Positions 1 to 64,000 of a DNA stretch of 64,000 nucleotides are shown here, piece by piece. A program made the position numbers and the translations under genes. The notes beneath the pieces are model-generated. The model ran no database searches. It had not been told where the DNA came from and saw nothing but the letters and a program-made list of their open reading frames with translations. How positions within the stretch are numbered: the stretch's first letter is position 1; every line of letters starts with the position of its first letter. The DNA is from an uncultured Acidobacteriota bacterium (GTDB lineage: Bacteria > Acidobacteriota > Thermoanaerobaculia > Gp7-AA8). The stretch is taken from the NCBI GenBank assembly GCA_963822445.1, contig CAWGHO010000002.1:1408001-1472000 (forward strand), written 5' to 3'.

Positions 1-1724
1 AAAGTGTTGATCATCACGCCGTCCACGCCCACGCCGTTGCGGACGATGCGGCCGGTGATCTCGACGGCAGGTTCGAGCGATGCTTCGAGCGGCGCGTTCG
101 AGGTCACCGTGATGGACTGACCGCGCAGCGTCTTCGCGGCGAACCCTTCGCGGCGGAACACGAAGTCGTACGTCCCTTCCTTCACGCGCAGGGTGAAGAG
201 GCCGTCCGTGCCGGTCTTGACGTTGTCTTCCTCCGCTCCGGCTCCGCCGAGCATGACGATGTTGCGGATCATGCCGCCGCGCGGTCCGCCGGCGACTTCG
301 TTCGCGGCGACGGTGACGCCCGACAGCGGATTGCCGTCGCGATCGGTCACCTTGCCGGTCACGGCGATGCCGCTGGGGATGGTGACCACGATGCCGGATT
401 TGCGATCGCCCGGCGCGATGCGGAACGTGTCGCTCTTGGCCGGCGGCAGACCGCGGCGCGACGCTCTGACGCGCATGTCGCTGTCGCCCTGCACGCGCGT
501 GCTGAAGCGGCCGTCGGGACCGGACACCGCGGTGCTGTCGCGCATCATCCGCATCGGCGACATCGAAAACGTCTCCGACCCACCAGCCTCCTCGGCCACG
601 ACCGTCGCCGCGGCCACGGGCTTGCGGTCCTCGTTGACGACGGTGCCGCTCACGCGCGCCAGCGGGATGGCGGGCAGATCGCGCGATTGCGTCTGGCCGG
701 CGCTCACGCTCAGGTCCGTCGGGCGCAGGTCATAAGCGGGATGGATGGCCGCGACCATGTACGCCCCTGGCGGCACGGTCATCGAGAAATTGCCCTTGGC
801 GTCGGTGAAGGCCGCTGCCGTGGGCGCGCTCGTCATCCGCCCCATGCGCTGGCCGACCTGGATCGCCGCCCCGGGGACGGGCAACTTGGTCTTCGTGTCA
901 GTCACGCGGCCGGTGAACGTGCCCGCTTTGGCCAGTTTCAGCGAGAGCGACTTCTCATTCGACTGCGCACGCATCGCGGCGAGCGATCCAATCTGCGCGG
1001 TCACCACCGACCATTTCGAAGGCGCGTGCGCGATGGTGAAGGACCCGTCGTCGCCGCTGACGGCCAGCGGCCATCCATCGACCATGACCGGCACTTTCGC
1101 GGCGGGGTTTCCGTCTGTGCCGAGGACTTTGCCGGTGATGGTTGTGCCGGGGGTGAGCGTGCGATTGAGCGCGCTCGCCGCGGCGGTGCTCATGAACATC
1201 TCCTCTTCGATCGCCCAGTCCGGATGAATGACGTTGATGGTCCGGGCGCGCCTCGGATCGGGCGCGTCGTACTTGCCCTGCTCGTCAGTCCTGGCGATGT
1301 ACTCCGCGCCGCCGTAGCTGATGACCACCGTCGCACCGGCGACAGGCTTTCCGCCGCCCTTGATCGTCCCGCTCTTCATCTCCGATTTCACCAGCACCAC
1401 CGCGCCGGTTTCCTCATCGCGCTCGATGCGCCGCTGCAGCGGATCGAATCCATTCGCGTTGATGCGGAGATCGACGACCGGTTCTTTCGGCGATTCGAGC
1501 GACCAGTTGCCGTTCTTGTCGGTCTGCGTCGAAAGGAGCGGCACCGAATGTGGCGAGGCGGACAGCCATCGCGCGCGCCGGGCGTCCGGCGTTTCGACGG
1601 CGTGAACGGAGACGCGCGCGTTCGCGATCGGCGCGCCGTCACTGGTCATGACCGTGCCGGTGATCGCGGCGAAACAGGGAACGGCGAGGAGAGCGAGCAG
1701 AACTGCAGCGGCTGTGCGGTGCAT
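1..1724 (-). CDS. Secreted carboxypeptidase-regulatory-like (Cna-B type beta-sandwich) repeat protein, partial (runs off window start)
   Basis: Read manually from ATG at 1724: MHRTAAAVLLALLAVPCFAAITGTVMTSDGAPIANARVSV... Signal peptide, then repeated G-x-V-x-D-xx-G-x-P-[VI]-xGAxV / TDxxGx[FY] motifs. Absent from the ORF track because there is no stop in the window. Confidence 0.8.
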   Translation of the reverse strand, partial: MHRTAAAVLLALLAVPCFAAITGTVMTSDGAPIANARVSVHAVETPDARRARWLSASPHSVPLLSTQTDKNGNWSLESPKEPVVDLRINANGFDPLQRRIERDEETGAVVLVKSEMKSGTIKGGGKPVAGATVVISYGGAEYIARTDEQGKYDAPDPRRARTINVIHPDWAIEEEMFMSTAAASALNRTLTPGTTITGKVLGTDGNPAAKVPVMVDGWPLAVSGDDGSFTIAHAPSKWSVVTAQIGSLAAMRAQSNEKSLSLKLAKAGTFTGRVTDTKTKLPVPGAAIQVGQRMGRMTSAPTAAAFTDAKGNFSMTVPPGAYMVAAIHPAYDLRPTDLSVSAGQTQSRDLPAIPLARVSGTVVNEDRKPVAAATVVAEEAGGSETFSMSPMRMMRDSTAVSGPDGRFSTRVQGDSDMRVRASRRGLPPAKSDTFRIAPGDRKSGIVVTIPSGIAVTGKVTDRDGNPLSGVTVAANEVAGGPRGGMIRNIVMLGGAGAEEDNVKTGTDGLFTLRVKEGTYDFVFRREGFAAKTLRGQSITVTSNAPLEASLEPAVEITGRIVRNGVGVDGVMINT

Positions 1725-1772
1725 AGTGAAAAGTATGACGCTGCAATGCTCCTCCGGTTCCCGGTGTTCGAG

Positions 1773-1860
1773 GAATGCAGAATGCAGAATGCAGAATGCA
1801 GAAAACCGCCGCGCTCACGGCATAACCCCGTTCTGCATTCTGCATTCTGCATTCTGCATT
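1773..1860. repeat. Heptamer-armed hairpin, family A: (GAATGCA)x4 ... (TTCTGCA)x4
   Basis: Seen directly; ~27-nt unique spacer; second copy at 23853-23941. Confidence 0.95.
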
Positions 1861-2267
1861 TCCTTCTAATCCTCGGATGCGCCACGGACTCGATCGGAGG
1901 AGATGTGGAAATGCGCTCGCTCACCACCGGCTCGTACGCCGCCGCCCAGCCGGAGCAGCCCCAGGCCATTCAGATCGTCTCTGCCGGCGATTACGCGCGG
2001 ATCTGGGACGAGACCATCGGCAGCGGAGAGCGCCCGCAGGTCGACTTTGCTACGGAGTCGGTGGTCATCCTGCTGGCTGGTGCGAAACCCACCGGCGGCT
2101 GGAGCGTCGAGCCACGGGGCGTGCGCCTCGAAGGCCGCGTACTCGTCGTCGACGCGGTCGTGAACCGCCCGCCGTCCAATGCGATCGTCACCCAGGCCTT
2201 CACCTCGCCTTTCGCCGTGATCGCCGTCAAGACCAAGGCGCTGGACAGCGTCCGCTGGAATCCGTGA
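1782..2267 (+). CDS. PrcB C-terminal-like domain lipoprotein
   Basis: P-x-VDFxxE-x-V...GxKPTGGWSV...PPxxAIVTQAFTSPF motif of the PrcB C-terminal family; lipobox-like LILGC; GAGGA 7 nt before ATG 1782 (start uncertain). Confidence 0.7.
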   Translation: MQNAECRKPPRSRHNPVLHSAFCILHFLLILGCATDSIGGDVEMRSLTTGSYAAAQPEQPQAIQIVSAGDYARIWDETIGSGERPQVDFATESVVILLAGAKPTGGWSVEPRGVRLEGRVLVVDAVVNRPPSNAIVTQAFTSPFAVIAVKTKALDSVRWNP

Positions 2268-3106
2268 GACGCCGCAAGCCGGTCACCGGTGCGCTGCTGA
2301 AGGCGCGGCTCGACACGCTGGTCGAGACCTTCGACGTCACGACCATCGAGCCCGATCCGCTGCAACTCGTCCTGCGCTACGACGATCCGCGCGACCAGGA
2401 AGTGGTGGGTCTGATTGCCGCCGCGTTTGCGTACGGCCGCGCGGACATCATCGTGAAGAACATCGGCGCCGTCCTCGACAAGATGACGCCGTCGCCGTAT
2501 CGCTATCTCCGCACCTTCAACGCGCGCGAAGCAACGAAACGCTTCGCCGGCTTCGCCCACCGCTTCCACAAAGCCCCGGACCTGGTCGCCTTCCTCGGCT
2601 GCATCGCCAAACATGAATCCCTCGGCGCTCTTTTCCAGGAGTGCTACGACGAACGCGATCCCGATATCGGCCCAGCTCTAACTCGCTTTGTCCACCGCCT
2701 ACTGCCTACCGCCAACCGCCTACCAGCCGTGAGCTACTTGCTCACGGCGCCTGAAGACGGTTCCGCCTGCAAACGCATGAACCTCTTCCTCCGCTGGATG
2801 GTCCGCCGCACCCCGCCCGACCTCGGCCTCTGGACCTTCGTCGATCCGGCCAAGCTGGTCATGCCCCTCGACACGCACATCCACCGCATCTCCACCTTCC
2901 TCGGATTGAGCGAGCGGAAAAGCGCGGACTGGAAAGCGGCGCGGGCGATCACCGACCGGCTGGCGGTCTTCGATGCGGCCGATCCGGTGCGCTACGACTT
3001 CGCCCTCTGCCGCCTTGGGATTCTCGATTTGTGCAGCCGGAAGCGCCACAAAGAGAACTGCGATGTCTGTTTGTTGAGAGACGTTTGCCGCTTTCCGGTG
3101 CTTTGA
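2264..3106 (+). CDS. TIGR02757-type protein (HhH-GPD superfamily-like) with C-terminal Cys cluster
   Basis: DP..., AYGR, SACKRMNLFLRWMVR, D-LGLW, PLDTH, DPVRYDFAL motifs; GTG overlaps the upstream TGA. Confidence 0.85.
   Translation: MRRRKPVTGALLKARLDTLVETFDVTTIEPDPLQLVLRYDDPRDQEVVGLIAAAFAYGRADIIVKNIGAVLDKMTPSPYRYLRTFNAREATKRFAGFAHRFHKAPDLVAFLGCIAKHESLGALFQECYDERDPDIGPALTRFVHRLLPTANRLPAVSYLLTAPEDGSACKRMNLFLRWMVRRTPPDLGLWTFVDPAKLVMPLDTHIHRISTFLGLSERKSADWKAARAITDRLAVFDAADPVRYDFALCRLGILDLCSRKRHKENCDVCLLRDVCRFPVL
2694..2728. repeat. In-frame heptamer tract (ACYGCCT-type units), single arm of family D
   Basis: ACCGCCT ACTGCCT ACCGCCA ACCGCCT ACCAGCC; same unit as 63071-63095. Confidence 0.8.
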
Positions 3107-3191
3107 CGTACAAAAAACCGGGGCGACAAATCCAACCGTTTGGACCGGACAACCCCTCATTCAAAAACCTGTTGCCCCATTCAACGTTATG

Positions 3192-3235
3192 GATCAACGG
3201 GTTAGCCGAGGTTCAGGCGCGGCACCCGCATTGAA
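3192..3235 (+). promoter_or_regulatory. Putative IHF site plus sigma54-type -24/-12 promoter
   Basis: GATCAACGGGTTA (3192-3204, close to WATCAANNNNTTR) and CGGCAC-N5-TTGAA (GG-N10-GA) in an AT-rich intergenic region upstream of the kinase/NtrC pair. Confidence 0.55.
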
Positions 3236-3252
3236 ACGGATTTGCTCCCCGC

Positions 3253-6015
3253 ATGCGTAAATCGGTCGTGGTGAATGCGTTGATTGCCGTCCTCACGGTC
3301 GGCATCGTCATCGGCGCGTTCGTCTCCTTCCAGCGCAAGCGCTCCTCCTTCGAAAGGATCGACTTCACCTTTCAGCGCCAGGAAGGCTCGATCATCGTCA
3401 AAGGCGTCGACCCCGGAAGCGGTGCCGAGCGCGCCGGTCTGCGCCCCGGCGATCACATCCTGCTGATCGCCGACGCGCCGACGAGTGAGGTCGAGCGCCT
3501 CCAGAAAACGCTCCGTCGCATCGGCAGCACCGTCACGATGGTCGTGAACCGGCCCGGCCGGGGAATGCTCACCGTCAAATACAGCCCACCCGAGCTGAAG
3601 GTCGATTACCCCTACCTCATCCTCAGCTTCATCGGCTTCCTCTACCTGGCCATCGGTCTGTTCACGCTTTTCCGAGGAGAGACGCGGGAGAGCCGGCTGT
3701 TCTTTCTGGTGACCCTGCTTTCCTTCATCGTCTATGTCTACACGCCGGCCGGCGACATCGACTGGAGCTTCAAGCTGCTGCAGTCGATCGAAGACATGGC
3801 CACGATCTTCCTGCCGCCGCTCACGCTGAACTTCTTCCTGCTCTTCCCGCGGCCATTGCTGCGCGAGCGGAAGTGGCTGGCGTGGATGTACATCCCGCCG
3901 GTCCTGCTCGCGCTGTGGAACGTGAACCTGATGGTGTTCAGCAACGCGCTGGCGATCACGTCGGCGCGCCGTTCAATGCTGCTCATTCAGCGCTGGCAAT
4001 ACCTCGACTTCGCAATCTACTTCACGCTGGCCGTGGCCGCGCTCGCGTTCACGTATCGCCAGGCCGCGCCCACCGGCAAGAAGCAGATCAAGTGGATCTA
4101 CCTCGGCCTGGCCCTGGGCGTGATCCCCTTCATCGCCACGTACGTCATCCCGTACATCATTTCCGGCAGCGTGCGGCCCGCGTATGCGACGTTGTCGATC
4201 CTGCCGCTGGCTTTCATCCCACTCGCTTTCGCCGTCTCCATCCTCAAATACAGGCTGTGGGACGTCGAAGTCGTCATCAAGGAAGTGCTGGCCTACACGG
4301 TCACCTTCGTCTTCGGCATGATCGCCTTCTCCACGGTGAACCTGCTGCTCTCGCAGGTCATGGACGAGCGCTCGGGGATGGAGCGGAACTTCCTGGCCTT
4401 CACGTCCGGCCTGCTCATCGCCGGCGTATTGATTCCCGTGAAAGGCAAGATCGAGTCGGTCATCGAGATGATCCTGTACCGCGAGAGCTACCGCCATCGC
4501 CGGACGATGACGGACTTCGCGCAGGAGCTGGCCACCTTCCACGACGTGCACGAGCTCATCGCCATGATGCGCGAGCGGATGCGCACCACGCTGCACATCG
4601 ATCGCATGAACCTCTTCATGCGCGAGGCTACGAACTTCGTGATCTACGACTCCGAGCACGGAATCCCGCGGCGGACGGTCGTCGACGACTTCGGATCGAT
4701 TCCGAAAGAAGGTCCGATCGTCCTTACCGCGCCGCGTCTGCCGGATGAAAGCGAATTGCCGTGGAAGCTGCTCGCGGCCGGCTATCGCTATGTCTTCCCG
4801 TTGCGCAATCGCGGCGAGCTGCAGGGTCTGTTGCTCCTCGGAACGCGCCGCGGGGATGAGCCTCTCTCGCGCGACGATCTGCATCTCATCGGCACGCTCA
4901 CCGCGCCGGTGGCACTGGCCATCGAGAACTCACGCCTGTACGGAAAGCTCCGCCGGCAGCTCGAAGAGATCCGCGCGCTCAAGGAGTACAACGAGAACAT
5001 CATCGAGTCCTCGCTCTCCGCGATCGCGGTCGTCTCCAGCGATGGAACGGTGCTCACCGCCAACAAGGCTTTCTGGGAGCTCGTCGGATCCGATCATTCT
5101 CACGAGTCGATTCACGAGCTCTTCCCGCCCTTCGATGAACTGCGCAGCACGGACGCGCAGGCGCTCTCCACGCACTTCATCAACCAGCAGGGTGTCGAAA
5201 AGGAAGTGACCGTGACTTCGAGTCCGCTCGACGCGACCTCGGTCGGCGGCGAGGTCGCGGACGGCGCGCGCGTGCTGGTCATCGGCGACATCACCGACCG
5301 CTCCCGCCTCGAGCGCGAGCTGCAGGACAAAGAACGTCTGGCTTCCCTCGGCCTGCTCGCCGCCGGCGTCGCGCACGAGGTGAACACGCCGCTCACCGGC
5401 ATCTCCTCGTACGCGCAGCTGTTGCTCGCCGAAACCTCGGAAGACGATCCGAAATACAGGCTGCTCAAGAAAATGGAGCAGCAGACCTTCCGCGCCTCGA
5501 GCCTGGTCAACAACCTCCTGGATCTGATCGCCAACCGGCCCCGTTGCCGGGAGATCGTCGCGCTGCCGGAGCTGATCGAGAAGACCGTGGTGCTGCACGA
5601 GGACCTCCTCAAAGCGAAGCGCATTCAGGTCCACGTCGAGCGCGTCCCCGAACTGCGCGTTCGCGGGAACTTCAACGATCTGCAGCAGGTTCTGACCAAC
5701 GTGCTCATCAATGCCCGCGACGCGGTCGACGAAGGTGGAAACGTCTGGATCTCCGTCGGGGAAGAGAATGAGCGGGTGGTGATTCGCGTGCGCGACGACG
5801 GCAAGGGCATCCCGACGGACATCGTCGGCCGCATCTTCGAGCCGCTGGTGACCACCAAACGGGGCCAGGGCGGTACGGGACTTGGACTCGCCATCAGCCG
5901 CCGGATCATTCACGGCTGCGACGGCGAGATCGAGGTGCAGAGCAAGCCCGGCGAGGGAGCCGAGTTCTCGATTACGTTGCCGCGGATGGACAAGAACGCG
6001 GCCATGCTGGCTTGA
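3253..6015 (+). CDS. Membrane sensor histidine kinase (PDZ, multi-TM, GAF, PAS, HisKA, HATPase)
   Basis: PDZ GLRPGD; H-box AHEVNTPL; N-box NARDA; DDGKG; GTGLGL. Confidence 0.95.
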   Translation: MRKSVVVNALIAVLTVGIVIGAFVSFQRKRSSFERIDFTFQRQEGSIIVKGVDPGSGAERAGLRPGDHILLIADAPTSEVERLQKTLRRIGSTVTMVVNRPGRGMLTVKYSPPELKVDYPYLILSFIGFLYLAIGLFTLFRGETRESRLFFLVTLLSFIVYVYTPAGDIDWSFKLLQSIEDMATIFLPPLTLNFFLLFPRPLLRERKWLAWMYIPPVLLALWNVNLMVFSNALAITSARRSMLLIQRWQYLDFAIYFTLAVAALAFTYRQAAPTGKKQIKWIYLGLALGVIPFIATYVIPYIISGSVRPAYATLSILPLAFIPLAFAVSILKYRLWDVEVVIKEVLAYTVTFVFGMIAFSTVNLLLSQVMDERSGMERNFLAFTSGLLIAGVLIPVKGKIESVIEMILYRESYRHRRTMTDFAQELATFHDVHELIAMMRERMRTTLHIDRMNLFMREATNFVIYDSEHGIPRRTVVDDFGSIPKEGPIVLTAPRLPDESELPWKLLAAGYRYVFPLRNRGELQGLLLLGTRRGDEPLSRDDLHLIGTLTAPVALAIENSRLYGKLRRQLEEIRALKEYNENIIESSLSAIAVVSSDGTVLTANKAFWELVGSDHSHESIHELFPPFDELRSTDAQALSTHFINQQGVEKEVTVTSSPLDATSVGGEVADGARVLVIGDITDRSRLERELQDKERLASLGLLAAGVAHEVNTPLTGISSYAQLLLAETSEDDPKYRLLKKMEQQTFRASSLVNNLLDLIANRPRCREIVALPELIEKTVVLHEDLLKAKRIQVHVERVPELRVRGNFNDLQQVLTNVLINARDAVDEGGNVWISVGEENERVVIRVRDDGKGIPTDIVGRIFEPLVTTKRGQGGTGLGLAISRRIIHGCDGEIEVQSKPGEGAEFSITLPRMDKNAAMLA

Positions 6016-6017
6016 AC

Positions 6018-7427
6018 ATGCGAATTCTGATCGTTGACGACGAAGAAGTCCTGCGAGACGTGCTGGAGGTCGTGCTGCGTCGCGAAGGGTTCGACATCGT
6101 CTCCGCCGCGAGCGGCGAAGAGGCGCTCAGCGTCCTCGATTCGACCGAGGAAATCGACCTGATGATCCTGGATGTGATGCTGCCCGGGATCAGCGGCATC
6201 GACACGCTGCGCTCGGTTCGCATCTCCAATCCCACGCTCCCGGTCATCGTCATCACCGCCTTCTCGTCGATCGACGGCGCGATCGAGGCGATGAAGCACG
6301 GCGCGTTTCACTACATCCCCAAGCCCTTCAAGAACGAAGAAGTGGTGATGACGGTCAACAAGGCCCTCGAGCAGCGGCGCCTTTCGACCGAGAACGAGCG
6401 CCTCAAGTCCGAGCTCTCCGAGAAGTTCTCCTACGCGAACATCATCGGAAAGAGCGAGACCATGCGGAAGGTCTTCGACCTGATCAAGCTCGCCGCGCCG
6501 TCGCGCTCGAACATGCTGATCATGGGCGAGTCGGGCACGGGCAAAGAGCTCGTGGCCAAGGCCATCCATCACGCCAGCCCGCGCGCGCGCAATGCGTTCG
6601 TGACCGTCAACTCCGGATCGCTGCCGCCGGAACTGCTCGAGTCCTCGCTCTTCGGTCACATGAAGGGAGCCTTCACCGGCGCGATCGCCACGAAGCGCGG
6701 TCTGTTCGAAGTGGCGGACGGCGGATCGATCTTCCTCGACGAGATCGGCAATATCAATCTCGAGACCCAGGCCAAGCTCCTCCGCGTCATCCAGGAAAAA
6801 GAGTTCATGCGCCTCGGCTCGGTGGAGACGATCAAAGTCGACGTGCGGATCATCGCCGCGACGAATGCCGACCTCACGCAGCTGATGGCGGAAAAACGCT
6901 TCCGCGAGGATCTGTTCTACCGCCTCAACGTCATCACCATTCAGCTCCCGCCGCTGCGCCGCAAGCGTGAAGACATCCCGCTGCTGGTCCAGCACTTCCT
7001 GGCGAAGTACTCCGAGGAGAACAAGCGGAAGGTCAAAGAGGTGACGCCCGATGCCATGCGCTTGATCATGGAGCACACCTGGCCGGGCAACGTCCGCGAG
7101 CTGGAGAACACCATCGAGCGCGCGGTCGTCCTCTGCACCGGCGATCGCATCACTCCCGAGCTGCTGCCCGACTACCTGCGCTACCCCGTGCGCACCGACC
7201 AGCCGGCGATGGTCGTTCCCGCCGACGGAATCTCGCTCAAAGATGCGGTCTCGAATTACGAGCGGGCGATGATTCTGCAGTCGCTCGAGCTTGCGAACGG
7301 CGTTCAGAAACGCGCCGCGGAACTGCTCCAGCTCAAGCCCTCGACCCTGAACGAGATGATGAAGCGCCTCGGCATCCACGCCAAGTCGAACGCCACAGTC
7401 GAGGACGAGGTCGCGGTCAACGATTAG
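6018..7427 (+). CDS. Sigma54-dependent response regulator (NtrC family)
   Basis: Receiver domain, [28 protein letters not shown]-terminal Fis-type HTH. Confidence 0.97.
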
Positions 7428-7451
7428 CGGACGCGGGCCGTATCAGTTTCC

Positions 7452-8003
7452 GTGCTCACTCTGCTGCTGGCCACGAGGATCTTCTGCGTCATGTCCGGAA
7501 CGACCACCGACGTGGAGGTCGTTTTCACCGGATCCTTTGTCAATGGTGGATCGATCTGGGCGCTGAATCGCCACGTCGCCATCGCGTCCGGATACCTGGC
7601 GCCGGGCAGCTTGCAAACAACCGTCACGGTGGAAGCGATCAGCGCCGGCGAGACGCCGCTCTACTTCGTTTCCCCGATCTATACGACCGCGGGACCGAAG
7701 TATTACCCCGTCCGCATCGGCGAGATCATCGTCGACGACACCCTGGCTTTGACCGTGACCCCGGCGAACCCCGTCGTTGCCGTGGGAGCTCCGGTGAGGC
7801 TGTTCGCGATCACAGCCGGGTCCAACGTCGCCGTCGCCTGGTACGAAGGCGAGAGATACCTCGGCATCGGCAACTCCATCTCCCCGACGCTCGACCGCGG
7901 CGAGCATCGCATCACCGCCCAGGCCTGGAATCGATGCGGAACCGTGACCAGCGAGGCGCTGGTTTCGGTGGTCAAGCCACGCCAGCGCGCTGTCCGTCAC
8001 TGA
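7452..8003 (+). CDS. Hypothetical secreted Ig-like protein ending in KPRQRAVRH
   Basis: Short hydrophobic N-terminus; beta-rich; WYEG...NRCGTVTS Ig-like segment. Confidence 0.6.
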   Translation: MLTLLLATRIFCVMSGTTTDVEVVFTGSFVNGGSIWALNRHVAIASGYLAPGSLQTTVTVEAISAGETPLYFVSPIYTTAGPKYYPVRIGEIIVDDTLALTVTPANPVVAVGAPVRLFAITAGSNVAVAWYEGERYLGIGNSISPTLDRGEHRITAQAWNRCGTVTSEALVSVVKPRQRAVRH

Positions 8004-10830
8004 TTGCGCAGCAGACGCGGTTGCGGCCCGTTCGCTTGGCCTCGTACAGCGCTTCGTCGGCCGCGCGCAGCACTTCCGGCCATGTCAGATTGCCGGATGG
8101 AAAAACCGCGACGCCGATCGAGCAGGTGCGGTTGATCACCCTGCCGTCGGGCAGAGTCACGTCGCGTGCTGCGACCGCTGCGCGAACCTTCTCGGCAATT
8201 TCCCCGGCGTCGCGGCGATCGACGAACCGCACCACGGCCAGCATCTCCTCACCGCCCCAGCGGATCGCGTAATCGGACGAGCGCAGGCTCGCGCGCAAAG
8301 TCTCGGCGACGGCGACCAGCACCGCGTCGCCGGCGTCGTGTCCGTATTCGTCGTTCACGCTCTTGAAGTGATCGAGATCGCAGAGCATCACCACCAGGTC
8401 GCCCTGGCCTCGCGAGGCGAGCGCGAGGTCCGACCCGATCACGTTCTCGAGGAAGCGCCGGTTGCGCAGGCCGGTCAGCGGATCGGTGAGGCTGGCCTCC
8501 TCGATGCGCGCGTTCGCGGCGGCGAGATCGGCGGTCCGTTCGGCAACGACGCGCTCCAATGCCGCGGCGCGGCGGTCGAGCTGCCGGACACGCAGGCGGT
8601 ACAGCGCGTACGCAAGGGCAACCGCGATCGCGGCGCTCAGGATGCGGAACCAGAGCGTCTCGTAAAACGCGGGCAGAACGGTGACCGGGAGCCGGAGCTC
8701 GTGCGCGCTCCACGCCCCCGCGCGGTTCGTGCCGCGAACGCGCAGCACATACCGTCCGGGCGCGAGATTCGTGTACGTGAGCGACCGCCGCGACGCATCG
8801 GCGCGGACCCATTCGTCGTCGTATCCCTCCAGCCGGTAGCTGTAGACCGTCCGTTGCGGCGCGGTGAAATCGAGCGCGGCGAAGTCAACGCGGAATCCCT
8901 TCTCCTTCGCGGCGAGGACCAGCGCGCGCGGTACCGCTCGCGTCGTGCCGTCGACCTGCAGCGCCGTTGCGACGACCGGCGGTGCGAATGACCAGGCTCG
9001 CAACTCGGCCGGATTCACCGCCAGCAAGCCTTCCGGCGATCCGAACAGGAGGGTTCCGTCGCTCGTACGCGCGCGGCTGGCAATGAAGAAATTACGAAAC
9101 GCGCATCCGTCCGCGGCGCCGAATTCACGCGCCGTCCACGATCGCGGATCGATGCGCAGCCGCGGTCCGAGCCAGACTTGTCCTTCCGCGTCCTCGATCA
9201 GACTCTCGACCGGGTCGGACGCGACGTTGCGGAACCGCGCCTCGCGTCCGTTCCACGATTCGAGAATGACGGCGCCTGCATGCGTCCCGACCCACAGCCG
9301 GCCGCCGCGATCGACCATCAGGTCCGGAACCCACAGGCTCGGCAGACCCTTTTCAATGCGCGTGGCCTTGCCGGTCGCGCGATCGAAGACGTTCAGCCCG
9401 CGATCGGTTCCCACCCACATCGTGCCATCGGGCGTGAAGGCGATCGCTTCGACCGCCGGGCTCGAAAGCGAGGCCGGATCGTGCCGGTCATGCCGGAACG
9501 CACCCACTCCGCCCTCATCGATCCGCGTCAGCCCCTCGGACGATCCCGCCCAAAGCTCACCATCCGGGCCGAACGTCATCGCCCGGATCGGACCGCCCGC
9601 CAGGCCATCGCCGCGGTCGAACGTCTCGAACGTGCCGCCAGGTCGCAAACGTCGCAACGCGCCGTCGAGCGACGCCACCCAGATCGTCCCGTCGGCGCCT
9701 TGCGCGAGACAGGTGATCGCCGCGCCGTCGAGCCGATGACCGCCAATCCTTCGAAAATCGCGATCGAGAATGTCGATGCCGTTGCCGTTCGTGCCGACCC
9801 AGATCGTGCCGTCGCGCATCTGCATCGCCCGAACCGCGGCGGGATGACTGAGTCCTTCCGCACGGCTCGGGCTGTGACGCACGGTTCGAAATGCGCGCGT
9901 CGTCGGATCATGGCTGGCGATGCCTCCGCCCCAGGTTCCGACCCACATCACACCGCTCTGATCGCGAAGGAGCGCGCCGACGCGATCGCTGCCGATGGTG
10001 TTGGGAAGCGCCGCGTCATGGCGGAGCCGGTCGATGATCTCCAGCGTATTCGCGTCAACGACATCGATGCCGCCGCCGAACGTCGCCAGCCAGATCTCAC
10101 CTGGCGTGGCCTGCGCGATGCCGTAGATCCAGGGATGGCTTCCGCCGCGGATCCGCGTCAACCGTCCGTTCTCCAGCATTGCCGCGCCGCTTTCCGATGT
10201 CCCGATCCAGATCCGGCCGCGATCGTCCTCGACGATCTTCGTGACGAGCTCGTTCGCGAGCTCGGGCACGACGCGTTCGAACCGATCGGACGCCGCTCGA
10301 ATCTGCAAACCTGCGCGCGTGCCGACCCACAGCCGGCCGCTTCGATCGACGAGCAGCCCGCGAACGCGATCGTCGGCAAGCGAATGCGGATTCGCCGCGT
10401 CGTGTCGGAAATGCTCGACCCGTTTCGTGCGCGGATCGATGCGGTTCAACCCCTCCTGCGTCCCCACCCAGACCATCCCATCCCGATCCTCGGCAAGCCC
10501 CTCCACGCGCTGGTGCGACAGCCCATCCGTGACGCGCGTGAAGGAATCGCTCGAGGCGTCGTAAATGAGGAGTCCACCCGCGAACGTGCCCGCCCACACC
10601 CGCCCGTCCGATGTCGCGAGCAGCGTGCGGATGTAGCCGGCGCCGGGCGGCGGAGGAAAAACGCGGAACCGGTCCGCATCCCAGCGCACGATGCCCGACT
10701 GCGTTCCGATCCAGATGAATCCCTGCCGATCCTGCGCGAGCGCAGTACAGAGCGCCGCCGGAACGTCGTCGGACATCTGAAGCGGTCGAAAGGAAATGAC
10801 GGCGAGGAGTAGGACGAGACTCACGCTCAA
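7972..10830 (-). CDS. Diguanylate cyclase with beta-propeller and Y_Y_Y ligand-binding sensor
   Basis: Repeated DxxGxxWVGT propeller blades, Y_Y_Y domain (YTNLAPGRY), TM, TDPLTGLRNRR, DLDHFK, RWGGEEM. Confidence 0.93.
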   Translation of the reverse strand: MSVSLVLLLAVISFRPLQMSDDVPAALCTALAQDRQGFIWIGTQSGIVRWDADRFRVFPPPPGAGYIRTLLATSDGRVWAGTFAGGLLIYDASSDSFTRVTDGLSHQRVEGLAEDRDGMVWVGTQEGLNRIDPRTKRVEHFRHDAANPHSLADDRVRGLLVDRSGRLWVGTRAGLQIRAASDRFERVVPELANELVTKIVEDDRGRIWIGTSESGAAMLENGRLTRIRGGSHPWIYGIAQATPGEIWLATFGGGIDVVDANTLEIIDRLRHDAALPNTIGSDRVGALLRDQSGVMWVGTWGGGIASHDPTTRAFRTVRHSPSRAEGLSHPAAVRAMQMRDGTIWVGTNGNGIDILDRDFRRIGGHRLDGAAITCLAQGADGTIWVASLDGALRRLRPGGTFETFDRGDGLAGGPIRAMTFGPDGELWAGSSEGLTRIDEGGVGAFRHDRHDPASLSSPAVEAIAFTPDGTMWVGTDRGLNVFDRATGKATRIEKGLPSLWVPDLMVDRGGRLWVGTHAGAVILESWNGREARFRNVASDPVESLIEDAEGQVWLGPRLRIDPRSWTAREFGAADGCAFRNFFIASRARTSDGTLLFGSPEGLLAVNPAELRAWSFAPPVVATALQVDGTTRAVPRALVLAAKEKGFRVDFAALDFTAPQRTVYSYRLEGYDDEWVRADASRRSLTYTNLAPGRYVLRVRGTNRAGAWSAHELRLPVTVLPAFYETLWFRILSAAIAVALAYALYRLRVRQLDRRAAALERVVAERTADLAAANARIEEASLTDPLTGLRNRRFLENVIGSDLALASRGQGDLVVMLCDLDHFKSVNDEYGHDAGDAVLVAVAETLRASLRSSDYAIRWGGEEMLAVVRFVDRRDAGEIAEKVRAAVAARDVTLPDGRVINRTCSIGVAVFPSGNLTWPEVLRAADEALYEAKRTGRNRVCCAISDGQRAGVA

Positions 10831-11072
10831 CGCGCGATTCTACGTCGCATCACTTTGATCAATCCTCCCGCGCTGATGATCGTCCACGCGCCTTCCATGA
10901 TGATCAGGCCGGCCTGACGGGTCGTGATCGCCGCGACGAGCAGCGCCGCACCGCCGATGAGGTTCAGCGTCTGGTATGTGTACGTGTCGTAGCGGAGACG
11001 CTCGATCTGATGCGCGCCGTACGCGGTGAGCACGAAGAGTGCGCCGAGGATCGAAATCACTTGCATCAACAT
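10827..11072 (-). CDS. Small membrane protein (CBU_0592-like)
   Basis: C-terminal part of ORF 10827..12191: GALFVLTAY...YQTLNLIGG...EGAW. Confidence 0.75.
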   Translation of the reverse strand: MLMQVISILGALFVLTAYGAHQIERLRYDTYTYQTLNLIGGAALLVAAITTRQAGLIIMEGAWTIISAGGLIKVMRRRIAR

Positions 11073-11090
11073 CGATAGAATCTCCCGCGC

Positions 11091-13616
11091 ATGAACCGCC
11101 GCGTGTTGGTCACTGCCGTTCTCATTCTCGCCGCGTCCTCCCTCTTCGCGCAGATTCCCACGCCCGAAGAGTTTCTCGGCTACCGCATCGGCGACCGTTT
11201 CACGCCGCATGACCGCATCCTCGACTACTTCAACGAGCTCGCGCGCAAATCGCCGCTCATCACCATCGAACAGATCGGCGAGACCTACGAAAAGCGCCCG
11301 CTGGTTCTGGCGACGATCACCTCGGCGAAGAACCGCGCGGGGCTCGACGCAATCCGCCGCAACGTCAACACGCTCGCTCGCGGCGAAGGTGACGTCGCTG
11401 AAATTGCGAAGAACACGCCCGCGATCGTCTGGCTTGCGTTCGGCGTTCATGGGAACGAGTCCTCGTCCGCCGAGTCTTCGATGATGGTCGCGTCGGCACT
11501 GCTGCGCGATGCCGAGCTCACGAAACTGCTCGAGGACGTCGTGGTGGTCCTCGATCCGCTGGAGAACCCCGACGGCCGCGAGCGATACATCCAGTGGTTC
11601 CATCGCATGCGCGGGGAGAAGCCGAATCCGAATCCCGACTCCTTCGAGCATTACGAGCCGTGGCCGGGCGGACGCTTCAACCACTACATGATCGACATGA
11701 ACCGCGACTGGGCCTGGCAGTCCCAGCGCGAGACCCAGGCGCGCGTTGCGGCGTACCGCACCTGGTCGCCGCAAGTCTTCGTCGACTTCCACGAGATGTT
11801 CTTTCAGTCGACCTACTTTTTCCCGCCGGACGCGAAGCCGATCAACGCCAACGTGCCCGCCGACGCGGAGAAATGGCTCGACGTCTTCGGCCGCGCGAAC
11901 GCCGCCGAGTTCTCGAAACGCGGCTGGCCCTTCTTCGTCGCCGAGCGTTTCGATCTCTTCTATCCCGGCTACGGCGATTCGTGGCCGTCGCTGCACGGCG
12001 CGATCGGCATGACTTACGAGATGGCCGGCAGCTGGCGTGCCGGATCGTCGGTGAAGCGCGAAGACGGCACGATTCTCACCCTGGGCGATCGCGCGACGCG
12101 GCACTTCACGACGGGCATCACCACGGTTCGCACCGCGGCGCAGAATCGGGAGCAGCTGCTGCGCTACACGCACGCGGCGGCGCGCTCGCACATCGACAAC
12201 GCGAAGAACACGTTCCTCATCCTGCCGAGCTCACCCAACTTCGAAGCGCTGATCGAGGTGTTGCGGCGCCAGGACATTCGCGTGGACATGCTCGCCGCGG
12301 CGACGAGCGTGAAAGCGACGCGCCTCGATCGTTCCACCGCGGAAACGCGGACATTTCCCGCCGGCACGGCCGTCGTCTCCACGAAGCAACCGCTCGGCGG
12401 ACTGGCGAACACGCTGCTCGAAAAGCAGCCGGCGTTCAGCACCGGTTTCGTCGAGGAGCAGCGGGCGAAGGCCGAGGCGGATGAGCCGGATGACTTTTAC
12501 GACCTGACGACCTGGTCGCTGCCGCTGGCCATGAACGTCGAGGCCTACGTGACCCAGCTGCCGGTCGCGGGAGTGAAGGAGTATCAGCGCGCGGCGCGGC
12601 CGGCGTTCCGCGCGGCCTCGTACGGATATCTCGTCGACGGACTGGAGCCGAACATCTACCGTTTCGTCGGGAGATTGCTCGAGAGCGGTGTGAAGTTCAG
12701 CGTCAGCGACGGCGAGGTGGCGGTCGGCGATAAGAACTTCGCTCGCGGCACGCTGATCATCCTCAAAGGCAACAACGCCGAGAACCTCGACGCCACGCTC
12801 GAGCGCATCACCCGCGAGGCCGGCATCACCACGGTCGCGCTCGAGTCGGGTTGGATGGGCGGCACCGCGTTCGGATCGGAAAAGCTGCATCACGTGAAGG
12901 ATCCGAAGATCGGCCTGGTGGGCGGTCCGGGGAGCAACGCCACGTCCTTCGGCATGTTGTGGCACACCCTCGACGTCGACACGCCCATTCCTCATTCGAC
13001 ACTGAGCGTGGAGACGCTGCGCAACCTCGACCTCAGCGAGTACGAGGTCCTGGTCCTGCCCGACGGCAGCTTCACCGACCGCCTCGGCAAGCGCGGCATC
13101 GAGAAGATCAAGGCCTGGGTCAACGAAGGCGGCACGATCGTGGCTGTGAAAGGGGGCAGCGCGTTTCTGCGCGAGAAAGACGTCGAGGTCTCCAAGCTGA
13201 AGACGTGGGAGCCTCCAAAGAAGAAGGATGACGACAAGACGCCGCCCGACCAGCGCTACAACGATTTCCGCGTCCCCGGCGCCGCGTTCCGCACGACGAT
13301 GAACAGCCGCTCCTATCTGACGTTCGGCGTGCCGCGCGCGCCGGCGGTGCTGGTCGAAGGCACCGATGCGTTCCTGCCGGTCGCGCACAAGGTCGACAAC
13401 ATCCTCACCATCGAGTCCAAGGATCCGCTGATCTCCGGCGTGGCCTGGCAGGAGTCGATCGATCGATTGAAGGGCTCGGTGTACGTCGTCGCCGAGCCGT
13501 ACGGCCGCGGTCAGGTCATCACATTTGCAGACGACCCCCACTTCCGGCTTTTCTGGCGGGCGACGTTGCCCGTGTTTCTCAACGCTGTCGTTTATTCGCC
13601 GAGCTTCCCGCGATGA
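11091..13616 (+). CDS. M14 family zinc carboxypeptidase, secreted
   Basis: Signal peptide; HGNE, NPDGRE, DMNRD, DFHEM motifs. Confidence 0.9.
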   Translation: MNRRVLVTAVLILAASSLFAQIPTPEEFLGYRIGDRFTPHDRILDYFNELARKSPLITIEQIGETYEKRPLVLATITSAKNRAGLDAIRRNVNTLARGEGDVAEIAKNTPAIVWLAFGVHGNESSSAESSMMVASALLRDAELTKLLEDVVVVLDPLENPDGRERYIQWFHRMRGEKPNPNPDSFEHYEPWPGGRFNHYMIDMNRDWAWQSQRETQARVAAYRTWSPQVFVDFHEMFFQSTYFFPPDAKPINANVPADAEKWLDVFGRANAAEFSKRGWPFFVAERFDLFYPGYGDSWPSLHGAIGMTYEMAGSWRAGSSVKREDGTILTLGDRATRHFTTGITTVRTAAQNREQLLRYTHAAARSHIDNAKNTFLILPSSPNFEALIEVLRRQDIRVDMLAAATSVKATRLDRSTAETRTFPAGTAVVSTKQPLGGLANTLLEKQPAFSTGFVEEQRAKAEADEPDDFYDLTTWSLPLAMNVEAYVTQLPVAGVKEYQRAARPAFRAASYGYLVDGLEPNIYRFVGRLLESGVKFSVSDGEVAVGDKNFARGTLIILKGNNAENLDATLERITREAGITTVALESGWMGGTAFGSEKLHHVKDPKIGLVGGPGSNATSFGMLWHTLDVDTPIPHSTLSVETLRNLDLSEYEVLVLPDGSFTDRLGKRGIEKIKAWVNEGGTIVAVKGGSAFLREKDVEVSKLKTWEPPKKKDDDKTPPDQRYNDFRVPGAAFRTTMNSRSYLTFGVPRAPAVLVEGTDAFLPVAHKVDNILTIESKDPLISGVAWQESIDRLKGSVYVVAEPYGRGQVITFADDPHFRLFWRATLPVFLNAVVYSPSFPR

Positions 13617-14422
13617 AAATCCGCCCGCCCGCCGTCGCCGGTGCGTTCTACGAGGGAACGCCCGATCGCCTGCGCGCGCAGGTCGACGCCTGCTTCGAGG
13701 CCATTCCGGAGAAGAAAGAGCGATTCATCGGCGCGGTCGTTCCGCACGCCGGGTTGATGTACAGCGGACATGTCGCCGCGGCGTTTTACGGGATGGCCGA
13801 GCTGCCGAAGCGATTCGTGATTCTTTGTCCGAATCACACCGGCGCCGGTCATTTCGCGGCGATCAATCGCGAGGGCGCATGGCGCACTCCGTTCGGCGAT
13901 GCGGCCATCGACTCGCGTCTCGCCGACGCGTTGATGGCGAAGACACAACTGCTCGCCGAGGATGCGCGGGCTCATGCTCGCGAACATTCGCTCGAAGTCC
14001 AGCTGCCCTTCCTCCAGCGCCTCCTGGGCGATGACTTCACCTTCGTCCCGATCTGCCTCGGCGCACACAGGCTCGATTACGCGGAAGAGATCGGCCGCGC
14101 GATTGCCGGCGTTCTGAAAGACGAGCGCGACGTCGCGATTCTGGCCAGCTCCGACCTCAATCACTACGAGGACCAGCAGTCGACGCTGCGCAAGGACCAG
14201 CTCGCGATCGATCAGGTCCTTGCGCGGAATCCGCAAGAGCTCTGGCGCGTGGTCGACGAATACGACGTTTCGATGTGCGGCTTCATCCCGACGACGGCGA
14301 TGCTCGTCGCCGCGAATCAGCTCGGCGCCAGTGACGCGCGGCTCGTCAAGCACGCGACTTCAGGAGACATCAATCGGGATTACTCGCATGTGGTGGGATA
14401 TGCGTCGATCTTGATTGCCTGA
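13613..14422 (+). CDS. amrB: AmmeMemoRadiSam protein B (MEMO1 family)
   Basis: RPPAVAGAFY, PHAG, PNHTG, EHSLEVQLPF, ASSDLNH, SMCG. Confidence 0.92.
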   Translation: MKIRPPAVAGAFYEGTPDRLRAQVDACFEAIPEKKERFIGAVVPHAGLMYSGHVAAAFYGMAELPKRFVILCPNHTGAGHFAAINREGAWRTPFGDAAIDSRLADALMAKTQLLAEDARAHAREHSLEVQLPFLQRLLGDDFTFVPICLGAHRLDYAEEIGRAIAGVLKDERDVAILASSDLNHYEDQQSTLRKDQLAIDQVLARNPQELWRVVDEYDVSMCGFIPTTAMLVAANQLGASDARLVKHATSGDINRDYSHVVGYASILIA

Positions 14423-14429
14423 CCCCGTA

Positions 14430-14536
14430 AGTTTATCCCGCGCGAAGACGCGGGATCTCCGCGTGCACGAGCGCAGAGCATGGCAACTTCTGTGAAGGTG
14501 CACGAAGAGATCCCGCGTCTTCGCGCGGGATAAACT
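14430..14536. repeat. REPIN-like doublet with ~39-bp terminal inverted repeats (AGTTTATCCCGCGCGAAGACGCGGGATCTC...)
   Basis: Arms are near-perfect reverse complements, each containing its own ATCCCGCG/CGCGGGAT hairpin; second copy at 33964-34075. Confidence 0.93.
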
Positions 14537-14553
14537 CGAGAACTCGAAAACGC

Positions 14554-16017
14554 ATGCGCGTCGTTTTTGCCACAGCCGAGGTTTCACCGATCGCCAAGAC
14601 GGGCGGCCTCGGAGACGTGTGCGGATCGCTGCCGAAGGCGCTGGCGGCGCTCGGCCACGACGTGGTCGTGTTCATGCCCTTCTACCGTCAGGCGCGGCAC
14701 TGGTTCGAGAAGAACCAGATCTCCGTGCATCAGGTGATGCCCACCGCGGTGATCTCCTGGGCGAACTGGGTTGCCGAGGCGACTTTTCTGCGGACGACGC
14801 TCCCGGGGAGCGATGTTCCGCTGATCCTCGTCGCGAACGATTACTTCTTCGAGCGCGAGCAGATCTACTCCGATGCGCCTGACGGCACGCACGACTACCT
14901 GCTGCGCTACGCCTTCTTCAGCCGCGCGGTCATCCGCGGATGCGAGTTGCTCGACATCGCGCCCGACATCCTTCATTGCCATGACTGGCACACGTCGCTG
15001 CTGCCCGTGTATCTCCATTCCGGCCTGCGCGGCCAGCCGCATTTCGGCGGAACGCGATCGGTCTACACGATCCACAACCTAAACTACCAGGGTGTGGCCG
15101 GTTACGACGCGCTCGGACTGACCGGATTGCACAGCCGCTACTGGGCTCCGGACGGCGTCGAGCATTTCGGCACGCTCAATCCGATGAAGGGCGGAATCAT
15201 CTACGCCGATGAGGTCACGACGGTCTCGCCGACGTACGCGGCGGAGATTCGCACGCCGCAGCATGGCGCCGGTCTCGACGGCGTGTTGCGCGCGGTTTCG
15301 TACAAGCTCACCGGAATCCTCAATGGCATCGACGTCGAGGAGTGGGATCCGGCCGCCGATCCGCTACTCAACGCGAACTACGACGCCGACACGTTGAACG
15401 ACAAGACGAAGAACAAGCGCGCGCTGGCGAAAGAGGCGGAGCTCAAGTACTCGCAGAAGACGCCGATCATCGGCGCGGTCTCGCGGCTTGTCGACCAGAA
15501 GGGCTTTCAATACCTGATCCCCATCCTCGGACGCCTCCTGCACGCCGGCGCGCAGGTGGTGATTCTCGGAAGCGGCGAAGCGGAGCTGGAAGCGGCGCTG
15601 TTGCGCATCGCGGCGCAGCATCCCGAACGCTGCCGGGTCTGGATCGGCTTCGATCCGGCGCTCGCCCATCGCATCTACGCCGGCTGCGACATGCTCCTCA
15701 TGCCCTCGGTCTACGAGCCATGCGGCCTCAATCAGATGTACGCCCTTCGGTACGGTACCGTACCAATCGTCCGGATGACCGGCGGGCTCGCCGACACGGT
15801 GATCCCTTTTGATGGCACGAATCTCACTGAGGCGAACGGCTTCGGCTACATCGCCAACCATCCGCTCGATCTGTATCTCGCGACGTGGCTCGGTGTGCTC
15901 AACTACCGCGAGAAGGCGACCTGGAAGTCCTTACAGCAGAACGGGATGGCCAGCGACTTCTCCTGGGACCGCTCGGCGCGGATCTACGACGCCGTCTACC
16001 GCAGGGCGAAGCCGTAG
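14554..16017 (+). CDS. glgA: Glycogen synthase
   Basis: KTGGLGDV, HCHDWH, TIHNL, EPCGLNQMYA. Confidence 0.97.
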   Translation: MRVVFATAEVSPIAKTGGLGDVCGSLPKALAALGHDVVVFMPFYRQARHWFEKNQISVHQVMPTAVISWANWVAEATFLRTTLPGSDVPLILVANDYFFEREQIYSDAPDGTHDYLLRYAFFSRAVIRGCELLDIAPDILHCHDWHTSLLPVYLHSGLRGQPHFGGTRSVYTIHNLNYQGVAGYDALGLTGLHSRYWAPDGVEHFGTLNPMKGGIIYADEVTTVSPTYAAEIRTPQHGAGLDGVLRAVSYKLTGILNGIDVEEWDPAADPLLNANYDADTLNDKTKNKRALAKEAELKYSQKTPIIGAVSRLVDQKGFQYLIPILGRLLHAGAQVVILGSGEAELEAALLRIAAQHPERCRVWIGFDPALAHRIYAGCDMLLMPSVYEPCGLNQMYALRYGTVPIVRMTGGLADTVIPFDGTNLTEANGFGYIANHPLDLYLATWLGVLNYREKATWKSLQQNGMASDFSWDRSARIYDAVYRRAKP

Positions 16018-16033
16018 TGGCACCTCGGGTGCA
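16018..16033 (+). promoter_or_regulatory. Putative sigma54 promoter
   Basis: TGGCAC-CTCGG-GTGCA, i.e. GG-N10-GC spacing. Confidence 0.6.
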
Positions 16034-16057
16034 CTAGGAAAGCGCAGGAGGACGGCA

Positions 16058-16165
16058 ATGATCTTGATTCTGATTGGAATCGCCGGAACGCTCCTGCTGA
16101 TCGGGTCCGGCAGCAGGTCGCCCAGGCTGGCGCCGCAGCCGGTTCGCACACCTCGCAAACGTTGA
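16058..16165 (+). CDS. 35-aa small membrane peptide (MILILIGIAGTLLLIGSGSRSPRLAPQPVRTPRKR)
   Basis: Perfect AGGAGG 6 nt before ATG; hydrophobic N-terminus with basic tail; fills the gap between glgA and msrC. Confidence 0.6.
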   Translation: MILILIGIAGTLLLIGSGSRSPRLAPQPVRTPRKR

Positions 16166-16166
16166 A

Positions 16167-16631
16167 GTGAAATCAACCGCATACGAAGAGTGCTACTCGG
16201 CGATCGTCGCCATCTGGCGTGATGAGGGAGGAGAGACCCTCGACGAGATCGCGTTGATGGCGACGATCAATTCCGTCCTCGCCAACCGCTTCGATTACTA
16301 CTTCTGGACCGGCTTCTACCGCGTCTGCGGCGAGCGTCTCGCCGTCGGCCCGTACATCGGGACCGTGGGCTGTCTGCAGATCGAGTTTGGTCGCGGCGTC
16401 GTCGGCGCGGCGGCGGAGAAGCGGGAAACGATCATCGTCCCGGACGTGAATCAGTTCCCCGGTCACATCGCCTGCGATCCGAACTCGAAGTCAGAGATCG
16501 TCGTTCCGGTCTTTGATCGCGAGCGCAACCTCATCGCCGTGCTCGACGTCGATTCGGACCGGTTGAATGCGTTCGATGAGGAGGACCGGGTGGGGCTGGA
16601 GCGGATCGTGGGGCTATTCGAGCATTCGTAG
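16167..16631 (+). CDS. msrC: GAF-domain free methionine-R-sulfoxide reductase
   Basis: WTGFY, GPYxG, GHIACDxxSxSEIVVP, LDVDS. Confidence 0.8.
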
Positions 16632-16988
16632 GATCGCCGTCAGTTCCTTCTTCACCGTCACCAGCGCCTTCGCCATATCGCTGTTCCGCGCGGGCGGTGG
16701 CGCTTCGGCGACGGCGACCGGTTCGGGCGCATCGCCTTCCTCCAGCTTCTTCTTCGCGCCGGCGATGGTGAAGCCGTCGCGGTAGAGCAGCTCCTTGATG
16801 CGCAGGACGGTGTCGATCTCGCGTCGCGTGTAGAGGCGCTGTCCGCCGCCGCTCTTGTTCGGGGCGAGCTGCGGGAACTCGGTCTCCCAGTAGCGAAGGA
16901 CGTATGGCTGCACGTCGGCGAGCTTGCAGACCTCGCCGATCTTGTACAGCTTGTCGTCTTTTTCGGTGGCTGAAGCGGCGCGGGGCAT
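16614..16988 (-). CDS. MerR-family HTH regulator
   Basis: YKIGEV...[16 protein letters not shown]...GQRLY. Confidence 0.9.
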
Positions 16989-17114
16989 CAGTGGATTATA
17001 GAAGCCGCTGGGGCAGAACGAATGCCAGGCGCGTTGCGCCGCCCGAAGCCGCGGTCAGTAAGGCAGCGCGGTCGTGCCGAAGGCGAAGCAACCTGCGCTG
17101 CCGGCCGTGACGGC

Positions 17115-18134
17115 TTATAGGACGCGCTCGACTTCGACTTCCGCCGGCTCGAACAAGCCCACCGCGGCGTTGAACACCTCGTCGACGGTGATGTCGTTCA
17201 TGCACTGATGCGTGCGGAGTGGGCAGTCGCGTTGATAGCAGGGCGTGCACTCGAGCGTCGCGCGCACCACGCGCGTGGCGCCGGCGATGACGGTGCGATC
17301 GGGATCGGTCGGGCCGAAGATGGAGACCGAGGGGACGGACAACGCGGCGGCGACATGGAGCGGACCGCTGTCGTTGGTGATCACCGCCGCGCACTGCGAG
17401 ATCGCTGCTGCGAGCTCGAGGACGTCGCCGTCATGACCGACCATCGGTACGCCGTTGCACGTGGTGGCGATCTTCTGGGCCTGTTCGCGCTCGCGCGGGC
17501 TGGTGAGCAGCACCACGTCGAACCCTTCCAGCCGCAGGCGATTGATGATCTCCACGTAACGCTCGTCGCCCCAATGCTTGGCGCGGCCGAACAGACCGCC
17601 GGCGTGGACACCGAAGACCGGCCGATCGAGATGCAGGCCGATGGAGAGGAGGCGCTGGCGTCCGCGCTCGCGAATCGCTTTGGGAAGCTTGATCGTCGGC
17701 ACGTCGTCGACGACGCGCGGCGCGTTCAGTGCCGCGAGCAGCGCCGTGTAGTCGTCGAGCTGATGACCGCGCGTGCCCGGCCTGGGCACGGCGCGATTGA
17801 GGAAGACGCCGCGCATGTCCGTCGGATATCCCCAGCGCTCGTCGATTCCCGCCGCGAACGTCACCAGCGCAGCTTTGAACGAGTTCGGCAGGATCACCGC
17901 GCGGCGATAGCGCCCGGCGCGAAGCGCGGAAATGCGCTCGGTGGTCGAGCGCGTCCAGGGCACGACCTTCTTGAAGAGTCCCGTGGCCTCGAGCAAGGCC
18001 GTGACGTTGGCCGGCGCGGCGACGGCCAGTCCGCCTTCGCTGCGGAAGCGGTGCGCCAGGGCCTTGTACGTCGGGAGAGCCAGAACGTTGTCGCCGACCC
18101 AGTTGAGTCCGATCGCGATCGTTTCACACGCCAT
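17115..18134 (-). CDS. waaF: Lipopolysaccharide heptosyltransferase II (GT9)
   Basis: NWVGD, LPNSFK, NDSGPLHVAAA, FGPT, CxPC...CP...HxCM. Confidence 0.85.
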   Translation of the reverse strand: MACETIAIGLNWVGDNVLALPTYKALAHRFRSEGGLAVAAPANVTALLEATGLFKKVVPWTRSTTERISALRAGRYRRAVILPNSFKAALVTFAAGIDERWGYPTDMRGVFLNRAVPRPGTRGHQLDDYTALLAALNAPRVVDDVPTIKLPKAIRERGRQRLLSIGLHLDRPVFGVHAGGLFGRAKHWGDERYVEIINRLRLEGFDVVLLTSPREREQAQKIATTCNGVPMVGHDGDVLELAAAISQCAAVITNDSGPLHVAAALSVPSVSIFGPTDPDRTVIAGATRVVRATLECTPCYQRDCPLRTHQCMNDITVDEVFNAAVGLFEPAEVEVERVL

Positions 18135-19836
18135 TCGTCGTTTCTCTTTCTCCCGTCCCTTTCCAACGATCGTGCATCCACATGTACAAGTCGGGACGCT
18201 CCAGGATGCGGCGGCCGATGACTTCGTTGATGCGATTGGTCAGGGCCACGGGATCTCGTTCGTCCTCTCTCAACTGGTCAACACGGATCGGCTCATCGAA
18301 CTCGAGACGATGCCTGAGCCCGTCCGGAATGCAAAAAGCGAACACAATGGTCGAGCCGGCCCGGAGAGCCATCTTCGCGGGTGCGGAAGTGGTCCATGCC
18401 GGACGCCCGAGAAACGGACTGAGAATGCCTTCCGCCGGCTGCACGGACTGGTCGGGAAGCATCACCACCACGCCGTTTTCCGACAACGCCTTCAGCAGAC
18501 CGCGCGCCGCCCGCCGGCGATCGACGACGACCGCCTCGGTCTTCTCGCGCAGCCGCTGGAGATCGCGCTCCAGCAGTTCGTTGTCGAGCGGCCGGGCCAC
18601 GTTGTACGTCTTGCCGATCATCGACTGCACCGCCAGGCCCCCTACCTCCCACCCGCCCCAGTGTCCGCTGATGAGCAGCGTGCCTTTGCCGTAGGAGATC
18701 GCATCCCGCAGGTGCTGGGCGTTGACGATCGTGCAGCGCTCGGCGATCTCTTTCATCGACAGGGTCTGCATGTGCATCGAGGTCAGGAACTCGCGGCCGA
18801 AGTGGCGCCAGCATTCATCGAGAATTCGGCGCAGTTCGCGCTGGCTGCGCTCCGGAAAGGTCGCGCGGAGGTTGCGCATGGCCACCTGGTCGCGTCTGCG
18901 GACGACCTTTCCCGACCACGCTCCCAGCCGGGTCCCCCACCGGTAAACAGCCTCCTCGGACATCCCCGCAACCCGTTTCGCCACAGCGTGATAGGCAGCA
19001 TACTCGACCCGTTGCAGGAGCAGATTCTTGCGGCGCTTCTTCCGGCGGCGGTTCGGTGAGGTCGCCACGGCCGCGATCTGCTCGAGCACATCCGGCTCGA
19101 TCACGAATTCAGCGGGAATGGCCACGATGGAGGGGTCGTCGATCTTCACGGCGTCTTTGCCGGTTGTGACGAGCGTCGCCCCCTTCGCGTCTCGGCGCAG
19201 CGATTCGAGATCGCGAGCGGAGTAGCGGTGATGATCGGCAAAGCCGCGCGTGCCGACGACGTTTAGACCGCGCAGCGAATCGAAGAACTGCTGGTTGTTG
19301 GCGAGACCGGCGAAGGCGAAGACGGGGCCTTCGATCGGCGGGAGCGAGACGCGCAGGTTTCTGGGAATGACCACGTCCGCGTATTTCAGCGCGGAACGGC
19401 CTTCCCGAAAGAAGCGGGACGGAGCGTCGATCACCACGTCGAGATCGCGCTGAAGCTGGAGATGCTGGAAGCCGTCGTCGAGCACGAATACATCAGTATC
19501 GATATCGCGCGCATTTTCATAGCGATTAGCGCCAACAATTACGTTTGCTTTCGTGGATCGTTTAATCAGCAATGGTTCATCGCCGATAAATCCAGACTCT
19601 TTATCGCTACCATAACCACGTGTCAATACCGCGACACGCAGTCCGCGGCTCTCAAGAAAGCGGCAGACGGTGATCACCGCCGGTGTCTTGCCGGCCCCGC
19701 CCATGGCGATGTTGCCGATGGAGATCACCGGCTTGTGCACGCGTTTGGCTTTCAGCAATCCCGCGCGATACGCGGCCCGTCGCACGCGGTTGATCGCGCG
19801 ATACACGAGCTCGAATGGTTTGAGGAGCAGGTTCAC
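18124..19836 (-). CDS. lpxK: Fused tetraacyldisaccharide 4'-kinase (LpxK) / lipid A late acyltransferase (LpxL family)
   Basis: N-terminal GNIAMGGAGKTP, RGYG, DEP, LDDGFQH, FADHH; C-terminal GHWGGWE, RPLDN, PDQ, WMHDRWK. Confidence 0.88.
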   Translation of the reverse strand: MNLLLKPFELVYRAINRVRRAAYRAGLLKAKRVHKPVISIGNIAMGGAGKTPAVITVCRFLESRGLRVAVLTRGYGSDKESGFIGDEPLLIKRSTKANVIVGANRYENARDIDTDVFVLDDGFQHLQLQRDLDVVIDAPSRFFREGRSALKYADVVIPRNLRVSLPPIEGPVFAFAGLANNQQFFDSLRGLNVVGTRGFADHHRYSARDLESLRRDAKGATLVTTGKDAVKIDDPSIVAIPAEFVIEPDVLEQIAAVATSPNRRRKKRRKNLLLQRVEYAAYHAVAKRVAGMSEEAVYRWGTRLGAWSGKVVRRRDQVAMRNLRATFPERSQRELRRILDECWRHFGREFLTSMHMQTLSMKEIAERCTIVNAQHLRDAISYGKGTLLISGHWGGWEVGGLAVQSMIGKTYNVARPLDNELLERDLQRLREKTEAVVVDRRRAARGLLKALSENGVVVMLPDQSVQPAEGILSPFLGRPAWTTSAPAKMALRAGSTIVFAFCIPDGLRHRLEFDEPIRVDQLREDERDPVALTNRINEVIGRRILERPDLYMWMHDRWKGTGERETTNGV

Positions 19837-21086
19837 GCCAGCAGCTCGACGATCCGTTGCGCGGTCCGCGCAGACGCGCCCCGGTTCTGCAGCACCGTTT
19901 CCCGCGCTCGCGCGCCCCAGGCCTGTTGCAGCTCGGGCTCTTCAATCATCCGCGCCGCAAACTCCCCGGCCTCCTCCGCCGTCGCGACTTCCTTGGCCGC
20001 TTCGTTCTTCAGAAAGACGCGGGCGATCTCGCGGAAGTTCGACATCGACCGGCCGAAGCAGACCGGCACTCCCGCGGCCGCGGGCTCGATCGGATTGTGC
20101 CCGCCGATCGGCACCAGCGTCCCGCCAATGAACGCCACCGTGGCATACCGATACATCTTCGCCAGCTCGCCGAGCGTGTCGAGCAACAGCACGTCCGCGC
20201 CGCCGTCGAACGCATCGAGCTCGCTGCGTCGCACGAATCGCAACGTGGAGGTCTGCAGCAGCCCCGCTACCAACTCGAACCGCTCCGGCCTACGCGGCGC
20301 GACTACCACAAACGCCTGCTGCGCATTCACCAGCCGCTCGACCTCGGGCAGCAAGGCTTCGTCCTCCCCTTCCATCGTCGATCCGAGGATCACGACCTTG
20401 CGGTTGCCGATCAGAGCCTCGATGCGCGCGGCGTCTTCGAGTGGCGTCTCGTCCGGCTCGTAATCGAACTTGACGTTCCCGGTGACCTCGACGCGATCGG
20501 CGGATGCACCGAGGGTGATGAAGCGATCGCGGTCGGTCGTCTCGCGGGCAAGGATGCGGTCGTACTTGGCGAGGATGTGCCGGATGACGAAACGAAACGC
20601 GCGATACCGCGGCAGGGAACGGTCGGAAATGCGCCCGTTCGCCAGAATCAGGCGAAGGCCGCGCGCTCGCGCAAGGCGCGTCACGTTCGGCCAGATCTCC
20701 GTCTCCATCGTCGCGAACACACGCGGCTGGTGATGCTCCAGAAACCGGCCCACAGCGCGAGCGAAATCGAACGGGAAGTACGTCACCGTCGCGTCGCGAT
20801 ACAGCCGCGCCGCCTGGGCCTGACCGGTAATGGTCGTGGTCGTGAACACGATCGACGTCCCCGGCCGCTGCCGGAGGATCTCGTCGACCACCGCCCTCGC
20901 CGCGAGCGTCTCCCCGACCGACACCGCGTGAATCCAGAGGTCATGCCCCACCGCCCGCCCGCGATAAAACCCGAACCGCGCCCGCGCATTCGCCAGGTAT
21001 TTGCCACGGAGCAGTCCCATCAGGAGAAACCAGGGGAGGCCGAGAACCAGCACGAGGTAGAGAAGTACCTCGTAGAGGACGTACAT
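19833..21086 (-). CDS. waaA: Kdo transferase
   Basis: WIHAVSVGE, ETEIWPN, NGRISDRS, GNVKFD, GGHNPIEPA. Confidence 0.95.
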   Translation of the reverse strand: MYVLYEVLLYLVLVLGLPWFLLMGLLRGKYLANARARFGFYRGRAVGHDLWIHAVSVGETLAARAVVDEILRQRPGTSIVFTTTTITGQAQAARLYRDATVTYFPFDFARAVGRFLEHHQPRVFATMETEIWPNVTRLARARGLRLILANGRISDRSLPRYRAFRFVIRHILAKYDRILARETTDRDRFITLGASADRVEVTGNVKFDYEPDETPLEDAARIEALIGNRKVVILGSTMEGEDEALLPEVERLVNAQQAFVVVAPRRPERFELVAGLLQTSTLRFVRRSELDAFDGGADVLLLDTLGELAKMYRYATVAFIGGTLVPIGGHNPIEPAAAGVPVCFGRSMSNFREIARVFLKNEAAKEVATAEEAGEFAARMIEEPELQQAWGARARETVLQNRGASARTAQRIVELLA

Positions 21087-21106
21087 GGGCAGGGATCATA
21101 ACGTCA

Positions 21107-21184
21107 CGAGGTTGCGGGGTTTCGGGGTTACGGGGTTCGGATGTGCTTCCTCGGAACCCCGAAACCTCGTAACCTCGTAACCAG
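21107..21184. repeat. Octamer-armed hairpin, family B1: (CGRGGTTN)x4 ... (NAACCYCG)x3-4
   Basis: Seen directly; fills most of the waaA/hflX divergent intergenic region and ends right at the hflX ATG. Confidence 0.9.
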
Positions 21185-22441
21185 ATGGAAAACGTCATCG
21201 CCGTTGGTCTCATCCTCCCCAAACTTCCCCAGACCGTCGCCGAGGAACATCTCGAAGAACTGACCAAGCTCATTGAGTCGGGTGGCGGCACCGTGATCCG
21301 GAAAATCTTCGCCAAGCGCGGCTCGCCCGACGCCGGCACGTACATCGGCAAGGGGAAGGCCGAGGAAGTGAAGAGCCTGGCCGAGAAGCACGACGTCGCC
21401 CTCATCGTGTTCGATGACGACCTTTCGCCGGCGCAGGTCCGCAATCTGGAAAAGCTGATCGGCAAACGCGTCATCGACCGCAGTGCGCTGATCCTCGACA
21501 TCTTCGTCGGCCGCGCCCGCACCCGCGAAGCGAAGACGCAGGTCGAGCTCGCGCAACTCGAATACATGCTGCCGCGGCTGACGCGGGCCTGGTCCCACCT
21601 TGAGCGTCAGGCCGGCGGCGCGGGCGGCGGTGCAAAGCGCGGCGTCGGTGAGACCCAGCTCGAGCTCGATCGCCGCATCGTCCGCACGCGCATCGCCAAA
21701 CTCAAAGAAGACCTGCAGCGCATCGAAAAGAACCGCGAGACGCAGCGCAAATCGCGCGAGGCCGTCTTCACCGTCGCGCTGGTCGGCTACACCAACGCCG
21801 GCAAGTCGACGCTCTTCAACCGGCTGACCAGCGGCGAAGCCTTCGCCATGGACAAGCTCTTCGCCACGCTCGACGCGAAGACGCAGAAGATCGCCTACGA
21901 CATGCCGCGGAAGACGGTGGTCGTCGACACGGTCGGATTCATCCGCAAGCTGCCCCATCACCTCGTCGCGTCATTCCGCTCGACGATGGAAGAGGCGGTG
22001 GCCGCCGATCTCGTGCTGCACGTCATCGACGCGTCGCATCCGCAATACGACGAGCAGCGCGCCGTCGGCGATCAGGTCCTGGCCGATCTCGGCATCGAGA
22101 ACGACCGCGTCTTCGAGGTCTACAACAAGAGCGATCGCGTCGAAGAACACTTCGACATCCGCCGCCGCAACGCCGTGGTGGTCTCGGCGCTGACCGGGCA
22201 TCACATCGACCGGCTCGTGGAGATGATCCGCGACCGCGAGCGGGAAGGCGGCGAGTTGATGCATCTCGAGATTCCGCATTCCGAGTCGCGGATCACGGCC
22301 CGCCTGCACGAGATTGCCGAGTTGCACGAGCAATCGACGAACGACGATGCGGTGAGCATCACGGCGTGGGTGCCGAGAGATTCCGTGCACGTGTTCAAGC
22401 CATTCGTTGCGCGGGCGGCGCGGCGGAGACGGGCGTCGTGA
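21185..22441 (+). CDS. hflX: GTPase HflX
   Basis: GETQLE.DRR, GYTNAGKS, LFATLD, DTVGF, NKSD. Confidence 0.97.
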   Translation: MENVIAVGLILPKLPQTVAEEHLEELTKLIESGGGTVIRKIFAKRGSPDAGTYIGKGKAEEVKSLAEKHDVALIVFDDDLSPAQVRNLEKLIGKRVIDRSALILDIFVGRARTREAKTQVELAQLEYMLPRLTRAWSHLERQAGGAGGGAKRGVGETQLELDRRIVRTRIAKLKEDLQRIEKNRETQRKSREAVFTVALVGYTNAGKSTLFNRLTSGEAFAMDKLFATLDAKTQKIAYDMPRKTVVVDTVGFIRKLPHHLVASFRSTMEEAVAADLVLHVIDASHPQYDEQRAVGDQVLADLGIENDRVFEVYNKSDRVEEHFDIRRRNAVVVSALTGHHIDRLVEMIRDREREGGELMHLEIPHSESRITARLHEIAELHEQSTNDDAVSITAWVPRDSVHVFKPFVARAARRRRAS

Positions 22442-22444
22442 AAA

Positions 22445-22558
22445 CTGGGTTGCTGGGTTGCTGGGTTGCTAGGTTGCTGAGTGCTTCGCTGACAGGCATG
22501 ATCGTGCGTCCAGCGGAGCACCCAGCAACCCAGTAACCAAGCAACCCAGCAACCCGAG
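22445..22558. repeat. Octamer-armed hairpin, family B2: (CTGGGTTG)x4-5 ... (CAACCCAG)x4-5
   Basis: Seen directly between hflX and the GNAT gene. Confidence 0.92.
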
Positions 22559-22562
22559 AACA

Positions 22563-23051
22563 ATGAAGATCCGCCCCGCCACGCTCGCCGACCGCACCCG
22601 CATCCACGAGATCCTCACCGCCACGGCGCGGTTCACGGCAAAGGAGATCGGCTGGGCGATGGAGCTCGTCGACCTCGGTCTCGACGGGCGGAAGGAGTAC
22701 GACATCCAGGTCCTCGAAGTCCCGGACAGCGGTCCGAGCCGCGCCATTCAGGGCTACGTCTGCTTCGGGCCAACGCCGAAGTCCGAGGGGGTGTTCGATC
22801 TCTACTGGATCGCTGTCGATCCCCGCGAGCAGGGCCAGGGCTACGGCCAGCTGCTCCTGCGATTCGTGGAAAACGAAGTGCGCAGGCAGAATGGCAGGAT
22901 GTTGCTCATCGAGACCTCCTCGAAGCAGAGCTACGCGCCGACGGTGCGGTTCTACCAGCGCGCGGGGTACGAGGAGATCTCCCGGATCAAGGATTTCTAC
23001 AGAATCGAAGATGACAAGGTAGTGTTCTGCAAGCAACTGCCGCAGCCATGA
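22563..23051 (+). CDS. GNAT acetyltransferase
   Basis: LYWIAVDP.xQGQGYG, IETSS, FYQRAGY. Confidence 0.9.
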   Translation: MKIRPATLADRTRIHEILTATARFTAKEIGWAMELVDLGLDGRKEYDIQVLEVPDSGPSRAIQGYVCFGPTPKSEGVFDLYWIAVDPREQGQGYGQLLLRFVENEVRRQNGRMLLIETSSKQSYAPTVRFYQRAGYEEISRIKDFYRIEDDKVVFCKQLPQP

Positions 23052-23845
23052 CTCCCGGTCCGACGCTTCCGCTTTACATCGCCCTCGCGTTCTACGCCCT
23101 CGGCACACTCGTGGCCTTCACGTCGCTCTTCGCGCGCGAGAAGCGGGTGCAGTACGCCGGGCTGGCGCTGATGATTGCCGGCTTCGTCACGCACACGATC
23201 TGGATCGGCACCATCTGCACGGCCACGGGCCACCCGCCGATCACGAATCTGGCCGAGGTGCTGAGCTTCGTTGCGTGGACCGTGTTTGCGGTGGAGCTGG
23301 GGTTGTGGATCCGCTACCGCGTGTACGCCGCGGTCTTCTTCGTCTATCCGCTCGTGCTGTTGCTGCTGACGCTTTCCGCGATCGCGGGCGAAAGCTTCCG
23401 CGTGCTCGATCCGGAGCTGCGCTCGAACGTTTTCACGACGCATCTGCTGTTGTCGACGGTCGGTGTGGCGGGACTGATGATCGGACTCGCCTTCGGCCTG
23501 CTCGCGTTGCTGCAGGATCGCGCGCTGAAACACAAAACGCGCGGACGGTTGTGGGATTGGATTCCGAGCCTCGACGTCTGCAAGACCGTGAGCTATCGCG
23601 CGCTGGCGATCGGCTTCAGCATCTATACCCTCGGTCTCATCGCCGGCGTGCTCTGGTCGTATCGAACGACCGCCGGATTCATGGATCTGCGCGTGAAGCA
23701 GATCGGCGCCGTGACCGCGTGGATTCTCTTCGCGGTCATCCTGCAGTCGTACGTCAACAACACCTACCGCCGCCGCCGAACACTGTTCGTGGCCGCGGGC
23801 GCGTTCGTGGCCATCGTCGTGGCCATGCTGGGGATTCGAGAGTGA
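23048..23845 (+). CDS. Cytochrome c assembly family membrane protein (CcsA/HemX-like)
   Basis: About 8 TM helices, conserved His, PSLD motif, DxK near the end; sits immediately upstream of hemA. Confidence 0.8.
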   Translation: MTPGPTLPLYIALAFYALGTLVAFTSLFAREKRVQYAGLALMIAGFVTHTIWIGTICTATGHPPITNLAEVLSFVAWTVFAVELGLWIRYRVYAAVFFVYPLVLLLLTLSAIAGESFRVLDPELRSNVFTTHLLLSTVGVAGLMIGLAFGLLALLQDRALKHKTRGRLWDWIPSLDVCKTVSYRALAIGFSIYTLGLIAGVLWSYRTTAGFMDLRVKQIGAVTAWILFAVILQSYVNNTYRRRRTLFVAAGAFVAIVVAMLGIRE

Positions 23846-23852
23846 GAGGCGA

Positions 23853-23941
23853 AATGCAGAATGCAGAATGCAGAATGCAGAAAAGACACGGTCGCTCGTG
23901 CGATGCCGCGTTCTGCATTCTGCATTCTGCCTTCTGCCTTC
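23853..23941. repeat. Heptamer-armed hairpin, family A, second copy
   Basis: (AATGCAG)x4 ... TTCTGCA TTCTGCA TTCTGCC TTCTGCC; spacer differs from copy 1. Confidence 0.95.
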
Positions 23942-23960
23942 CGACGCCGGAGGCGTCGTC

Positions 23961-25220
23961 ATGCTGATCCTGGTCGGCCTCAATCACCGCACCGCGCCCG
24001 TCGACGTGCGAGAGCGTCTCGGCGTTTCGGACGCGAAGCTCGGCGAGACCGTCGCCTCCCTGCGCACGATCGAAGGCGTCAACGGCGCGGCGCTGCTCTC
24101 GACCTGCAATCGCGTCGAAGCGGTCGTCTCGACCAGCAACGAAGACGTGATCGAGCCCGTCGTGGACTGGCTCGCGGTGCAGGGCGGCACGTCGCGCTCT
24201 GAGCTGGAGAAGCATCTCTACATCCTTCGCCACGGCGACGTGCTCCGCCATCTCTTCCGCGTTGCGTCCGGACTCGATTCGATGATCGTGGGCGAGCCTC
24301 AGATCGGCGGTCAGGTGCGCAAGGCCTTCGTCGCGGCGAATGAGCTGGGAACGCTCGACTCGCTGCTCTCGCAGGTCTGCGAGCACACGTTGCGCGTGGC
24401 GAAAAAAGTGCGGACGGAAACGGGAATCGGCGAGCACGCCGTGTCGGTGCCGTACGCCGCGGTCGAGCTGGCGAAGAAGATCTTCGGCGATCTCCGCGGC
24501 CTGCAGGTTCTCCTCCTCGGCGCCGGCGAGATGGGCGAGCTCACGGCGGAGCATCTGCACAATCAGGAAGTGAAGCAGGTCTTCGTCGGCAACCGCTCCT
24601 ACGAGCGCGCCGTCGAGCTGGCCAACCGTTTCGGCGGGCACGCCGTGAATTTCGACAACGTCGACGAGCAGCTCCTGCACTGCGACATCGTCATCGCCTC
24701 CACGGCCGCGCCGCATTTCCTGATCGAGCCGCAGCACGTGACCCGCGCGCTCGAAGTGCGCCGGCATCGCAACCTGTTCCTGATCGATCTCTCCGTGCCG
24801 CGGAACATCAATCCGGCCGTGGCGAAGATCGACGGCGCGTATCTCTACAACGTCGACGATCTGCAGATGGTCGCCGACGCCAATCTCGAGCTGCGGCAGG
24901 AGAAGGCCGCGGACGCCGAGCAGATCGTGATGCGCGAGGTCGAGCAGTTCCGCAAACGCCTCGTGGCCCAGGATGCGGTGCCGACCATCCTCGAATTGCA
25001 GCAGCGCCTGGAAGGCATCCGCGCGGCGGAGCTCGAAAAATGCCTGCGTCACGTCGGCCCGGTCACGCCCGATCAGCGGGACGCCATCGAGATGTTCTCG
25101 ACGCAGCTCGTCAACAAGATCCTCCACTACCCGATCCTTCAATTGAAAGAAGCGTCGGACGAGCCGCAGGAACGGGAGTCGCTGCGGCGCACGATCCGGA
25201 AGATCTTCGGCCTTCGATGA
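23961..25220 (+). CDS. hemA: Glutamyl-tRNA reductase
   Basis: GLNHRTAP, STCNRVE, SGLDSMIVGEPQI, GAGEM; GGAGG SD before ATG 23961. Confidence 0.97.
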   Translation: MLILVGLNHRTAPVDVRERLGVSDAKLGETVASLRTIEGVNGAALLSTCNRVEAVVSTSNEDVIEPVVDWLAVQGGTSRSELEKHLYILRHGDVLRHLFRVASGLDSMIVGEPQIGGQVRKAFVAANELGTLDSLLSQVCEHTLRVAKKVRTETGIGEHAVSVPYAAVELAKKIFGDLRGLQVLLLGAGEMGELTAEHLHNQEVKQVFVGNRSYERAVELANRFGGHAVNFDNVDEQLLHCDIVIASTAAPHFLIEPQHVTRALEVRRHRNLFLIDLSVPRNINPAVAKIDGAYLYNVDDLQMVADANLELRQEKAADAEQIVMREVEQFRKRLVAQDAVPTILELQQRLEGIRAAELEKCLRHVGPVTPDQRDAIEMFSTQLVNKILHYPILQLKEASDEPQERESLRRTIRKIFGLR

Positions 25221-26065
25221 CCGGCCGGATTCGCATCGGAACGCGGGGCAGCGCGCTCGCGCTTTGGCAGGCGGAGGAAACTTCGCGTCTGCTGCGCGCC
25301 GCGGGCTACGAGCCGGAACTGGTGATCGTGAAGACGACCGGCGACAAACGAACCGATGTGTCCCTGGCCTCGATCGGCGGCAAGGGGCTGTTCATCAAAG
25401 AGCTGGAGGAATCGCTCGAGCGCGGCGCGATCGACGTCGCCGTACACAGCCTCAAGGACGTGCCGTCGATCATCCCCGACCACTTCGCCCTGGCCGGGTT
25501 TCTCGAGCGCGCCGATCCGCGCGATGTCTGGATCTCCGACCGACCCATCGATCAGCTTCCCGACGACTCGATCGTCGGCAGCAGTTCTCCGCGACGCCGC
25601 GCGCAACTGCTGGAGCTTTTCCCGCGGCTCGACGTTCGCGACATTCGCGGCAACGTCGACACGCGCATCGAGAAAATGCGCCGCGGTGAATACGCCGGCA
25701 TCGTGCTGGCGGCGGCGGGCTTGAAGCGTCTCGGACGCGACAGCGAGGTCCTTTCGTATTTCTCGCTCGATGAGATGGTGCCCGCGGCCGGACAGGGCAT
25801 CGTGGCCATCGAGTGTCTGCGCGACAACGAAGCCGCGAACGCCGCCGCCCGCGCGATCAATCACGAAGTCAGCGAGACCGCGGCACTTCGCGAGCGCGGC
25901 GTGCTGGCAAAGTTCGGCACGCGCCTCGATTGCTACTCCGAGATCGCCGTGCATGCGTCGAACGACGACACCATCCGCGCCTTCTTTCACGGAGTGCGGG
26001 TGAAGTACACAGGCCCGAACGCCGTCGACACGGTTTACGAGGAGCTTTCGTGCGTGAAACCGTAG
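25217..26065 (+). CDS. hemC: Hydroxymethylbilane synthase (short C-terminal domain)
   Basis: IGTRGSALALWQ, GKGLFIKELE, VHSLKD, SSPRR, IRGNVDTR. Confidence 0.95.
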   Translation: MTGRIRIGTRGSALALWQAEETSRLLRAAGYEPELVIVKTTGDKRTDVSLASIGGKGLFIKELEESLERGAIDVAVHSLKDVPSIIPDHFALAGFLERADPRDVWISDRPIDQLPDDSIVGSSSPRRRAQLLELFPRLDVRDIRGNVDTRIEKMRRGEYAGIVLAAAGLKRLGRDSEVLSYFSLDEMVPAAGQGIVAIECLRDNEAANAAARAINHEVSETAALRERGVLAKFGTRLDCYSEIAVHASNDDTIRAFFHGVRVKYTGPNAVDTVYEELSCVKP

Positions 26066-27555
26066 GCACGGTCTTCCTCGTCGGCGCCGGTCCCGGCGAC
26101 GCGCGTCTGCTGACGCTCCGCGCGGCGGAGCTGCTCGCGAAAGCGGACGTGGTCGCGCTCGACGCGCTCGTGTCGCGCGACATCGTCGCGATGATTCCGA
26201 AGACCACGGAGATCGTCTACGTCGGCAAACGCGCCGGCGCGCACGCCGTACCGCAAGACAAAACGAACCAGCTGCTGATCGACGAAGCGAAGAAGGGCCG
26301 CATGGTCGTGCGGCTCAAGGGCGGCGATCCGTTCGTGTTCGGCCGCGGTGGCGAGGAAGCCCAGGAGCTCGTCGCGGCCGGTGTGCCCATCGAGATCGTC
26401 CCCGGAATCTCCTCCGCGATCGCCGGCCCCGCCTACGCCGGCATCCCCGTCACCCATCGCGACCATGCAACCTCGGTCACGCTGGTCACGGCGCATGAAT
26501 CCGAGGGATCGACGGGAATCAAGTGGTCCGCTCTGGCGCAACTCGACGGGACGATCGTGTTCATGATGGGCTTCGCCAACCTGCCCACCATCGTGCACAA
26601 ACTGATGGAGCACGGGATGTCGCCGCACCGCGGCTGCGCGGTGATCTCCAAAGCCACCCGCTTCGACCAGCGCAGCATCGCCGGGTCGTTGCGAAACATC
26701 GAGATGATCGTGCGCGAGACGAAGCTGGAGACGCCGGCGCTGATCGTGGTCGGCGACGTCGTCGATCTCCGCGAGAGCATCAACTGGTTCGAATCGAAAC
26801 CGCTCTTCGGCAAGCGCATCGTCGTCACCCGGGCCCGCGACCAGGCCTCGGAGCTCAAGCGCCTCTTCGAAGACTCCGGCGCGCAGGTCCTGCAGTTTCC
26901 GACGATCGAGATCACCGCGCCTGAATCGCTGGACTCGCTCGATCGCGCGATCGACGAGCCGTTCGACTGGCTGATCTTCACCTCGACCAACGGCGTGCAG
27001 TTCTTCTTCGAGCGTCTCTTCGCGAAAGGGAAAGACGTGCGCGCTTTGGGATCGCCGAAGGTCGCCGCCGTGGGCCAAACGACGGCCGAGGAGCTTCGGA
27101 AGCGCGGCATCGCGCCGGACGTGGTTCCGCAGCGATTCATTTCCAGTGAGCTGCTGCCTTTGCTGGCCGAGGATCAGCGCGGGATTCGCACGGCGGTCGT
27201 TCGTGCCGAGGAAGGGCGCGACGAATTGCTCGATGAGCTGCGGCGGCGCGGAGGCGAGGTGCATCTCGCCGTTGCGTATCGAACGATCGCCGCCGATTAC
27301 GATCTGAACGACCTTCGCGAGTCGATCGACTCGATCGACGTCGTGACCTTCACCAGCGCGTCGACGGTCGACAACTTCTACGGCAAGCTCACCGAAGACG
27401 AACGGCGCCGTGTGAACGAGCGGGCGCTGATCGCTTCGATCGGGTCGATGACCACTGACGCTATCCGCCGCTACGGCAAGGATCCCGACGTCGTCGCCGA
27501 GAGCGCCACCATTCAGGCGCTCCACGATGCGGTTACACTCGCCGCGCGTGCGTAA
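26050..27555 (+). CDS. cobA: Uroporphyrinogen-III C-methyltransferase / synthase fusion (CobA-HemD)
   Basis: LVGAGPGD, RLKGGDPFVFGRGGEE; then VVTR, FTSTNGV, FTSASTV; GTG start inferred. Confidence 0.93.
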   Translation: MRETVGTVFLVGAGPGDARLLTLRAAELLAKADVVALDALVSRDIVAMIPKTTEIVYVGKRAGAHAVPQDKTNQLLIDEAKKGRMVVRLKGGDPFVFGRGGEEAQELVAAGVPIEIVPGISSAIAGPAYAGIPVTHRDHATSVTLVTAHESEGSTGIKWSALAQLDGTIVFMMGFANLPTIVHKLMEHGMSPHRGCAVISKATRFDQRSIAGSLRNIEMIVRETKLETPALIVVGDVVDLRESINWFESKPLFGKRIVVTRARDQASELKRLFEDSGAQVLQFPTIEITAPESLDSLDRAIDEPFDWLIFTSTNGVQFFFERLFAKGKDVRALGSPKVAAVGQTTAEELRKRGIAPDVVPQRFISSELLPLLAEDQRGIRTAVVRAEEGRDELLDELRRRGGEVHLAVAYRTIAADYDLNDLRESIDSIDVVTFTSASTVDNFYGKLTEDERRRVNERALIASIGSMTTDAIRRYGKDPDVVAESATIQALHDAVTLAARA

Positions 27556-30500
27556 ACAGGCGCTTTTCGAGCGAATCAGCACGGCCTTTCTCTGGATCGC
27601 GGCGTTCTGCCTGGCGACCGGCGTCTTCTTTTCGCTCACGCTGCTCTTCAAATACCTGCCGCCGACGGACCCCGTGGCCATCGGCGCGGTCACCATCCAG
27701 CGCTACGCGAAAATCCGCGACTACCTCGGCGCGGCGCTCTTCTTTCTGACTGTTCCGCCGCTGACCATCTGGCTTCGTGGCGTCCTCGGTCGCTACGCGA
27801 AGAAGCAACACTCCGCCGCGGCCCGGCTGCTCTTCACGGTCCCGTACTTTTTCGTTCCGCTGTTCTATCTGACCACCGGCAAGATCGGCTGGATCCTTCT
27901 GCTGCCGATCGTGCTGTCCTTCGCGCTGCCGCAACTGCTGCGATTCGTGCAGACCCGGCGCTGGGTGCGGGCGATCTTCCGGCGCGAGCTCGGCGCGTAC
28001 CACGCGCTCGTTTTCGCGGCAGGACTGGCGTGGATTCTCTTCCGCTACCTGGTTACGCAACGGCGGATCGCGCATTACCCGACGTTGTTTCTGGAAGTCG
28101 TGTTTGTCGCGCTGTTCCTGGCGCTTTTCTGGACGGCGGCGCTGCTGATCGCGCGGCTCGTCGAGATTCAGTTCGCGCGGCCGGTCGAAGAGACGTTCAA
28201 GCGGATCGCTGTCGGTGCGCTGCCGTTGATCGCGCTGCCGTTCATCGCGGTGATGGGCGTGCCGATCATGCATCCGCGAACGATCACCACGTCGCTGGTG
28301 ATCCTGTCCGCGATCATCGCCTGGCGTTTGGGGCGGCCGATGTCCGCGCGCGCCGCGTGGAATCTCAGCGCGTTTCTGATTCTGCCGGCGCTGATCTACC
28401 TGGTCAGTTACGCGTCGACCGCGCAGCTTTCGCAGTGGATCGATCTCTTTCATCGCGGCGAGTCGATCGGTCCGGCCAGCGATTACCTCCGCGGCAAGGT
28501 TCCCTTTCGCGACGTTTTCGCGTTGCACGGCATGCTCGAGGATGGGCAGCTCGACGCCTGGCTGATGCAGATCTTCGGACGCTCGCTCGACGTCGCCATC
28601 GCCCGCACAGTCATCATCGGAGCCTTTCTCGGCGTCTCGATCTGGTTCCTCGGCGTGGTCGTCTTTGAATCGATTCCGCTCGCTCTGGTTTGCGTGGCGA
28701 TGGGTGCGTGGACGACCGCGGAAAACAACCGCACCTTCTTCCAGGTGGCCGCGGTCGCGCTGTTCTGGAATGCGCTGCGGCGACGGAGCCGCGTGTCCGC
28801 GATCTTCAGCGGAGTTTTCGCCGGTGTCGCGGTCTTCTTCAGCTACGAGATCGGGCTGTACACGATCGCGGCTGCCTTCGCGTCGGCGCTGCTGCTGTTC
28901 TTCGCCTCGAAACGCGTCGAATGGACCGGTCTCGCGCCGTCGCAGGCCGCGCTGTTCTTCTCCATCGGCGTCCTTCTCGGCGCGGCGCCGTTCGCGATCT
29001 ACCTCGCCGTGAACGGCGCACTCGACGACTTCTTCGTTGTCTCGTTTGTGACGATCCCGCGGATCATCGACGCGGTCTGGTCGCTGCCGTTCCCCGATCT
29101 GGTCTCGACGTTCCGCGGCGATTTCAATCTGCACAACGTCGCCGAGTTCGTGCTGTTCGAGAAGTTCCATCTCATCGTCAGCCCGCTGGTCATCGCCATC
29201 TCCGCGATCTACTTCATCGCCCGCTGGCTGAAGCGGCGCACGGACATGCTCGATTACGCGCTGCTGGTGATGACGGTCTTCGCGACGATCGCGCAACGGA
29301 CCGCGTTCGGACGCGCGTCGTTCCGCCATCAGTACTTCGCGGCGTTTCTCATCGGTCCGATGCTCGTTTTGCTGGCGGTGGTGCTGATTCGCAATCTGCG
29401 CAGCGTGTGGCGCGATGGCGATCACGGAACGCGCGCGTTTCTGACGGCGATCGGCGTCGGCGCTATTCCGCTGCTGGCGGTTCTCTTCTGGATCCCGGAC
29501 CTCATCAACGCCCGGCTCGATGAGCTGATCGGCTACAACTCGCGGGTGATGCGCGTCCATCGCGATCCGCACGCCGAGGAGGTGGGGTGGCGAATTCACG
29601 ATGTGTCGGCGGCGATCGGCGAGCTGACGAGGAAGAACGAGCCGTTCTTCGATTTCTCGAATCAGCCCGCGTTCTACTTCTTCGCGAATCGACCGAATCC
29701 CACGCGTTTCTACCAGGTGCCGATCCTGTCGCCGCGCGAGTTTCAGGCGGAGACCATTCGCGCGCTGGAGAAGGCGCGGCCGAAACTCATTCTGCGGCGC
29801 TCGCCGGAGCAGTTCGATCAGTTCGATGGCGTAACCAACGATCTGCGCGCGCAGGCGGTGTCGGCGTACATCGACGACGCGTACCGCTTCGATCGTTCCC
29901 TGCGCGGCGTGGAGCTGTGGTCGCGAAGGCGCGACGCGAAACCGCGTGCTGTTGCCGACTACCTGCGCCTGATTCGGCTTCCCGATCAGAAGGAGATGGT
30001 GAACAGCGGCCTGCAGCGCATGGTCTTTCCCGCCGTCGGCAGTCTCGAGGGCATCGGCGGCTCGTACTGGCAGTCCGATCTCACGATGCACAACCCGCTG
30101 CGGACGCCGATCCCGTTGCGCTTGCGTTATGTCGCCGGCGAGGTCAGCGTCGATCGCCGCTTGACGCTGTCGCCGCGGCAAACGGTCAGCCTGCCCAATG
30201 TCGTGCGGACGTTCTTCGGCGCGAGCGGTGCGGTGGGAACGCTCTGGATCGAACATCGCGAAGGTCTTGCGCCGGTCGCGGTGGTGAAGACGGCCGACGT
30301 CGCCCACGGCGGACGCGCGTCGGTCGAGCAACCGCTCACGCGGCGCGATTCAGCGACCGCGGCGACGGAAAGCGCGGAACTGGCGATCGTCGGAATCGCC
30401 ACCGCGCCGCCGACAGGACGGCGCGTGAACATCGGCGTGGTCAACATCGGAACGATCCCCGCGACCTTCCGCGTCTCCGTCCGCGACCGCCACGGCCGCG

Positions 30501-30706
30501 TCCTCGGCAAGAGCGTCGAGTCCGGGGTGCCCGAGGGGCAGGTGTGGTTCGTCAATGGCGTGGAGGATCAGGTCAAGGTGAAGCTCGACCAGACGATGAC
30601 CGTGCGGGTGACGGTGATTGCCGGAACGGGCGTCGGATTCGCGACGGTGATCGATGCCCGCGGCGATTCGGAGTTCATCGCCGCGATTCCGACGCAGCAG
30701 GAGTAG
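27548..30706 (+). CDS. Large polytopic membrane protein (GT-C-like) with C-terminal extracytoplasmic beta-domain
   Basis: Many TM helices; D-LFHRGE...GKVPFRD motif; soluble C-terminus PAVGS..G.GGSYWQSDLTMHNP. Confidence 0.6.
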   Translation: MRKQALFERISTAFLWIAAFCLATGVFFSLTLLFKYLPPTDPVAIGAVTIQRYAKIRDYLGAALFFLTVPPLTIWLRGVLGRYAKKQHSAAARLLFTVPYFFVPLFYLTTGKIGWILLLPIVLSFALPQLLRFVQTRRWVRAIFRRELGAYHALVFAAGLAWILFRYLVTQRRIAHYPTLFLEVVFVALFLALFWTAALLIARLVEIQFARPVEETFKRIAVGALPLIALPFIAVMGVPIMHPRTITTSLVILSAIIAWRLGRPMSARAAWNLSAFLILPALIYLVSYASTAQLSQWIDLFHRGESIGPASDYLRGKVPFRDVFALHGMLEDGQLDAWLMQIFGRSLDVAIARTVIIGAFLGVSIWFLGVVVFESIPLALVCVAMGAWTTAENNRTFFQVAAVALFWNALRRRSRVSAIFSGVFAGVAVFFSYEIGLYTIAAAFASALLLFFASKRVEWTGLAPSQAALFFSIGVLLGAAPFAIYLAVNGALDDFFVVSFVTIPRIIDAVWSLPFPDLVSTFRGDFNLHNVAEFVLFEKFHLIVSPLVIAISAIYFIARWLKRRTDMLDYALLVMTVFATIAQRTAFGRASFRHQYFAAFLIGPMLVLLAVVLIRNLRSVWRDGDHGTRAFLTAIGVGAIPLLAVLFWIPDLINARLDELIGYNSRVMRVHRDPHAEEVGWRIHDVSAAIGELTRKNEPFFDFSNQPAFYFFANRPNPTRFYQVPILSPREFQAETIRALEKARPKLILRRSPEQFDQFDGVTNDLRAQAVSAYIDDAYRFDRSLRGVELWSRRRDAKPRAVADYLRLIRLPDQKEMVNSGLQRMVFPAVGSLEGIGGSYWQSDLTMHNPLRTPIPLRLRYVAGEVSVDRRLTLSPRQTVSLPNVVRTFFGASGAVGTLWIEHREGLAPVAVVKTADVAHGGRASVEQPLTRRDSATAATESAELAIVGIATAPPTGRRVNIGVVNIGTIPATFRVSVRDRHGRVLGKSVESGVPEGQVWFVNGVEDQVKVKLDQTMTVRVTVIAGTGVGFATVIDARGDSEFIAAIPTQQE

Positions 30707-30709
30707 TGC

Positions 30710-31555
30710 TCAGGCCTTCCACTTCGCGAGCAACGCCTTCGCATCCTCCACCGCCGCCGCCTCCTCCGTCACGAACTCGGGATTGTTCGGCGTCGAGACG
30801 ACTTTGCGCAGCATCTGCACGGCCTGCGGTTTCGTCTTCGCGTCGTGCGAGACCATCGCTTCGGCGAGAAAGACCATGGTGATCTTGCTGGTCGGGTCGA
30901 TCTTCAGCGACTCGTTGAGAAAGCGCACGGCCTCTTTCGATGAGGCCCAGCCGGTGATGAAGGGAATGCGCGGCGTCTGATCGTGGAGGCGGCCGAGGAC
31001 GCGGCCTGGAGCCCCGCCTTCGAGGCGTGGGTCGACGAGGAGAGCGATGGTCGCCCCGCGGCGGATACTGTCCGCGGCTCCTTCGCGTGCCGCGGCCATC
31101 TTTCCATACGAGAGCGCCCATTCGCCCCAGTTGATGGCGTCCCAGAGGAAGACGTCCGCTGCGCCGGGAATCGCGCGTGCGGCTGCCGCGGCCTGCTTTT
31201 CGTTCAACTTCGCGGTGATGCCTTTCGCGGCGAGCACCGCCAGCGCCTTCTGTCCCGCGGTTTTCGCGACGCTGTAGATCTTCTTCTTCTCGTCGGCCGA
31301 TTTGGCGATGTACGCGCCTTTGAAGCGATACGCGCGCAGCAGCCGCGCGTGCGCGACGACGTCGTTCGGGCTCTGCGCGACCGCGCGCTGGTAAGCCGCG
31401 ATCGCGGCATCAACACGGGCCGGACCGTCGTGGCGCGCCGCCCACTGCGCATCGCCGTCCGCGAGCTGTGCGAACGCCGGAAGTGCCGCGAACAGAGCGA
31501 GAAAGAACCAGGCACGGGCGTTGAACGGACAGGAAGACATGAAACGGCTGGTCAT
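30710..31555 (-). CDS. Secreted TPR-like helical protein
   Basis: Signal peptide, helical repeats, LGRLH...P.IPF motif. Confidence 0.7.
   Translation of the reverse strand: MTSRFMSSCPFNARAWFFLALFAALPAFAQLADGDAQWAARHDGPARVDAAIAAYQRAVAQSPNDVVAHARLLRAYRFKGAYIAKSADEKKKIYSVAKTAGQKALAVLAAKGITAKLNEKQAAAAARAIPGAADVFLWDAINWGEWALSYGKMAAAREGAADSIRRGATIALLVDPRLEGGAPGRVLGRLHDQTPRIPFITGWASSKEAVRFLNESLKIDPTSKITMVFLAEAMVSHDAKTKPQAVQMLRKVVSTPNNPEFVTEEAAAVEDAKALLAKWKA
31510..31525 (+). promoter_or_regulatory. Putative sigma54-type promoter
   Basis: AGGCACG-GGCG-TTGAA (GG-N10-GA) just upstream of the lipoprotein gene. Confidence 0.45.
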
Positions 31556-31823
31556 GATCGCGATTATCGCCGCTCTCGCCGGATGCCGCGGGGAGCCGGT
31601 CCCTCGCGATTACCAGAACGCACCGCCGGCGATGACCCATCCGCCCGACAACAAAGCGCAGTCGCCTGCCCAGCACGGGATGGGAGAGGCGACTCCGGAG
31701 ACGTCGTCGGGTGCGGAAGGACCGTCATCGACGGGCCAGCCGATTACGCCGTCGGCGACGGGAACGACCGCGACGTCATCGACGAGCGTGCAGAACACGC
31801 CGCCGGTCTCCACTACGACGTAG
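31539..31823 (+). CDS. Small Pro/Thr/Ser-rich lipoprotein
   Basis: MKRLVMIAIIAALAGC lipobox; low-complexity mature part. Confidence 0.75.
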   Translation: MKRLVMIAIIAALAGCRGEPVPRDYQNAPPAMTHPPDNKAQSPAQHGMGEATPETSSGAEGPSSTGQPITPSATGTTATSSTSVQNTPPVSTTT

Positions 31824-31928
31824 TCGTTAGTGGTTAGTGATTAGTCGTTAGTAGGCCGCCGCCCGTCCACGTTAGTAGACTCCGCGCGCTTCTAACTACT
31901 AACGACTAATCACTAACCACTAACGACT
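31821..31928. repeat. Heptamer-armed hairpin, family C: (TAGTSRT)x4+TAGTAG ... mirror arm
   Basis: Seen directly; unit variants are mirrored exactly in the two arms. Confidence 0.95.
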
Positions 31929-31934
31929 GATCCA

Positions 31935-32828
31935 ATGCGCGTCGCCTTCTTCGGCACTCCCGACTTCGCCGTTCCCATACTCGAGGCGCTCGCGCGTCAT
32001 CACGAGGTCGTGCTCGTCGTTGCGCAGCCGGACAAGCCGGCGGGCCGCGGGATGAAGATGCACGCGCCGCCGGTGATGGTGAAGGCGCGCGAGCTGGGAT
32101 TGCCCGTCGCGCAGCCGGCGAAGATTCGCACCGCCGAGTTTCTCGATTCGATCCGCGCGCTCGCGCCGGACGTGGGGATCGTCGTTGCGTACGGCAGGAT
32201 TCTTCCGGCGGCGCTGCTCGAGATTCCGGCGCGCGGCTTTCTCAACATCCACGGGTCGATCCTGCCGAAGTACCGTGGGGCCGCGCCGATTCAGCGCGCG
32301 ATCGAACATGGGGAGAAGGTCACCGGCGTGACGATCATGCGCGTCGATGAGGAGCTCGATCACGGCCCGATGCTGCGCGTGGCCGCGACCGACATCGGTC
32401 CCGACGAGCGCACGCCTGCGCTGGCGCGGCGGCTCGCAGAGATCGGCGCGAAGGCGCTCCTCGATGTCCTGCGCGACTGGCCGGCGGAAACTCCGCAGGA
32501 TCACATGAATGCGACCCTTGCCCCGAAGATCGAGAAGAGCGAGTCGCGGATCACCTTCGAAGAACCGGCGGCGACGATCTACAACCGCTTCCGCGCTTTC
32601 GATCCCTGGCCGGGGATCACCTTCGGCGAGTTGAAGCTGACCGACGTCGCGGTGGCTGAGGGTTCCGGGGCGCCGGGGACGATCCTGTCGATCGAGGACA
32701 GCGTTGTCGTCGCGGCCGGTGAAGGCGCGATCCGCATCAACGAGCTCCAGCGTCCCGGAAAGCCGCGGACCGCGGCCGGTGCCGTTGCGCGTGGTCTCGG
32801 CTGGCGAGTGGGCGAGCGCGCGTCATGA
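31935..32828 (+). CDS. fmt: Methionyl-tRNA formyltransferase
   Basis: FFGTPDFA, QPDKPAGRG, NIHGSILPKYRGAAPI. Confidence 0.97.
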   Translation: MRVAFFGTPDFAVPILEALARHHEVVLVVAQPDKPAGRGMKMHAPPVMVKARELGLPVAQPAKIRTAEFLDSIRALAPDVGIVVAYGRILPAALLEIPARGFLNIHGSILPKYRGAAPIQRAIEHGEKVTGVTIMRVDEELDHGPMLRVAATDIGPDERTPALARRLAEIGAKALLDVLRDWPAETPQDHMNATLAPKIEKSESRITFEEPAATIYNRFRAFDPWPGITFGELKLTDVAVAEGSGAPGTILSIEDSVVVAAGEGAIRINELQRPGKPRTAAGAVARGLGWRVGERAS

Positions 32829-33961
32829 GCGATCGCGAGCGCGCCCTTCACCTGTTGCAACGCATCGAGCGCGAGAACCTTTACGCCTCCCTTCTGCTCA
32901 TGGGCGAAACGGGCTTCGTGCGCACGGTCGTTCTGGGTGTCTTGCGCTGGCGCTCGCGGCTCGACTTCGTCATCGAGCATTACGCGCAGCGGCCGCTGAA
33001 GAAGCTCGATCCGCCGGTCGTCGACGCGTTGCGCAGCGGCGTCTATCAACTGCTGTTCATGGATGTGCCGGCGTACGCGGCCGTGTCGGAAACCGTTGAT
33101 CTCGCGCCGAAACGCGCGCGCGGATTCGTAAACGCCGTGCTTCGCAAGGCTTCGAAGCCCGTCGAGCCGCCTGACGTCGCCACGCGCACCGCCCATCCGC
33201 GATGGCTCCTCGATCGCTGGTCGAATGTCTTTGGGGCGGAACGCGCGGCGAAGATCGCAACCGCGAATCAGGAGCTGTCGTATCCGGACGTGCTCTCGCT
33301 CGGCGGTACGAGGCCGCCGGACGCGGAGCCATCGAAGCTCGTCTCTGAGTTGTGGAAGCTGCACGGATCCTCGGCCGAGCTCGATCGCGAGCAGTTTCAT
33401 CCGATGGACGAAGGAAGCGCGGTCATCGCCGCGATCGCGCGTGCCTGCGGCGACGACATCCTCGACCTGGCCGCGGCGCCCGGCGGGAAAACGATCTACA
33501 TGCGCCATCGCGGCGCGCGCGTCGTCGCCAACGACGTCTCGCCGACGCGCATGCGCCCGCTCCTCGCGCGCGGCGCAAACGCGGTCGTGAGCGACGGCCG
33601 GCGTCCGCCGTTCAACCGCAAGTTCGAAGTGGTGTTGCTCGATGCGCCGTGCAGCGCGACAGGGACGATTCGCAAGAATCCGGAGATCAAGTGGCGGTGG
33701 CGCGAGAACGACCTGGCCGCTTTCGCGAAGTTGCAGCGTGAGCTGCTCGCCAGCGCGATGACGCTCGCAAGCAGGTACGTCGTCTACTCGACCTGTTCAC
33801 TCGAGCCGGAAGAAAACGACGCGGTGGTGGAAGGGTTGGAGCGCGCGGACGTCGTCGAGTTTGCCCCGGAGGGAGCGCGCGCGTGGGTCGAGAACGGCGT
33901 GTTGCGGCTCACGCCGGAATCGGGCGCGGACGGGTTCACCTGCTTTGTGATTGCCGTCTGA
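32825..33961 (+). CDS. rsmB: 16S rRNA m5C methyltransferase RsmB/Sun (NusB-like N-terminus)
   Basis: GFVNAVLR, AAAPGGKT, DAPCSATG, YSTCSL; follows fmt. Confidence 0.9.
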   Translation: MSDRERALHLLQRIERENLYASLLLMGETGFVRTVVLGVLRWRSRLDFVIEHYAQRPLKKLDPPVVDALRSGVYQLLFMDVPAYAAVSETVDLAPKRARGFVNAVLRKASKPVEPPDVATRTAHPRWLLDRWSNVFGAERAAKIATANQELSYPDVLSLGGTRPPDAEPSKLVSELWKLHGSSAELDREQFHPMDEGSAVIAAIARACGDDILDLAAAPGGKTIYMRHRGARVVANDVSPTRMRPLLARGANAVVSDGRRPPFNRKFEVVLLDAPCSATGTIRKNPEIKWRWRENDLAAFAKLQRELLASAMTLASRYVVYSTCSLEPEENDAVVEGLERADVVEFAPEGARAWVENGVLRLTPESGADGFTCFVIAV

Positions 33962-33963
33962 TG

Positions 33964-34075
33964 AGTTTATCCCGCGCGGAGACGCGGGATCTCTTCGTGC
34001 ACCGCGACGGCCGTAGCGACAGCGCGAGTCTCGTTCGTGCACCGGGAGATCCCGCGTCTGCGCGCGGGATAAACT
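33964..34075. repeat. REPIN-like doublet, second copy of the AGTTTATCCCGCG family
   Basis: Same terminal inverted repeats as 14430-14536 with a different central spacer. Confidence 0.93.
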
Positions 34076-34082
34076 GGGAAAA

Positions 34083-36017
34083 ATGCCGCGCGACCTCCCC
34101 ATCGGCAACGGCTCGCTGCTCGTCGCCTTCGATTCGCAGTACCGTCTTGCCGATTTCTACTTTCCCCGCGTGGGGATGGAGAACCAGGCGGCGGCGCGGT
34201 TCCGGTTCGGCGTCCACGTCGATGACGCGACGCATTGGACCGACGACCCGCCCTGGCAGCGCACGCTCGACTATCTGCGCGACACGCTCGTCACTGATGT
34301 CCTCCTGCAGAACGACGCCATCGGCATTCGCCTCCGCTGCTACGACACCATCGACCCCGATGCGAACGTGTACGTGCGCAAGATCGTCGTGCGCAACCTT
34401 CGCGAAGAGGCTCGCGACCTCAAGCTCCTCTTCCATCACGACTTCGCGCTGTACGGCAACGGCATCGGCGACACGGCTCTGTACGAGCCGACCTCGCGCG
34501 GCCTGATTCACTACAAGGCCAAGCGTTTCGTGCTCATCAACTGCGACGCCGGCGTCAGCGAATACGCGTGCGGGAAGAGCACGACCATCGGCGGCGATCC
34601 CACCTGGACGATGATCGACGGCCATCTGTCGATGAGCCCCATCGCCCAGGGAGCGGTGGAGTCGACGATCGCCATTCCGGTGCGGCTCGACGCCACCGGC
34701 AGCGCGACCGTCTTTTACTGGATGTGCGCGGGCCGCACGCACGACGAGGTGCGCAAGCTCGACGAACAGGTGCGCGGCGAGACTCCGGCGCACGTGCTGT
34801 CGCGCACCGGCTCGCACTGGTACACGTGGGTGAACAAGGCCGACGTCGATCTCGAGGATCTGCCCGACGAGATCGCTGACCTTTATCGCCGCTCGCTGCT
34901 CATCGTCGCCACGCAATGCGACCGCGGCGGCGCGATCATCGCCGCGAACGACTCCGACATTCAGTGGGGTCACAACGACCATTACTCGTACATGTGGACG
35001 CGCGACGCCGCCTTCGTCTGCGACGCGCTGGACCGCGCCGGCTATCCCGAGATCACCCGGCGCTTCCTGCTGTTCGCGAACCGGGTGATCCTCGACGAGG
35101 GCTTCTTCCTCCACAAGTACAACCCCGACGGCTCGCCCGCGCCGCTCTGGCATCCCTGGGTGCGCGACGGCAAGCCGCAGTTGCCCATTCAGCTCGACGA
35201 GACGGCGCTCGTGATCTGGCTCGTCGCGCGCCATTACGAGCGGACGCGCGATCTCGATCTTCTGCGCGACGTCTATCAGCGGCTGGTCGTGAAGCCCGCG
35301 GATTTTCTCGTGCGCTACCGCGACAGCGAGCTTTGTCTGCCGCAGCCCTGCTTCGATTTGTGGGAGGAGCGCCAGGGCACCTTCACTTTCACCTGCGCAA
35401 CGGTGTGGGCGGCGCTCGACGCGGCCGCGAATCTCGCCAATCTCTTCAACGATCAGGAGCGCCGCGCCACCTACTCGAAGGCAGCGAGCGAGCTCCGCGA
35501 GTCGATGAAAAAGCATCTCTGGCTCGAGGACGAAGGTCGCTTTGCGCGCGGCATCACTCTGACCGGCGAGATCGACAAGACCGTCGACGCCTCCGCCTTC
35601 GCTACGTTCTACCTCGGCGTTTTCCCACCGACCAGCGCGATGGTGACCGGAACGATGCGCGCCATCCGCGACCGCCTCGGCGTGCAGACCGATGCCGGCG
35701 GCATCGCCCGCTACGAGAACGACGCCTATCACCGCATTTCCGACGAGACCAGCCGCGTGCCGGGAAATCCCTGGATCATCTGCACGCTCTGGCTGGCGGA
35801 GCACACCATCGCATCGGCCGCATCCGCGGAAGAGCTGCAATCTGCACTCGACCTTGTGCGATGGGCGCGATCGAAAGCGACGGCTTCGCTGGTGCTGCCC
35901 GAGCAGATCCACCCGTACGACGGTCAGCCGCTGTCGGTGGCTCCTCTCACATGGAGTCACGCGCAGGTAATTTCAGTCGTCCTCGGATACCTCGAACGCG
36001 CGCGTTCGCTGCGTTGA
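34083..36017 (+). CDS. Glycoside hydrolase family 15 (glucoamylase-like)
   Basis: IGNG, YSYMWTRD, QLDET, DLWEER, LPEQ, PLTWSHA. Confidence 0.92.
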   Translation: MPRDLPIGNGSLLVAFDSQYRLADFYFPRVGMENQAAARFRFGVHVDDATHWTDDPPWQRTLDYLRDTLVTDVLLQNDAIGIRLRCYDTIDPDANVYVRKIVVRNLREEARDLKLLFHHDFALYGNGIGDTALYEPTSRGLIHYKAKRFVLINCDAGVSEYACGKSTTIGGDPTWTMIDGHLSMSPIAQGAVESTIAIPVRLDATGSATVFYWMCAGRTHDEVRKLDEQVRGETPAHVLSRTGSHWYTWVNKADVDLEDLPDEIADLYRRSLLIVATQCDRGGAIIAANDSDIQWGHNDHYSYMWTRDAAFVCDALDRAGYPEITRRFLLFANRVILDEGFFLHKYNPDGSPAPLWHPWVRDGKPQLPIQLDETALVIWLVARHYERTRDLDLLRDVYQRLVVKPADFLVRYRDSELCLPQPCFDLWEERQGTFTFTCATVWAALDAAANLANLFNDQERRATYSKAASELRESMKKHLWLEDEGRFARGITLTGEIDKTVDASAFATFYLGVFPPTSAMVTGTMRAIRDRLGVQTDAGGIARYENDAYHRISDETSRVPGNPWIICTLWLAEHTIASAASAEELQSALDLVRWARSKATASLVLPEQIHPYDGQPLSVAPLTWSHAQVISVVLGYLERARSLR

Positions 36018-36042
36018 CTTTCGAGAATCCTTTACCTAGATT
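36014..36042 (+). promoter_or_regulatory. Sigma70-type promoter of HU gene
   Basis: TTGACT-N17-TAGATT. Confidence 0.7.
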
Positions 36043-36099
36043 GTCGAGCGATCCGCACAACTGAGTGTCCCGTCTGGAGCGAAAACAGGAGGACGTTTT

Positions 36100-36402
36100 A
36101 TGGCTGGTAAGGGTGACGTCATCAACGCGATCGCCGAACAGGCAGGCATCTCCAAAAAGGAAGCGACGGCGGCGTTCGATGCATTCGTCGGATACATCTC
36201 CGACTCCTGTCAGCGCGGCGACCGCTGCGCGATCCCGGGCCTGGGCAGTTTCTCGGTGACCGACCGCAAGGCGCGCGAGGGCCGCAACCCGCGCACCAAG
36301 GAAACCATCACCATCCCCGCTTCGAAGAACGTGCGCTTCAAAGCCGGCAAGGACCTGCGCGACGTGCTCAACACCGCGCCGCGGAAAAAGGGCAAGAAGT
36401 AG
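36100..36402 (+). CDS. hup: HU family DNA-binding protein
   Basis: GxGSF, RKAREGRNPRT, IPA...F.AGK; AGGAGG SD. Confidence 0.95.
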   Translation: MAGKGDVINAIAEQAGISKKEATAAFDAFVGYISDSCQRGDRCAIPGLGSFSVTDRKAREGRNPRTKETITIPASKNVRFKAGKDLRDVLNTAPRKKGKK

Positions 36403-36408
36403 CGCGAG

Positions 36409-37425
36409 CTACGTCGCCCACTTGCGCGGCATGAACAGCCGCTCGTAGAGATTCAGCGCGTAGCGATCGGTCATTCCGGCGATGAAGTCGATGGCCAGCC
36501 GTTCCACCGGCTCGTCCGGCTGCATGTCCAGGAACTCCTCCGGGTGAGCGATGACGTACTCGAAGATCGCCACCAGGATCTTCTGCGCTTTCTCGAACTC
36601 ACCGCGCACCGTCGGGGTGAGGTACATGTTCTCGAACATGTATTTGCGCAGTGCTTCGAGCGACTCGAGCACTTCTGCGGTCATGTTGATGGCCTCGTAA
36701 TCGATGGCCAGCGTGGCGTTGATCACGTCGCGAACCATGCGATCGATGCGCTCGCTGCCTTTGCGGCCGAGGGTCTTGCGGATGTCTTTGGGGATGTCGG
36801 ATTCAGCGATGATCCCCGCGCGGATGCCGTCGTCGATGTCGTGATTCACGTAGGCGATGATGTCGGAGATGCGCACGATGTCGCCTTCGAGCGTCAGCGC
36901 GCGTGATTTCGGCCGCTTCCGCAGAAGCTCGCCCTTTTCACCTTTGGAGTGCTTGAGGATTCCATCGCGCACTTCGATGGTGAGGTTGAGGTCTTCGAGC
37001 ACTTCCACCACGCGCACGGATTGGCGGTAGTGGTCGAAGCCGCCTTTGACGAGCTTGTTCAGCGCGGCCTCTCCGGCATGGCCGAATGCGGAGTGTCCGA
37101 GGTCGTGGCCGAGGCCGATCGCTTCGGTGAGGACTTCGTTGAGGCGGAGCGATTTCGCGATCGTCCGTGCGATCTGCGTGACTTCGAGGACGTGCGTGAG
37201 GCGGGTGCGGTAGTGATCGCCTTCCGGCGCGAGGAAGACCTGGGTCTTGTGTTTGAGGCGGCGGAACGCTTTCGAGTGAATGATGCGATCGCGATCGCGC
37301 TGATACGACGGGCGGAGGTCGTCCTCCGGCTCGATGCGGTCGCGGCCGCGCGTCTCGCTGCTCTTTGCGGCGCGCGGCACGAGCGTGTCGTGCTCGATGC
37401 GCTCGAGCATTTCGCGGATGGTCAT
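36409..37425 (-). CDS. dgt: Deoxyguanosinetriphosphate triphosphohydrolase
   Basis: RDRDRIIHSKAFRRLKHKTQV, RTRLTH, HDLGH, DFIAGMTD. Confidence 0.95.
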   Translation of the reverse strand: MTIREMLERIEHDTLVPRAAKSSETRGRDRIEPEDDLRPSYQRDRDRIIHSKAFRRLKHKTQVFLAPEGDHYRTRLTHVLEVTQIARTIAKSLRLNEVLTEAIGLGHDLGHSAFGHAGEAALNKLVKGGFDHYRQSVRVVEVLEDLNLTIEVRDGILKHSKGEKGELLRKRPKSRALTLEGDIVRISDIIAYVNHDIDDGIRAGIIAESDIPKDIRKTLGRKGSERIDRMVRDVINATLAIDYEAINMTAEVLESLEALRKYMFENMYLTPTVRGEFEKAQKILVAIFEYVIAHPEEFLDMQPDEPVERLAIDFIAGMTDRYALNLYERLFMPRKWAT

Positions 37426-37435
37426 GCGGCGGATG

Positions 37436-37876
37436 CTACAGCGTGAGCTCGAGAAAGCGCGAACCGGGGACGGGGTTGTAGCGATATGGCTCGACGTCGA
37501 CGAACCCGAGCGACTCGTACAGCGCCATCGCCGCGGTCATCGTCGGAAGTGTGTCGAGACGCATCGTCCGATAGCCGCGGCTTCGCGCCTCTGCGATGAC
37601 GCGCACAGCGAGCGCGCGGCCGAGGTCCCGGCCGCGGTATTTGGGGCGGACGTAGAGACGTTTCATCTCGCAGGTGGTGGCGTCGAGTTGGCGGAGGGCG
37701 ACGCAGGCGGCGATTTCGTTTCTTTCAAAAGCACAGAGGATCGTCACGTAGAAATCCGGCAGTGCCGCCAGCTCCTCGTCGAATTTCTGGAAGGCGAGAT
37801 CGATCCCCGTCGACTCCGCGTATTCGCGAAAGATCGAGCGGACCTCGTCCATGTCGGACGCGGGGTCGATGCGCAT
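37436..37876 (-). CDS. GNAT acetyltransferase
   Basis: CEMKRLYV.P..RG..LG, RLDTL, LYESLGF. Confidence 0.9.
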   Translation of the reverse strand: MRIDPASDMDEVRSIFREYAESTGIDLAFQKFDEELAALPDFYVTILCAFERNEIAACVALRQLDATTCEMKRLYVRPKYRGRDLGRALAVRVIAEARSRGYRTMRLDTLPTMTAAMALYESLGFVDVEPYRYNPVPGSRFLELTL

Positions 37877-38667
37877 CAGCCGGCCAGCGTGCCGCGGAGG
37901 ATGGTCACGGCCTTGCCGCCGAGCTTCACGCGGTCGCCTTCGTGGCGCACCCGGACGTAGCCGCCGCGCCGCGAGGCTTGGAAGCCGGTCAGTTCCTGTT
38001 TGCCGAGCCGCGCGGACCAGTACGGCGCGAGGCAGCAGTGCGCGGAGCCGGTCACGGGATCCTCATCGACGCCGGAGCCGGGAGCGAAGAAGCGCGAGAC
38101 GAAATTGGCGGCGGTCGTCGATGCGGCGCGGCTGGTGACGATCACGCCGCGCACGTCGATCTTGCGGAGCTGGGCGTGATCGGGATCCAGAGCGCGGACC
38201 GCTTCTTCCGACTCGACCTCGATCAGGTAATCGAATTTGTTCCGGCCGACGTAAACCGGGTCGGTGATGCCGAGCGGTTCCAGCAGACCCGGTTCGGGCT
38301 CCGACTTCGTTTCGGGCGTTGCCGGGAAATCGAGCTCGATCACATCGCCGTCGCGTTCGGCGGTGAGCAGGCCGCTTTTCGTGTGGAAGCGGATCGGCTC
38401 GTTCGAATCCCAAAGGTGTTCTTCCCAGAGCGCGTGAGCGCTCGCGAGCGTGGCATGGCCGCAGATCGCGACTTCGATGGCGGGAGTGAACCAGCGCAGG
38501 AGGAATCCGTTGTCGCGCGGCAGGAGGAAGGCGGTGGCGGAGAGGTTCATCTCCGCGGCCAGGCTATGCATCCACGTCTCGTCCCGCTCGCGGTCGAGAA
38601 CACAGACCGCGGCGGGATTCCCTCGAAAGGGCTGAGACGTGAATGCGTCGATGTGGAGCAGGAGCAG
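37876..38667 (-). CDS. PhzF family isomerase; start non-canonical (CTG candidate)
   Basis: HIDAFTSQPFRGNPAAVC lies upstream of the first ATG (38571); RWFTP, CGHATLA, EDPVTGSAH. Confidence 0.85.
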   Translation of the reverse strand: MLLLHIDAFTSQPFRGNPAAVCVLDRERDETWMHSLAAEMNLSATAFLLPRDNGFLLRWFTPAIEVAICGHATLASAHALWEEHLWDSNEPIRFHTKSGLLTAERDGDVIELDFPATPETKSEPEPGLLEPLGITDPVYVGRNKFDYLIEVESEEAVRALDPDHAQLRKIDVRGVIVTSRAASTTAANFVSRFFAPGSGVDEDPVTGSAHCCLAPYWSARLGKQELTGFQASRRGGYVRVRHEGDRVKLGGKAVTILRGTLAG

Positions 38668-38695
38668 GAGATCCCTCGACTTCGCTCGGGATGTC
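38668..38695 (-). repeat. Single REP-like unit GACATCCCGAGCGAAGTCGAGGGATCTC
   Basis: Resembles the arms of the 14430/33964 elements (ATCCCG.GCGAAG.CG.GGGATCTC). Confidence 0.65.
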
Positions 38696-38700
38696 GGCGA

Positions 38701-39477
38701 TTACATCGCCGCCACCTTGCCCGACTTGCCGTACAGCAGCCGGACGGCGATGAAGCCGATGGCGATCACGCCGGCCAGGCAGATGTCGCGCGCGGTGTTT
38801 CCGAACATCGTCGGGAAGTGGTTGCTGATCATCGTGAAGACCAGCGGCACGGACATGAACGTGTTGTGGCGCGAGCGCAGGGTCGCCTGCGCGACGAGCG
38901 CGGCGTCGGGAGGTGTTCCTTCCTTCGTCGCGGCGATGATCTTCTTCTGGTAAGGCCAGATCACCATCCAGACGTTCGCGGCCATCATCGTGCCGAAGAT
39001 CAGGCCCGCGTGAATGTAAAGCGAGCGTCCGCTGAACTTGCCGACGTACTCGAGGAACAGATACGCGGCGGCGAAGAGAAGCAGCACGATCGTGTTGGCC
39101 ACGATCACGTTCTTCACGGACTTCATGACGATGTTGTAGAGCAGGAAGCCGATGACGAGGATCACCACCACGATGCCCAGCCAGAGCCAGACGTCGGTGC
39201 GGCTCGTGTCTTCGAACACGATCTTCTGGTGGTAATAAATGATGCCGCCGAGGAGGATGCCGGTGATCCAGGTCCAGGCGGCGCCCCAGCGGAACCAGTA
39301 GAGCGCCCGGGGCATCAGCTCTGGGACGACGATCTTCTTGGTGGGTCCGTCCAGCGCTTTGGCAACGTGCGCATTCACCCAGTTGAAAAAGTAAAGGTGG
39401 CCGATCCAGATGATGCCCGCGACCACATGCGCCCAGCGCAGGACCAGATTCAGCAAGTCAGTTACGTGCTGCGGCAT
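38701..39477 (-). CDS. Urate hydroxylase PuuD-like membrane domain protein (no cytochrome c domain)
   Basis: RWAHVVAGIIWIG, WFRWGAAWTW, GTMMAANVW.VIWP.Q, SRHNT, MISNHFP. Confidence 0.8.
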   Translation of the reverse strand: MPQHVTDLLNLVLRWAHVVAGIIWIGHLYFFNWVNAHVAKALDGPTKKIVVPELMPRALYWFRWGAAWTWITGILLGGIIYYHQKIVFEDTSRTDVWLWLGIVVVILVIGFLLYNIVMKSVKNVIVANTIVLLLFAAAYLFLEYVGKFSGRSLYIHAGLIFGTMMAANVWMVIWPYQKKIIAATKEGTPPDAALVAQATLRSRHNTFMSVPLVFTMISNHFPTMFGNTARDICLAGVIAIGFIAVRLLYGKSGKVAAM

Positions 39478-39501
39478 AGCCTTCTCCTAGATGAAGTGAT
39501 T

Positions 39502-39594
39502 GTGGTTAGTCGCTAGTCGTTAGTGGTTAGTCGTTAGTAGTCCGTCTCGCCATCAGCCTCTACTAACGACTAATCACTAACGACTAACGACTAA
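39502..39594. repeat. Heptamer-armed hairpin, family C, second copy
   Basis: TAGTCGT/TAGTGGT units ... ACGACTA/ATCACTA units; 19-nt spacer. Confidence 0.95.
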
Positions 39595-39621
39595 AAGTTG
39601 GGGTAGCCTGCGATCGATTAT

Positions 39622-40320
39622 ATGAGTGAATTCGAGCGAAAAGTGGCCGTCGTCACCGGCGCGTCATCAGGCATCGGACAGCGCACCGCGGAGATGCTCG
39701 CCGATCGCGGCGCGCACGTCGTGATTGCAGCGCGATCCGAGTCGAAGCTGCGGGAAGTCGCGGCCTCGAGGGGGATGCATGCCGTTGCCGGCGACGTGTC
39801 CGAGGGCGCGTTCATCGAGCGGCTGTTCGCCGAAACCGAGTCCCGTTTCGGGCCTTGCGACGTGCTGATCAACAACGCCGGCATGATCGATCCCGGGCCG
39901 CTGGTCGACGTCACACCCGAGCGTTGGGAACGGATGTTCGCCGTCAACGTGCACTCGATTTACCTGGCCTGCCGCCGCGCGCTGCCTTCGATGATCGGGC
40001 GGAAGACAGGGTCGATCGTGAACGTCGCCTCCATTTCCGGGGTCATCGGACCGGAGAAATTTCCGGGATGGGTTTCTTACTGCGCGAGCAAGGGCGCGGT
40101 GATCTCGCTGACGGAAGCGCTCGCGATCGAACTGAAACCGCACGGCGTGCGGGTGAACAGCATCAGCCCGGGCTCGGTCGATACGAAGATGTGGGCCGAT
40201 GCCAGCGGAGGCGCGCCGGCGTCGGCGACGCCGGACAACGTTGCCGAAGCGATCCTGTTTCTTGCATCGGAACGGTCGCGGCCGATGAACGGACAGGACC
40301 TGCGTGCGTACCCTGCGTGA
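39622..40320 (+). CDS. SDR family oxidoreductase
   Basis: TGASSGIG, NNAG, YCASK. Confidence 0.93.
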   Translation: MSEFERKVAVVTGASSGIGQRTAEMLADRGAHVVIAARSESKLREVAASRGMHAVAGDVSEGAFIERLFAETESRFGPCDVLINNAGMIDPGPLVDVTPERWERMFAVNVHSIYLACRRALPSMIGRKTGSIVNVASISGVIGPEKFPGWVSYCASKGAVISLTEALAIELKPHGVRVNSISPGSVDTKMWADASGGAPASATPDNVAEAILFLASERSRPMNGQDLRAYPA

Positions 40321-41449
40321 ACAGATCCGCCCGACCTGGGCGGAGATCGATCTGCGCGCGTTCGATCGCAACGTGACCGCGGTTGCGTCGCGATTGCCGG
40401 CCGGTTCGAAGCTGATCGCCGTGCTCAAGGCCGATGGCTACGGCCACGGCGCGGTCGAGTTGGCGCGGCGATGTGAATCACTGCCGGTGGCCATGATCGC
40501 CACGGCTCTCCTCGAGGAAGCGCTCGAGCTGCGGCGCGCGAAGATCACCCTGCCGCTGCTCACGTTCGGTGCGCTTTCCGAACAGCAGGTGCTGATGGCG
40601 GTCGAGGACGACATCGTCATCGGCATTCCCGGACCGGAGTCGCTCGCCAATGCGGCCGCGGTCGCACGCGATCGCGACGTGCGCGTGCATCTGAAGCTCG
40701 ATTCGGGGATGGGGCGGATGGGTGTGATCGAGAGCGAGCTCGCCGACGTTGTCGAGCTTCTGCGCGCGACGCCGCGACTCAAGCTCGAAGCGATCTACAG
40801 CCATTTCGCCACAGCCGACGATTCCGACAATCCGCTGACCACTGAACAGGCCGCGCGCTTTCGCACACTCGTCGCCACGTTGCGCGAAGCCGGTCTCACC
40901 GCTCCGCAGCATCACTTCGCGAACAGCGCCGCGACCATGCGTGGCCTTGTCGACCCGGGCGATTCCGTGCGCGTCGGACTCTCGCTCTATGGCGCCGAAC
41001 CGTTGAACGACGTTGAGTCGCGCCTGGAGCCGGTCATGCGCTGGCGCACGGAGATCGTCCGCATGAAAGACCTTCCGCCCGGCCACGCCGTCGGCTACGG
41101 CTCGACGTTTCACACGTCGCGCATGACTCGCGTGGCGACGCTTCCCGTGGGATATGCCGACGGCTACAACCGCCTGCTCTCGAACCGCGGGTTCGTGCTC
41201 GTGCGCGGGGAACGCGCGCCGGTCATCGGCCGCGTGTCGATGGACCTGGTCACCATCGACGTGACCGACATCCCCACCGCCCAAGTCGGCGATGAAGCAG
41301 TCCTCCTCGGCGACGGCATAAGCGCCGAAGAGCTGGCGGCGAAACTTGGTACGATCTCCTACGAAGTATTCTGCAGCGTCGGCGCGCGCGTCCCGCGCGT
41401 CTATCTCGACGGCGCGGACATCGTTTCCATCCGCTCCCGATTCGCATGA
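40304..41449 (+). CDS. alr: Alanine racemase
   Basis: VLKADGYGHG, KLDSGMGRMG, SHFA, GYADG, GRVSMD, TISYE. Confidence 0.97.
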   Translation: MRTLREQIRPTWAEIDLRAFDRNVTAVASRLPAGSKLIAVLKADGYGHGAVELARRCESLPVAMIATALLEEALELRRAKITLPLLTFGALSEQQVLMAVEDDIVIGIPGPESLANAAAVARDRDVRVHLKLDSGMGRMGVIESELADVVELLRATPRLKLEAIYSHFATADDSDNPLTTEQAARFRTLVATLREAGLTAPQHHFANSAATMRGLVDPGDSVRVGLSLYGAEPLNDVESRLEPVMRWRTEIVRMKDLPPGHAVGYGSTFHTSRMTRVATLPVGYADGYNRLLSNRGFVLVRGERAPVIGRVSMDLVTIDVTDIPTAQVGDEAVLLGDGISAEELAAKLGTISYEVFCSVGARVPRVYLDGADIVSIRSRFA

Positions 41450-42216
41450 ACGCCATCCTCGACCGCATCGGCCGCCGTTTCATCCTGCTGTTCGAGCAGA
41501 TCGGGATCTGGTTCGAAGCGCTGTGGGGAACGATCCGCTGGACCTTCCGCCCGCCGTGGGACCTCAAGGAGTGGATGAAGCAGATGGTGCGGGTCGGCTT
41601 CGACTCCCTGCCCGTGGTCATCCTGACCAGCATGTTCACCGGGATGGTGCTCGCGCTGCAGACGTTCATCGGCTTCGAGCGCGTGCACGCCGAGCAGTTC
41701 GTGGCGAGCGTGGTCGCGCTGGCGATGCTTCGGGAGCTGGCGCCGGTGCTGGTCGGCCTGATGGTTGCCGGACGCGTCGGATCGTCGATGGCCGCGGAGA
41801 TCGGAACGATGCGCGTCACCGAACAGATCGACGCGCTCAAGGCGCTGGCCACCGATCCGATTCAGTATCTGTTCGTGCCCCGCGTCATCGCCGGCCTGAT
41901 CATGCTCCCCTTCCTGGTCGTCCTCGGCGACGCCCTCGGCATCTACGGCGGGTATCTGGTCGGCGTGAAGCTGATGCACACCAATCCCGTGATCTACAAA
42001 CAGAACACCTTCCAGTTCCTGGAGATCAACGACGTGATCAGCGGCTTGATCAAGGCGGCCGCGTTCGGCCTGATCCTGACCCTGACCGGCTGCGTGCGCG
42101 GCTATCACACCACCGGTGGCGCGGAAGGCGTCGGCCGCGCGACGACGAACGCCGTCGTCTCGGCGTCGCTGATCATTCTGCTCACCGACTTCTTCCTGAC
42201 GAAGATCCTCTTCTGA
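41446..42216 (+). CDS. mlaE: MlaE family ABC permease
   Basis: RELAPV, AGRVGS, AEIGTMRVTEQIDAL, GAEGVGRATT. Confidence 0.95.
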   Translation: MNAILDRIGRRFILLFEQIGIWFEALWGTIRWTFRPPWDLKEWMKQMVRVGFDSLPVVILTSMFTGMVLALQTFIGFERVHAEQFVASVVALAMLRELAPVLVGLMVAGRVGSSMAAEIGTMRVTEQIDALKALATDPIQYLFVPRVIAGLIMLPFLVVLGDALGIYGGYLVGVKLMHTNPVIYKQNTFQFLEINDVISGLIKAAAFGLILTLTGCVRGYHTTGGAEGVGRATTNAVVSASLIILLTDFFLTKILF

Positions 42217-42965
42217 TGATCTCCCTTCAACATCTCTACAAGTCCTTCGGCGGCAAGCCGGTTCTGCAGGACATGTCCATCGACGTGGAACGCGGCGAGA
42301 CGGTTGTGATCGTGGGCGGATCGGGAACGGGAAAGAGCGTCACGCTCAAGCACATCATCGGTTTGCTGAAGCCCGATCGCGGGAAGGTGATCGTGGACGG
42401 CCACGATGTCACGTCGATGCAGAGCAGGGACCTCAACGAGTTCCGCCGCCGTTTCGGGATGTCGTTTCAGGAAGGGGCGCTCTTCGACTCGATGTCGGTG
42501 TACGAGAACATCGCTTTTCCGCTGCGGCGGCATACGAAGATGAAGGAGCCGGAGATTCGCGCGCGGGTCGAGGAGTGCCTCGAAGACGTGCACCTCCACG
42601 GCGTGGAGAAAAAGCGGCCTTCCGAGCTGTCCGGTGGTATGCGCCGGCGCGTCGGCTTTGCGCGGGCGATCTCGCTCAAGCCGGAGATCCTGCTGTTCGA
42701 CGAGCCGACGACCGGCCTCGATCCCGTGATCAGCGACGTCATCGCGGAGCTGATCTGCGAGATGGACATGAAGCTCGGGACGACGACCGTGACGATCACC
42801 CACGACATGAAGGTCGCGTTCAAGATCGCCGACCGCGTGGCCATGCTGCACAAGGGCAGCATCATCGAGAGCGGAACGCCCGAGGACTTTCAGCGGTCGA
42901 CGAACCCGATCGTGCAGCAGTTCATCGAGGGGCGGGCGGAAGGGCCGTTGACGGAGCCGACGTAA
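42216..42965 (+). CDS. mlaF: MlaF family ABC ATPase
   Basis: GGSGTGKS, FQEGALFDS, LSGGM, DEPTTGLDP. Confidence 0.93.
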   Translation: MISLQHLYKSFGGKPVLQDMSIDVERGETVVIVGGSGTGKSVTLKHIIGLLKPDRGKVIVDGHDVTSMQSRDLNEFRRRFGMSFQEGALFDSMSVYENIAFPLRRHTKMKEPEIRARVEECLEDVHLHGVEKKRPSELSGGMRRRVGFARAISLKPEILLFDEPTTGLDPVISDVIAELICEMDMKLGTTTVTITHDMKVAFKIADRVAMLHKGSIIESGTPEDFQRSTNPIVQQFIEGRAEGPLTEPT

Positions 42966-42967
42966 CG

Positions 42968-42994
42968 AAAAACGGCGCCCCTCAGGGCGCCGTT
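42968..42994 (-). terminator. Rho-independent terminator (possibly bidirectional)
   Basis: AACGGCGCCC-CTCA-GGGCGCCGTT stem with a T-run on the minus strand, between convergent genes. Confidence 0.8.
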
Positions 42995-43016
42995 GGCGAC
43001 ATCACACAGCGAAAAA

Positions 43017-43568
43017 CTAGTCCTTGCTCATGCGCCGGCGGGTCGGCGTCGTGGTCGTGGTGGTCGTCTCCTGAACCGTCGAGGACGAGGTCATCGGGAC
43101 CGTGGTGGTCTCGGTGCGGGTCGTCGTCGTGGAGACGGTCGGGGCGGTGGTGATGGTGCTGTCCTCGACCACGCGCGTGTCGACCGTGGTGGTCGTGTCG
43201 AGATCAGCGGTCGTGTCGACCGTGGTGCTGCTGATCATCGGTTCCACCGGAGTCACTTCGGTGACCGTGACCGTGCTTGTGCTGCGATCCGGGATCACGT
43301 TCACGTTGGTGTTGGTGCCGACGCCCGAGGCATTGCCCATTCCGGGCGCGGCGCTGGACGAATAGATGTTGCCGTCGCTGTCGACCTTGGCGGGGCCGGG
43401 AGCCGGGGCCACGGTGGAGTCGAGGCCCGCCGCTTCGGGACGGTGCTCGACGACGTCATCCTGGGTGTTGATGTCGTCATTCGTCGACGCGCATGCACCG
43501 ACGAGAAGGAGAGCCGCGAAAGCCGCCGCGGCAGCGGTGTTGTGCGTGAATTTTCTGATCATGATCAT
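43017..43568 (-). CDS. Thr-rich lipoprotein
   Basis: LLLVGAC lipobox; Thr/Val/Ser-rich; basic tail RRRMSKD; AGGAG SD. Confidence 0.75.
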   Translation of the reverse strand: MIMIRKFTHNTAAAAAFAALLLVGACASTNDDINTQDDVVEHRPEAAGLDSTVAPAPGPAKVDSDGNIYSSSAAPGMGNASGVGTNTNVNVIPDRSTSTVTVTEVTPVEPMISSTTVDTTADLDTTTTVDTRVVEDSTITTAPTVSTTTTRTETTTVPMTSSSTVQETTTTTTTPTRRRMSKD

Positions 43569-43623
43569 TCGTCTCCTGATTCATTGATGGCGGCAATCAG
43601 CGCCGTCACTCGCCGTTGACAAG

Positions 43624-43639
43624 GGCAAAACGCTTGCCT
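43624..43639 (-). promoter_or_regulatory. Putative sigma54 promoter of the Thr-rich lipoprotein
   Basis: Minus strand AGGCAAGCGTTTTGCC (GG-N10-GC). Confidence 0.55.
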
Positions 43640-43677
43640 GGTTATTTGTAGTCAGCAAGCTCGACTAGAATCGCCGG

Positions 43678-44976
43678 ATGGCTGCGTCGCGGGTCTACTC
43701 GGTCTCGGAGCTCATTCGCCACCTCACCGTCGATCTATCGCGGTATAGCGACATCGCCGTCGAGGGAGAAGTTTCCAATTTCACGCGTTCCGCGGCGGGT
43801 CACCTTTACTTTTCGATCAAGGACGCCCGCGCGCAGATCAAGGTCGTTCTGTTCGCCACGAACGCCCGTTTTCTGCGGTTCAAGATCGAGAACGGGCTGC
43901 AGCTGATCGTCCGAGGACGGATCTCGATCTATGAAGCGAAAGGCGATCTCCAGCTCAACGCGGTCAGCGCGGAGCCTGCCGGCCTGGGAGCGCTGCAGCT
44001 CGCCTTCGAACAGCTGAAGAAGCGGCTCGCCGAAGAAGGCCTGTTCGATGCGGCCCGCAAGAAGCCGATCCCGATGCTGCCCCAGCGCATCGCCGTCGTC
44101 ACCAGTCCGAGCGGCGCTGCGATTCGCGACATCCTCAACGTTCTGGGCCGCCGCTTCGAAGGGCTGTCGCTGCAGATCTATCCCGTCCGCGTGCAGGGTC
44201 CGACCGCCGGCCGCGAGATCGCCGCGGCCCTCCGTCATCTCTCGCGCTGGAAGCAGCACGACGTAGTGCTGATCTGTCGCGGCGGAGGCTCGCTGGAAGA
44301 CCTCTGGGCATTCAACGAGGAAGTCGTGGCTCGCGCCGTCGCGGCCTGCGAGATTCCGACGATCTCCGGCATCGGCCATGAGACCGACTTCACCATCACC
44401 GACTTCGTCGCCGATCTGCGCGCGCCGACGCCGTCCGCCGCGGCGGAGATCGTCATTCGCGCGAAGAGCGAGATCTGTACGCAGATCGATCACATGACCC
44501 GCCGCGTGCGGCACATCGTCGAAGGCCGCGTGCGCAACTATCGTCACGAGCTTCGCCACATCATGTCCTCCGATCGTCTCGGCCTCGTTCCGCGGCGGAT
44601 CGTTGCCGCGCGCGAACGTCTCGAGCGCCGGAGGGTGATGCTGTTCCGCATGCTCGACGTTCGCGCGAAATCGCTGCGGCGCCGGCTGATCGCTGCCGAT
44701 CAGCCCCTGCTGCGTTATCCCGCGCGAATCGTCCGCGATCGCGAGAAATTGCGGGCGACCATCGCCACGCTCAACGCCGTCTCGCCGCTTTCCGTCCTTT
44801 CGCGCGGATACGCGATCGCGTTTTCGCGCACGCGCCGGGGCCGGAAACCGATCCTCGACTCGGCCCAGGTCAAAGTCGGCGAGCAGATCGAGGTGCAGCT
44901 CAAACGAGGCCGGCTGGAGGCAACCGTCGACCGCCACACGCTCGGCGTCGAGAGTCTCTGGCCGGAAGTGCTATAA
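43678..44976 (+). CDS. xseA: Exodeoxyribonuclease VII large subunit
   Basis: GEVSN, GHLYFSIKD, RGGGSLEDL, GHETD, APTPSAAAE. Confidence 0.97.
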   Translation: MAASRVYSVSELIRHLTVDLSRYSDIAVEGEVSNFTRSAAGHLYFSIKDARAQIKVVLFATNARFLRFKIENGLQLIVRGRISIYEAKGDLQLNAVSAEPAGLGALQLAFEQLKKRLAEEGLFDAARKKPIPMLPQRIAVVTSPSGAAIRDILNVLGRRFEGLSLQIYPVRVQGPTAGREIAAALRHLSRWKQHDVVLICRGGGSLEDLWAFNEEVVARAVAACEIPTISGIGHETDFTITDFVADLRAPTPSAAAEIVIRAKSEICTQIDHMTRRVRHIVEGRVRNYRHELRHIMSSDRLGLVPRRIVAARERLERRRVMLFRMLDVRAKSLRRRLIAADQPLLRYPARIVRDREKLRATIATLNAVSPLSVLSRGYAIAFSRTRRGRKPILDSAQVKVGEQIEVQLKRGRLEATVDRHTLGVESLWPEVL

Positions 44977-44985
44977 CCCGCGCCG

Positions 44986-45255
44986 ATGGCCGCCCGCCGC
45001 ACCTCCAACGAGTTCGAGAAGTCCTTCCAGCAGCTCGAGAAAATCGTCCAGCGACTCGAGGCCGAGGAGCTGCCGCTCGATGAGTCGCTGCAGCTTTTCG
45101 AGGAAGGCATCCGCCTGTCCCGCTTCTGCCATCAGCGGCTCGAAGAGGTCGAGAAGAAGATCGAATTGATCCTCGCCGACGCGAAGGGGCAGCCGGTGAC
45201 CGAGCCGTTCGAAGAAGACGTCATCGACGAGGATGAGGAAGCCGCGCCGGAGTGA
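44986..45255 (+). CDS. xseB: Exodeoxyribonuclease VII small subunit
   Basis: FE....LE.IV..LE....LDESL..FEEG. Confidence 0.95.
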   Translation: MAARRTSNEFEKSFQQLEKIVQRLEAEELPLDESLQLFEEGIRLSRFCHQRLEEVEKKIELILADAKGQPVTEPFEEDVIDEDEEAAPE

Positions 45256-46157
45256 GCCTCAACGAATACCTTCAGTCGCGGCGCGCTCTGGTCGATCGAA
45301 CGCTCGACGCGAACCTTCCTCCCGCCGATACGAACCCGCCCATCATTCACGAGAGCATGCGCTACGCGGTCCTGGGCGGCGGCAAGCGCATCCGCCCGAT
45401 CGTGGCCATCGCCGCGGCGGAGACATGCGGCGCGGACATCGAGCCGCTGCTCGTCCATCTCTCCGCGATCGAGCTCATTCACACCTATTCGCTGGTGCAT
45501 GACGACCTGCCGGCGCTCGACAACGACGACATCCGTCGCGGGCGCAAGACCACGCACGTCGTGTACGGCGAGGCGATGGGGATCCTGGTCGGCGACGCGC
45601 TTTTGACCGAGGCGTTTTCTTGGCTGGCTCGGCCGCTGGCTGCGGTGGAGCCGTTGCGGCAATTGCGGGCGATCACGACGGTCGCGACGGCGGTGGACTC
45701 GACCGGGATGATCGGGGGGCAGGTCGCGGACATCGTCGCGGAACGCTCCCAGGAAGCGAGCGACGATCACGATTCGCTGGTCAGAGAGCTCGATTTCATC
45801 CACCGCAACAAGACCGGCAAGCTCTTCACGGCCTCGCTCCTCCTCGGCGGGCTCCTCGGCGGCGCGTCGGAAGACAACCTGAAGGCGCTTCAGCTCTACG
45901 GTGACGCCCTGGGGCTGGCCTTTCAGATCGTCGACGATCTGCTCGACATCGAGGAGTCGACGGCGACCCTCGGCAAGACCGCGGGAAAGGACGTTGCGCA
46001 GGGAAAGCTGACCTATCCGGCGCTTCTGGGCATCGAACAGGCACGGGCGGAGGTGGGGCGGCTCATGGGAATCGCCCTGGAGAACGCTGCTATCATCGCC
46101 GGTCCTGTGAATTACCTGGGTCCGCTCGCACGTTACATCTGCGAACGTAGGACCTAG
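45252..46157 (+). CDS. ispA: Farnesyl/geranylgeranyl diphosphate synthase
   Basis: GGKRIRP, HDDLPALDNDDIRRG, KT, FQIVDD. Confidence 0.95.
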   Translation: MSLNEYLQSRRALVDRTLDANLPPADTNPPIIHESMRYAVLGGGKRIRPIVAIAAAETCGADIEPLLVHLSAIELIHTYSLVHDDLPALDNDDIRRGRKTTHVVYGEAMGILVGDALLTEAFSWLARPLAAVEPLRQLRAITTVATAVDSTGMIGGQVADIVAERSQEASDDHDSLVRELDFIHRNKTGKLFTASLLLGGLLGGASEDNLKALQLYGDALGLAFQIVDDLLDIEESTATLGKTAGKDVAQGKLTYPALLGIEQARAEVGRLMGIALENAAIIAGPVNYLGPLARYICERRT

Positions 46158-46172
46158 GCGGAAAGCTCAGAC

Positions 46173-48194
46173 ATGAAACGACTTCTCGATTCCATCGAAT
46201 CCCCGCGTGATCTCCGGAAGCTCGATCGCACGCAGCTCCCCCAGGTCGCGCAGGAGATCCGCGACATGATCATCGACGTCGTGTCGAAGGTCGGCGGCCA
46301 TTTCGGCGGAAACCTCGGCATCGTCGAGTTGACCCTGGCCCTGCACTACGTCTTCGACACGCCGCGCGACCAGATCGTCTTCGACACGGGTCACCAGAGC
46401 TATCCGCACAAGCTCATCACCGGCCGCCGCGACACGTTCCACACCATCCGCCAGCACGGCGGGATTTCCGGATTCTGCAAACGGGAAGAGTCCGAGTACG
46501 ACGTCTTCAACGCGGGTCACGCGTCGACGTCGATCTCCGCGTCGCTGGGCATCGCCGTCGCGCGCGATTTCCGCAAAGAGGATTACCGCGTCGTCGGCGT
46601 GATCGGCGACGGTGCGCTGTCAGGCGGTCTGGCGCTGGAAGGCGTCAACCAGGCCGGCCATCTCAAGCGCAAGTTGATGATCGTGTTGAACGACAACGAC
46701 ATGTCGATCTCCACGAACGTCGGCGCGATGTCGGGTTACCTCAACTCGATCATCAAAGGACAGCGCTACGTCCAGCTCAAGGATCTGGCCAAGGGCGTGA
46801 TGGATCGCATCCCTCTCGTCGGCGGCAAGCTGCACGGCATCGCTCACGACATGGAACAGCTCCTCAAGAACATGGTCGTGCCGGGCACGCTGTTCGAGGA
46901 GCTCGGATTCAAATACCTCGGCCCGTACGACGGCCACGATCTCAAGTTCCTCATCGATCTCTTCGAGGAGCATCGCGATTACAACGGCCCGCTCCTGATT
47001 CACGTCATCACCAAGAAGGGGAAGGGCTACACGCCGGCCGAGAACAAGCCGATCTGGTCGCATGGCGTCACGCCGTTCGACATTCCGTCCGGCGAAGTGA
47101 AGAAGTCCGACAAGCCGCAGCCGCCGAGCTACACCGCTGTGTTCGCGGACGCGCTGACGCAGCTGGCGAAAGAAGATCCGAAAGTCGTGGCCATCACCGC
47201 GGCGATGCCGGAAGGCACGGGGCTCGACAAGTTCGCGAAGGTCTTCCCGGAGCGGATGTTCGACGTAGGCATCGCCGAAGAGCATGCGATCACGTTCAGC
47301 GGCGGCATGGCCACGCAGGGATTGAAGCCGGTCGCGGCGATCTACTCGACCTTCCTGCAGCGCGCGTTCGATCAGGTGTTCCACGACGTGGCGATCATGG
47401 ATCTGCCGGTCGTATTCGCGCTCGACCGCGGCGGCATCGCCGGCGCGGACGGCCCGACGCACCACGGCATCTACGACATGGCCTACCTGCGGGTCTTCCC
47501 GAACATGGTCTGCATGGCGCCGAAGGACGAGAACGAGCTGCGGCACATGCTCAAGACCGCGCTGAACTGCGGCCACCCCGCGTCGCTGCGCTACCCGCGC
47601 GGCAACGGGATCGGGGCGAAGCTCGATCCGGAGATCGTCGCGCTGCCGGTTGGTAAGGGCGAGGTGCTGCGCGAGGGTCCTGACGCCACGATCATCGCCA
47701 TCGGCAACGAAGTTTGGCCGTCCTACGAGGCGGCGGAGACACTCGCCAAAGAGAACATTAACGTCACTGTTATCAATGCTCGTTTCATCAAGCCTTTAGA
47801 TGATGAATTGATCAAGAAATACTGCACGCCTAATTCGTACGTCATTACCGTGGAAGAAGGCTCGCTGGCCGGCGGCTTCGGCAGCGCGGTGATGGAACGC
47901 TGCGAACAGCTCGGTCTGCGCGGCGTGAACTTCCACTCCATCGGCATCCCCGACGAGTACGTGCACCACGGCGCGCAGGACGTGCTCCGCGCGCAGTACG
48001 ACCTGCATGCGGAAGGGATCGCGAAGCGGGTGCGGGAGTTTCTCGAAGCAGCTCCCGCGGGGACCGTCGGCGACCTGGCGGCGCTGATACACAAGCACTT
48101 CCATGATGTGCCGGAAGAGGAGTTGCGGAAGTTGCCGGGCTCCGACCGCATCGACGAGGTCGTTTACGGCATCCCAAGCCGCGTCGCGAAGTAA
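46173..48194 (+). CDS. dxs: 1-deoxy-D-xylulose-5-phosphate synthase with ~49-aa antitoxin-like C-terminal extension
   Basis: GHQSYPHK, GDGA, LNDN, KGKGY, IAEEHA, DGPTHHG, RYPRG; extra tail after the usual ...GIAKRVREFL end. Confidence 0.97.
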   Translation: MKRLLDSIESPRDLRKLDRTQLPQVAQEIRDMIIDVVSKVGGHFGGNLGIVELTLALHYVFDTPRDQIVFDTGHQSYPHKLITGRRDTFHTIRQHGGISGFCKREESEYDVFNAGHASTSISASLGIAVARDFRKEDYRVVGVIGDGALSGGLALEGVNQAGHLKRKLMIVLNDNDMSISTNVGAMSGYLNSIIKGQRYVQLKDLAKGVMDRIPLVGGKLHGIAHDMEQLLKNMVVPGTLFEELGFKYLGPYDGHDLKFLIDLFEEHRDYNGPLLIHVITKKGKGYTPAENKPIWSHGVTPFDIPSGEVKKSDKPQPPSYTAVFADALTQLAKEDPKVVAITAAMPEGTGLDKFAKVFPERMFDVGIAEEHAITFSGGMATQGLKPVAAIYSTFLQRAFDQVFHDVAIMDLPVVFALDRGGIAGADGPTHHGIYDMAYLRVFPNMVCMAPKDENELRHMLKTALNCGHPASLRYPRGNGIGAKLDPEIVALPVGKGEVLREGPDATIIAIGNEVWPSYEAAETLAKENINVTVINARFIKPLDDELIKKYCTPNSYVITVEEGSLAGGFGSAVMERCEQLGLRGVNFHSIGIPDEYVHHGAQDVLRAQYDLHAEGIAKRVREFLEAAPAGTVGDLAALIHKHFHDVPEEELRKLPGSDRIDEVVYGIPSRVAK

Positions 48195-48599
48195 ATGCCG
48201 GAGTATTTAGCCGACACCTGGTATTTCGTCGCGCTGGCAAACCGGTTCGATGCCCAACACGCCGCGGCACTCCGTCTGGAGCCACTCGTGGCACGCAACC
48301 GGGTCGTCACGCACGACGGAGTGCTTTCGGAGGTGCTCTCCTTTTTCTCAGGGAGTGGCGCTTTCGGCCGGCAGCGAGCGACGGGTGTTGTTCGCGATGC
48401 ACTTCGGACGTTGCGCGTGCTGCCTGCCGACCGCCGGCTGTTCCTTGCCGCGCTCGATCGCTACGCCGCTCGCCTCGACAAGGAGTACTCCCTCGTCGAT
48501 TGCATGTCGATGGTTCTCATGGAACGACGCGGCACCACCCACGTCCTCACCAACGATCACCACTTCTCCCAGGCCGGTTTCATAGTCGTGAACGGATGA
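48195..48599 (+). CDS. vapC: PIN-domain VapC-family toxin
   Basis: ADT(7), E46, SLVDC, TNDHHF: the four PIN acidic positions are present; ATG directly follows the dxs TAA. Confidence 0.9.
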   Translation: MPEYLADTWYFVALANRFDAQHAAALRLEPLVARNRVVTHDGVLSEVLSFFSGSGAFGRQRATGVVRDALRTLRVLPADRRLFLAALDRYAARLDKEYSLVDCMSMVLMERRGTTHVLTNDHHFSQAGFIVVNG

Positions 48600-49387
48600 A
48601 AAAGCAGCGCCTCGACGTCGTCCTCGTCGAGCGCGGCCTCGTCGACACCCGTTCGAAAGCGCAGTCGCTGATCATGGCCCGGCGCGTTCTCGTGAACGGG
48701 CAGTTCGTCGACAAAGCCGGGGCGACGGTCGCCGCGGATGATGAGGTGACGGTCGCGGAGCTCGAGCATCCCTGGGTCGGGCGCGGGGGGATGAAGCTCG
48801 CTCACGCCCTCGAGGAATTCGCGATCAGCGTCGAAGGCAAGGTCTGCGCGGACATCGGCGCGTCGACCGGCGGATTCACCGACGTGATGCTGCAGAACGG
48901 CGCGAAGAAGGTCTATGCGATCGACGTCGGCTACGGCCAGCTCGACGTGAAGCTCCGCAACGATCCGCGGGTCGTCAATCGGGAGAAGGTCAATGCCCGC
49001 TACCTGCAGACGGACGCATTCGACGAGCCGATCGAATTCGTTTCCATGGATCTCTCCTTCATCTCCCTCACTCTCGTCCTACCCGCGGTCACGCGTTTTC
49101 TTCGCGGCGATCTCGTCGCGCTGATCAAGCCGCAGTTCGAGGTCGGGAAGCACGAGGTCGGAAAGGGCGGCATCGTGCGCGACGAGGTCAAGCGTCAGGC
49201 CGCGGTCGACAATGTCGTCGCGTTCGCCCGCGAGAACGGGTTCGACGTGAAGGGCGTGATCGAGAGTCCGGTGAAGGGTGCGGAAGGGAACGTCGAGTTC
49301 CTCATGTATGCAAGATGCGCCCTTACGGGCGACACTCTAGATACTCCCGCAGCCCCTCCCGCCACGACTCCGGAGCCACTCCCGTGA
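48596..49387 (+). CDS. tlyA: TlyA family rRNA 2'-O-methyltransferase
   Basis: S4-like RLD, DIGASTGGFTD, DVGYGQL, DLSFISL, IKPQFE, GNVEF. Confidence 0.95.
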   Translation: MKKQRLDVVLVERGLVDTRSKAQSLIMARRVLVNGQFVDKAGATVAADDEVTVAELEHPWVGRGGMKLAHALEEFAISVEGKVCADIGASTGGFTDVMLQNGAKKVYAIDVGYGQLDVKLRNDPRVVNREKVNARYLQTDAFDEPIEFVSMDLSFISLTLVLPAVTRFLRGDLVALIKPQFEVGKHEVGKGGIVRDEVKRQAAVDNVVAFARENGFDVKGVIESPVKGAEGNVEFLMYARCALTGDTLDTPAAPPATTPEPLP

Positions 49388-50153
49388 CCCGCTCGTAGCG
49401 CTCCGTCGAAAGCACCGAGTACGCCGGTCGTTTCGCGGGTCGCGGAAACTCATCGCTGGTCACAGGTTTCACCGGCTGATCGCCCGCGATCGCGACCGCG
49501 AAGTCGTACCACGAGCACTCGTCCTCATCGGCGTAATGCACAAGTCCGCGAACATCGGCGATGGCCAGCCGGATGATCGCGTTCGCGAGATGCGGCGTGT
49601 ACGTCGGCCGGCCGCGCTGATCGGAAACGACCCGCAGCGGATTCGTCCCTTTGCGCACCTGATTGCGGATCGCTTCGACGAAATTCGGACCATGAACGCC
49701 GAACAGCCACGAGGTCCGGACGATCAAATGCCGGTCCGCATGCGTCGCCGCGAGCTCGCCGAGCAGTTTCGAACGGCCGTATGCCGACAGCGGATTGGTG
49801 GCATCGGTGACTTCGTACGGCTCGCGTTTCGTCCCGTCGAACACGAAGTCGGTCGAGATCTGTACCAGCAGCGCGCCGTTCGCATTCGCGGCCGCGGCGA
49901 GCAATTCGACCGACGAGCCGTTGATCGCGTTCGCGGCGCTCTCTTCCGACTCGGCCTGATCGACCTTCGTGTAAGCCGCACAGTTCACGATGATCGACGG
50001 CGCATGCTCTGCGACGCACGCGTTCACCGCGCGGGAGTCGGTGATGTCGAGATCGGTGCGGGAAAGCGCGGCGACGTGCTCGCCGCGGTTGACGAGCTCT
50101 GCGTGAAGGTCGGTGCCGACCATGCCGCCGGCACCGGTAATCAGCCAATTCAC
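49323..50153 (-). CDS. rfbD: dTDP-4-dehydrorhamnose reductase
   Basis: GAGGMVG, AAYTKVD, STDFVFDG, YGRSK, DQRGRPT. Confidence 0.95.
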   Translation of the reverse strand: MNWLITGAGGMVGTDLHAELVNRGEHVAALSRTDLDITDSRAVNACVAEHAPSIIVNCAAYTKVDQAESEESAANAINGSSVELLAAAANANGALLVQISTDFVFDGTKREPYEVTDATNPLSAYGRSKLLGELAATHADRHLIVRTSWLFGVHGPNFVEAIRNQVRKGTNPLRVVSDQRGRPTYTPHLANAIIRLAIADVRGLVHYADEDECSWYDFAVAIAGDQPVKPVTSDEFPRPAKRPAYSVLSTERYERVTGVAPESWREGLREYLECRP

Positions 50154-50348
50154 TTAAGCGGTCTTGTCGTCCGACGCCTTCGGCAGCGCCTTGTCGTCTT
50201 TGCCCTTGCTCAGGCCGTCGCGGAAGTTGGAGATCCCTTCGCCGAGGCCCTTCCCGAGCTGGGGCAGCTTGCTGGCGCCGAAAATCACGACCACGATGAC
50301 GAGAATGACGAGAAGTTCCGGCAGTCCAAACGGTCCGAACATCAACAT
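50154..50348 (-). CDS. tatA: Twin-arginine translocase TatA/E
   Basis: [25 protein letters not shown]; AGGAGG SD. Confidence 0.93.
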
Positions 50349-50443
50349 TGAGAGCCTCCTGAGGCGTTCACGAGTGTATCCGAAACAGCGCGGCGCGCGG
50401 ATGCGTTCCACCCGAACCGCGCTTGTTAAGATGCGGCCTCCAC

Positions 50444-52743
<2,300 letters not shown>

Positions 52744-52747
<4 letters not shown>

Positions 52748-52884
52748 CGAAGAAACGAATCGTCGATAACCGCAACCGGCCCGCGCAACCGGAGCCCGGT
52801 GAAGACGAAGCGGTGGAAAAGCCCCCTCGGATTCGCGAGCAGGGAACGAAGCCCACGCCGGTCACCAACAAGAAGAAGCGCTGA
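52744..52884 (+). CDS. Putative 46-aa charged hydrophilic peptide
   Basis: ATGA overlap with the pcrA stop; MTKKRIVDNRNRPAQPEPGEDEAVEKPPRIREQGTKPTPVTNKKKR. Confidence 0.45.
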
Positions 52885-52976
52885 TGGAGTGCGGCGGCTC
52901 TGCCACCGCTTTCAAACGCGCCGGAGGCGCGCTCCGCGCGCTGTCAAAGCGGCAGCAGAGCTGCCGCACTCCATCA
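52882..52976. repeat. REPIN-like palindrome (TGATGGAGTGCGGCGGCTCTGCCACCGCTTT ... AAAGCGGCAGCAGAGCTGCCGCACTCCATCA)
   Basis: 31-nt inverted arms between convergent ORFs. Confidence 0.9.
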
Positions 52977-54833
52977 CGACTTACTCGTTGCCCGCCGCCG
53001 CCGTTGATGCAGCCGGTCGATCAGCTTCGTCGCCGAGCGCACCTGCTCGAGGATCTTCTCCTCGAGGCCCGCGCCCTTGGTCTTGAAGCTCTTCGCGCGG
53101 CGGAACACCTGCCGCGCGCGATCCTTCTCGCCGCTCTCCAGCAGGGCCATTCCCAGGTGCATGAGGTTCGTTGCTGTCGGTCCGAGGTCGGCCGACTTGG
53201 AGAGGAAGTCGACGGCGTTCTTGAACTCGCGGCGCTTGAAGTGCACCCAGCCCAACGCCGCCAGCGGGAACTGCCGCAGCTCCTTCGGCGAGTAACGAAG
53301 CGCGAGCTGCGCGCTTTCGAGGGCCTCGTCGAGCGACTCCTCCATCTCCGCGAGGTTGTACGCCTTCTCGTAGTAGGCGATCGACTTCGCGTAGTTGGAC
53401 GTGTAGTCCTTCAGCATCTGTTCGAGCGCGCGGTTCGCTTCCTTGAAGTTGCCTTCCGCGCGCAGTGCTTCGACCAGCGTCGTGTACGCCGCCGCGGCGA
53501 CCATCTCCGCCGGTTTGTGCCGTAGCACGCGCCGCGCGATCTCGATCGCCTCGGAATTCATCTCCAGATGCGAACAAAGCAACGCGTACGGCAGCAGGAC
53601 ATTGATGTTGTCGGGCTCCGCCTCGGCCGCACGGCGATAGTGATCGATGGCCTCCGCGTACTTGCCTTCCGCGGCCAGCGTTTCCGCCTGACTGACGACC
53701 TGCGCGGCCGGACCTTCAACCGGCACGTGGCCGGAGATGCCTTCGTAAATCCGAACGGCCTGCTGGTACTCCATCTTGTTCGGGTTGAGCTCGAGCGCTT
53801 CCTGGAAGCACTCGATCGCTTTGCGGTTCCAGTTGCGATCGAGATAGCAGAGGCCGAGGTGGTAGATCGCTTCTTCGTAATCCGGATCGAGCTTCAGCGC
53901 GGCCTGGAACGAACGGATGGCCCGCTCGAGCTGGCCTTTCTCGTAAAAGATCGTTCCGAGCAGGTAGTACGCCTGGGGGATGGCCTCGAGCTGAATCGCT
54001 TTTTCGAGGAACTTCTGCGCGCGGAGCAGCTTTCCTTTGCGGGCGTAAATCGCGCCGAGGGAGAAGTAGGGGAGGAACGACTCCTGGGAGATCTGAATCG
54101 CGCGGCGCAGCCAGCGCTCGGCGCCTTTCAGGTCCTGCCGTTCGTGCAGCAGCACGCCGTAGAACACGGCGGCGTCGAAATGATCGGGTTGCACTTCGAT
54201 CGTCCGCTCGAGATAGGCCTTGGCGCGATCGAGATTGCCGTCGTTGAAGAACATCTCGCCGAGGAAGAAGGAGAGCTCGTAGTTGTCGCGATCGAGGCGG
54301 AAGGCTTCCTCGAGATGCTTGATGCCGCGCTCGGGATCGAATCCGTCGAACGCCGCTTCGGCATCGGCGACGAGCACGAGAAAGCGCTCGCGCTTCTCGC
54401 CGCGGAACAGCGAGACCATGCGGTCCTTGCGCTCGACGAAGCGCTGCTTCTTTTCGAGAGCGAGCATCTGCTCGCCCATCTTCGATTCCCACAGCTCGAC
54501 CACCTCATCGGAGGTGAGCATGTTCTTCTTCTCGAGCAGCTCTTTGACGGAGAGAAGGCCGGTTTGATTGATGAAGATCGCGCGCTCGTGCTTCTGCACG
54601 GCGTCTACGAGCGAGCGGATGGTCTCCGCGGAACGCTTGACGATCTCCTCGATCGCGGACACGCGCTCGAGCAGGTGCTCGTCGAGCGATAAGTCCTCTT
54701 CCTCGGACTCGTACTCATCCAGTTCGTCTTCTTCGAACGACGTGAGGCCGGAGAGCACGAGGAGCTTGTTCTGGCAGCGATAGCAGAACTCGCGGTCGTC
54801 TTCGTTGAACGCGCTGCAGGTCTGGCAAAGCAT
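52974..54833 (-). CDS. TPR protein with N-terminal zinc ribbon and acidic/coiled-coil segment
   Basis: CxxC-x10-CxxC, poly-acidic stretch, many TPR motifs. Confidence 0.85.
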   Translation of the reverse strand: MLCQTCSAFNEDDREFCYRCQNKLLVLSGLTSFEEDELDEYESEEEDLSLDEHLLERVSAIEEIVKRSAETIRSLVDAVQKHERAIFINQTGLLSVKELLEKKNMLTSDEVVELWESKMGEQMLALEKKQRFVERKDRMVSLFRGEKRERFLVLVADAEAAFDGFDPERGIKHLEEAFRLDRDNYELSFFLGEMFFNDGNLDRAKAYLERTIEVQPDHFDAAVFYGVLLHERQDLKGAERWLRRAIQISQESFLPYFSLGAIYARKGKLLRAQKFLEKAIQLEAIPQAYYLLGTIFYEKGQLERAIRSFQAALKLDPDYEEAIYHLGLCYLDRNWNRKAIECFQEALELNPNKMEYQQAVRIYEGISGHVPVEGPAAQVVSQAETLAAEGKYAEAIDHYRRAAEAEPDNINVLLPYALLCSHLEMNSEAIEIARRVLRHKPAEMVAAAAYTTLVEALRAEGNFKEANRALEQMLKDYTSNYAKSIAYYEKAYNLAEMEESLDEALESAQLALRYSPKELRQFPLAALGWVHFKRREFKNAVDFLSKSADLGPTATNLMHLGMALLESGEKDRARQVFRRAKSFKTKGAGLEEKILEQVRSATKLIDRLHQRRRRATSKS

Positions 54834-54861
54834 GGTGTTGTGGCGGATTAGAACACGTTGT

Positions 54862-55710
54862 CTAGCGTGAGTATTCGTAGAAGCCGCGGCCGCTCTTTTT
54901 GCCCAGCCAGCCGGCGTCGACCATCTTCACGAGGAGCGGACAGGGCCGGTATTTCGGATCGCCGAATCCCTGCTCCAGGACGCGCAGAATGGCCAGGCAG
55001 ACGTCGAGTCCGATGAAGTCGGCGAGCGTGAGCGGACCCATCGGGTGATTCATGCCGAGCTTCATCACGCCGTCGATGGCCTCGCGCGTGGCGACGCCTT
55101 CGTACAACGAGAAAATGGCCTCGTTGATCATCGGCATCAGCACGCGATTGGAGATGAAACCGGGGTAATCATTCACCTCGATCGCCGTCTTGCCCATCCG
55201 CCTGGCCAGGTCCTCGACCTTCTGCCAGGTCTCGTCCGATGTGGCAATGCCGCGAATGACTTCCACGAGGGTCATCACCGGAACGGGATTCATGAAATGC
55301 ATGCCGATCACTTTGTCCGGCCGTTTCGTGGCCGCGGCGATTTTGGTGATCGAGATCGAGGATGTGTTCGAGGCGAGGATGCAGTCGGCTTTGGTGATTT
55401 CGTCGAGCTTCGCGAAAAGCTCGGTCTTGGCCTCGACCTTTTCGATGATGGCTTCGATGACGATGTCCGCATCGGCGATCGTCGCGATGTCCGTGGTGGG
55501 CTTGATGCGCGCCACGATCGCGTCGCGCTCGTCGGCGGTCATTTTTCCCTTGTCCACGCCGCGCTGGAGGTTCGAGGTGATGGTCGACACCGCGCGGCTC
55601 AGTAAGGAATCGGTTACATCTACGAGCGTCACGTCGAAGCCGGTCGCGGCTGCTGTATGAGCAATCCCGTTACCCATCGTTCCGCCGCCGATGACGACGA
55701 TGTTTTTCAT
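54862..55710 (-). CDS. hbd: 3-hydroxybutyryl-CoA dehydrogenase
   Basis: [35 protein letters not shown]. Confidence 0.93.
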
Positions 55711-55755
55711 AGGCGGCGGACTGTATCGTAAGATCATCAGTCCCGGAGCGTCGGA

Positions 55756-56976
55756 ATGGCCAAGAAATGCTTCATGTGCGGTCGCGATGTCACGGAGGGA
55801 ATCCTCTGTGAGAAGTGCGACAAGCCTCGGAAGAAGAGCGGCGCGACGCCTTCGGTCGAAGCTTCCGATTCGGAGAGTCCGCGCAAGACGGCGCCGCATC
55901 CGCCCGCTCCATCCCAGTCGCAGCCGCGGGCCAGTGCCGCAACGGCGCCGGCGATCGAGCCCGATCCATTTCCCAAAGCGCCGATCATCAATTTCCCGGT
56001 CGAGTCCGCGTCGCCGGCAATCACCAGCGTCGTCAATCTCCTCGTGGCATCGGGAGTTGCGTGCGTGCTGCTCGGTCCCGATCGCGCGGTGAAGTTCGTC
56101 TCCGATGAATCGCGCCGCATCTTCGACACGCCGCATTCCGAGCTCGCGAATCTCACCACTGTCGAAGCGAAAGCCGGAATCCGCGTCGGCGACCTGAGCG
56201 TGCCCACCACGGCCGGCGTGCGCATCGGAAGCCGCAATTTCATTTACTCGCTCGTCCCGATGTCCGGTGGCGCGTCGGGCGCGGTCCTCGTGTTCCGCCA
56301 CGCCGATCCGATGAACGAAGCGCACGCGTCGTTCGTCACGTACGTGCGCGAGACGGTGCTCGGGCCGTTGCGCGCGATCCGCGAGTCTTTGCGCGCCGCG
56401 GGACGCTCGCGCGGCGATCATTTCCTCGACGACACCGCGGCCGGCATCGATCAGGTGCTGTCGTCGCTGGAGCTCGCGCCGGAAGTGGAAGAAGCCGCGT
56501 TCAGCGCGCGGCCCGTACCGACGGTCACCGAAGTCGTCCGCCGTGTTGCCGATCGCTTCCGTGCGTACGCCGATCTGAAGGGCATCACGCTGCAGGTCGA
56601 CGTGCAGGAGCTGGAGGAGCGCTTCTCTGATCACGATCAGCTCGCAGATGCGCTGGCCATCCTCATGGAGAACGCGCTGCACTACGTTCCCGGCGCGGGC
56701 CAGGTGGTGATCGGCGTGCGCTGGATGGAGCACAAAAACAAGCCGCTGCTGCTGTTCTTCGTGATGGACAACGGTCCGGTGGTTCCGGAGGCGTTGCGCA
56801 CGGCGATCTTCGAGCCGTCGTTCGCCTGGAACCCGCAATCGCAGGAACGCACCGGCCGCGGTCTTTTCAAATGCCGCGAATTTGCCGTTGCGCACGCGGG
56901 TTCTGTGTGGGTCGAATCCAAGACCGGCAAGGCCTGCACGTTCTTCATGCGTGTGCGTCCTGACGGCGTCCGCTGA
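55756..56976 (+). CDS. Zinc-ribbon + PAS-like + HATPase protein lacking the phospho-His (pseudo histidine kinase)
   Basis: CFMC...CEKC; ENALHY, DNGP, IFEP, GRGL; the H-box position reads [10 protein letters not shown]. Confidence 0.75.
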
Positions 56977-57464
56977 TGCGCTCCCTGGCCCTGGTTCTCC
57001 TGCTCGCCGCGCCCCCCGTTTTTGCGACGGATGCGAACGAGATCAACGTCCAGAACGTGATCGCGTTGATGAACGAATACCGCGCGCAGCAGAATCTCTC
57101 TCCGTTGCGCGAAGACCCGCGTCTGACCCAGGCCGCGCGCGACCGCGTGCGGCACATGGAGGAGCTGGCCTACTGGAGTCACGAGGCGCCGGACGGCATG
57201 TCCCCGTTCGTCTGGTTGTCTGCTCGCGACTATCCGTACTGGACCGCCGGCGAAAATCTCGCCTCCGGATTCGAGACCGCGGGGCTGCTGGTGGAGTCGT
57301 GGATGGAGTCCCGCGGTCACCGCGAGAACATCATGGCCGACAAGTTCGAGGACTGCGGCATCGCCATCATCGACGGCACGACTACGGGACCCGGCAACGG
57401 CAAGTCAGTAGTGGTGTTGTTCGGCGCGACGCGGTCGCCGGACCGGGCCTCTAAACAACCTTGA
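56976..57464 (+). CDS. CAP (SCP/YkwD-like) domain secreted protein
   Basis: Signal peptide; N..R, SH, GENLA, WMES.GHRENI. Confidence 0.9.
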
Positions 57465-58533
57465 TCCCCTGGTCCACATCCCGCGACCAGCGCTGCATCC
57501 CCCCAACCAGATTCTTCACCCGCGTGTAGCCCTGTGAGGCGAGGTATTGCCGTGCGCGCTCGCTGCGGCCGCCGGAGCGGCAGATCATGACCACTTCTTT
57601 GTCGCGGGGGATGTCGTCGAGGCGCGTGGGGACCTGGCCGAGGGGGATGTGCGTCGCCTGCTCGACGTGGCCGGCGTTCCATTCGTGCGGCTCGCGCACG
57701 TCGACCAGAACGACGTCCGCGCCGCCGGCGATTTTCTCCGCTACTTCGGCCGGAGTGATGTCGGTTTCATGCATCGGGTTGCAGAACTCCTCATAGTCGA
57801 TGAGCTTCGTGATGGGCGGATGCTGCTCGCATCGCCGCGGGACTTTCATCGTGCGGAACGTCATCCGCAACGCATCGAACAACAGCAGCCGTCCTGCCAG
57901 AGTCTCGCCCGCACCGGTCAGCAGTTTGATGGCTTCGGTCGCCTGAATCGTGCCGACGACGCCGGGGAGGACGCCGAGGACTCCGCCTTCCGCGCAGGAT
58001 GGGACGAGGCCGGGCGGCGGCGGATCGGGATAGAGGCAGCGATAGCAGGGACCATCTTTCGTCGAGAAGACTGAAGCCTGGCCTTCCCAGCGGAAGATCG
58101 AGCCGTAGACATTCGGCTTGCCGAGAATCACGCAGGCGTCGTTGACGAGATAGCGCGTGGCGAAGTTGTCCGTGCCGTCGATGACGATGTCGTAGCTCGC
58201 GAGAATCTCCAGCGCGTTATCCGACATGAGCGGCGCGTTATGCGTTTCGATCTTCACATCAGAGTTGAGGTCTTCCAGCCGTTCGCGCGCGGCTTCGAGC
58301 TTCGGCCGGCCGACGGAGGACGTGCCGTAGAGAATCTGCCGGTGAAGATTGGTAACGTCGACGCGGTCGAAATCCACCAGTCCGATGCGTCCGACACCCG
58401 CGGCCGCGAGATAAAGCGAGGTGGGACTGCCGAGACCTCCGGCGCCGACGATGAGCACCGAGGATTCGAGCAGCTTGCGCTGGCCGGCCTCGCCGATCTC
58501 AGGCAACGTGACCTGGCGGGTGTAGCGACTTAC
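57451..58533 (-). CDS. moeB: MoeB/ThiF adenylyltransferase fused to rhodanese (MoeZ-like); start non-canonical or TTG at 58506
   Basis: RYTRQ, GAGGLG, TNLHRQ, DNF, CYRC, SCAEGGV; DVRE..E...GH, CRSGGRS. Confidence 0.92.
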   Translation of the reverse strand, partial: VSRYTRQVTLPEIGEAGQRKLLESSVLIVGAGGLGSPTSLYLAAAGVGRIGLVDFDRVDVTNLHRQILYGTSSVGRPKLEAARERLEDLNSDVKIETHNAPLMSDNALEILASYDIVIDGTDNFATRYLVNDACVILGKPNVYGSIFRWEGQASVFSTKDGPCYRCLYPDPPPPGLVPSCAEGGVLGVLPGVVGTIQATEAIKLLTGAGETLAGRLLLFDALRMTFRTMKVPRRCEQHPPITKLIDYEEFCNPMHETDITPAEVAEKIAGGADVVLVDVREPHEWNAGHVEQATHIPLGQVPTRLDDIPRDKEVVMICRSGGRSERARQYLASQGYTRVKNLVGGMQRWSRDVDQGIKVV

Positions 58534-58976
58534 GGGAGGAGCCGTGACACAGTCTCCTGAATCTTCTTCCCGTCCGCGCGCCCTTTGAACTTCGCGGTCG
58601 CTTCCTTCATCACCTTCCCCATGTCCTTCTTCGACTGGGCGCCGGTAGATGCGATGATCTCGCGGAGTCCGCTCTCGAGCTCTTCGTCGGACATCTCCGC
58701 GGGCAGGTAAGTCTTCAGCAGCTCCATCTCCGACTTTTCCTTGTCGGCGAGCTCCGTGCGGCCGGCATTGGTGTACTGCTCGATCGAGTCCTGGCGCTGC
58801 TTGACCGCCTTGCGAATCACGGCCATGGCCTCTTCGTCGGAGAGCTCGTGGCCGGAATTGATCTGCTCGTTCTTGAGCGCCGACTGCAGCATGCGCAGCG
58901 TGGAGAGGCGCTCTTTCTCCTGCGCCTTCATCGCCGCGGTCATGTCGGCGCGGATTTTCTCGGTCAGTGCGGCCAT
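58530..58976 (-). CDS. GatB/YqeY domain protein
   Basis: AMKA....L..LR, KQR.DS...Y...GR.EL, YLP, DMGKVM, ADGK; GAGGAG SD. Confidence 0.93.
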   Translation of the reverse strand: MAALTEKIRADMTAAMKAQEKERLSTLRMLQSALKNEQINSGHELSDEEAMAVIRKAVKQRQDSIEQYTNAGRTELADKEKSEMELLKTYLPAEMSDEELESGLREIIASTGAQSKKDMGKVMKEATAKFKGRADGKKIQETVSRLLP

Positions 58977-59013
58977 TGCGTTGCTCCTCGGGCGCATTCT
59001 ATTCTCGCCGCCC

Positions 59014-59580
59014 ATGCCCACGGATCTCCGCGCCCTCCTGGAAGAAACGGGCGCCCTGCTCACCGGCCACTTCCGCCTATCCTCGGGATTGCACAGCCCG
59101 AACTACGTGCAGTGCGCGCGTCTGCTCGAGCATCCGCGGAACGCGAAAGCCATCGGTGCGGATCTCGCGGCGCGCGTCACCGGCGCTGAGAAGATCGTCG
59201 CGCCCGCGCTGGGCGGCGTGATCATCGGCTACACCGTCGCCGACGCGCTCGGCGTGCCGTTCGTTTTCACCGAGCGCAAAGACGGCGCGATGACGCTCCG
59301 CCGCGGATTCACCATCAACGAAGGCGAGAGCGTGGTCATCGTCGAAGACGTGGTCACCACCGGCAAGTCGACGCGGGAGACGGTCGACGTCGTGACGCAA
59401 CAGGGCGGGCGCGTGGTCGGCTTTGCCTCCATTCTCAATCGCAGCGGAAAGGCGAATCCGTTCGATGCGCCGTACGAGGCGTTGCTCGCGTTGAACCTCG
59501 ACACGTACTCCGAAGCGGACTGTCCGCTCTGCGCGAAAGGCGTCCCGCTCGACGCGCCGGGATCGCGCTACTCGAAATGA
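59014..59580 (+). CDS. pyrE: Orotate phosphoribosyltransferase
   Basis: GHF.LSSG.HS..Y.Q, VEDVVTTG. Confidence 0.95.
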   Translation: MPTDLRALLEETGALLTGHFRLSSGLHSPNYVQCARLLEHPRNAKAIGADLAARVTGAEKIVAPALGGVIIGYTVADALGVPFVFTERKDGAMTLRRGFTINEGESVVIVEDVVTTGKSTRETVDVVTQQGGRVVGFASILNRSGKANPFDAPYEALLALNLDTYSEADCPLCAKGVPLDAPGSRYSK

Positions 59581-60029
59581 AGATCGTCACCATCGACGGC
59601 AAGCAGTCCGAGGTTGAGCTCGATGGCTCGGTGCAGGTCGTTGCGGTTCGGGATGAAGAGATCGACCTGCGTGTCGGCGATCGTCAGCACGTCGTGCCGT
59701 ACGTGATCCAGGGCTCGACGATCAGTTTCGTGTTCGAAGGCGAGACCTACGTCGCCGAAGTCACCGATCGTGCGGCGAAAGCGAAGGCGCGGCATCGCGA
59801 TCATTCCACCAGCGCGCCGATGCCCGGGCTCGTGCTCAAACTGCTGGTGAAGCAGGGCGATGTCGTTGCAAAGGCAAGCCCGCTGCTCATCCTCGAGGCC
59901 ATGAAGATGGAGCACCAGATCGTCGCGCCGTACGACGGCACCGTGACCGCCGTGAATTGCAAAGAGGGCGAGCTTGTTCAACCCGGCGTGGAGCTCGTGG
60001 AAGTCACCCGCAATGAAGATCCTCGTTGA
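59577..60029 (+). CDS. Biotin carboxyl carrier protein (acyl-CoA carboxylase C-terminal type)
   Basis: APMPG, EAMKME. Confidence 0.9.
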   Translation: MKIVTIDGKQSEVELDGSVQVVAVRDEEIDLRVGDRQHVVPYVIQGSTISFVFEGETYVAEVTDRAAKAKARHRDHSTSAPMPGLVLKLLVKQGDVVAKASPLLILEAMKMEHQIVAPYDGTVTAVNCKEGELVQPGVELVEVTRNEDPR

Positions 60030-60948
60030 TACCGTCAAGATCGTCGAAGTGGGCCCGCGCGACGGCCTGCAGAACGAAAAAGTCACCATCCCCACCCAGG
60101 TCAAGATCGACTACATCACCGCCCTCGGCGACGCCGGCCTGCGCGTGATCGAAGCGGGCGCGTTCGTCAGTCCGAAGCGGGTTCCGCAGATGGCCGACAC
60201 GGCCGATGTCTATCGGGACATTCCGAAAGATCCCGGCGTCGAGTATCCGGTGCTTGTGCCAAACATGAAGGGTCTCGAGCGCGCGATCGAAGCGGGCGTG
60301 AAATCGATCGCCATCTTCACCGCGTCCTCGGAGACCTTCAACAAACGCAACATCAACATGTCCATCGACGAGTCGTTCGAGAACTATGCGCCGGTCGCGG
60401 CGCGGGCGCGCGAAGAGGGCATTCGCGTTCGCGGCTACGTCTCGACGGCATTCGGTTGTCCGTACGAAGGGGACGTGCCGCCGGAGAAAGTGCTCGAAGT
60501 CTGCGCGCGTTTGCTCGATCTCGGCTGCTACGAAGTTTCCGTCGGGGACACGATCGGCGTCGGCACGCCGATGCAGGTGCAGGGCGTGATCGGCCTTCTT
60601 CGCGACGTGATTCCGGTTTCGCGGCTGGCGATGCATTTCCACGACACCCGCGGCACGGCGCTGGCGAACACGCTCGCCGCGCTGGAGATGGGCATCGCCA
60701 CGTTCGACGCGTCGTCGGGCGGACTCGGTGGCTGTCCGTACGCGCCGGGAGCATCGGGCAATCTCGCGACGGAAGACATCGTCTACATGCTCGACCGGAT
60801 GGCGATCGAGACGGGCGTCGATCTCAATCGCCTCGTGCAGGCCTCGACGATCATCGCCCCCTACCTCGATCATCCGTTGCCCGGCCGTTACCTGCAGGCG
60901 TGCACGCGGAGTGCGATGCCGGTCGCGACGAGCGCTGCCGTACAATGA
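60013..60948 (+). CDS. Hydroxymethylglutaryl-CoA lyase
   Basis: EVGPRDGLQNE, DTIG, HFHDT, GGLGGCPYAPGASGN. Confidence 0.95.
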   Translation: MKILVDTVKIVEVGPRDGLQNEKVTIPTQVKIDYITALGDAGLRVIEAGAFVSPKRVPQMADTADVYRDIPKDPGVEYPVLVPNMKGLERAIEAGVKSIAIFTASSETFNKRNINMSIDESFENYAPVAARAREEGIRVRGYVSTAFGCPYEGDVPPEKVLEVCARLLDLGCYEVSVGDTIGVGTPMQVQGVIGLLRDVIPVSRLAMHFHDTRGTALANTLAALEMGIATFDASSGGLGGCPYAPGASGNLATEDIVYMLDRMAIETGVDLNRLVQASTIIAPYLDHPLPGRYLQACTRSAMPVATSAAVQ

Positions 60949-60951
60949 ATC

Positions 60952-61389
60952 GTGCCTGTCGAGATTCGTGGTCAGCGTCGCGACGGTTGGTACGTCGTTC
61001 CCCACCACGTCGAATTTCGTGATCTCGACGCCTTCGGCCACGTCAACAACGCCGTCTACTTCAGCTACTTCGAATGGGTGCGGTCGCTCCTCTGGTTCGA
61101 GCTGACCGGCTTCGGGGCCGCCCGCGACATCGGCTTCATCGTGGCCCACGCCTCCTGCGATTTCCGCAGGCAGCTCGACCTGGAGCGGATCGATATCTGC
61201 GCTCGCATCAGCGAGTTAGGCACCTCGTCGATGGTTTTCCTTCACGAAATCCGCAAAAACGGTGGCAGCGATGTTGCGGCTACCGGGAAAGTAGTCGTCG
61301 TCATGTTCGACTGGGCAAGCCAATCGAAGGTCCCGATTTCGGAAGGGCTTCGGAGGAAGGTGGCGGAATGGAACGCGGACGCGTCCTGA
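60952..61389 (+). CDS. Acyl-CoA thioesterase (4HBT/YbgC-like)
   Basis: DLDAFGHVNNAVY..Y.E. Confidence 0.9.
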   Translation: MPVEIRGQRRDGWYVVPHHVEFRDLDAFGHVNNAVYFSYFEWVRSLLWFELTGFGAARDIGFIVAHASCDFRRQLDLERIDICARISELGTSSMVFLHEIRKNGGSDVAATGKVVVVMFDWASQSKVPISEGLRRKVAEWNADAS

Positions 61390-62222
61390 CTCACCCGGCA
61401 CTCGCGCGGCGGCGGTTCGTGGAGATCGCCGAGCGGCCTGAGCCATTGCTCGACCTCGTCGAGGCCTCGCTGGTGATCGCTCTCGAAGAGAACCCGGCCC
61501 TCGACATCGCCCAGCACCTCGACAACGTTGCCGGCTGGAGCGAGTGCGTTCGCGGGCGGCTGGAAGGGTCGCGAGAGATCGAGCGGATCGTCGAGACCAT
61601 CAACGCCGTGCTGTTCGACGAGGAGGGCTTCCACGGCGAGGACGAGGATTACTTCGATCCGCGCAGTGCACTGCTCAGCGAAGCCCTCGAACGCCACGCC
61701 GGCCTGCCGATCACGTTGTCCGTTCTCTACATCGAGCTCTCGCGGCGGATGGGCATCGAGGCCACGGGCGTGTCCCTGCCGGGCCGGTTTCTGGTGAAGT
61801 TCACCGGACCCTTCGGAACGATCGTCGTCGACCCGTTCGACGGCGGACGCGTGCTGACCACGCCGGAGCTGCAGAAGCTCCTCGATGCGATGTACGGCGG
61901 TGGCGTGCGGCTTCGCGAACATCACCTTCGCTCGTTCGGCCCGAAGGAGATCCTCGCCCGCGAGCTGGCCCAGCTCAAGGCCGCGTATCTCGCGCAGCAC
62001 GATCTGCCGCGGGCCGCGGCGTCGATCGATCGCCTGCTCATCCTCGACGATCGCGATGCCTGGGAAGTGAAGGATCGCGCCGCGGTGGCGATGCAGATGC
62101 ACGCGTACCGGCAGGCCATCGAGCTGTTCGAGCGCTATCTCACGCTGATGCCCTCCGCCGAGGATCGATTGCGCGTGCGGGAGCAGGTCGGCTATCTCAG
62201 AGCGTGGCTCGACCAGAATTGA
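61368..62222 (+). CDS. SirB1/transglutaminase-like + TPR protein
   Basis: GF.G..EDY.DP, G.PITLS, PG.FL, DPFDGG, C-terminal TPR. Confidence 0.85.
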   Translation: MERGRVLTHPALARRRFVEIAERPEPLLDLVEASLVIALEENPALDIAQHLDNVAGWSECVRGRLEGSREIERIVETINAVLFDEEGFHGEDEDYFDPRSALLSEALERHAGLPITLSVLYIELSRRMGIEATGVSLPGRFLVKFTGPFGTIVVDPFDGGRVLTTPELQKLLDAMYGGGVRLREHHLRSFGPKEILARELAQLKAAYLAQHDLPRAAASIDRLLILDDRDAWEVKDRAAVAMQMHAYRQAIELFERYLTLMPSAEDRLRVREQVGYLRAWLDQN

Positions 62223-62247
62223 CCCTCTGGTAACATCTGCCACTCCC

Positions 62248-62967
62248 GTGATTACCGGCTTCAACACCGACATCAAGCACAACGAGAAGGTCTACCACGT
62301 CCAGACCGAGGACAAAGGTATGGCCAACCCGTACATCGAGTCGCTCGTGTATGTCGGCGGCGAGATCCTGGCGTCGAAGAAGACCTCGTACGCGGAGCAG
62401 CTCAAGACCGGCGTCGATGAGAAATGGATCGGCGGTCTGATGGAGCAGCAGCACCGCACGATGATCGCGGCCATCAAGCGCGGCCGCTTCGATGCGCCGG
62501 CCGACACGACCAAGAACATCCCCCGCCCCACGACGACCCCAACGCTGGCCGCCGACGCCTCGGCGCTGCTCAACACCGGAGAGCGCGCCGCGCTGGTCAT
62601 CGACGATGAGAAGACGCTCGATCAGGTGATCATCGACTACCTCGCTTCCGAGGCGGAGAGCGAGCATCTTGAGCTGTCGCTGATCGATACGATCGATTTC
62701 TTCGCCGGAAATCCGATCGAGCTGCGCGTCGCCGCGCGCAAAAGCCTTTCCCAGTCGCCCATCCCCGCGGCCGCGATCGAAGTCAAAGTGATCTCGACCG
62801 TCGAGCCGCCGCGGGTCATCTTCCGCGGCAAGACCGCCGCCGACGGCACGACCGTCGTCCGCTGCACCATCCCCTCGTTCCGCGAAGGCACCGCCGCCGT
62901 GATCATCTCGGCGCAGAGCCCGATCGGGAACGATGAGGTGAAGCAGCTGGTGAAGCGTAAAAAGTAG
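62248..62967 (+). CDS. Conserved hypothetical protein
   Basis: Coding-like composition; G.NTDI....YHVQTED N-terminal motif. Confidence 0.75.
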   Translation: MITGFNTDIKHNEKVYHVQTEDKGMANPYIESLVYVGGEILASKKTSYAEQLKTGVDEKWIGGLMEQQHRTMIAAIKRGRFDAPADTTKNIPRPTTTPTLAADASALLNTGERAALVIDDEKTLDQVIIDYLASEAESEHLELSLIDTIDFFAGNPIELRVAARKSLSQSPIPAAAIEVKVISTVEPPRVIFRGKTAADGTTVVRCTIPSFREGTAAVIISAQSPIGNDEVKQLVKRKK

Positions 62968-63095
62968 GCAGTACGCGGCTTCGCCGCTCGCGGTAGGCAG
63001 TAGGCAGGAGGCCGCCACCCGACCACGAATGTGCTGGGCCATCGTTCCCCTGCGAGGCGCGAAGCGCCGTACCGCCTACTGCCTACCGCCTACTG
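62964..63095. repeat. Heptamer-armed composite hairpin, family D (GTAGGCA/G ... CYGCCTA) with mirrored mini-hairpins
   Basis: Left GTAGGCAGTAC[GCGGC-TTC-GCCGC]TCGCGG; right CTGCGA[GGCGC-GAA-GCGCC]GTACCGCCTAC. Confidence 0.85.
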
Positions 63096-63130
63096 GTTCC
63101 GCTGGCAGCCTTCTTTCATAGTGCCCGCCT

Positions 63131-64000
63131 GTGTTCCGCCTGAAGTCTGTTCGTGCCCTCGCGCTGCTGGCCGGCATGGCGGCGGTGATTTACGTCGTCA
63201 TCAGCCTTTACCTTCCCTCCTCCCGCCGCCTGATCTTCGGCGTCGACAAGAGCAGCGGCAAGGTCCGGCTGGTCCGCAACACCGTCACTTTTCTCCCGCC
63301 CCATCAGTTCTATCGCCTGCCCTTCGAAAAACGCGAGGGCGCAGCCCAGCACGACGGGCTGGTGCGGATCTACTCCAAAGAGCGCGTCCCCATCACCATC
63401 TACTACCGCCTGCGCTTCATCCTGCCCGGCGAGAAGATTCCTGACGCGCGCACGCTCGTCCGCGAGGGCTGGAGCGCCTGGATCCGCACGCGCGTCGGCG
63501 AGGCCGTTTCCGCGGTCACCCAGCAGGTTCCCCTCGAAGAGCTCGTATCGCCGACCTCCCAGTTTTCCACGCGGCGCGATTCGCTGCGGCAAGTCGTTGC
63601 TCGCCATCTGACGCGCAGCGGACTGCAGGTCACCGGCTTCGCCATCTCCCGCATCGAGCCCGATCGCCGCGTTCTCCTCGATTACAAACGCGCCGAGTTA
63701 CGCCGCGGTGCGCGCGGCGTTGCCGGTCGAGTGGCCGTCTTCGCGATCGACGGCGCGGACTGGGAGCTGCTTTCCGAGCTCGCCAACGACGGACGCATCC
63801 CGAACATCAAAGCGCTCGTGCAGGGCGGCACGACCGCGTCCCTGCAGACCATTCAGCCGACCGTTTCCCCGCTCGTCTGGACGACCGCGGCCACAGGTTT
63901 GCCGCCCGATCGCCACGGCGTGATCGACTTCATCGATCGCGGCCGCAATCGGCCCGTCGATTCCTTCACGCGGCGCTCGCCGGCGGTGTGGGACGTGGCC
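63131..64000 (+). CDS. Membrane-anchored SPFH-like + alkaline-phosphatase-superfamily (NPP) protein, partial
   Basis: Manual translation from GTG 63131: TM, band-7-like segment, then AIDGADW, P.TVSPLVWTT.ATG.PP..HGV.DF. Confidence 0.75.
   Translation, partial: MFRLKSVRALALLAGMAAVIYVVISLYLPSSRRLIFGVDKSSGKVRLVRNTVTFLPPHQFYRLPFEKREGAAQHDGLVRIYSKERVPITIYYRLRFILPGEKIPDARTLVREGWSAWIRTRVGEAVSAVTQQVPLEELVSPTSQFSTRRDSLRQVVARHLTRSGLQVTGFAISRIEPDRRVLLDYKRAELRRGARGVAGRVAVFAIDGADWELLSELANDGRIPNIKALVQGGTTASLQTIQPTVSPLVWTTAATGLPPDRHGVIDFIDRGRNRPVDSFTRRSPAVWDVA

Follow-up and report, generated by a model that had tools for sequence, protein, structure and literature searches.

Hairpins with tandem-repeat arms in an acidobacterial genome and their putative link to PF05635/TIGR02436 gene cassettes

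Paired tandem-repeat sites have already been published for Geobacter (PMC2700814) and Xanthomonas (PMC4692102). According to the parts of Aklujkar et al. 2009 on which we draw, the sites of Geobacter metallireducens consist of 3-5 tandem units of 7-9 nt on opposite strands at variable distance, and dozens of copies in several unit classes occur per genome (PMC2700814). The hairpins described here, from an uncultured soil member of the Acidobacteriota, likewise consist of two opposite-strand arrays of 3-5 units of 7-9 nt at variable distance, and their genome holds several unit classes with tens of copies each. Moreover, the Geobacter class 1 consensus GTTGCTYN (PMC2700814) is a rotated form of the CTGGGTTG/GTTGCTGR octamer at position 22445 of the window, the 64,000-nt stretch of DNA analysed here. 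However, Geobacter belongs to another phylum, its sites were read as 'predicted global regulator binding sites', and the parts of the article used here do not connect them with any four-helix-bundle gene (PMC2700814). In Xanthomonas, GGGAATC heptamer arrays form 70 and 75 convergent pairs, which are mostly intergenic and, as here, poorly conserved between species; they differ in having a single unit and were studied as a G-quadruplex former, and the sections of Rehm et al. 2015 considered here mention neither gene cargo nor S23 or a helix-bundle protein (PMC4692102).

The intervening sequence (IVS) with S23p of Coxiella burnetii, a 'selfish' element in the wording of the excerpt that we cite, has a PF05635-family ORF between complementary long-stem ends (PMC4990558). 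Six gene-bearing hairpins of the acidobacterial genome have this same design, whereas those of the window have tandem arrays as stems and lack an ORF (0/7; loops of 11-71 nt), so that the six others, but not they, qualify as ORF-bearing cassettes. All seven window hairpins sit between protein-coding genes and none in 23S rRNA, which also sets them apart from an IVS proper. Leptospira likewise has ORF-bearing IVSs in its 23S rRNA, and rRNA intervening sequences have stems that RNase III-type enzymes cleave. We take PF05635/TIGR02436 to be the '23S rRNA intervening-sequence protein' or Avd-like family, Avd being a reverse-transcriptase partner, and we know of no catalytic activity of the four-helix-bundle fold.

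REPIN-RAYT systems, associated with the names of Bertels and Rainey, reportedly combine many short hairpin doublets with a single protein gene, or a small number of such genes, between copies of the cognate repeat; their families are said to be lineage-specific, with repeat and gene co-varying. The same logic of intergenic hairpin doublets in many copies is found here, and the genome contains four weak Y1_Tnp (PF01797) matches (23.6-37.4 bits). However, none of these four genes is array-flanked (0 to 2 arrays within 2.5 kb, none adjacent), the arms are tandem arrays and not individually palindromic REPs, and the hairpins track PF05635 genes instead, which encode a small helical bundle without known catalytic motif where REPIN-RAYT has a Y1 transposase. 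Mobilization of REP/REPIN-type elements by a RAYT (Y1 HUH transposase) is thus already largely refuted and hardly credible for these hairpins.

The first-pass annotation of the window had also seen a resemblance to cyanobacterial STRRs, reportedly heptamer arrays of heterocystous cyanobacteria (attributed to Mazel et al. 1990), which comes down to the shared 7-nt period. The TAACTGA direct repeats of Beggiatoaceae, as far as the passages of MacGregor 2015 used here describe them, also have a period of 7 nt and are intergenic, with 2-6 copies often just before start codons (PMC4679880). In the Beggiatoa genome, 169 direct sets face one indirect set (PMC4679880), whereas the inverted pair is the rule here.

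Anatomy of the hairpins

Seven hairpins of the same design had been reported in the window, and Tandem Repeats Finder together with direct reading recovered both arms of all seven in place:

Hairpin 1: 1770..1865, no strand; GAATGCA arms 1773-1803 and 1831-1860 (4.4 and 4.3 copies), unrelated loop of 27 nt; between divergent CarboxypepD_reg-domain (-) and DUF2400 (+) genes; as RNA -61.8 kcal/mol, z -13.0.
Hairpin 2: 21106..21182, no strand; NCGRGGTT 8-mer arms 21106-21137 and 21149-21182; between divergent Kdo-transferase (-, start 21086) and HflX-type GTPase (+, start 21185) genes; RNA fold z -7.3.
Hairpin 3: 22445..22556, no strand; CTGGGTTG 8-mer arms 22445-22479 and 22520-22555, with inner stem GTGCTTCGC/GCGGAGCAC and loop conserved across its family; GTPase stop codon 3 nt before, GNAT gene start 7 nt after; RNA fold -86.6 kcal/mol.
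Hairpin 4: 23853..23941, no strand; GAATGCA arms 23853-23882 and 23911-23941; flanked by a cytochrome c assembly gene (stop 23845) and by hemA (start 23961).
Hairpin 5: 31821..31929, no strand; TAGTSRT (TAGTCGT) arms 31821-31852 and 31892-31928; fmt start codon at 31935, 5 nt past the hairpin end; RNA fold z -10.5.
Hairpin 6: 39505..39594, no strand; TAGTSRT arms 39505-39538 and 39562-39594; between divergent Urate_ox_N-domain (-) and short-chain dehydrogenase (+) genes.
Hairpin 7: 62963..63094, no strand; GTAGGCR (GTAGGCA) arms 62993-63012 and 63065-63093, loop with family motif GGAGGCCGCCACCC; upstream gene's stop codon (62967) at the hairpin start, downstream phosphodiesterase gene start 63131.

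Folded as RNA, they reach -52 to -87 kcal/mol with z-scores from -4.3 to -13.0, and 0 of 200 shuffles per hairpin fold as well as the real one. Hairpin 7 is the least regular (z -4.3), carrying an extra GC-rich segment at non-mirrored spots of its arms.

The seven are among 293 inverted array pairs of the 6.0-Mb genome (G000), in which 52 canonical units fall into about 12 superfamilies, the largest with 66, 33, 31, 29, and 29 copies; dispersed families of fixed design, as first proposed, are thus borne out. An arm comprises a median of 4.4 units (interquartile range 4.0-4.5), that is, four full 7- or 8-nt units and a partial fifth, which yields five invariant cores with 1-2 free positions between them. 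Core positions are 97-100% invariant, while wobble positions vary freely and equally in both arms. Loops mostly measure 5-50 nt.

The G-richer array forms the 5' arm in all seven window copies and in 280 of the 293 pairs; nine pairs are equal and four reversed, two of the latter being false pairings of adjacent arrays. The polarity described in the first-pass annotation therefore stands, but any inverted repeat would necessarily show it whichever strand is read, and the non-trivial part is which of the complementary units sits 5'. The same orientation prevails across phyla (49/57 repeats flanking four-helix-bundle genes). Such polarity equals that of a head-to-head telomere fusion, and the annotation had raised templated synthesis: if both 3' ends at a break were extended in a telomerase-like manner and then joined head to head, the resulting G-rich arrays would point inward on each strand. 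Unrelated loops would resemble filler DNA, and Avd, a reverse-transcriptase partner, is a member of the cassette protein family, the cassette proteins having weak matches to NF033474 (Avd). However, arm length is fixed, variants are position-specific, and the CTGGGTTG family copies its loop too. An RVT_1 match is absent from G000 (94.7% complete), which leaves this synthesis unsupported, and we regard it as very unlikely.

Loops were initially described as unique spacers. This holds for most families, whose loop pairs share 10-mers at or close to the rate seen between families (49/14,029) and are unrelated between copies, but not for the CTGGGTTG family of hairpin 3, in which 15 of 45 loop pairs have a 10-mer in common and inner stem and loop are common to the family; GTAGGCA family loops are partly alike (11/378 pairs). 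Target-site duplications were not detected, flanking direct repeats being at shuffled expectation (k=4: 2 observed versus 1.17 expected). Because loops are mostly unrelated and no target-site duplication is seen, simple cut-or-copy transposition of whole elements misfits, with the CTGGGTTG family as a possible exception. The MITE reading was rejected, there being no target-site duplication and, save in one family, no relation between interiors.

In hairpin 5, direct reading confirmed that the unit variants of the two arms are an exact mirror of each other. Genome-wide, arm-to-arm identity is 0.905 in register and 0.850 with one arm shifted by one unit, the in-register value being higher in 200 of 257 hairpins, and 372 unit variants are mirrored between arms versus 723 unmirrored. 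Mirroring is expected from template switching, and it may be asked whether the hairpins are primary and independent of any dedicated protein. Replication slippage, together with intra-strand template switching in gaps prone to hairpins, would then have created them and kept them palindromic, and four-helix-bundle genes would merely have landed in their loops, as would other small cassettes. Nested hairpins at C2:571885-572031 and C2:2334284-2334450 and the lack of target-site duplications agree with such an origin. On the other hand, free slippage would neither fix 4.4 copies (4.0-4.5) nor spare the cores while wobble positions drift.

Hairpins that carry genes

All six PF05635/TIGR02436 four-helix-bundle genes of G000 lie within spacers of tandem-armed hairpins. 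The first-pass annotation had suggested looking for copies with a candidate mobilizer in the spacer and had named a four-helix-bundle protein among the candidates; no nuclease, transposase, or reverse transcriptase was found in hairpin spacers in the G000 scan. A systematic scan for arms spaced 150-6000 nt from each other found five four-helix-bundle cassettes and one artefact, with no other cargo. Each gene-bearing hairpin has its own unit, and four of the six units recur in abundant families of empty hairpins. In unit, phase, and length, the arms of GAATGCA hairpins (1773, 23853) equal those of cassette C3:1244131, TAGTSRT (31821, 39505) those of C1:681621, and NCGRGGTT (21106) those of C3:432320; no resident cassette of G000 matches CTGGGTTG (22445) or GTAGGCR (62963).

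This packaging extends beyond G000. Among 51 four-helix-bundle loci from 39 further genomes of the class, 42 are flanked by an inverted repeat, which is periodic in 35 of them, as opposed to 1 flanked gene among 299 small genes used as control. In a wider set covering at least five phyla (Acidobacteriota, Planctomycetota, Chloroflexota, Proteobacteria, and Bacteroidota), such a repeat flanks 62 of the 77 testable loci; 57 of the 62 repeats are periodic, invariably with period 7, and the majority have an AGT core, resembling the AGTCGTT arms of G000's own cassette. Another protein subfamily goes with GAA/GAT-type units. Gene and arms are thus inherited together across phyla, whereas random gene hopping into slippage-born hairpins predicts that protein subfamily and unit core would not stay paired. 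Six genomes with a four-helix-bundle gene contain 12, 14, 11, 14, 3, and 1 inverted array pairs per sample (55 in 960 kb) and five genomes without it contain none (800 kb sampled, four families), counts that overstate independence because the genomes compared are few and relatives.

Each species has unit variants of its own, which agree with the arms of the resident cassette. GAATGCA x3 has 59 matches in G000 and GAACGCA x3 none; in the relative G125, whose cassette arms are GAACGCA, the numbers are 3 and 29. In seven genomes whose cassette has AATTGAA or AATTGAG arms, only the cassette's own variant has genome-wide matches (13/0, 5/0, 7/0, 25/0, and 83/0 versus 0/20 and 0/8). This joint switching of genome-wide units and cassette arms speaks against slippage. 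A counterexample is provided by G126 and G127, with many AATTGAA matches (72 and 43), no AATTGAA-armed cassette in their assemblies, and an empty orthologous cassette site; G130 and G121 show a few family matches without matching cassette. The missing cognate cassette in G126 and G127 favors slippage, as does the intactness of cassette-less families: about half of the G000 hairpins belong to families without resident cassette (ARAGKCKC 35, TAGGCRG 41, CTGRGTTG 15, GGTTGTCN 8), and their arms are no more decayed (complementarity 0.81-0.86 versus 0.82-0.93). One hairpin holds an unrelated 120-aa gene (C2:654311-654673), again in keeping with slippage, implying that hairpin loops can simply receive cargo. 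Weighing both sides, we regard slippage followed by gene capture as unlikely.

We consider it rather probable that the window hairpins are gene-less members of a palindromic class whose full-length members carry a PF05635/TIGR02436 gene. Within an IVS-like, REPIN-like element class they would be the members that lack a gene, and the interpretation given in the first-pass annotation is, as a whole, partly supported. The arms would serve as recognition arrays for the cassette protein, and protein recognition rather than RNA pairing may hold the cores invariant. The solved relative of this protein is 2GSC (XCC0516 of Xanthomonas campestris), with five chains in the entry. Against this explanation we count the unrelated loops of most families, which no copying model offered explains, as well as the cassette-less families of G000, the 120-aa cargo, the two relatives without cognate cassette, and the fact that no catalytic activity is known for the four-helix-bundle fold. 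It is tempting to speculate, as a tentative possibility, that the arms are five-site arrays read by a ring-forming, probably pentameric four-helix-bundle protein, and that both constitute a self-recognizing replicator devoid of any known transposase, which would write, convert, or protect its own arrays at hairpin-prone gaps. If true, this would give the very large PF05635 family its first function and would unite rRNA intervening sequences, the paired repeats of Geobacter and Xanthomonas, and the bacterial heptamer excess in one element class. As the proteins change in step with the unit variants, it would further imply that 7-8-nt words are read by proteins through a new and programmable code.

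Placement and turnover of the sites

Of 160 measurable cases, 82 have the stem base at -5 to +4 nt relative to the stop codon upstream; the median distance to the next start codon is 18-26 nt, and 120 of 163 classifiable copies occupy co-directional gaps, compared to 2266 of 3514 adjacent gene pairs as background. Both this tight placement and the co-directional excess would suit host regulatory or RNA-processing sites, that is, regulator-bound arrays, mRNA processing or stabilizing stems, or U-less terminators in operons, and the naming of the equivalent Geobacter sites in the cited part of Aklujkar et al. 2009 (PMC2700814) points the same way. However, G.T and A.C are equally frequent among arm mismatches, and in co-directional gaps 109 mismatches are G.U in the mRNA sense versus 101 in antisense. 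The absence of a G.U preference means that the transcribed strand has no RNA-level signature. Among 257 hairpins, U-tails (at least six T in the 10 nt past the stem) follow just 1 on the + strand and 6 on the - strand, and 23 copies lie between divergent genes, which confirms the earlier view that they are not intrinsic (Rho-independent) terminators. Further, point mutations in a regulon would not convert each unit of all its sites from GAATGCA into GAACGCA.

Whether an orthologous site is filled or empty varies, as had been anticipated. The site of hairpin 2 is empty in G121, where the genes flanking hairpin 3 overlap as GTGA; just 44 nt separate the anchors of the hairpin 5 site in G126; and hairpin 6 is missing in G130 and G121, while contigs from three public runs have 12 letters in place of 39489-39596. 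Species differ by gain and loss of sites and by their refilling with other units. The finding that hairpin-flanking genes abut or overlap in most relatives, and so work without a hairpin, and the replacement of site content between species by unrelated units or non-tandem palindromes both argue against regulatory sites, which we judge improbable. As gene-less relatives of the cassettes, the elements might persist by settling in the sole permissive places, right behind stop codons and in divergent gaps. Once transcribed, their 31-35-bp stem could be handled like the stems of rRNA intervening sequences, presumably by RNase III-type cleavage, sparing the neighboring genes.

At the orthologous site of hairpin 4, nine relatives have other units or none. 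In the window, a small stem bearing GGAGG comes after this hairpin.

Structure, census, and polarity of the hairpins

Tandem Repeats Finder placed both arms of all seven window hairpins where the first-pass annotation had reported them, a 7- or 8-nt unit being repeated 2.9 to 5.3 times per arm, and direct reading of the sequence bore out that the second tract of each is the reverse complement of the first.

Hairpins of the window (start position, arm unit)
1773, GAATGCA
21106, NCGRGGTT
22445, an 8-mer
23853, GAATGCA
31821, TAGTSRT
39505, TAGTSRT
62963, GTAGGCR

As a single strand, each hairpin folds into one long stem (-52.3 to -86.6 kcal/mol; z-scores of -4.3 to -13.0), and none of 200 dinucleotide shuffles per hairpin matched the observed energy; the least regular of the seven is that at 62963-63094. 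Since the window has a G+C content of 62-66% all along, the A+T-richer hairpin arms are conspicuous. Three of the hairpins lie in divergent gaps, one just upstream of fmt, and three between co-directional genes, namely, an HflX-type GTPase and a GNAT gene, a cytochrome c assembly gene and hemA, and a gene of unknown identity and a phosphodiesterase gene. A solo C-rich array without a G-rich partner (CCGCCTA, 4.4 copies, window 2694-2724) is situated within the DUF2400 gene (1877-3106).

The query genome G000 (6.0 Mb, three contigs, C1 to C3; the window is C2:1408001-1472000) contains 1195 arrays with a period of 6-9 and a copy number of 2.8 or more, 578 of which combine into 293 inverted pairs when arms up to 300 nt apart are matched. 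Of the 617 that stay unpaired, the majority are GC-rich and have a period of 6 or 9. The unpaired arrays include 214 with a period of 7 or 8, and 130 of these, the CCGCCTA array of the window among them, carry a unit of a hairpin family; therefore, solo arms exist. The arms comprise a median of 4.4 copies (interquartile range 4.0-4.5; 89% between 3.3 and 5.0) and start and end in the same part of the unit, which amounts to four periods plus a partial fifth copy. Most stems measure 25-35 bp, and most loops 5-50 nt. The 5' arm contains more G than C in 280 of the 293 pairs, equal numbers in 9, and less G than C in 4, two of which are mispaired neighboring hairpins. Thus, the fixed polarity asserted in the first-pass annotation stands as a rule of array order, while its addition that this holds on either strand is automatic for inverted repeats: read from the other strand, an inverted repeat gives the same order, and the true invariant is therefore that the G-richer unit of each family is 5'. 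The reported absence of U-tails was also confirmed, with no U-tract following the stems of G000 hairpins.

Positions of 257 clean G000 hairpins relative to genes, from a crude custom gene caller (~77% coding)
Co-directional neighbors: 120
Divergent neighbors: 23
Convergent neighbors: 20
Within a called ORF: 15 (real in-frame insertions or artefacts of the crude caller)
No called gene within 400 nt: 79 (left so by the crude caller)

In 82 of the 160 hairpins for which it could be measured, the stem base lies -5 to +4 nt from the stop codon upstream. The next start codon follows the hairpin at a median of 18-26 nt. Altogether, about 290 intergenic sites of G000, many within operons, are taken up by such elements, which is relevant to annotation.

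Four-helix-bundle genes between hairpin arms

Among the unpaired arrays, we found arm pairs about 365-400 nt apart whose spacers each contain one small ORF. A PF05635 search of the whole G000 genome returned exactly six genes, five of which are these spacer ORFs, and the sixth (C3:432320-432634) has 8-mer arrays on both sides. Copies with a gene in the spacer, which the first-pass annotation had suggested looking for, therefore exist, and all six PF05635 genes of G000 sit between arms. All six match TIGR02436 (four helix bundle protein, here 4HB), two of them also weakly matching the Avd model, and their flanking units all differ (AGTCGTT, ACGAGGG-type, GGGTTRCG, GAATGCA, GAAGGCA, and AATTGAA). 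A seventh long-spacer hairpin at C2:654246-654687 (AGTAATG/ATGAGTG units) encloses an unrelated 120-aa gene without NCBIfam or PADLOC match instead of a 4HB gene. A systematic scan of G000 arm pairs 150-6000 nt apart revealed no further cargo, none of the 7 cargo proteins belonged to a PADLOC defense family, and no RVT_1 match to a reverse transcriptase was found in G000. A link to RAYT proteins was rejected, as none of the four weak Y1-transposase matches in G000 adjoins arrays.

TIGR02436 matches were detected in 76 of 121 genomes of the class (74 of 119 without the unpublished G004 and G104), with one family of the class lacking them in all 18 genomes. At 51 loci from 39 other genomes of the class, identified with the 4HB family model, a flanking inverted repeat was present in 42 and periodic in 35 cases, compared to a single one, likewise periodic, among 299 random small G000 genes used as a control. 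Over 36 periodic cases, one G000 locus included, the 5' arm had more, equal, or less G than C in 31, 1, and 4 cases, respectively. Relatives of a single protein, that of the AGTCGTT cassette (cassette denoting a hairpin with a 4HB gene between its arms), were retrieved from Acidobacteriota, Planctomycetota, Chloroflexota, Proteobacteria, and Bacteroidota, and 62 of the 77 testable loci among 80 showed a flanking inverted repeat, which was periodic in 57, always with period 7 (5' arm G richer, equal, or poorer than C in 49, 3, and 5). An AGT core underlies nearly all arms of this five-phylum set, and the other 4HB protein subfamily of the genus has GAA- or GAT-type units. A noncoding motif that accompanies a protein subfamily at ~50% protein identity is an argument for one functional unit made up of gene and arms.

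Gene-less hairpins were found together with 4HB genes when an identical pair-finding pipeline was applied to evenly spaced 20-kb samples of each genome; this comparison is limited by a small sample and by the relatedness of the genomes, the five 4HB-less genomes spanning four families and G024 belonging to the same family as two of the positives.

Inverted array pairs in sampled genomes of the class (genome: 4HB genes, kb sampled, pairs)
G000: 6, 200, 12
G087: 8, 200, 14
G036: 4, 200, 11
G074: 17, 140, 14
G028: 6, 140, 3
G053: 1, 80, 1
G025: 0, 200, 0
G029: 0, 200, 0
G024: 0, 140, 0
G052: 0, 140, 0
G045: 0, 120, 0

Unit co-variation and turnover of sites

Triple-unit matches were counted in 12 published genomes of the genus, G000 included. 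GAATGCA occurred 59 times in G000, 51 in G131, 5 in G127, and 3 each in G125 and G130 but not in the seven others, whereas GAACGCA was confined to G125 (29) and G131 (20). The nearest relatives of the GAATGCA-cassette protein have GAACGCA (G125), GAATGCA (G131), and GAAGGCA (G130) arms. Similarly, an orthologous cassette possesses AATTGAA arms in G000, G131, G124, and G128 and AATTGAG-type arms in G123 and G129, and G103 also has an AATTGAA-armed cassette. Each of these seven genomes contained triple matches, a few of which are the cassette arms themselves, to its matching variant only (AATTGAA/AATTGAG 13/0, 5/0, 7/0, 25/0, and 83/0 in the five with AATTGAA arms; 0/20 and 0/8 in the two with AATTGAG-type arms). 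Unit variants thus change with the cassette by species, in matched pairs (GAATGCA/GAACGCA and AATTGAA/AATTGAG), each with its own protein.

There are exceptions. G126 and G127 carry AATTGAA hairpins (72 and 43 matches), but none of their 4HB family matches (2 and 6, respectively) lies in a cassette with AATTGAA arms, the orthologous cassette site being a 34-40-nt gap in both, and G130 and G121 (6 AATTGAA matches each) likewise lack a matching cassette. Furthermore, hairpin families of G000 without a cassette are no more decayed than those with one. These observations would be expected if the hairpins were primary and 4HB genes merely lodged in them, an explanation that we regard as improbable. 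Several cassettes of the genus sit at contig ends, and therefore some of those absent from the assemblies may be unassembled. Collectively, the data fit a class of hairpin elements in which 4HB gene cassettes are the full members and gene-less members are far more numerous.

Hairpins come and go at orthologous sites of genus relatives that are ~73-86% identical in the flanking genes. The 23853 site has GAATGCA arms in G000, GAACGCA arms with an unrelated loop in G125, GTTGTCN arms in G123, non-tandem palindromes in G124 and G121, and a stop-to-start distance of only 1-6 nt in G131, G127, G130, G126, and G128. On the flanking-gene tree these states require 5 changes versus a possible minimum of 3, and two well-supported sister pairs differ in state. 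The 22445 site is a 4-nt GTGA overlap in G121, and the 21106 and 39505 sites are empty in the relatives recovered. In contigs from three public runs of three studies, 39489-39596 is replaced by 12 letters, one of these contigs being ~95% identical in its left flank; the public runs listed are of DNA, none of them of RNA, and share at most 0.10 of sampled words, and comparison of four of them yielded this one informative joint (39488/39597), most others being uninformative. In G130, the orthologous AATTGAA-cassette site is occupied by an empty hairpin with GAAGGCA arms, the unit of the cassette of G130 itself. The presence/absence variation on which the first-pass annotation had staked its reading is therefore seen.

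Where the 23853 site is empty, hemA starts directly after the upstream stop codon without a separate ribosome-binding spacer. A small GC-rich stem with GGAGG (window 23942-23960) lies immediately 3' of the 23853 hairpin, before the hemA start, and is also present at the orthologous site in G125 (L041). GGTTGTCR arrays are nested inside GTTGCGGG arrays at C2:571885-572031 and C2:2334284-2334450, and they recur within NCGRGGTT hairpin loops at these two loci, C1:213328, and C3:602430; either the loops of one family are the target of the other, or both make up a composite family. A further dispersed repeat, also palindromic but with arms that are not tandem arrays, was noted at window 33963-34077 and 14430-14537. 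It is 115 bp long, folds at -87 kcal/mol, lies between co-directional genes, and matches ~48 G000 loci at 76-89% identity; related-strain contigs have 28-39 other letters in its place, and it therefore also varies in presence.

Constraints on the arms and relation to known systems

In each superfamily of G000, the unit has a core that is invariant, with one or two further positions free to vary. GGTT and CG are 97-100% conserved in the 8-mer family, with free positions A46/T26/G23 and G66/A32, in the TAGTSRT family TAGT reaches 98-100% conservation, and the core/free-position profile is identical in both arms. Mirroring of unit variants between arms exceeds chance (of 7970 stem positions, 372 carry mirrored and 723 unmirrored variants): arm-to-arm identity is 0.905 in register versus 0.850 with a one-unit shift, and in-register identity is higher in 200, lower in 50, and equal in 7 of 257 hairpins. 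Mismatches between arms are mainly transitions, with G.T (230) and A.C (209) nearly equal, as are, in co-directional gaps, mismatches that would be G.U in the mRNA sense (109) and in the antisense (101); hence, there is no sign of RNA pairing as the target of selection. Neither target-site duplications above shuffled expectation (k=2-6, several offsets) nor a flanking motif was found beside G000 hairpins.

Most families combine uniform arms with unrelated loops, as indicated by the sharing of 10-mers between loops.

Loop pairs of G000 hairpins with a common 10-mer
GAAKGCA: 1/351
ARAGKCKC: 1/153
TAGTSRT: 8/351
NCGRGGTT: 10/780, mostly nested arrays
TAGGCRG: 11/378
CTGRGTTG: 15/45
Between-family background: 49/14,029

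The exception, CTGRGTTG, acts as a whole-element dispersed repeat of ~107 bp, with copies 86-90% identical and the loop found in both orientations. Two origins of the loops were considered and rejected: inspection of the GAATGCA and TAGTSRT families revealed no match to the interior ends of the resident cassette, and the empty sites of relatives lack the loop sequence that a nick-and-extend model, with the loop as original target, would place there.

Sequence-specific recognition of the units, rather than RNA pairing or free slippage, is the probable constraint, given the fixed number of five cores per arm, the combination of an invariant core and free positions, the equality of the arms, and the co-variation with cassettes. 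The cassette protein would be the natural candidate for reading the arm units. The entry of its solved relative 2GSC (XCC0516 from Xanthomonas campestris) lists five chains, and both this protein and Avd are presumably pentamers.

The numerical excess of gene-less over gene-bearing members resembles that of REPINs around a RAYT gene, and ORF-less and ORF-bearing rRNA intervening sequences similarly parallel gene-less hairpins and 4HB cassettes. In Geobacter metallireducens, tandem octamers or heptamers that are paired across the two strands, with a variable distance between them, were interpreted as regulator sites, and one of these classes is built on the octamer of the window 22445 unit. The accessible portions of the corresponding papers describe 70 and 75 convergent GGGAATC pairs in two Xanthomonas genomes and almost exclusively direct TAACTGA arrays in Beggiatoaceae, and contain no mention of the 4HB protein family. 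Judged by titles and the beginnings of abstracts, none of the papers listed by a full-text search for this protein family, outside subscription journals, connects PF05635/TIGR02436 proteins to tandem-repeat hairpins.

No function has been assigned to the very common PF05635/TIGR02436 proteins, and paired heptamer or octamer arrays are puzzles in Geobacter and Xanthomonas. The two are tied here by all six genes in G000, by their association across the class and in several phyla, by joint presence and absence, and by unit co-variation. Both puzzles thereby reduce to a single question that can be tested directly, namely, whether a cassette protein binds its own arrays and what such binding entails.

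In many AGT-core arms from different phyla (loci L195, L199, L200, L216, L255, L262, and L268), one inner unit begins with GGT instead of AGT. This unit is position specific within the array and common to AGT-core arms with otherwise different units.

Follow-up and report, generated by a model that had tools for sequence, protein, structure and literature searches.

The window analysed here, a stretch of 64,000 nucleotides, comes from a soil bacterium of one Acidobacteriota family and contains the gene order xseA-xseB-ispA-dxs-PIN-tlyA, as checked with Pfam (Table 1). The TAA of dxs, at 48192-48194, is followed directly by the ATG of the PIN gene at 48195, and the TGA of the latter overlaps the ATG of tlyA (48596) as ATGA. 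According to the ORF list of the window, neither the dxs-PIN gap nor the PIN-tlyA gap holds a free-standing small ORF. The close spacing is shared by relatives: the stop of dxs and the start of PIN abut or overlap (TAAATG, TAATG, GTGATG, TAGATG, TGAATG) in 30 of the 31 loci compared, the exception being L017 (G009), where the PIN gene is without a standard start codon.

Table 1. Features of the dxs-PIN-tlyA locus, in positions of the window
Feature	Position	Strand	Basis
xseA (large subunit of exonuclease VII; opens the cluster)	43678..44976	+	Pfam Exonuc_VII_L, E 5.3e-89
xseB (exonuclease VII small subunit)	44986..45255	+	Pfam Exonuc_VII_S, E 4.2e-21
ispA-like polyprenyl synthetase	45252..46157	+	Pfam polyprenyl_synt, E 3.9e-56
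dxs ORF, whole (673 aa)	46173..48194	+	ORF list
DXS core, residues 1-624	46173..48044	+	TIGR00204 over residues 7-624, 836 bits
DXS C-terminal tail, 49 aa, residues 625-673 (EAAP…SRVAK)	48045..48191	+	Beyond the TIGR00204 and Transketolase_C matches
dxs TAA and PIN ATG, abutting (translational-coupling junction)	48192..48197	+	Sequence
VapC-type PIN-domain RNase (by homology), VapC20-like, 134 aa	48195..48599	+	Pfam PIN, PDB profile match
tlyA-like rRNA 2'-O-methyltransferase	48596..49387	+	Pfam FtsJ E 1.3e-44, S4 E 4.7e-13

The extended DXS is the sole DXS of the genome, given that all other hits of a tblastn search for a second copy have at most 29% identity. Over residues 1-624 it resembles canonical DXS (NCBIfam TIGR00204, cut-off 466 bits), being a full-length equivalog match that includes all three Pfam domains, DXP_synthase_N, Transket_pyr and Transketolase_C. 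Because TIGR00204 ends at residue 624 and Transketolase_C at residue 616, residues 625-673 constitute 49 extra amino acids. The DXS proteins of sister genera and outgroups end 11-19 residues past the core, in unrelated sequence, and are followed directly by tlyA, whereas the window DXS is followed by the tail and the PIN gene. Searched against Pfam and NCBIfam, the tail matched no family and no RHH, and residues 615-673 matched no DNA-binding family; the 54 residues that would start at GTG 48030 (GVG...) likewise matched no family and no DNA-binding domain. Against PDB sequences, the tail profile gave chance-level matches alone, the best of them a centrin at E 0.019.

The PIN ORF matches Pfam PIN with E 1.3e-8 and 35.9 bits (cut-off 23.6), and its acidic quartet, D7, E46, D102 and D121, is unchanged in 28 of 28 dxs-linked PINs. 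Median dN/dS values are 0.27 (PIN) and 0.47 (tail); the dxs C-terminus (0.17) and tlyA (0.15) serve as comparison. The invariant catalytic residues and the dN/dS value indicate that PIN is under selection. Its nearest solved relative is VapC20 (PDB 5wzf; profile match E 1.1e-16, residues 3-131) of Mycobacterium tuberculosis (also PDB 5wz4), an endonuclease of the 23S rRNA sarcin-ricin loop, to which PIN is related by sequence. VapC20 is a true toxin that is neutralised by a free-standing VapB20 (PMC7891357); it has a separate protein as its partner, whereas the candidate partner of the window PIN is the DXS tail. A sequence-only reading of this DNA had already pointed to a DXS running about 49 residues past its usual end, a TAA immediately ahead of the PIN ATG, four catalytic acidic residues, the lack of a free-standing antitoxin ORF, and a vapC coupled by ATGA to tlyA inside the xseA-xseB-ispA-dxs-tlyA cluster, and this description of the anatomy stands.

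The tail continues the DXS frame without a stop codon in all 30 relatives in which dxs and PIN occur together, which span four genera of one Acidobacteriota family. These comprise the 28 of 28 loci of the main comparison, two of them from unpublished genomes (G002, G025) without which the result still holds, and G098 and G128 from two further genera. Across the 28 dxs-PIN loci the tail is 49-58 residues long, and its residues D37, E38, G42 and K49 are unchanged in 27 of 27 tails. The same extension is present in 26 public protein clusters (27 listed with that of the window itself), with lengths of 635-712 aa or as truncated entries. All 26 are named '1-deoxy-D-xylulose-5-phosphate synthase' and nothing more; since public records call such proteins simply DXS, toxin-antitoxin finders based on gene pairs would miss the arrangement.

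The tail co-varies with the downstream PIN gene. Both are present in 30 genomes and both are absent from seven genomes of the family (G015, G021, G114, G141, G265, G350, G385), as well as from the three outgroup genomes G037-G039. No genome combines an intact PIN with a tail that is missing or broken (0 of 30). An intact tail beside a damaged PIN occurs in three genomes (internal deletions in G027 and G030, a frameshift in G029), and a decayed tail with no PIN in two (45 aa in G014, 26 aa in G031). An intact PIN is absent from eight genomes of the genus. The persistence of the tail after PIN in G027, G029, G030 and G014 fits a decay in which the toxin goes first, but recent loss or a PIN-independent role could also explain it. 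Tail and PIN distances co-vary beyond those of the flanking genes (partial Mantel r 0.41, a value reached by 0 of 2000 permutations; controls against tlyA, -0.02), a result that linkage alone could give through joint recombination, as the two are adjacent.

A resemblance of the tail to the small antitoxins found upstream of this type of VapC (VPEEE..KLP.D....DHY.YG) had been put forward in the sequence-only reading, and the pattern is present in real sequences that can be linked to the DXS tails. In hhalign, the tail profile A1 aligns with A4, the profile of the free-standing antitoxin module, at 96.7% probability and E 3.7e-10, and the tail profile matches small non-DXS proteins with whole-library E values of 5e-7 to 7e-4. 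The shared element is the C-terminal …LP.D…DHYLYG.PKR of free-standing antitoxins located upstream of paralogous PINs. It consists of a helix, (V/I)P(D/E)E(E/D), LP.(S)D and, at the extreme C-terminus, D-x-x-(L/V)-Y-G, a pattern that the DXS tail fits. When the module HMM was run against the 108,313 six-frame ORFs of the genome itself, the DXS ORF ranked first and no rival antitoxin candidate was found; at E 0.44 (12.6 bits) the window tail is weak when taken alone, so the significance of the homology rests on the comparison of profile with profile. The second match of the own-genome tail search, L003 (E 1.1), is spurious, lying antisense within a longer ORF.

The module is found on differing N-termini in the proteins encoded upstream of the paralogous PINs, where stop and start overlap or abut. 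One type is RHH/FitA-like and is represented by L058 (RHH_1 20.8 bits, cut-off 20.5; FitA-like RHH E 0.0018) and by L065, L067 and L071, which were classed by eye. Relatives of the L058 antitoxin carry PF22513 (FitA-like RHH), and some are named by their sources as 'plasmid stability protein' or 'antitoxin FitA-like'. Another N-terminus is helical, of the 'L..L….Q.VL.F' type; an AF2212-like one is suggested for L053 alone, with E 0.005, under the cut-off; and a further carrier is a family of about 300 aa that has no Pfam match. For 10 of 10 free-standing carriers, Pfam gives no match at E <= 0.001. In the phylum, an upstream ORF that terminates in [DN]H[YD][LIVY][YHA][GSN] accompanies 13 of the 16 best non-dxs PIN loci. 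In a scan of related loci queried with the single protein P0020, an intact PIN comes next in three of the four loci of planctomycete RHH antitoxins ending in …SSQRIDEVVYGHKP. Across 401 genomes of the phylum, the tail profile gave matches at E <= 0.01 in seven, in a scan of low sensitivity because 16 candidates were scored per genome. Three of the matches are dxs fusions and one, L058, is a true free-standing antitoxin, while the other three are weak and fall inside long ORFs. Of 8,000 candidates scored with profile A4, at least 3,852 protein clusters matched at E <= 0.001; in this search, aimed at longer proteins, the best 120 of the at least 3,852 matches are all 85-306 aa long. Homology thus suggests that the tail is an antitoxin-type PIN-binding module that comes without a DNA-binding domain. 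A counter-example to the pairing with PIN is L091, from a Dehalococcoidia MAG: a tandem pair of small genes there bears the nearest free-standing module, no PIN lies within 3.2 kb, and an RtcB-like ORF, recognised by eye, stands in its place.

Three modelling runs of the tail together with PIN gave ipSAE values of 0.87, 0.89 and 0.87, whereas the highest value among three controls was 0.01; at least 92% of contacts are shared among runs, and the partner pLDDT is at least 78. The calibration of the ipSAE mark, which 58 of 80 solved complexes and 2 of 110 mismatched pairs attain, holds only roughly for the tail-PIN model because the alignments were self-built. The pass may also reflect likeness to solved VapBC complexes. 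The predicted interface involves residues 6, 8-21, 46, 99, 118 and 120 of PIN, around the catalytic residues, and residues 4-43 of the tail, so that the tail is predicted to bind PIN on its active-site face. On DXS domain III without PIN, the tail has a pLDDT of 33-51, compared with 80-95 for the domain itself; the models thus predict a tail that is disordered on DXS and ordered on PIN. The main proposal of the sequence-only reading, that an antitoxin C-terminal segment has been fused to DXS, gains support from the tail homology, the co-variation with vapC and the interface it had expected of a multimer model. The same reading had listed the occurrence of tails without vapC, together with the lack of antitoxin similarity or of a predicted interface, as signs against it. 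The first of these signs is seen in part, as recognisable tails with no working PIN occur (intact in G027, G029 and G030, and diverged in G014); the tail does have antitoxin similarity, and an interface is predicted.

Taken together, these results make it probable that a vapBC-type type II cassette is located between dxs and tlyA, with an antitoxin reduced to its toxin-binding C-terminal module, which continues the reading frame of DXS at its C-terminus. DXS, a core metabolic enzyme, thus seems to have taken on a second role as the antitoxin to the neighbouring toxin. As in VapBC and FitAB systems, in which a PIN toxin is paired with an RHH, AbrB or Phd antitoxin, the locus has a PIN protein with four acidic residues, and an antitoxin coding sequence lies directly upstream in translational coupling, although here it is the 3' end of dxs and not a separate gene. 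The likeness extends to a C-terminal segment that is homologous to the module of FitA-like RHH antitoxins and that is predicted, as in those systems, to be disordered alone and to wrap the active-site face of the toxin. Unlike them, the locus lacks a dedicated antitoxin gene and has neither a DNA-binding nor a dimerisation domain, so that no conditional autoregulation is possible; the putative neutralising segment is placed on the C-terminus of a 624-aa enzyme of an essential pathway. The N-terminal DNA-binding domain of an antitoxin (RHH, AbrB, Phd/YefM or HTH) is replaced by DXS domain III, which precedes the tail; the RHH fold (PF22513/RHH_1) is absent from the tail, whereas the free-standing relative L058 has it.

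The course of events under such a fusion can be sketched. The antitoxin would have been stripped of its start and of its DNA-binding domain, leaving the C-terminal module as a remnant on DXS. DXS would be synthesised with a flexible 49-aa tail, and the PIN RNase would be translated by coupling from the dxs mRNA because stop and start abut. We infer that the tail inhibits PIN by wrapping over it beside the acidic active site, which would keep an otherwise toxic RNase inactive and tethered to the DXS protein, with at most one PIN per tail. As there is no DNA-binding domain, autoregulation by the antitoxin would be lost and the level of PIN would track how strongly the dxs operon is expressed. 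PIN would presumably be set free only upon clipping or degradation of the tail, or upon loss of DXS, and, by analogy with VapC20, the freed protein may cut RNA, possibly 23S rRNA. The sequence-only reading had suggested that such a fusion may act as a metabolic sensor or as addiction to a core operon. It seems to us unlikely that the tethered RNase serves as a checkpoint tying the integrity of ribosomes to the enzyme that opens isoprenoid synthesis, in which degradation of DXS or clipping of its tail, e.g. by stress-induced proteases, would free the VapC20-like RNase and shut down translation. If that were true, intact and abundant DXS would hold every PIN inactive on its tail, and the lability usual for an antitoxin would be the turnover of a metabolic enzyme, selected and kept over the lifetime of several genera.

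Other explanations of the fused tail have been considered. The comparative data already refute an artefact of this one genome, be it misassembly, a frameshift or the loss of a stop codon, since 30 independent relatives and the 26 public protein clusters share the in-frame extension. That the tail is a lineage-specific extension of DXS with a role of its own in regulation, localisation or oligomerisation, next to PIN by coincidence, appears very improbable: the 45-aa tail of G014 without PIN and the tails that remain intact next to damaged PINs in G027, G029 and G030 would agree with it, but the tail is homologous to antitoxin C-termini, co-occurs with PIN in the family (30 genomes with both, seven with neither) and is predicted to be ordered on PIN and disordered on DXS. 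We consider it decidedly unlikely that translation from an internal start, GTG 48030 or another, supplies the tail as a free peptide of about 50-54 aa, additionally or exclusively, with the fusion to DXS being incidental. The in-frame GTG, proposed earlier as the start of a separate antitoxin, does exist 15 nt ahead of the end of the DXS core, with GAAGGGA-like bases upstream, and is found in most tail-bearing loci. However, it lacks specific support as a start: an identical GTG in the same purine-rich context is present in tail-less dxs genes (L036, L037, L096, L097 and others), where it merely encodes the conserved EGIAKRVREF, so that its conservation is uninformative on a start. Moreover, no stop separates core from tail in 30 of 30 relatives, which means that the full-length fusion is made whenever dxs is translated, and a promoter scan of 43000-50000 found no sigma-70-like site.

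It is unlikely, too, though less markedly so, that the module has been domesticated, PIN having become a DXS-anchored RNase or regulatory subunit (e.g. in rRNA processing with TlyA, or in the control of DXS) that no longer arrests growth, and the tail a docking peptide instead of an inhibitor. The PIN active site has remained intact over four genera, at the dN/dS of 0.27, and thereby outlasts what might be expected of a purely selfish chromosomal cassette; PIN keeps a fixed place, with dxs on one side and an rRNA methyltransferase on the other; and the usual autoregulation of toxin-antitoxin systems is absent together with the DNA-binding domain. On the other hand, PIN has been lost repeatedly, with no intact copy in eight genomes of the genus, and is therefore dispensable. 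The toxin-first order of decay, with 0 of 30 cases of a PIN without a tail, is the prediction for a harmful RNase, the predicted interface covers the active-site face, and the nearest solved relative, VapC20, is a true toxin (PMC7891357).

Where DXS acts as the antitoxin, the proposed neutralising peptide would have been moved onto an enzyme of an essential pathway and kept there over about four genera, a departure from the usual design. As a rule, type II antitoxins are small and labile DNA-binding proteins that regulate themselves. With the peptide on a metabolic enzyme, the supply, stability and stoichiometry of the antitoxin would be set by that enzyme, and no autoregulation would be possible. 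EzeT and CapRel are single-chain or fused toxin-antitoxin proteins, in which the antitoxin is joined to its own toxin. As in these, the neutralising element at the dxs locus would be held covalently within a larger protein and not in a separate small labile one; in contrast to them, it is located on an unrelated metabolic enzyme and the toxin is a separate polypeptide. No description of dxs, or of any metabolic enzyme, with a fused antitoxin was found in full-text searches of the main texts of openly accessible papers. The locus may provide a natural test case for how chromosomal toxin-antitoxin modules become fixed or domesticated, and for whether the turnover of one specific protein can govern the release of a toxin. 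It also draws attention to a very widespread C-terminal motif, probably toxin-binding, that has no Pfam family and is carried on many different N-terminal scaffolds.

Among public sequencing runs, none contains the stretch, the best sharing 0.09 of the sampled words. In four sets of soil metatranscriptome contigs, searched at 80% likeness, only conserved parts of dxs and tlyA from relatives were recovered, and the tail-PIN segment was never bridged. Terminator-like hairpins in 43000-50000 number nine, all weak, compared with 4.7 ± 2.1 in shuffled sequences, and one of them falls inside the PIN gene, at 48318-48341.

The dxs-PIN-tlyA locus is best read as a vapBC-type module in which the antitoxin has been reduced to its putative toxin-binding C-terminal segment and fused to the sole DXS of the genome, which also encodes a single PIN of this subfamily. 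NCBIfam TIGR00204 (dxs) covers DXS residues 7-624 (836 bits, cut-off 466) and, among the Pfam domains DXP_synthase_N, Transket_pyr and Transketolase_C, the last stops at residue 616; the residues beyond 624, here called the tail, have no counterpart in Pfam or NCBIfam. The dxs stop codon abuts the PIN start, the PIN TGA overlaps the tlyA ATG, xseA, xseB and an ispA-like polyprenyl synthetase gene lie 5' of dxs, and no small free-standing ORF was found at the dxs/PIN or PIN/tlyA junction. The sequence-only reading had described each of these features correctly, together with a PIN bearing four catalytic acidic residues; D7, E46, D102 and D121 are invariant across 28 dxs-linked PINs. [quoted passage not shown] The PIN gene adjoins an rRNA methyltransferase gene, a position that may only reflect the insertion site of the cassette.

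Features of the locus (window coordinates) and of related loci (L-numbers)
Feature	Position	Strand	Description
dxs ORF	46173-48194	+	673 aa
In-frame GTG	48030		
DXS tail	48045-48191	+	residues 625-673, extra 49 aa
dxs TAA	48192-48194		
PIN gene	start 48195	+	134 aa; Pfam PIN E 1.3e-8, 35.9 bits, cut-off 23.6
Terminator-like hairpin with T-run	48318-48341	+	inside PIN coding sequence
TlyA-like methyltransferase gene	ATG 48596		S4 and FtsJ domains
Protein upstream of PIN, L050 and L051	L050:137-1036		~300 aa, ends …LPAEEWSRVPTDLAANLDHYLYG
Protein upstream of PIN, L031	L031:1741-2805	-	355 aa, ends …DDEMAKVPPANSRTIDRKLYGKK
Protein upstream of PIN, L052 and L053			~90 aa, ends …EGPEDWSENLDDYLY
PIN start region of genome G009	L017:1470-1530		no ATG, GTG or TTG where the start is expected
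Tandem module genes, Dehalococcoidia MAG	L091:1236-3160		two genes, 72-77 aa

A lost stop codon or a misassembly could also produce a long DXS, and both are ruled out because the tail is open and in frame across relatives and public clusters. Past the DXS core, the dxs frame stays open for 49-58 codons and stops at, or overlaps, the PIN start in every one of the 28 relatives' loci containing both the dxs 3' end and the PIN; L009 and L012, from the unpublished genomes G002 and G025, are among them, and the result is independent of both. The PIN was matched in 32 of the 61 related genomes searched, namely the window's own, 29 of the 34 other genomes of the genus and one each in two other genera of the family; the same dxs-tail-PIN arrangement occurs in two more family genera (G098 and G128). 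Public collections hold 26 further protein clusters with this tail, some labelled Thermoanaerobaculia, named only '1-deoxy-D-xylulose-5-phosphate synthase'. Across 27 aligned tails mean column identity is 47%, D37, E38, G42 and K49 are invariant, P23, S33 and V40 nearly so, and the consensus reads G…T.G…M..E….IPEE.L..(LP or hEKGkD)SD.IDEVVYG..R..AK. Median pairwise dN/dS, with both unpublished loci included, is lowest for tlyA (0.15) and the dxs C-terminus (0.17), higher for the PIN (0.27) and highest for the tail (0.47).

The proposed resemblance of the tail to the C-termini of small antitoxins encoded upstream of VapC was borne out by several comparisons. An hhalign comparison of the 27 tails with 14 free-standing antitoxin modules gave 96.7% probability (E 3.7e-10, 40 columns). 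Paralogous PINs in the related genomes are each preceded by a protein ending in the same motif, stop and start overlapping or abutting. Among 401 genomes of the phylum, the tail profile led to locus L058, whose 89-aa product contains an RHH_1 domain (20.8 bits, cut-off 20.5; FitA-like RHH E 0.0018), ends …RPVSEMIRDLWADMPDDVRAKLPSDGASQVDHYVYGLPKRDE and is followed by a PIN 50% identical to that of the window; judged by its sequence, this is a textbook case of a free-standing antitoxin with its PIN. The phylum is judged to be Acidobacteriota from the NCBI label of a protein identical to one encoded in a genome of that phylum. Relatives of the L058 protein carry PF22513, and some are named 'plasmid stability protein' or 'antitoxin FitA-like' by their sources. 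The PIN profile matched 84 of these 401 genomes, and 26 of the 30 loci returned were examined, three known dxs loci and one unpublished genome being set aside. For 13 of the 16 top-scoring non-dxs PINs (at least 80 bits), the upstream ORF ends [DN]H[YD][LIVY][YHA][GSN], the exceptions being L073, L077 and L079. The VapC20-like PIN of L073 (G222:C66), which scores 118 bits, is part of a 274-aa open frame preceded by no ORF that looks coding, and it may represent a further fusion or an orphan toxin.

The upstream proteins differ in their N-terminal parts, which are of RHH type (by eye; L058 by Pfam), helical with 'L..L….Q.VL.F' (by eye), AF2212-like (L053 only, E 0.005, below cut-off) or members of a family of about 300 aa with no Pfam match. 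The last (L031, L050, L051 and L074; 300-355 aa), module-ended and directly upstream of VapC20-like PINs, may constitute a large and so far uncharacterised 'antitoxin' scaffold. Antitoxins that look RHH-like or Phd-like by eye accompany the more distant PINs (60-75 bits), with looser ends such as …PVDEVVYR, …DHDRYLDEAFE and …DHDELLYPK.

Against 1.84 billion representatives the tail profile gave 32 matches at E <= 0.001, of which 30 were fetched, the long multi-stretch P0018 and P0027 being left out. The DXS core end was recognised by eye in seven (P0001-P0006 and P0010), and some of the remainder are chimeras or short fragments. About 14 proteins of 34-152 aa (P0014, P0017, P0019-P0024, P0025 and P0028-P0032 less P0029; E 1.4e-7 to 7.7e-4) carry the module at the extreme C-terminus behind N-termini other than DXS; ten of these had no Pfam match at E <= 0.001. 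Two tandem copies stand in one chain in P0014 and P0028 (in the latter …DQLDHYTYGVP… and …DNLDHYIYGSPKLR), and these proteins might bind two PINs. The nearest free-standing motif, S[DQ]RIDEVVYG, stands at the C-terminus of planctomycete RHH proteins whose genes precede a PIN gene, the PIN being intact in three of four loci. The general module is found in at least 3,852 clusters at E <= 0.001 among 8,000 scored candidates, mostly 85-89-aa 'hypothetical proteins'.

Three observations weaken the reading of the tail as an antitoxin homologue. When the HMM of the 14 free-standing modules was run against 108,313 six-frame ORFs of the window's genome, the tail ranked first, with an E-value of only 0.44; a PDB search with the tail returned nothing similar; and the tandem module genes of L091, whose products (MTAKEQL…SD.[IV]DEVVY.) bear the free-standing module most similar to the DXS tail, lack a PIN within 3.2 kb. 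These genes are followed by an ORF recognised by eye as RtcB-like (RNA ligase).

The sequence-only reading had also offered GTG 48030 as a possible start of a separate antitoxin. The codon and its purine-rich upstream bases are indeed conserved, but tail-less dxs genes share them equally, as part of the sequence coding for the conserved EGIAKRVREF, so that this conservation speaks neither for nor against a separate peptide. The full-length DXS-tail fusion must be made, because no stop intervenes.

An interface between tail and PIN was predicted when the PIN and tail alignments were folded together: ipSAE was 0.87, 0.89 and 0.87 in three runs, against 0.01 for the best of three controls. The runs share at least 92% of contacts, with partner pLDDT of at least 78. 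In the tool's calibration, 58 of 80 solved complexes but only 2 of 110 mismatched pairs attained the mark, counts that hold only roughly here since our own alignments were used. The confident predicted interface comprises tail residues 4-43 and PIN residues 4, 6, 8-21, 28-37, 39, 46, 49-74 (in part), 99, 118 and 120, the face bearing D7, E46, D102 and D121. As a prediction, this model supports tail-PIN binding; VapBC complexes have already been solved, and resemblance to them may explain part of the pass. In an AlphaFold2 model of DXS domain III plus tail alone, the domain reached pLDDT of about 80-95 and the tail 33-51 with one short helix, as one would expect for an antitoxin segment that becomes structured on its toxin. 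In all, the tail probably binds and restrains the PIN. That DXS turnover is the trigger releasing the RNase seems unlikely.

By analogy, the module would work like a type II TA pair. However, a DNA-binding domain is one of the defining features of the family and the DXS tail has none, and the antitoxin segment is the 3' end of dxs instead of a separate gene; the locus is therefore a variant of a known TA kind. No description of such a DXS-antitoxin fusion was found in the literature searched, which excluded supplements and much subscription literature.

Co-variation of tail and PIN was strict in one direction. Tail and full-length PIN occur together in 30 genomes (the window's, 26 of the genus, G036, G098 and G128), and an intact PIN beside a missing or broken tail in none. 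In the other direction it was looser, as the tail is intact beside a damaged PIN in three genomes (internal deletions with both ends kept in G027 and G030, a frameshift in G029) and still legible in G014 (45 aa), one of two genomes with a decayed tail and no PIN; the other, G031, keeps 26 aa after an internal deletion. Tail and PIN are both frameshifted in G026, where sequencing errors are possible because tlyA also aligns poorly. Neither is present in three outgroup genomes (G037-G039) or in seven of the family (G015, G021, G114, G141, G265, G350 and G385), whose DXS ends 11-19 aa past the core and whose dxs is followed by tlyA in six, the G350 locus having no tlyA match; no DXS was found in G035 with this query. 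In a rough FastTree of the dxs C-terminus and tlyA (42 loci, four dropped for short or missing tlyA, branch support not considered), module-less genomes are scattered over several places within the clade that bears the module, which would fit a single gain and several later losses. If the RNase is harmful and its inhibitor is encoded in cis, the toxin should decay before the antitoxin, which is the order seen; legible tails outlasting the PIN could also point to a second role of the tail. One of the 30 genomes, G009, lacks a standard PIN start codon where relatives read ATGGAG, which may reflect a sequencing error or an early step of toxin silencing.

Tail and PIN distances correlate across 28 genomes (r 0.42; partial Mantel r 0.41, reached by none of 2000 permutations; controls -0.02), and physical linkage alone could contribute to this. 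Their correlations with the flanking genes are weak, almost absent (0.15 and 0.12). Median dS over 30 loci is 1.17 for the tail and 1.34 for the PIN, against 0.70 for the dxs C-terminus and tlyA; the tail-PIN cassette may have been exchanged between species by recombination, or codon usage may differ.
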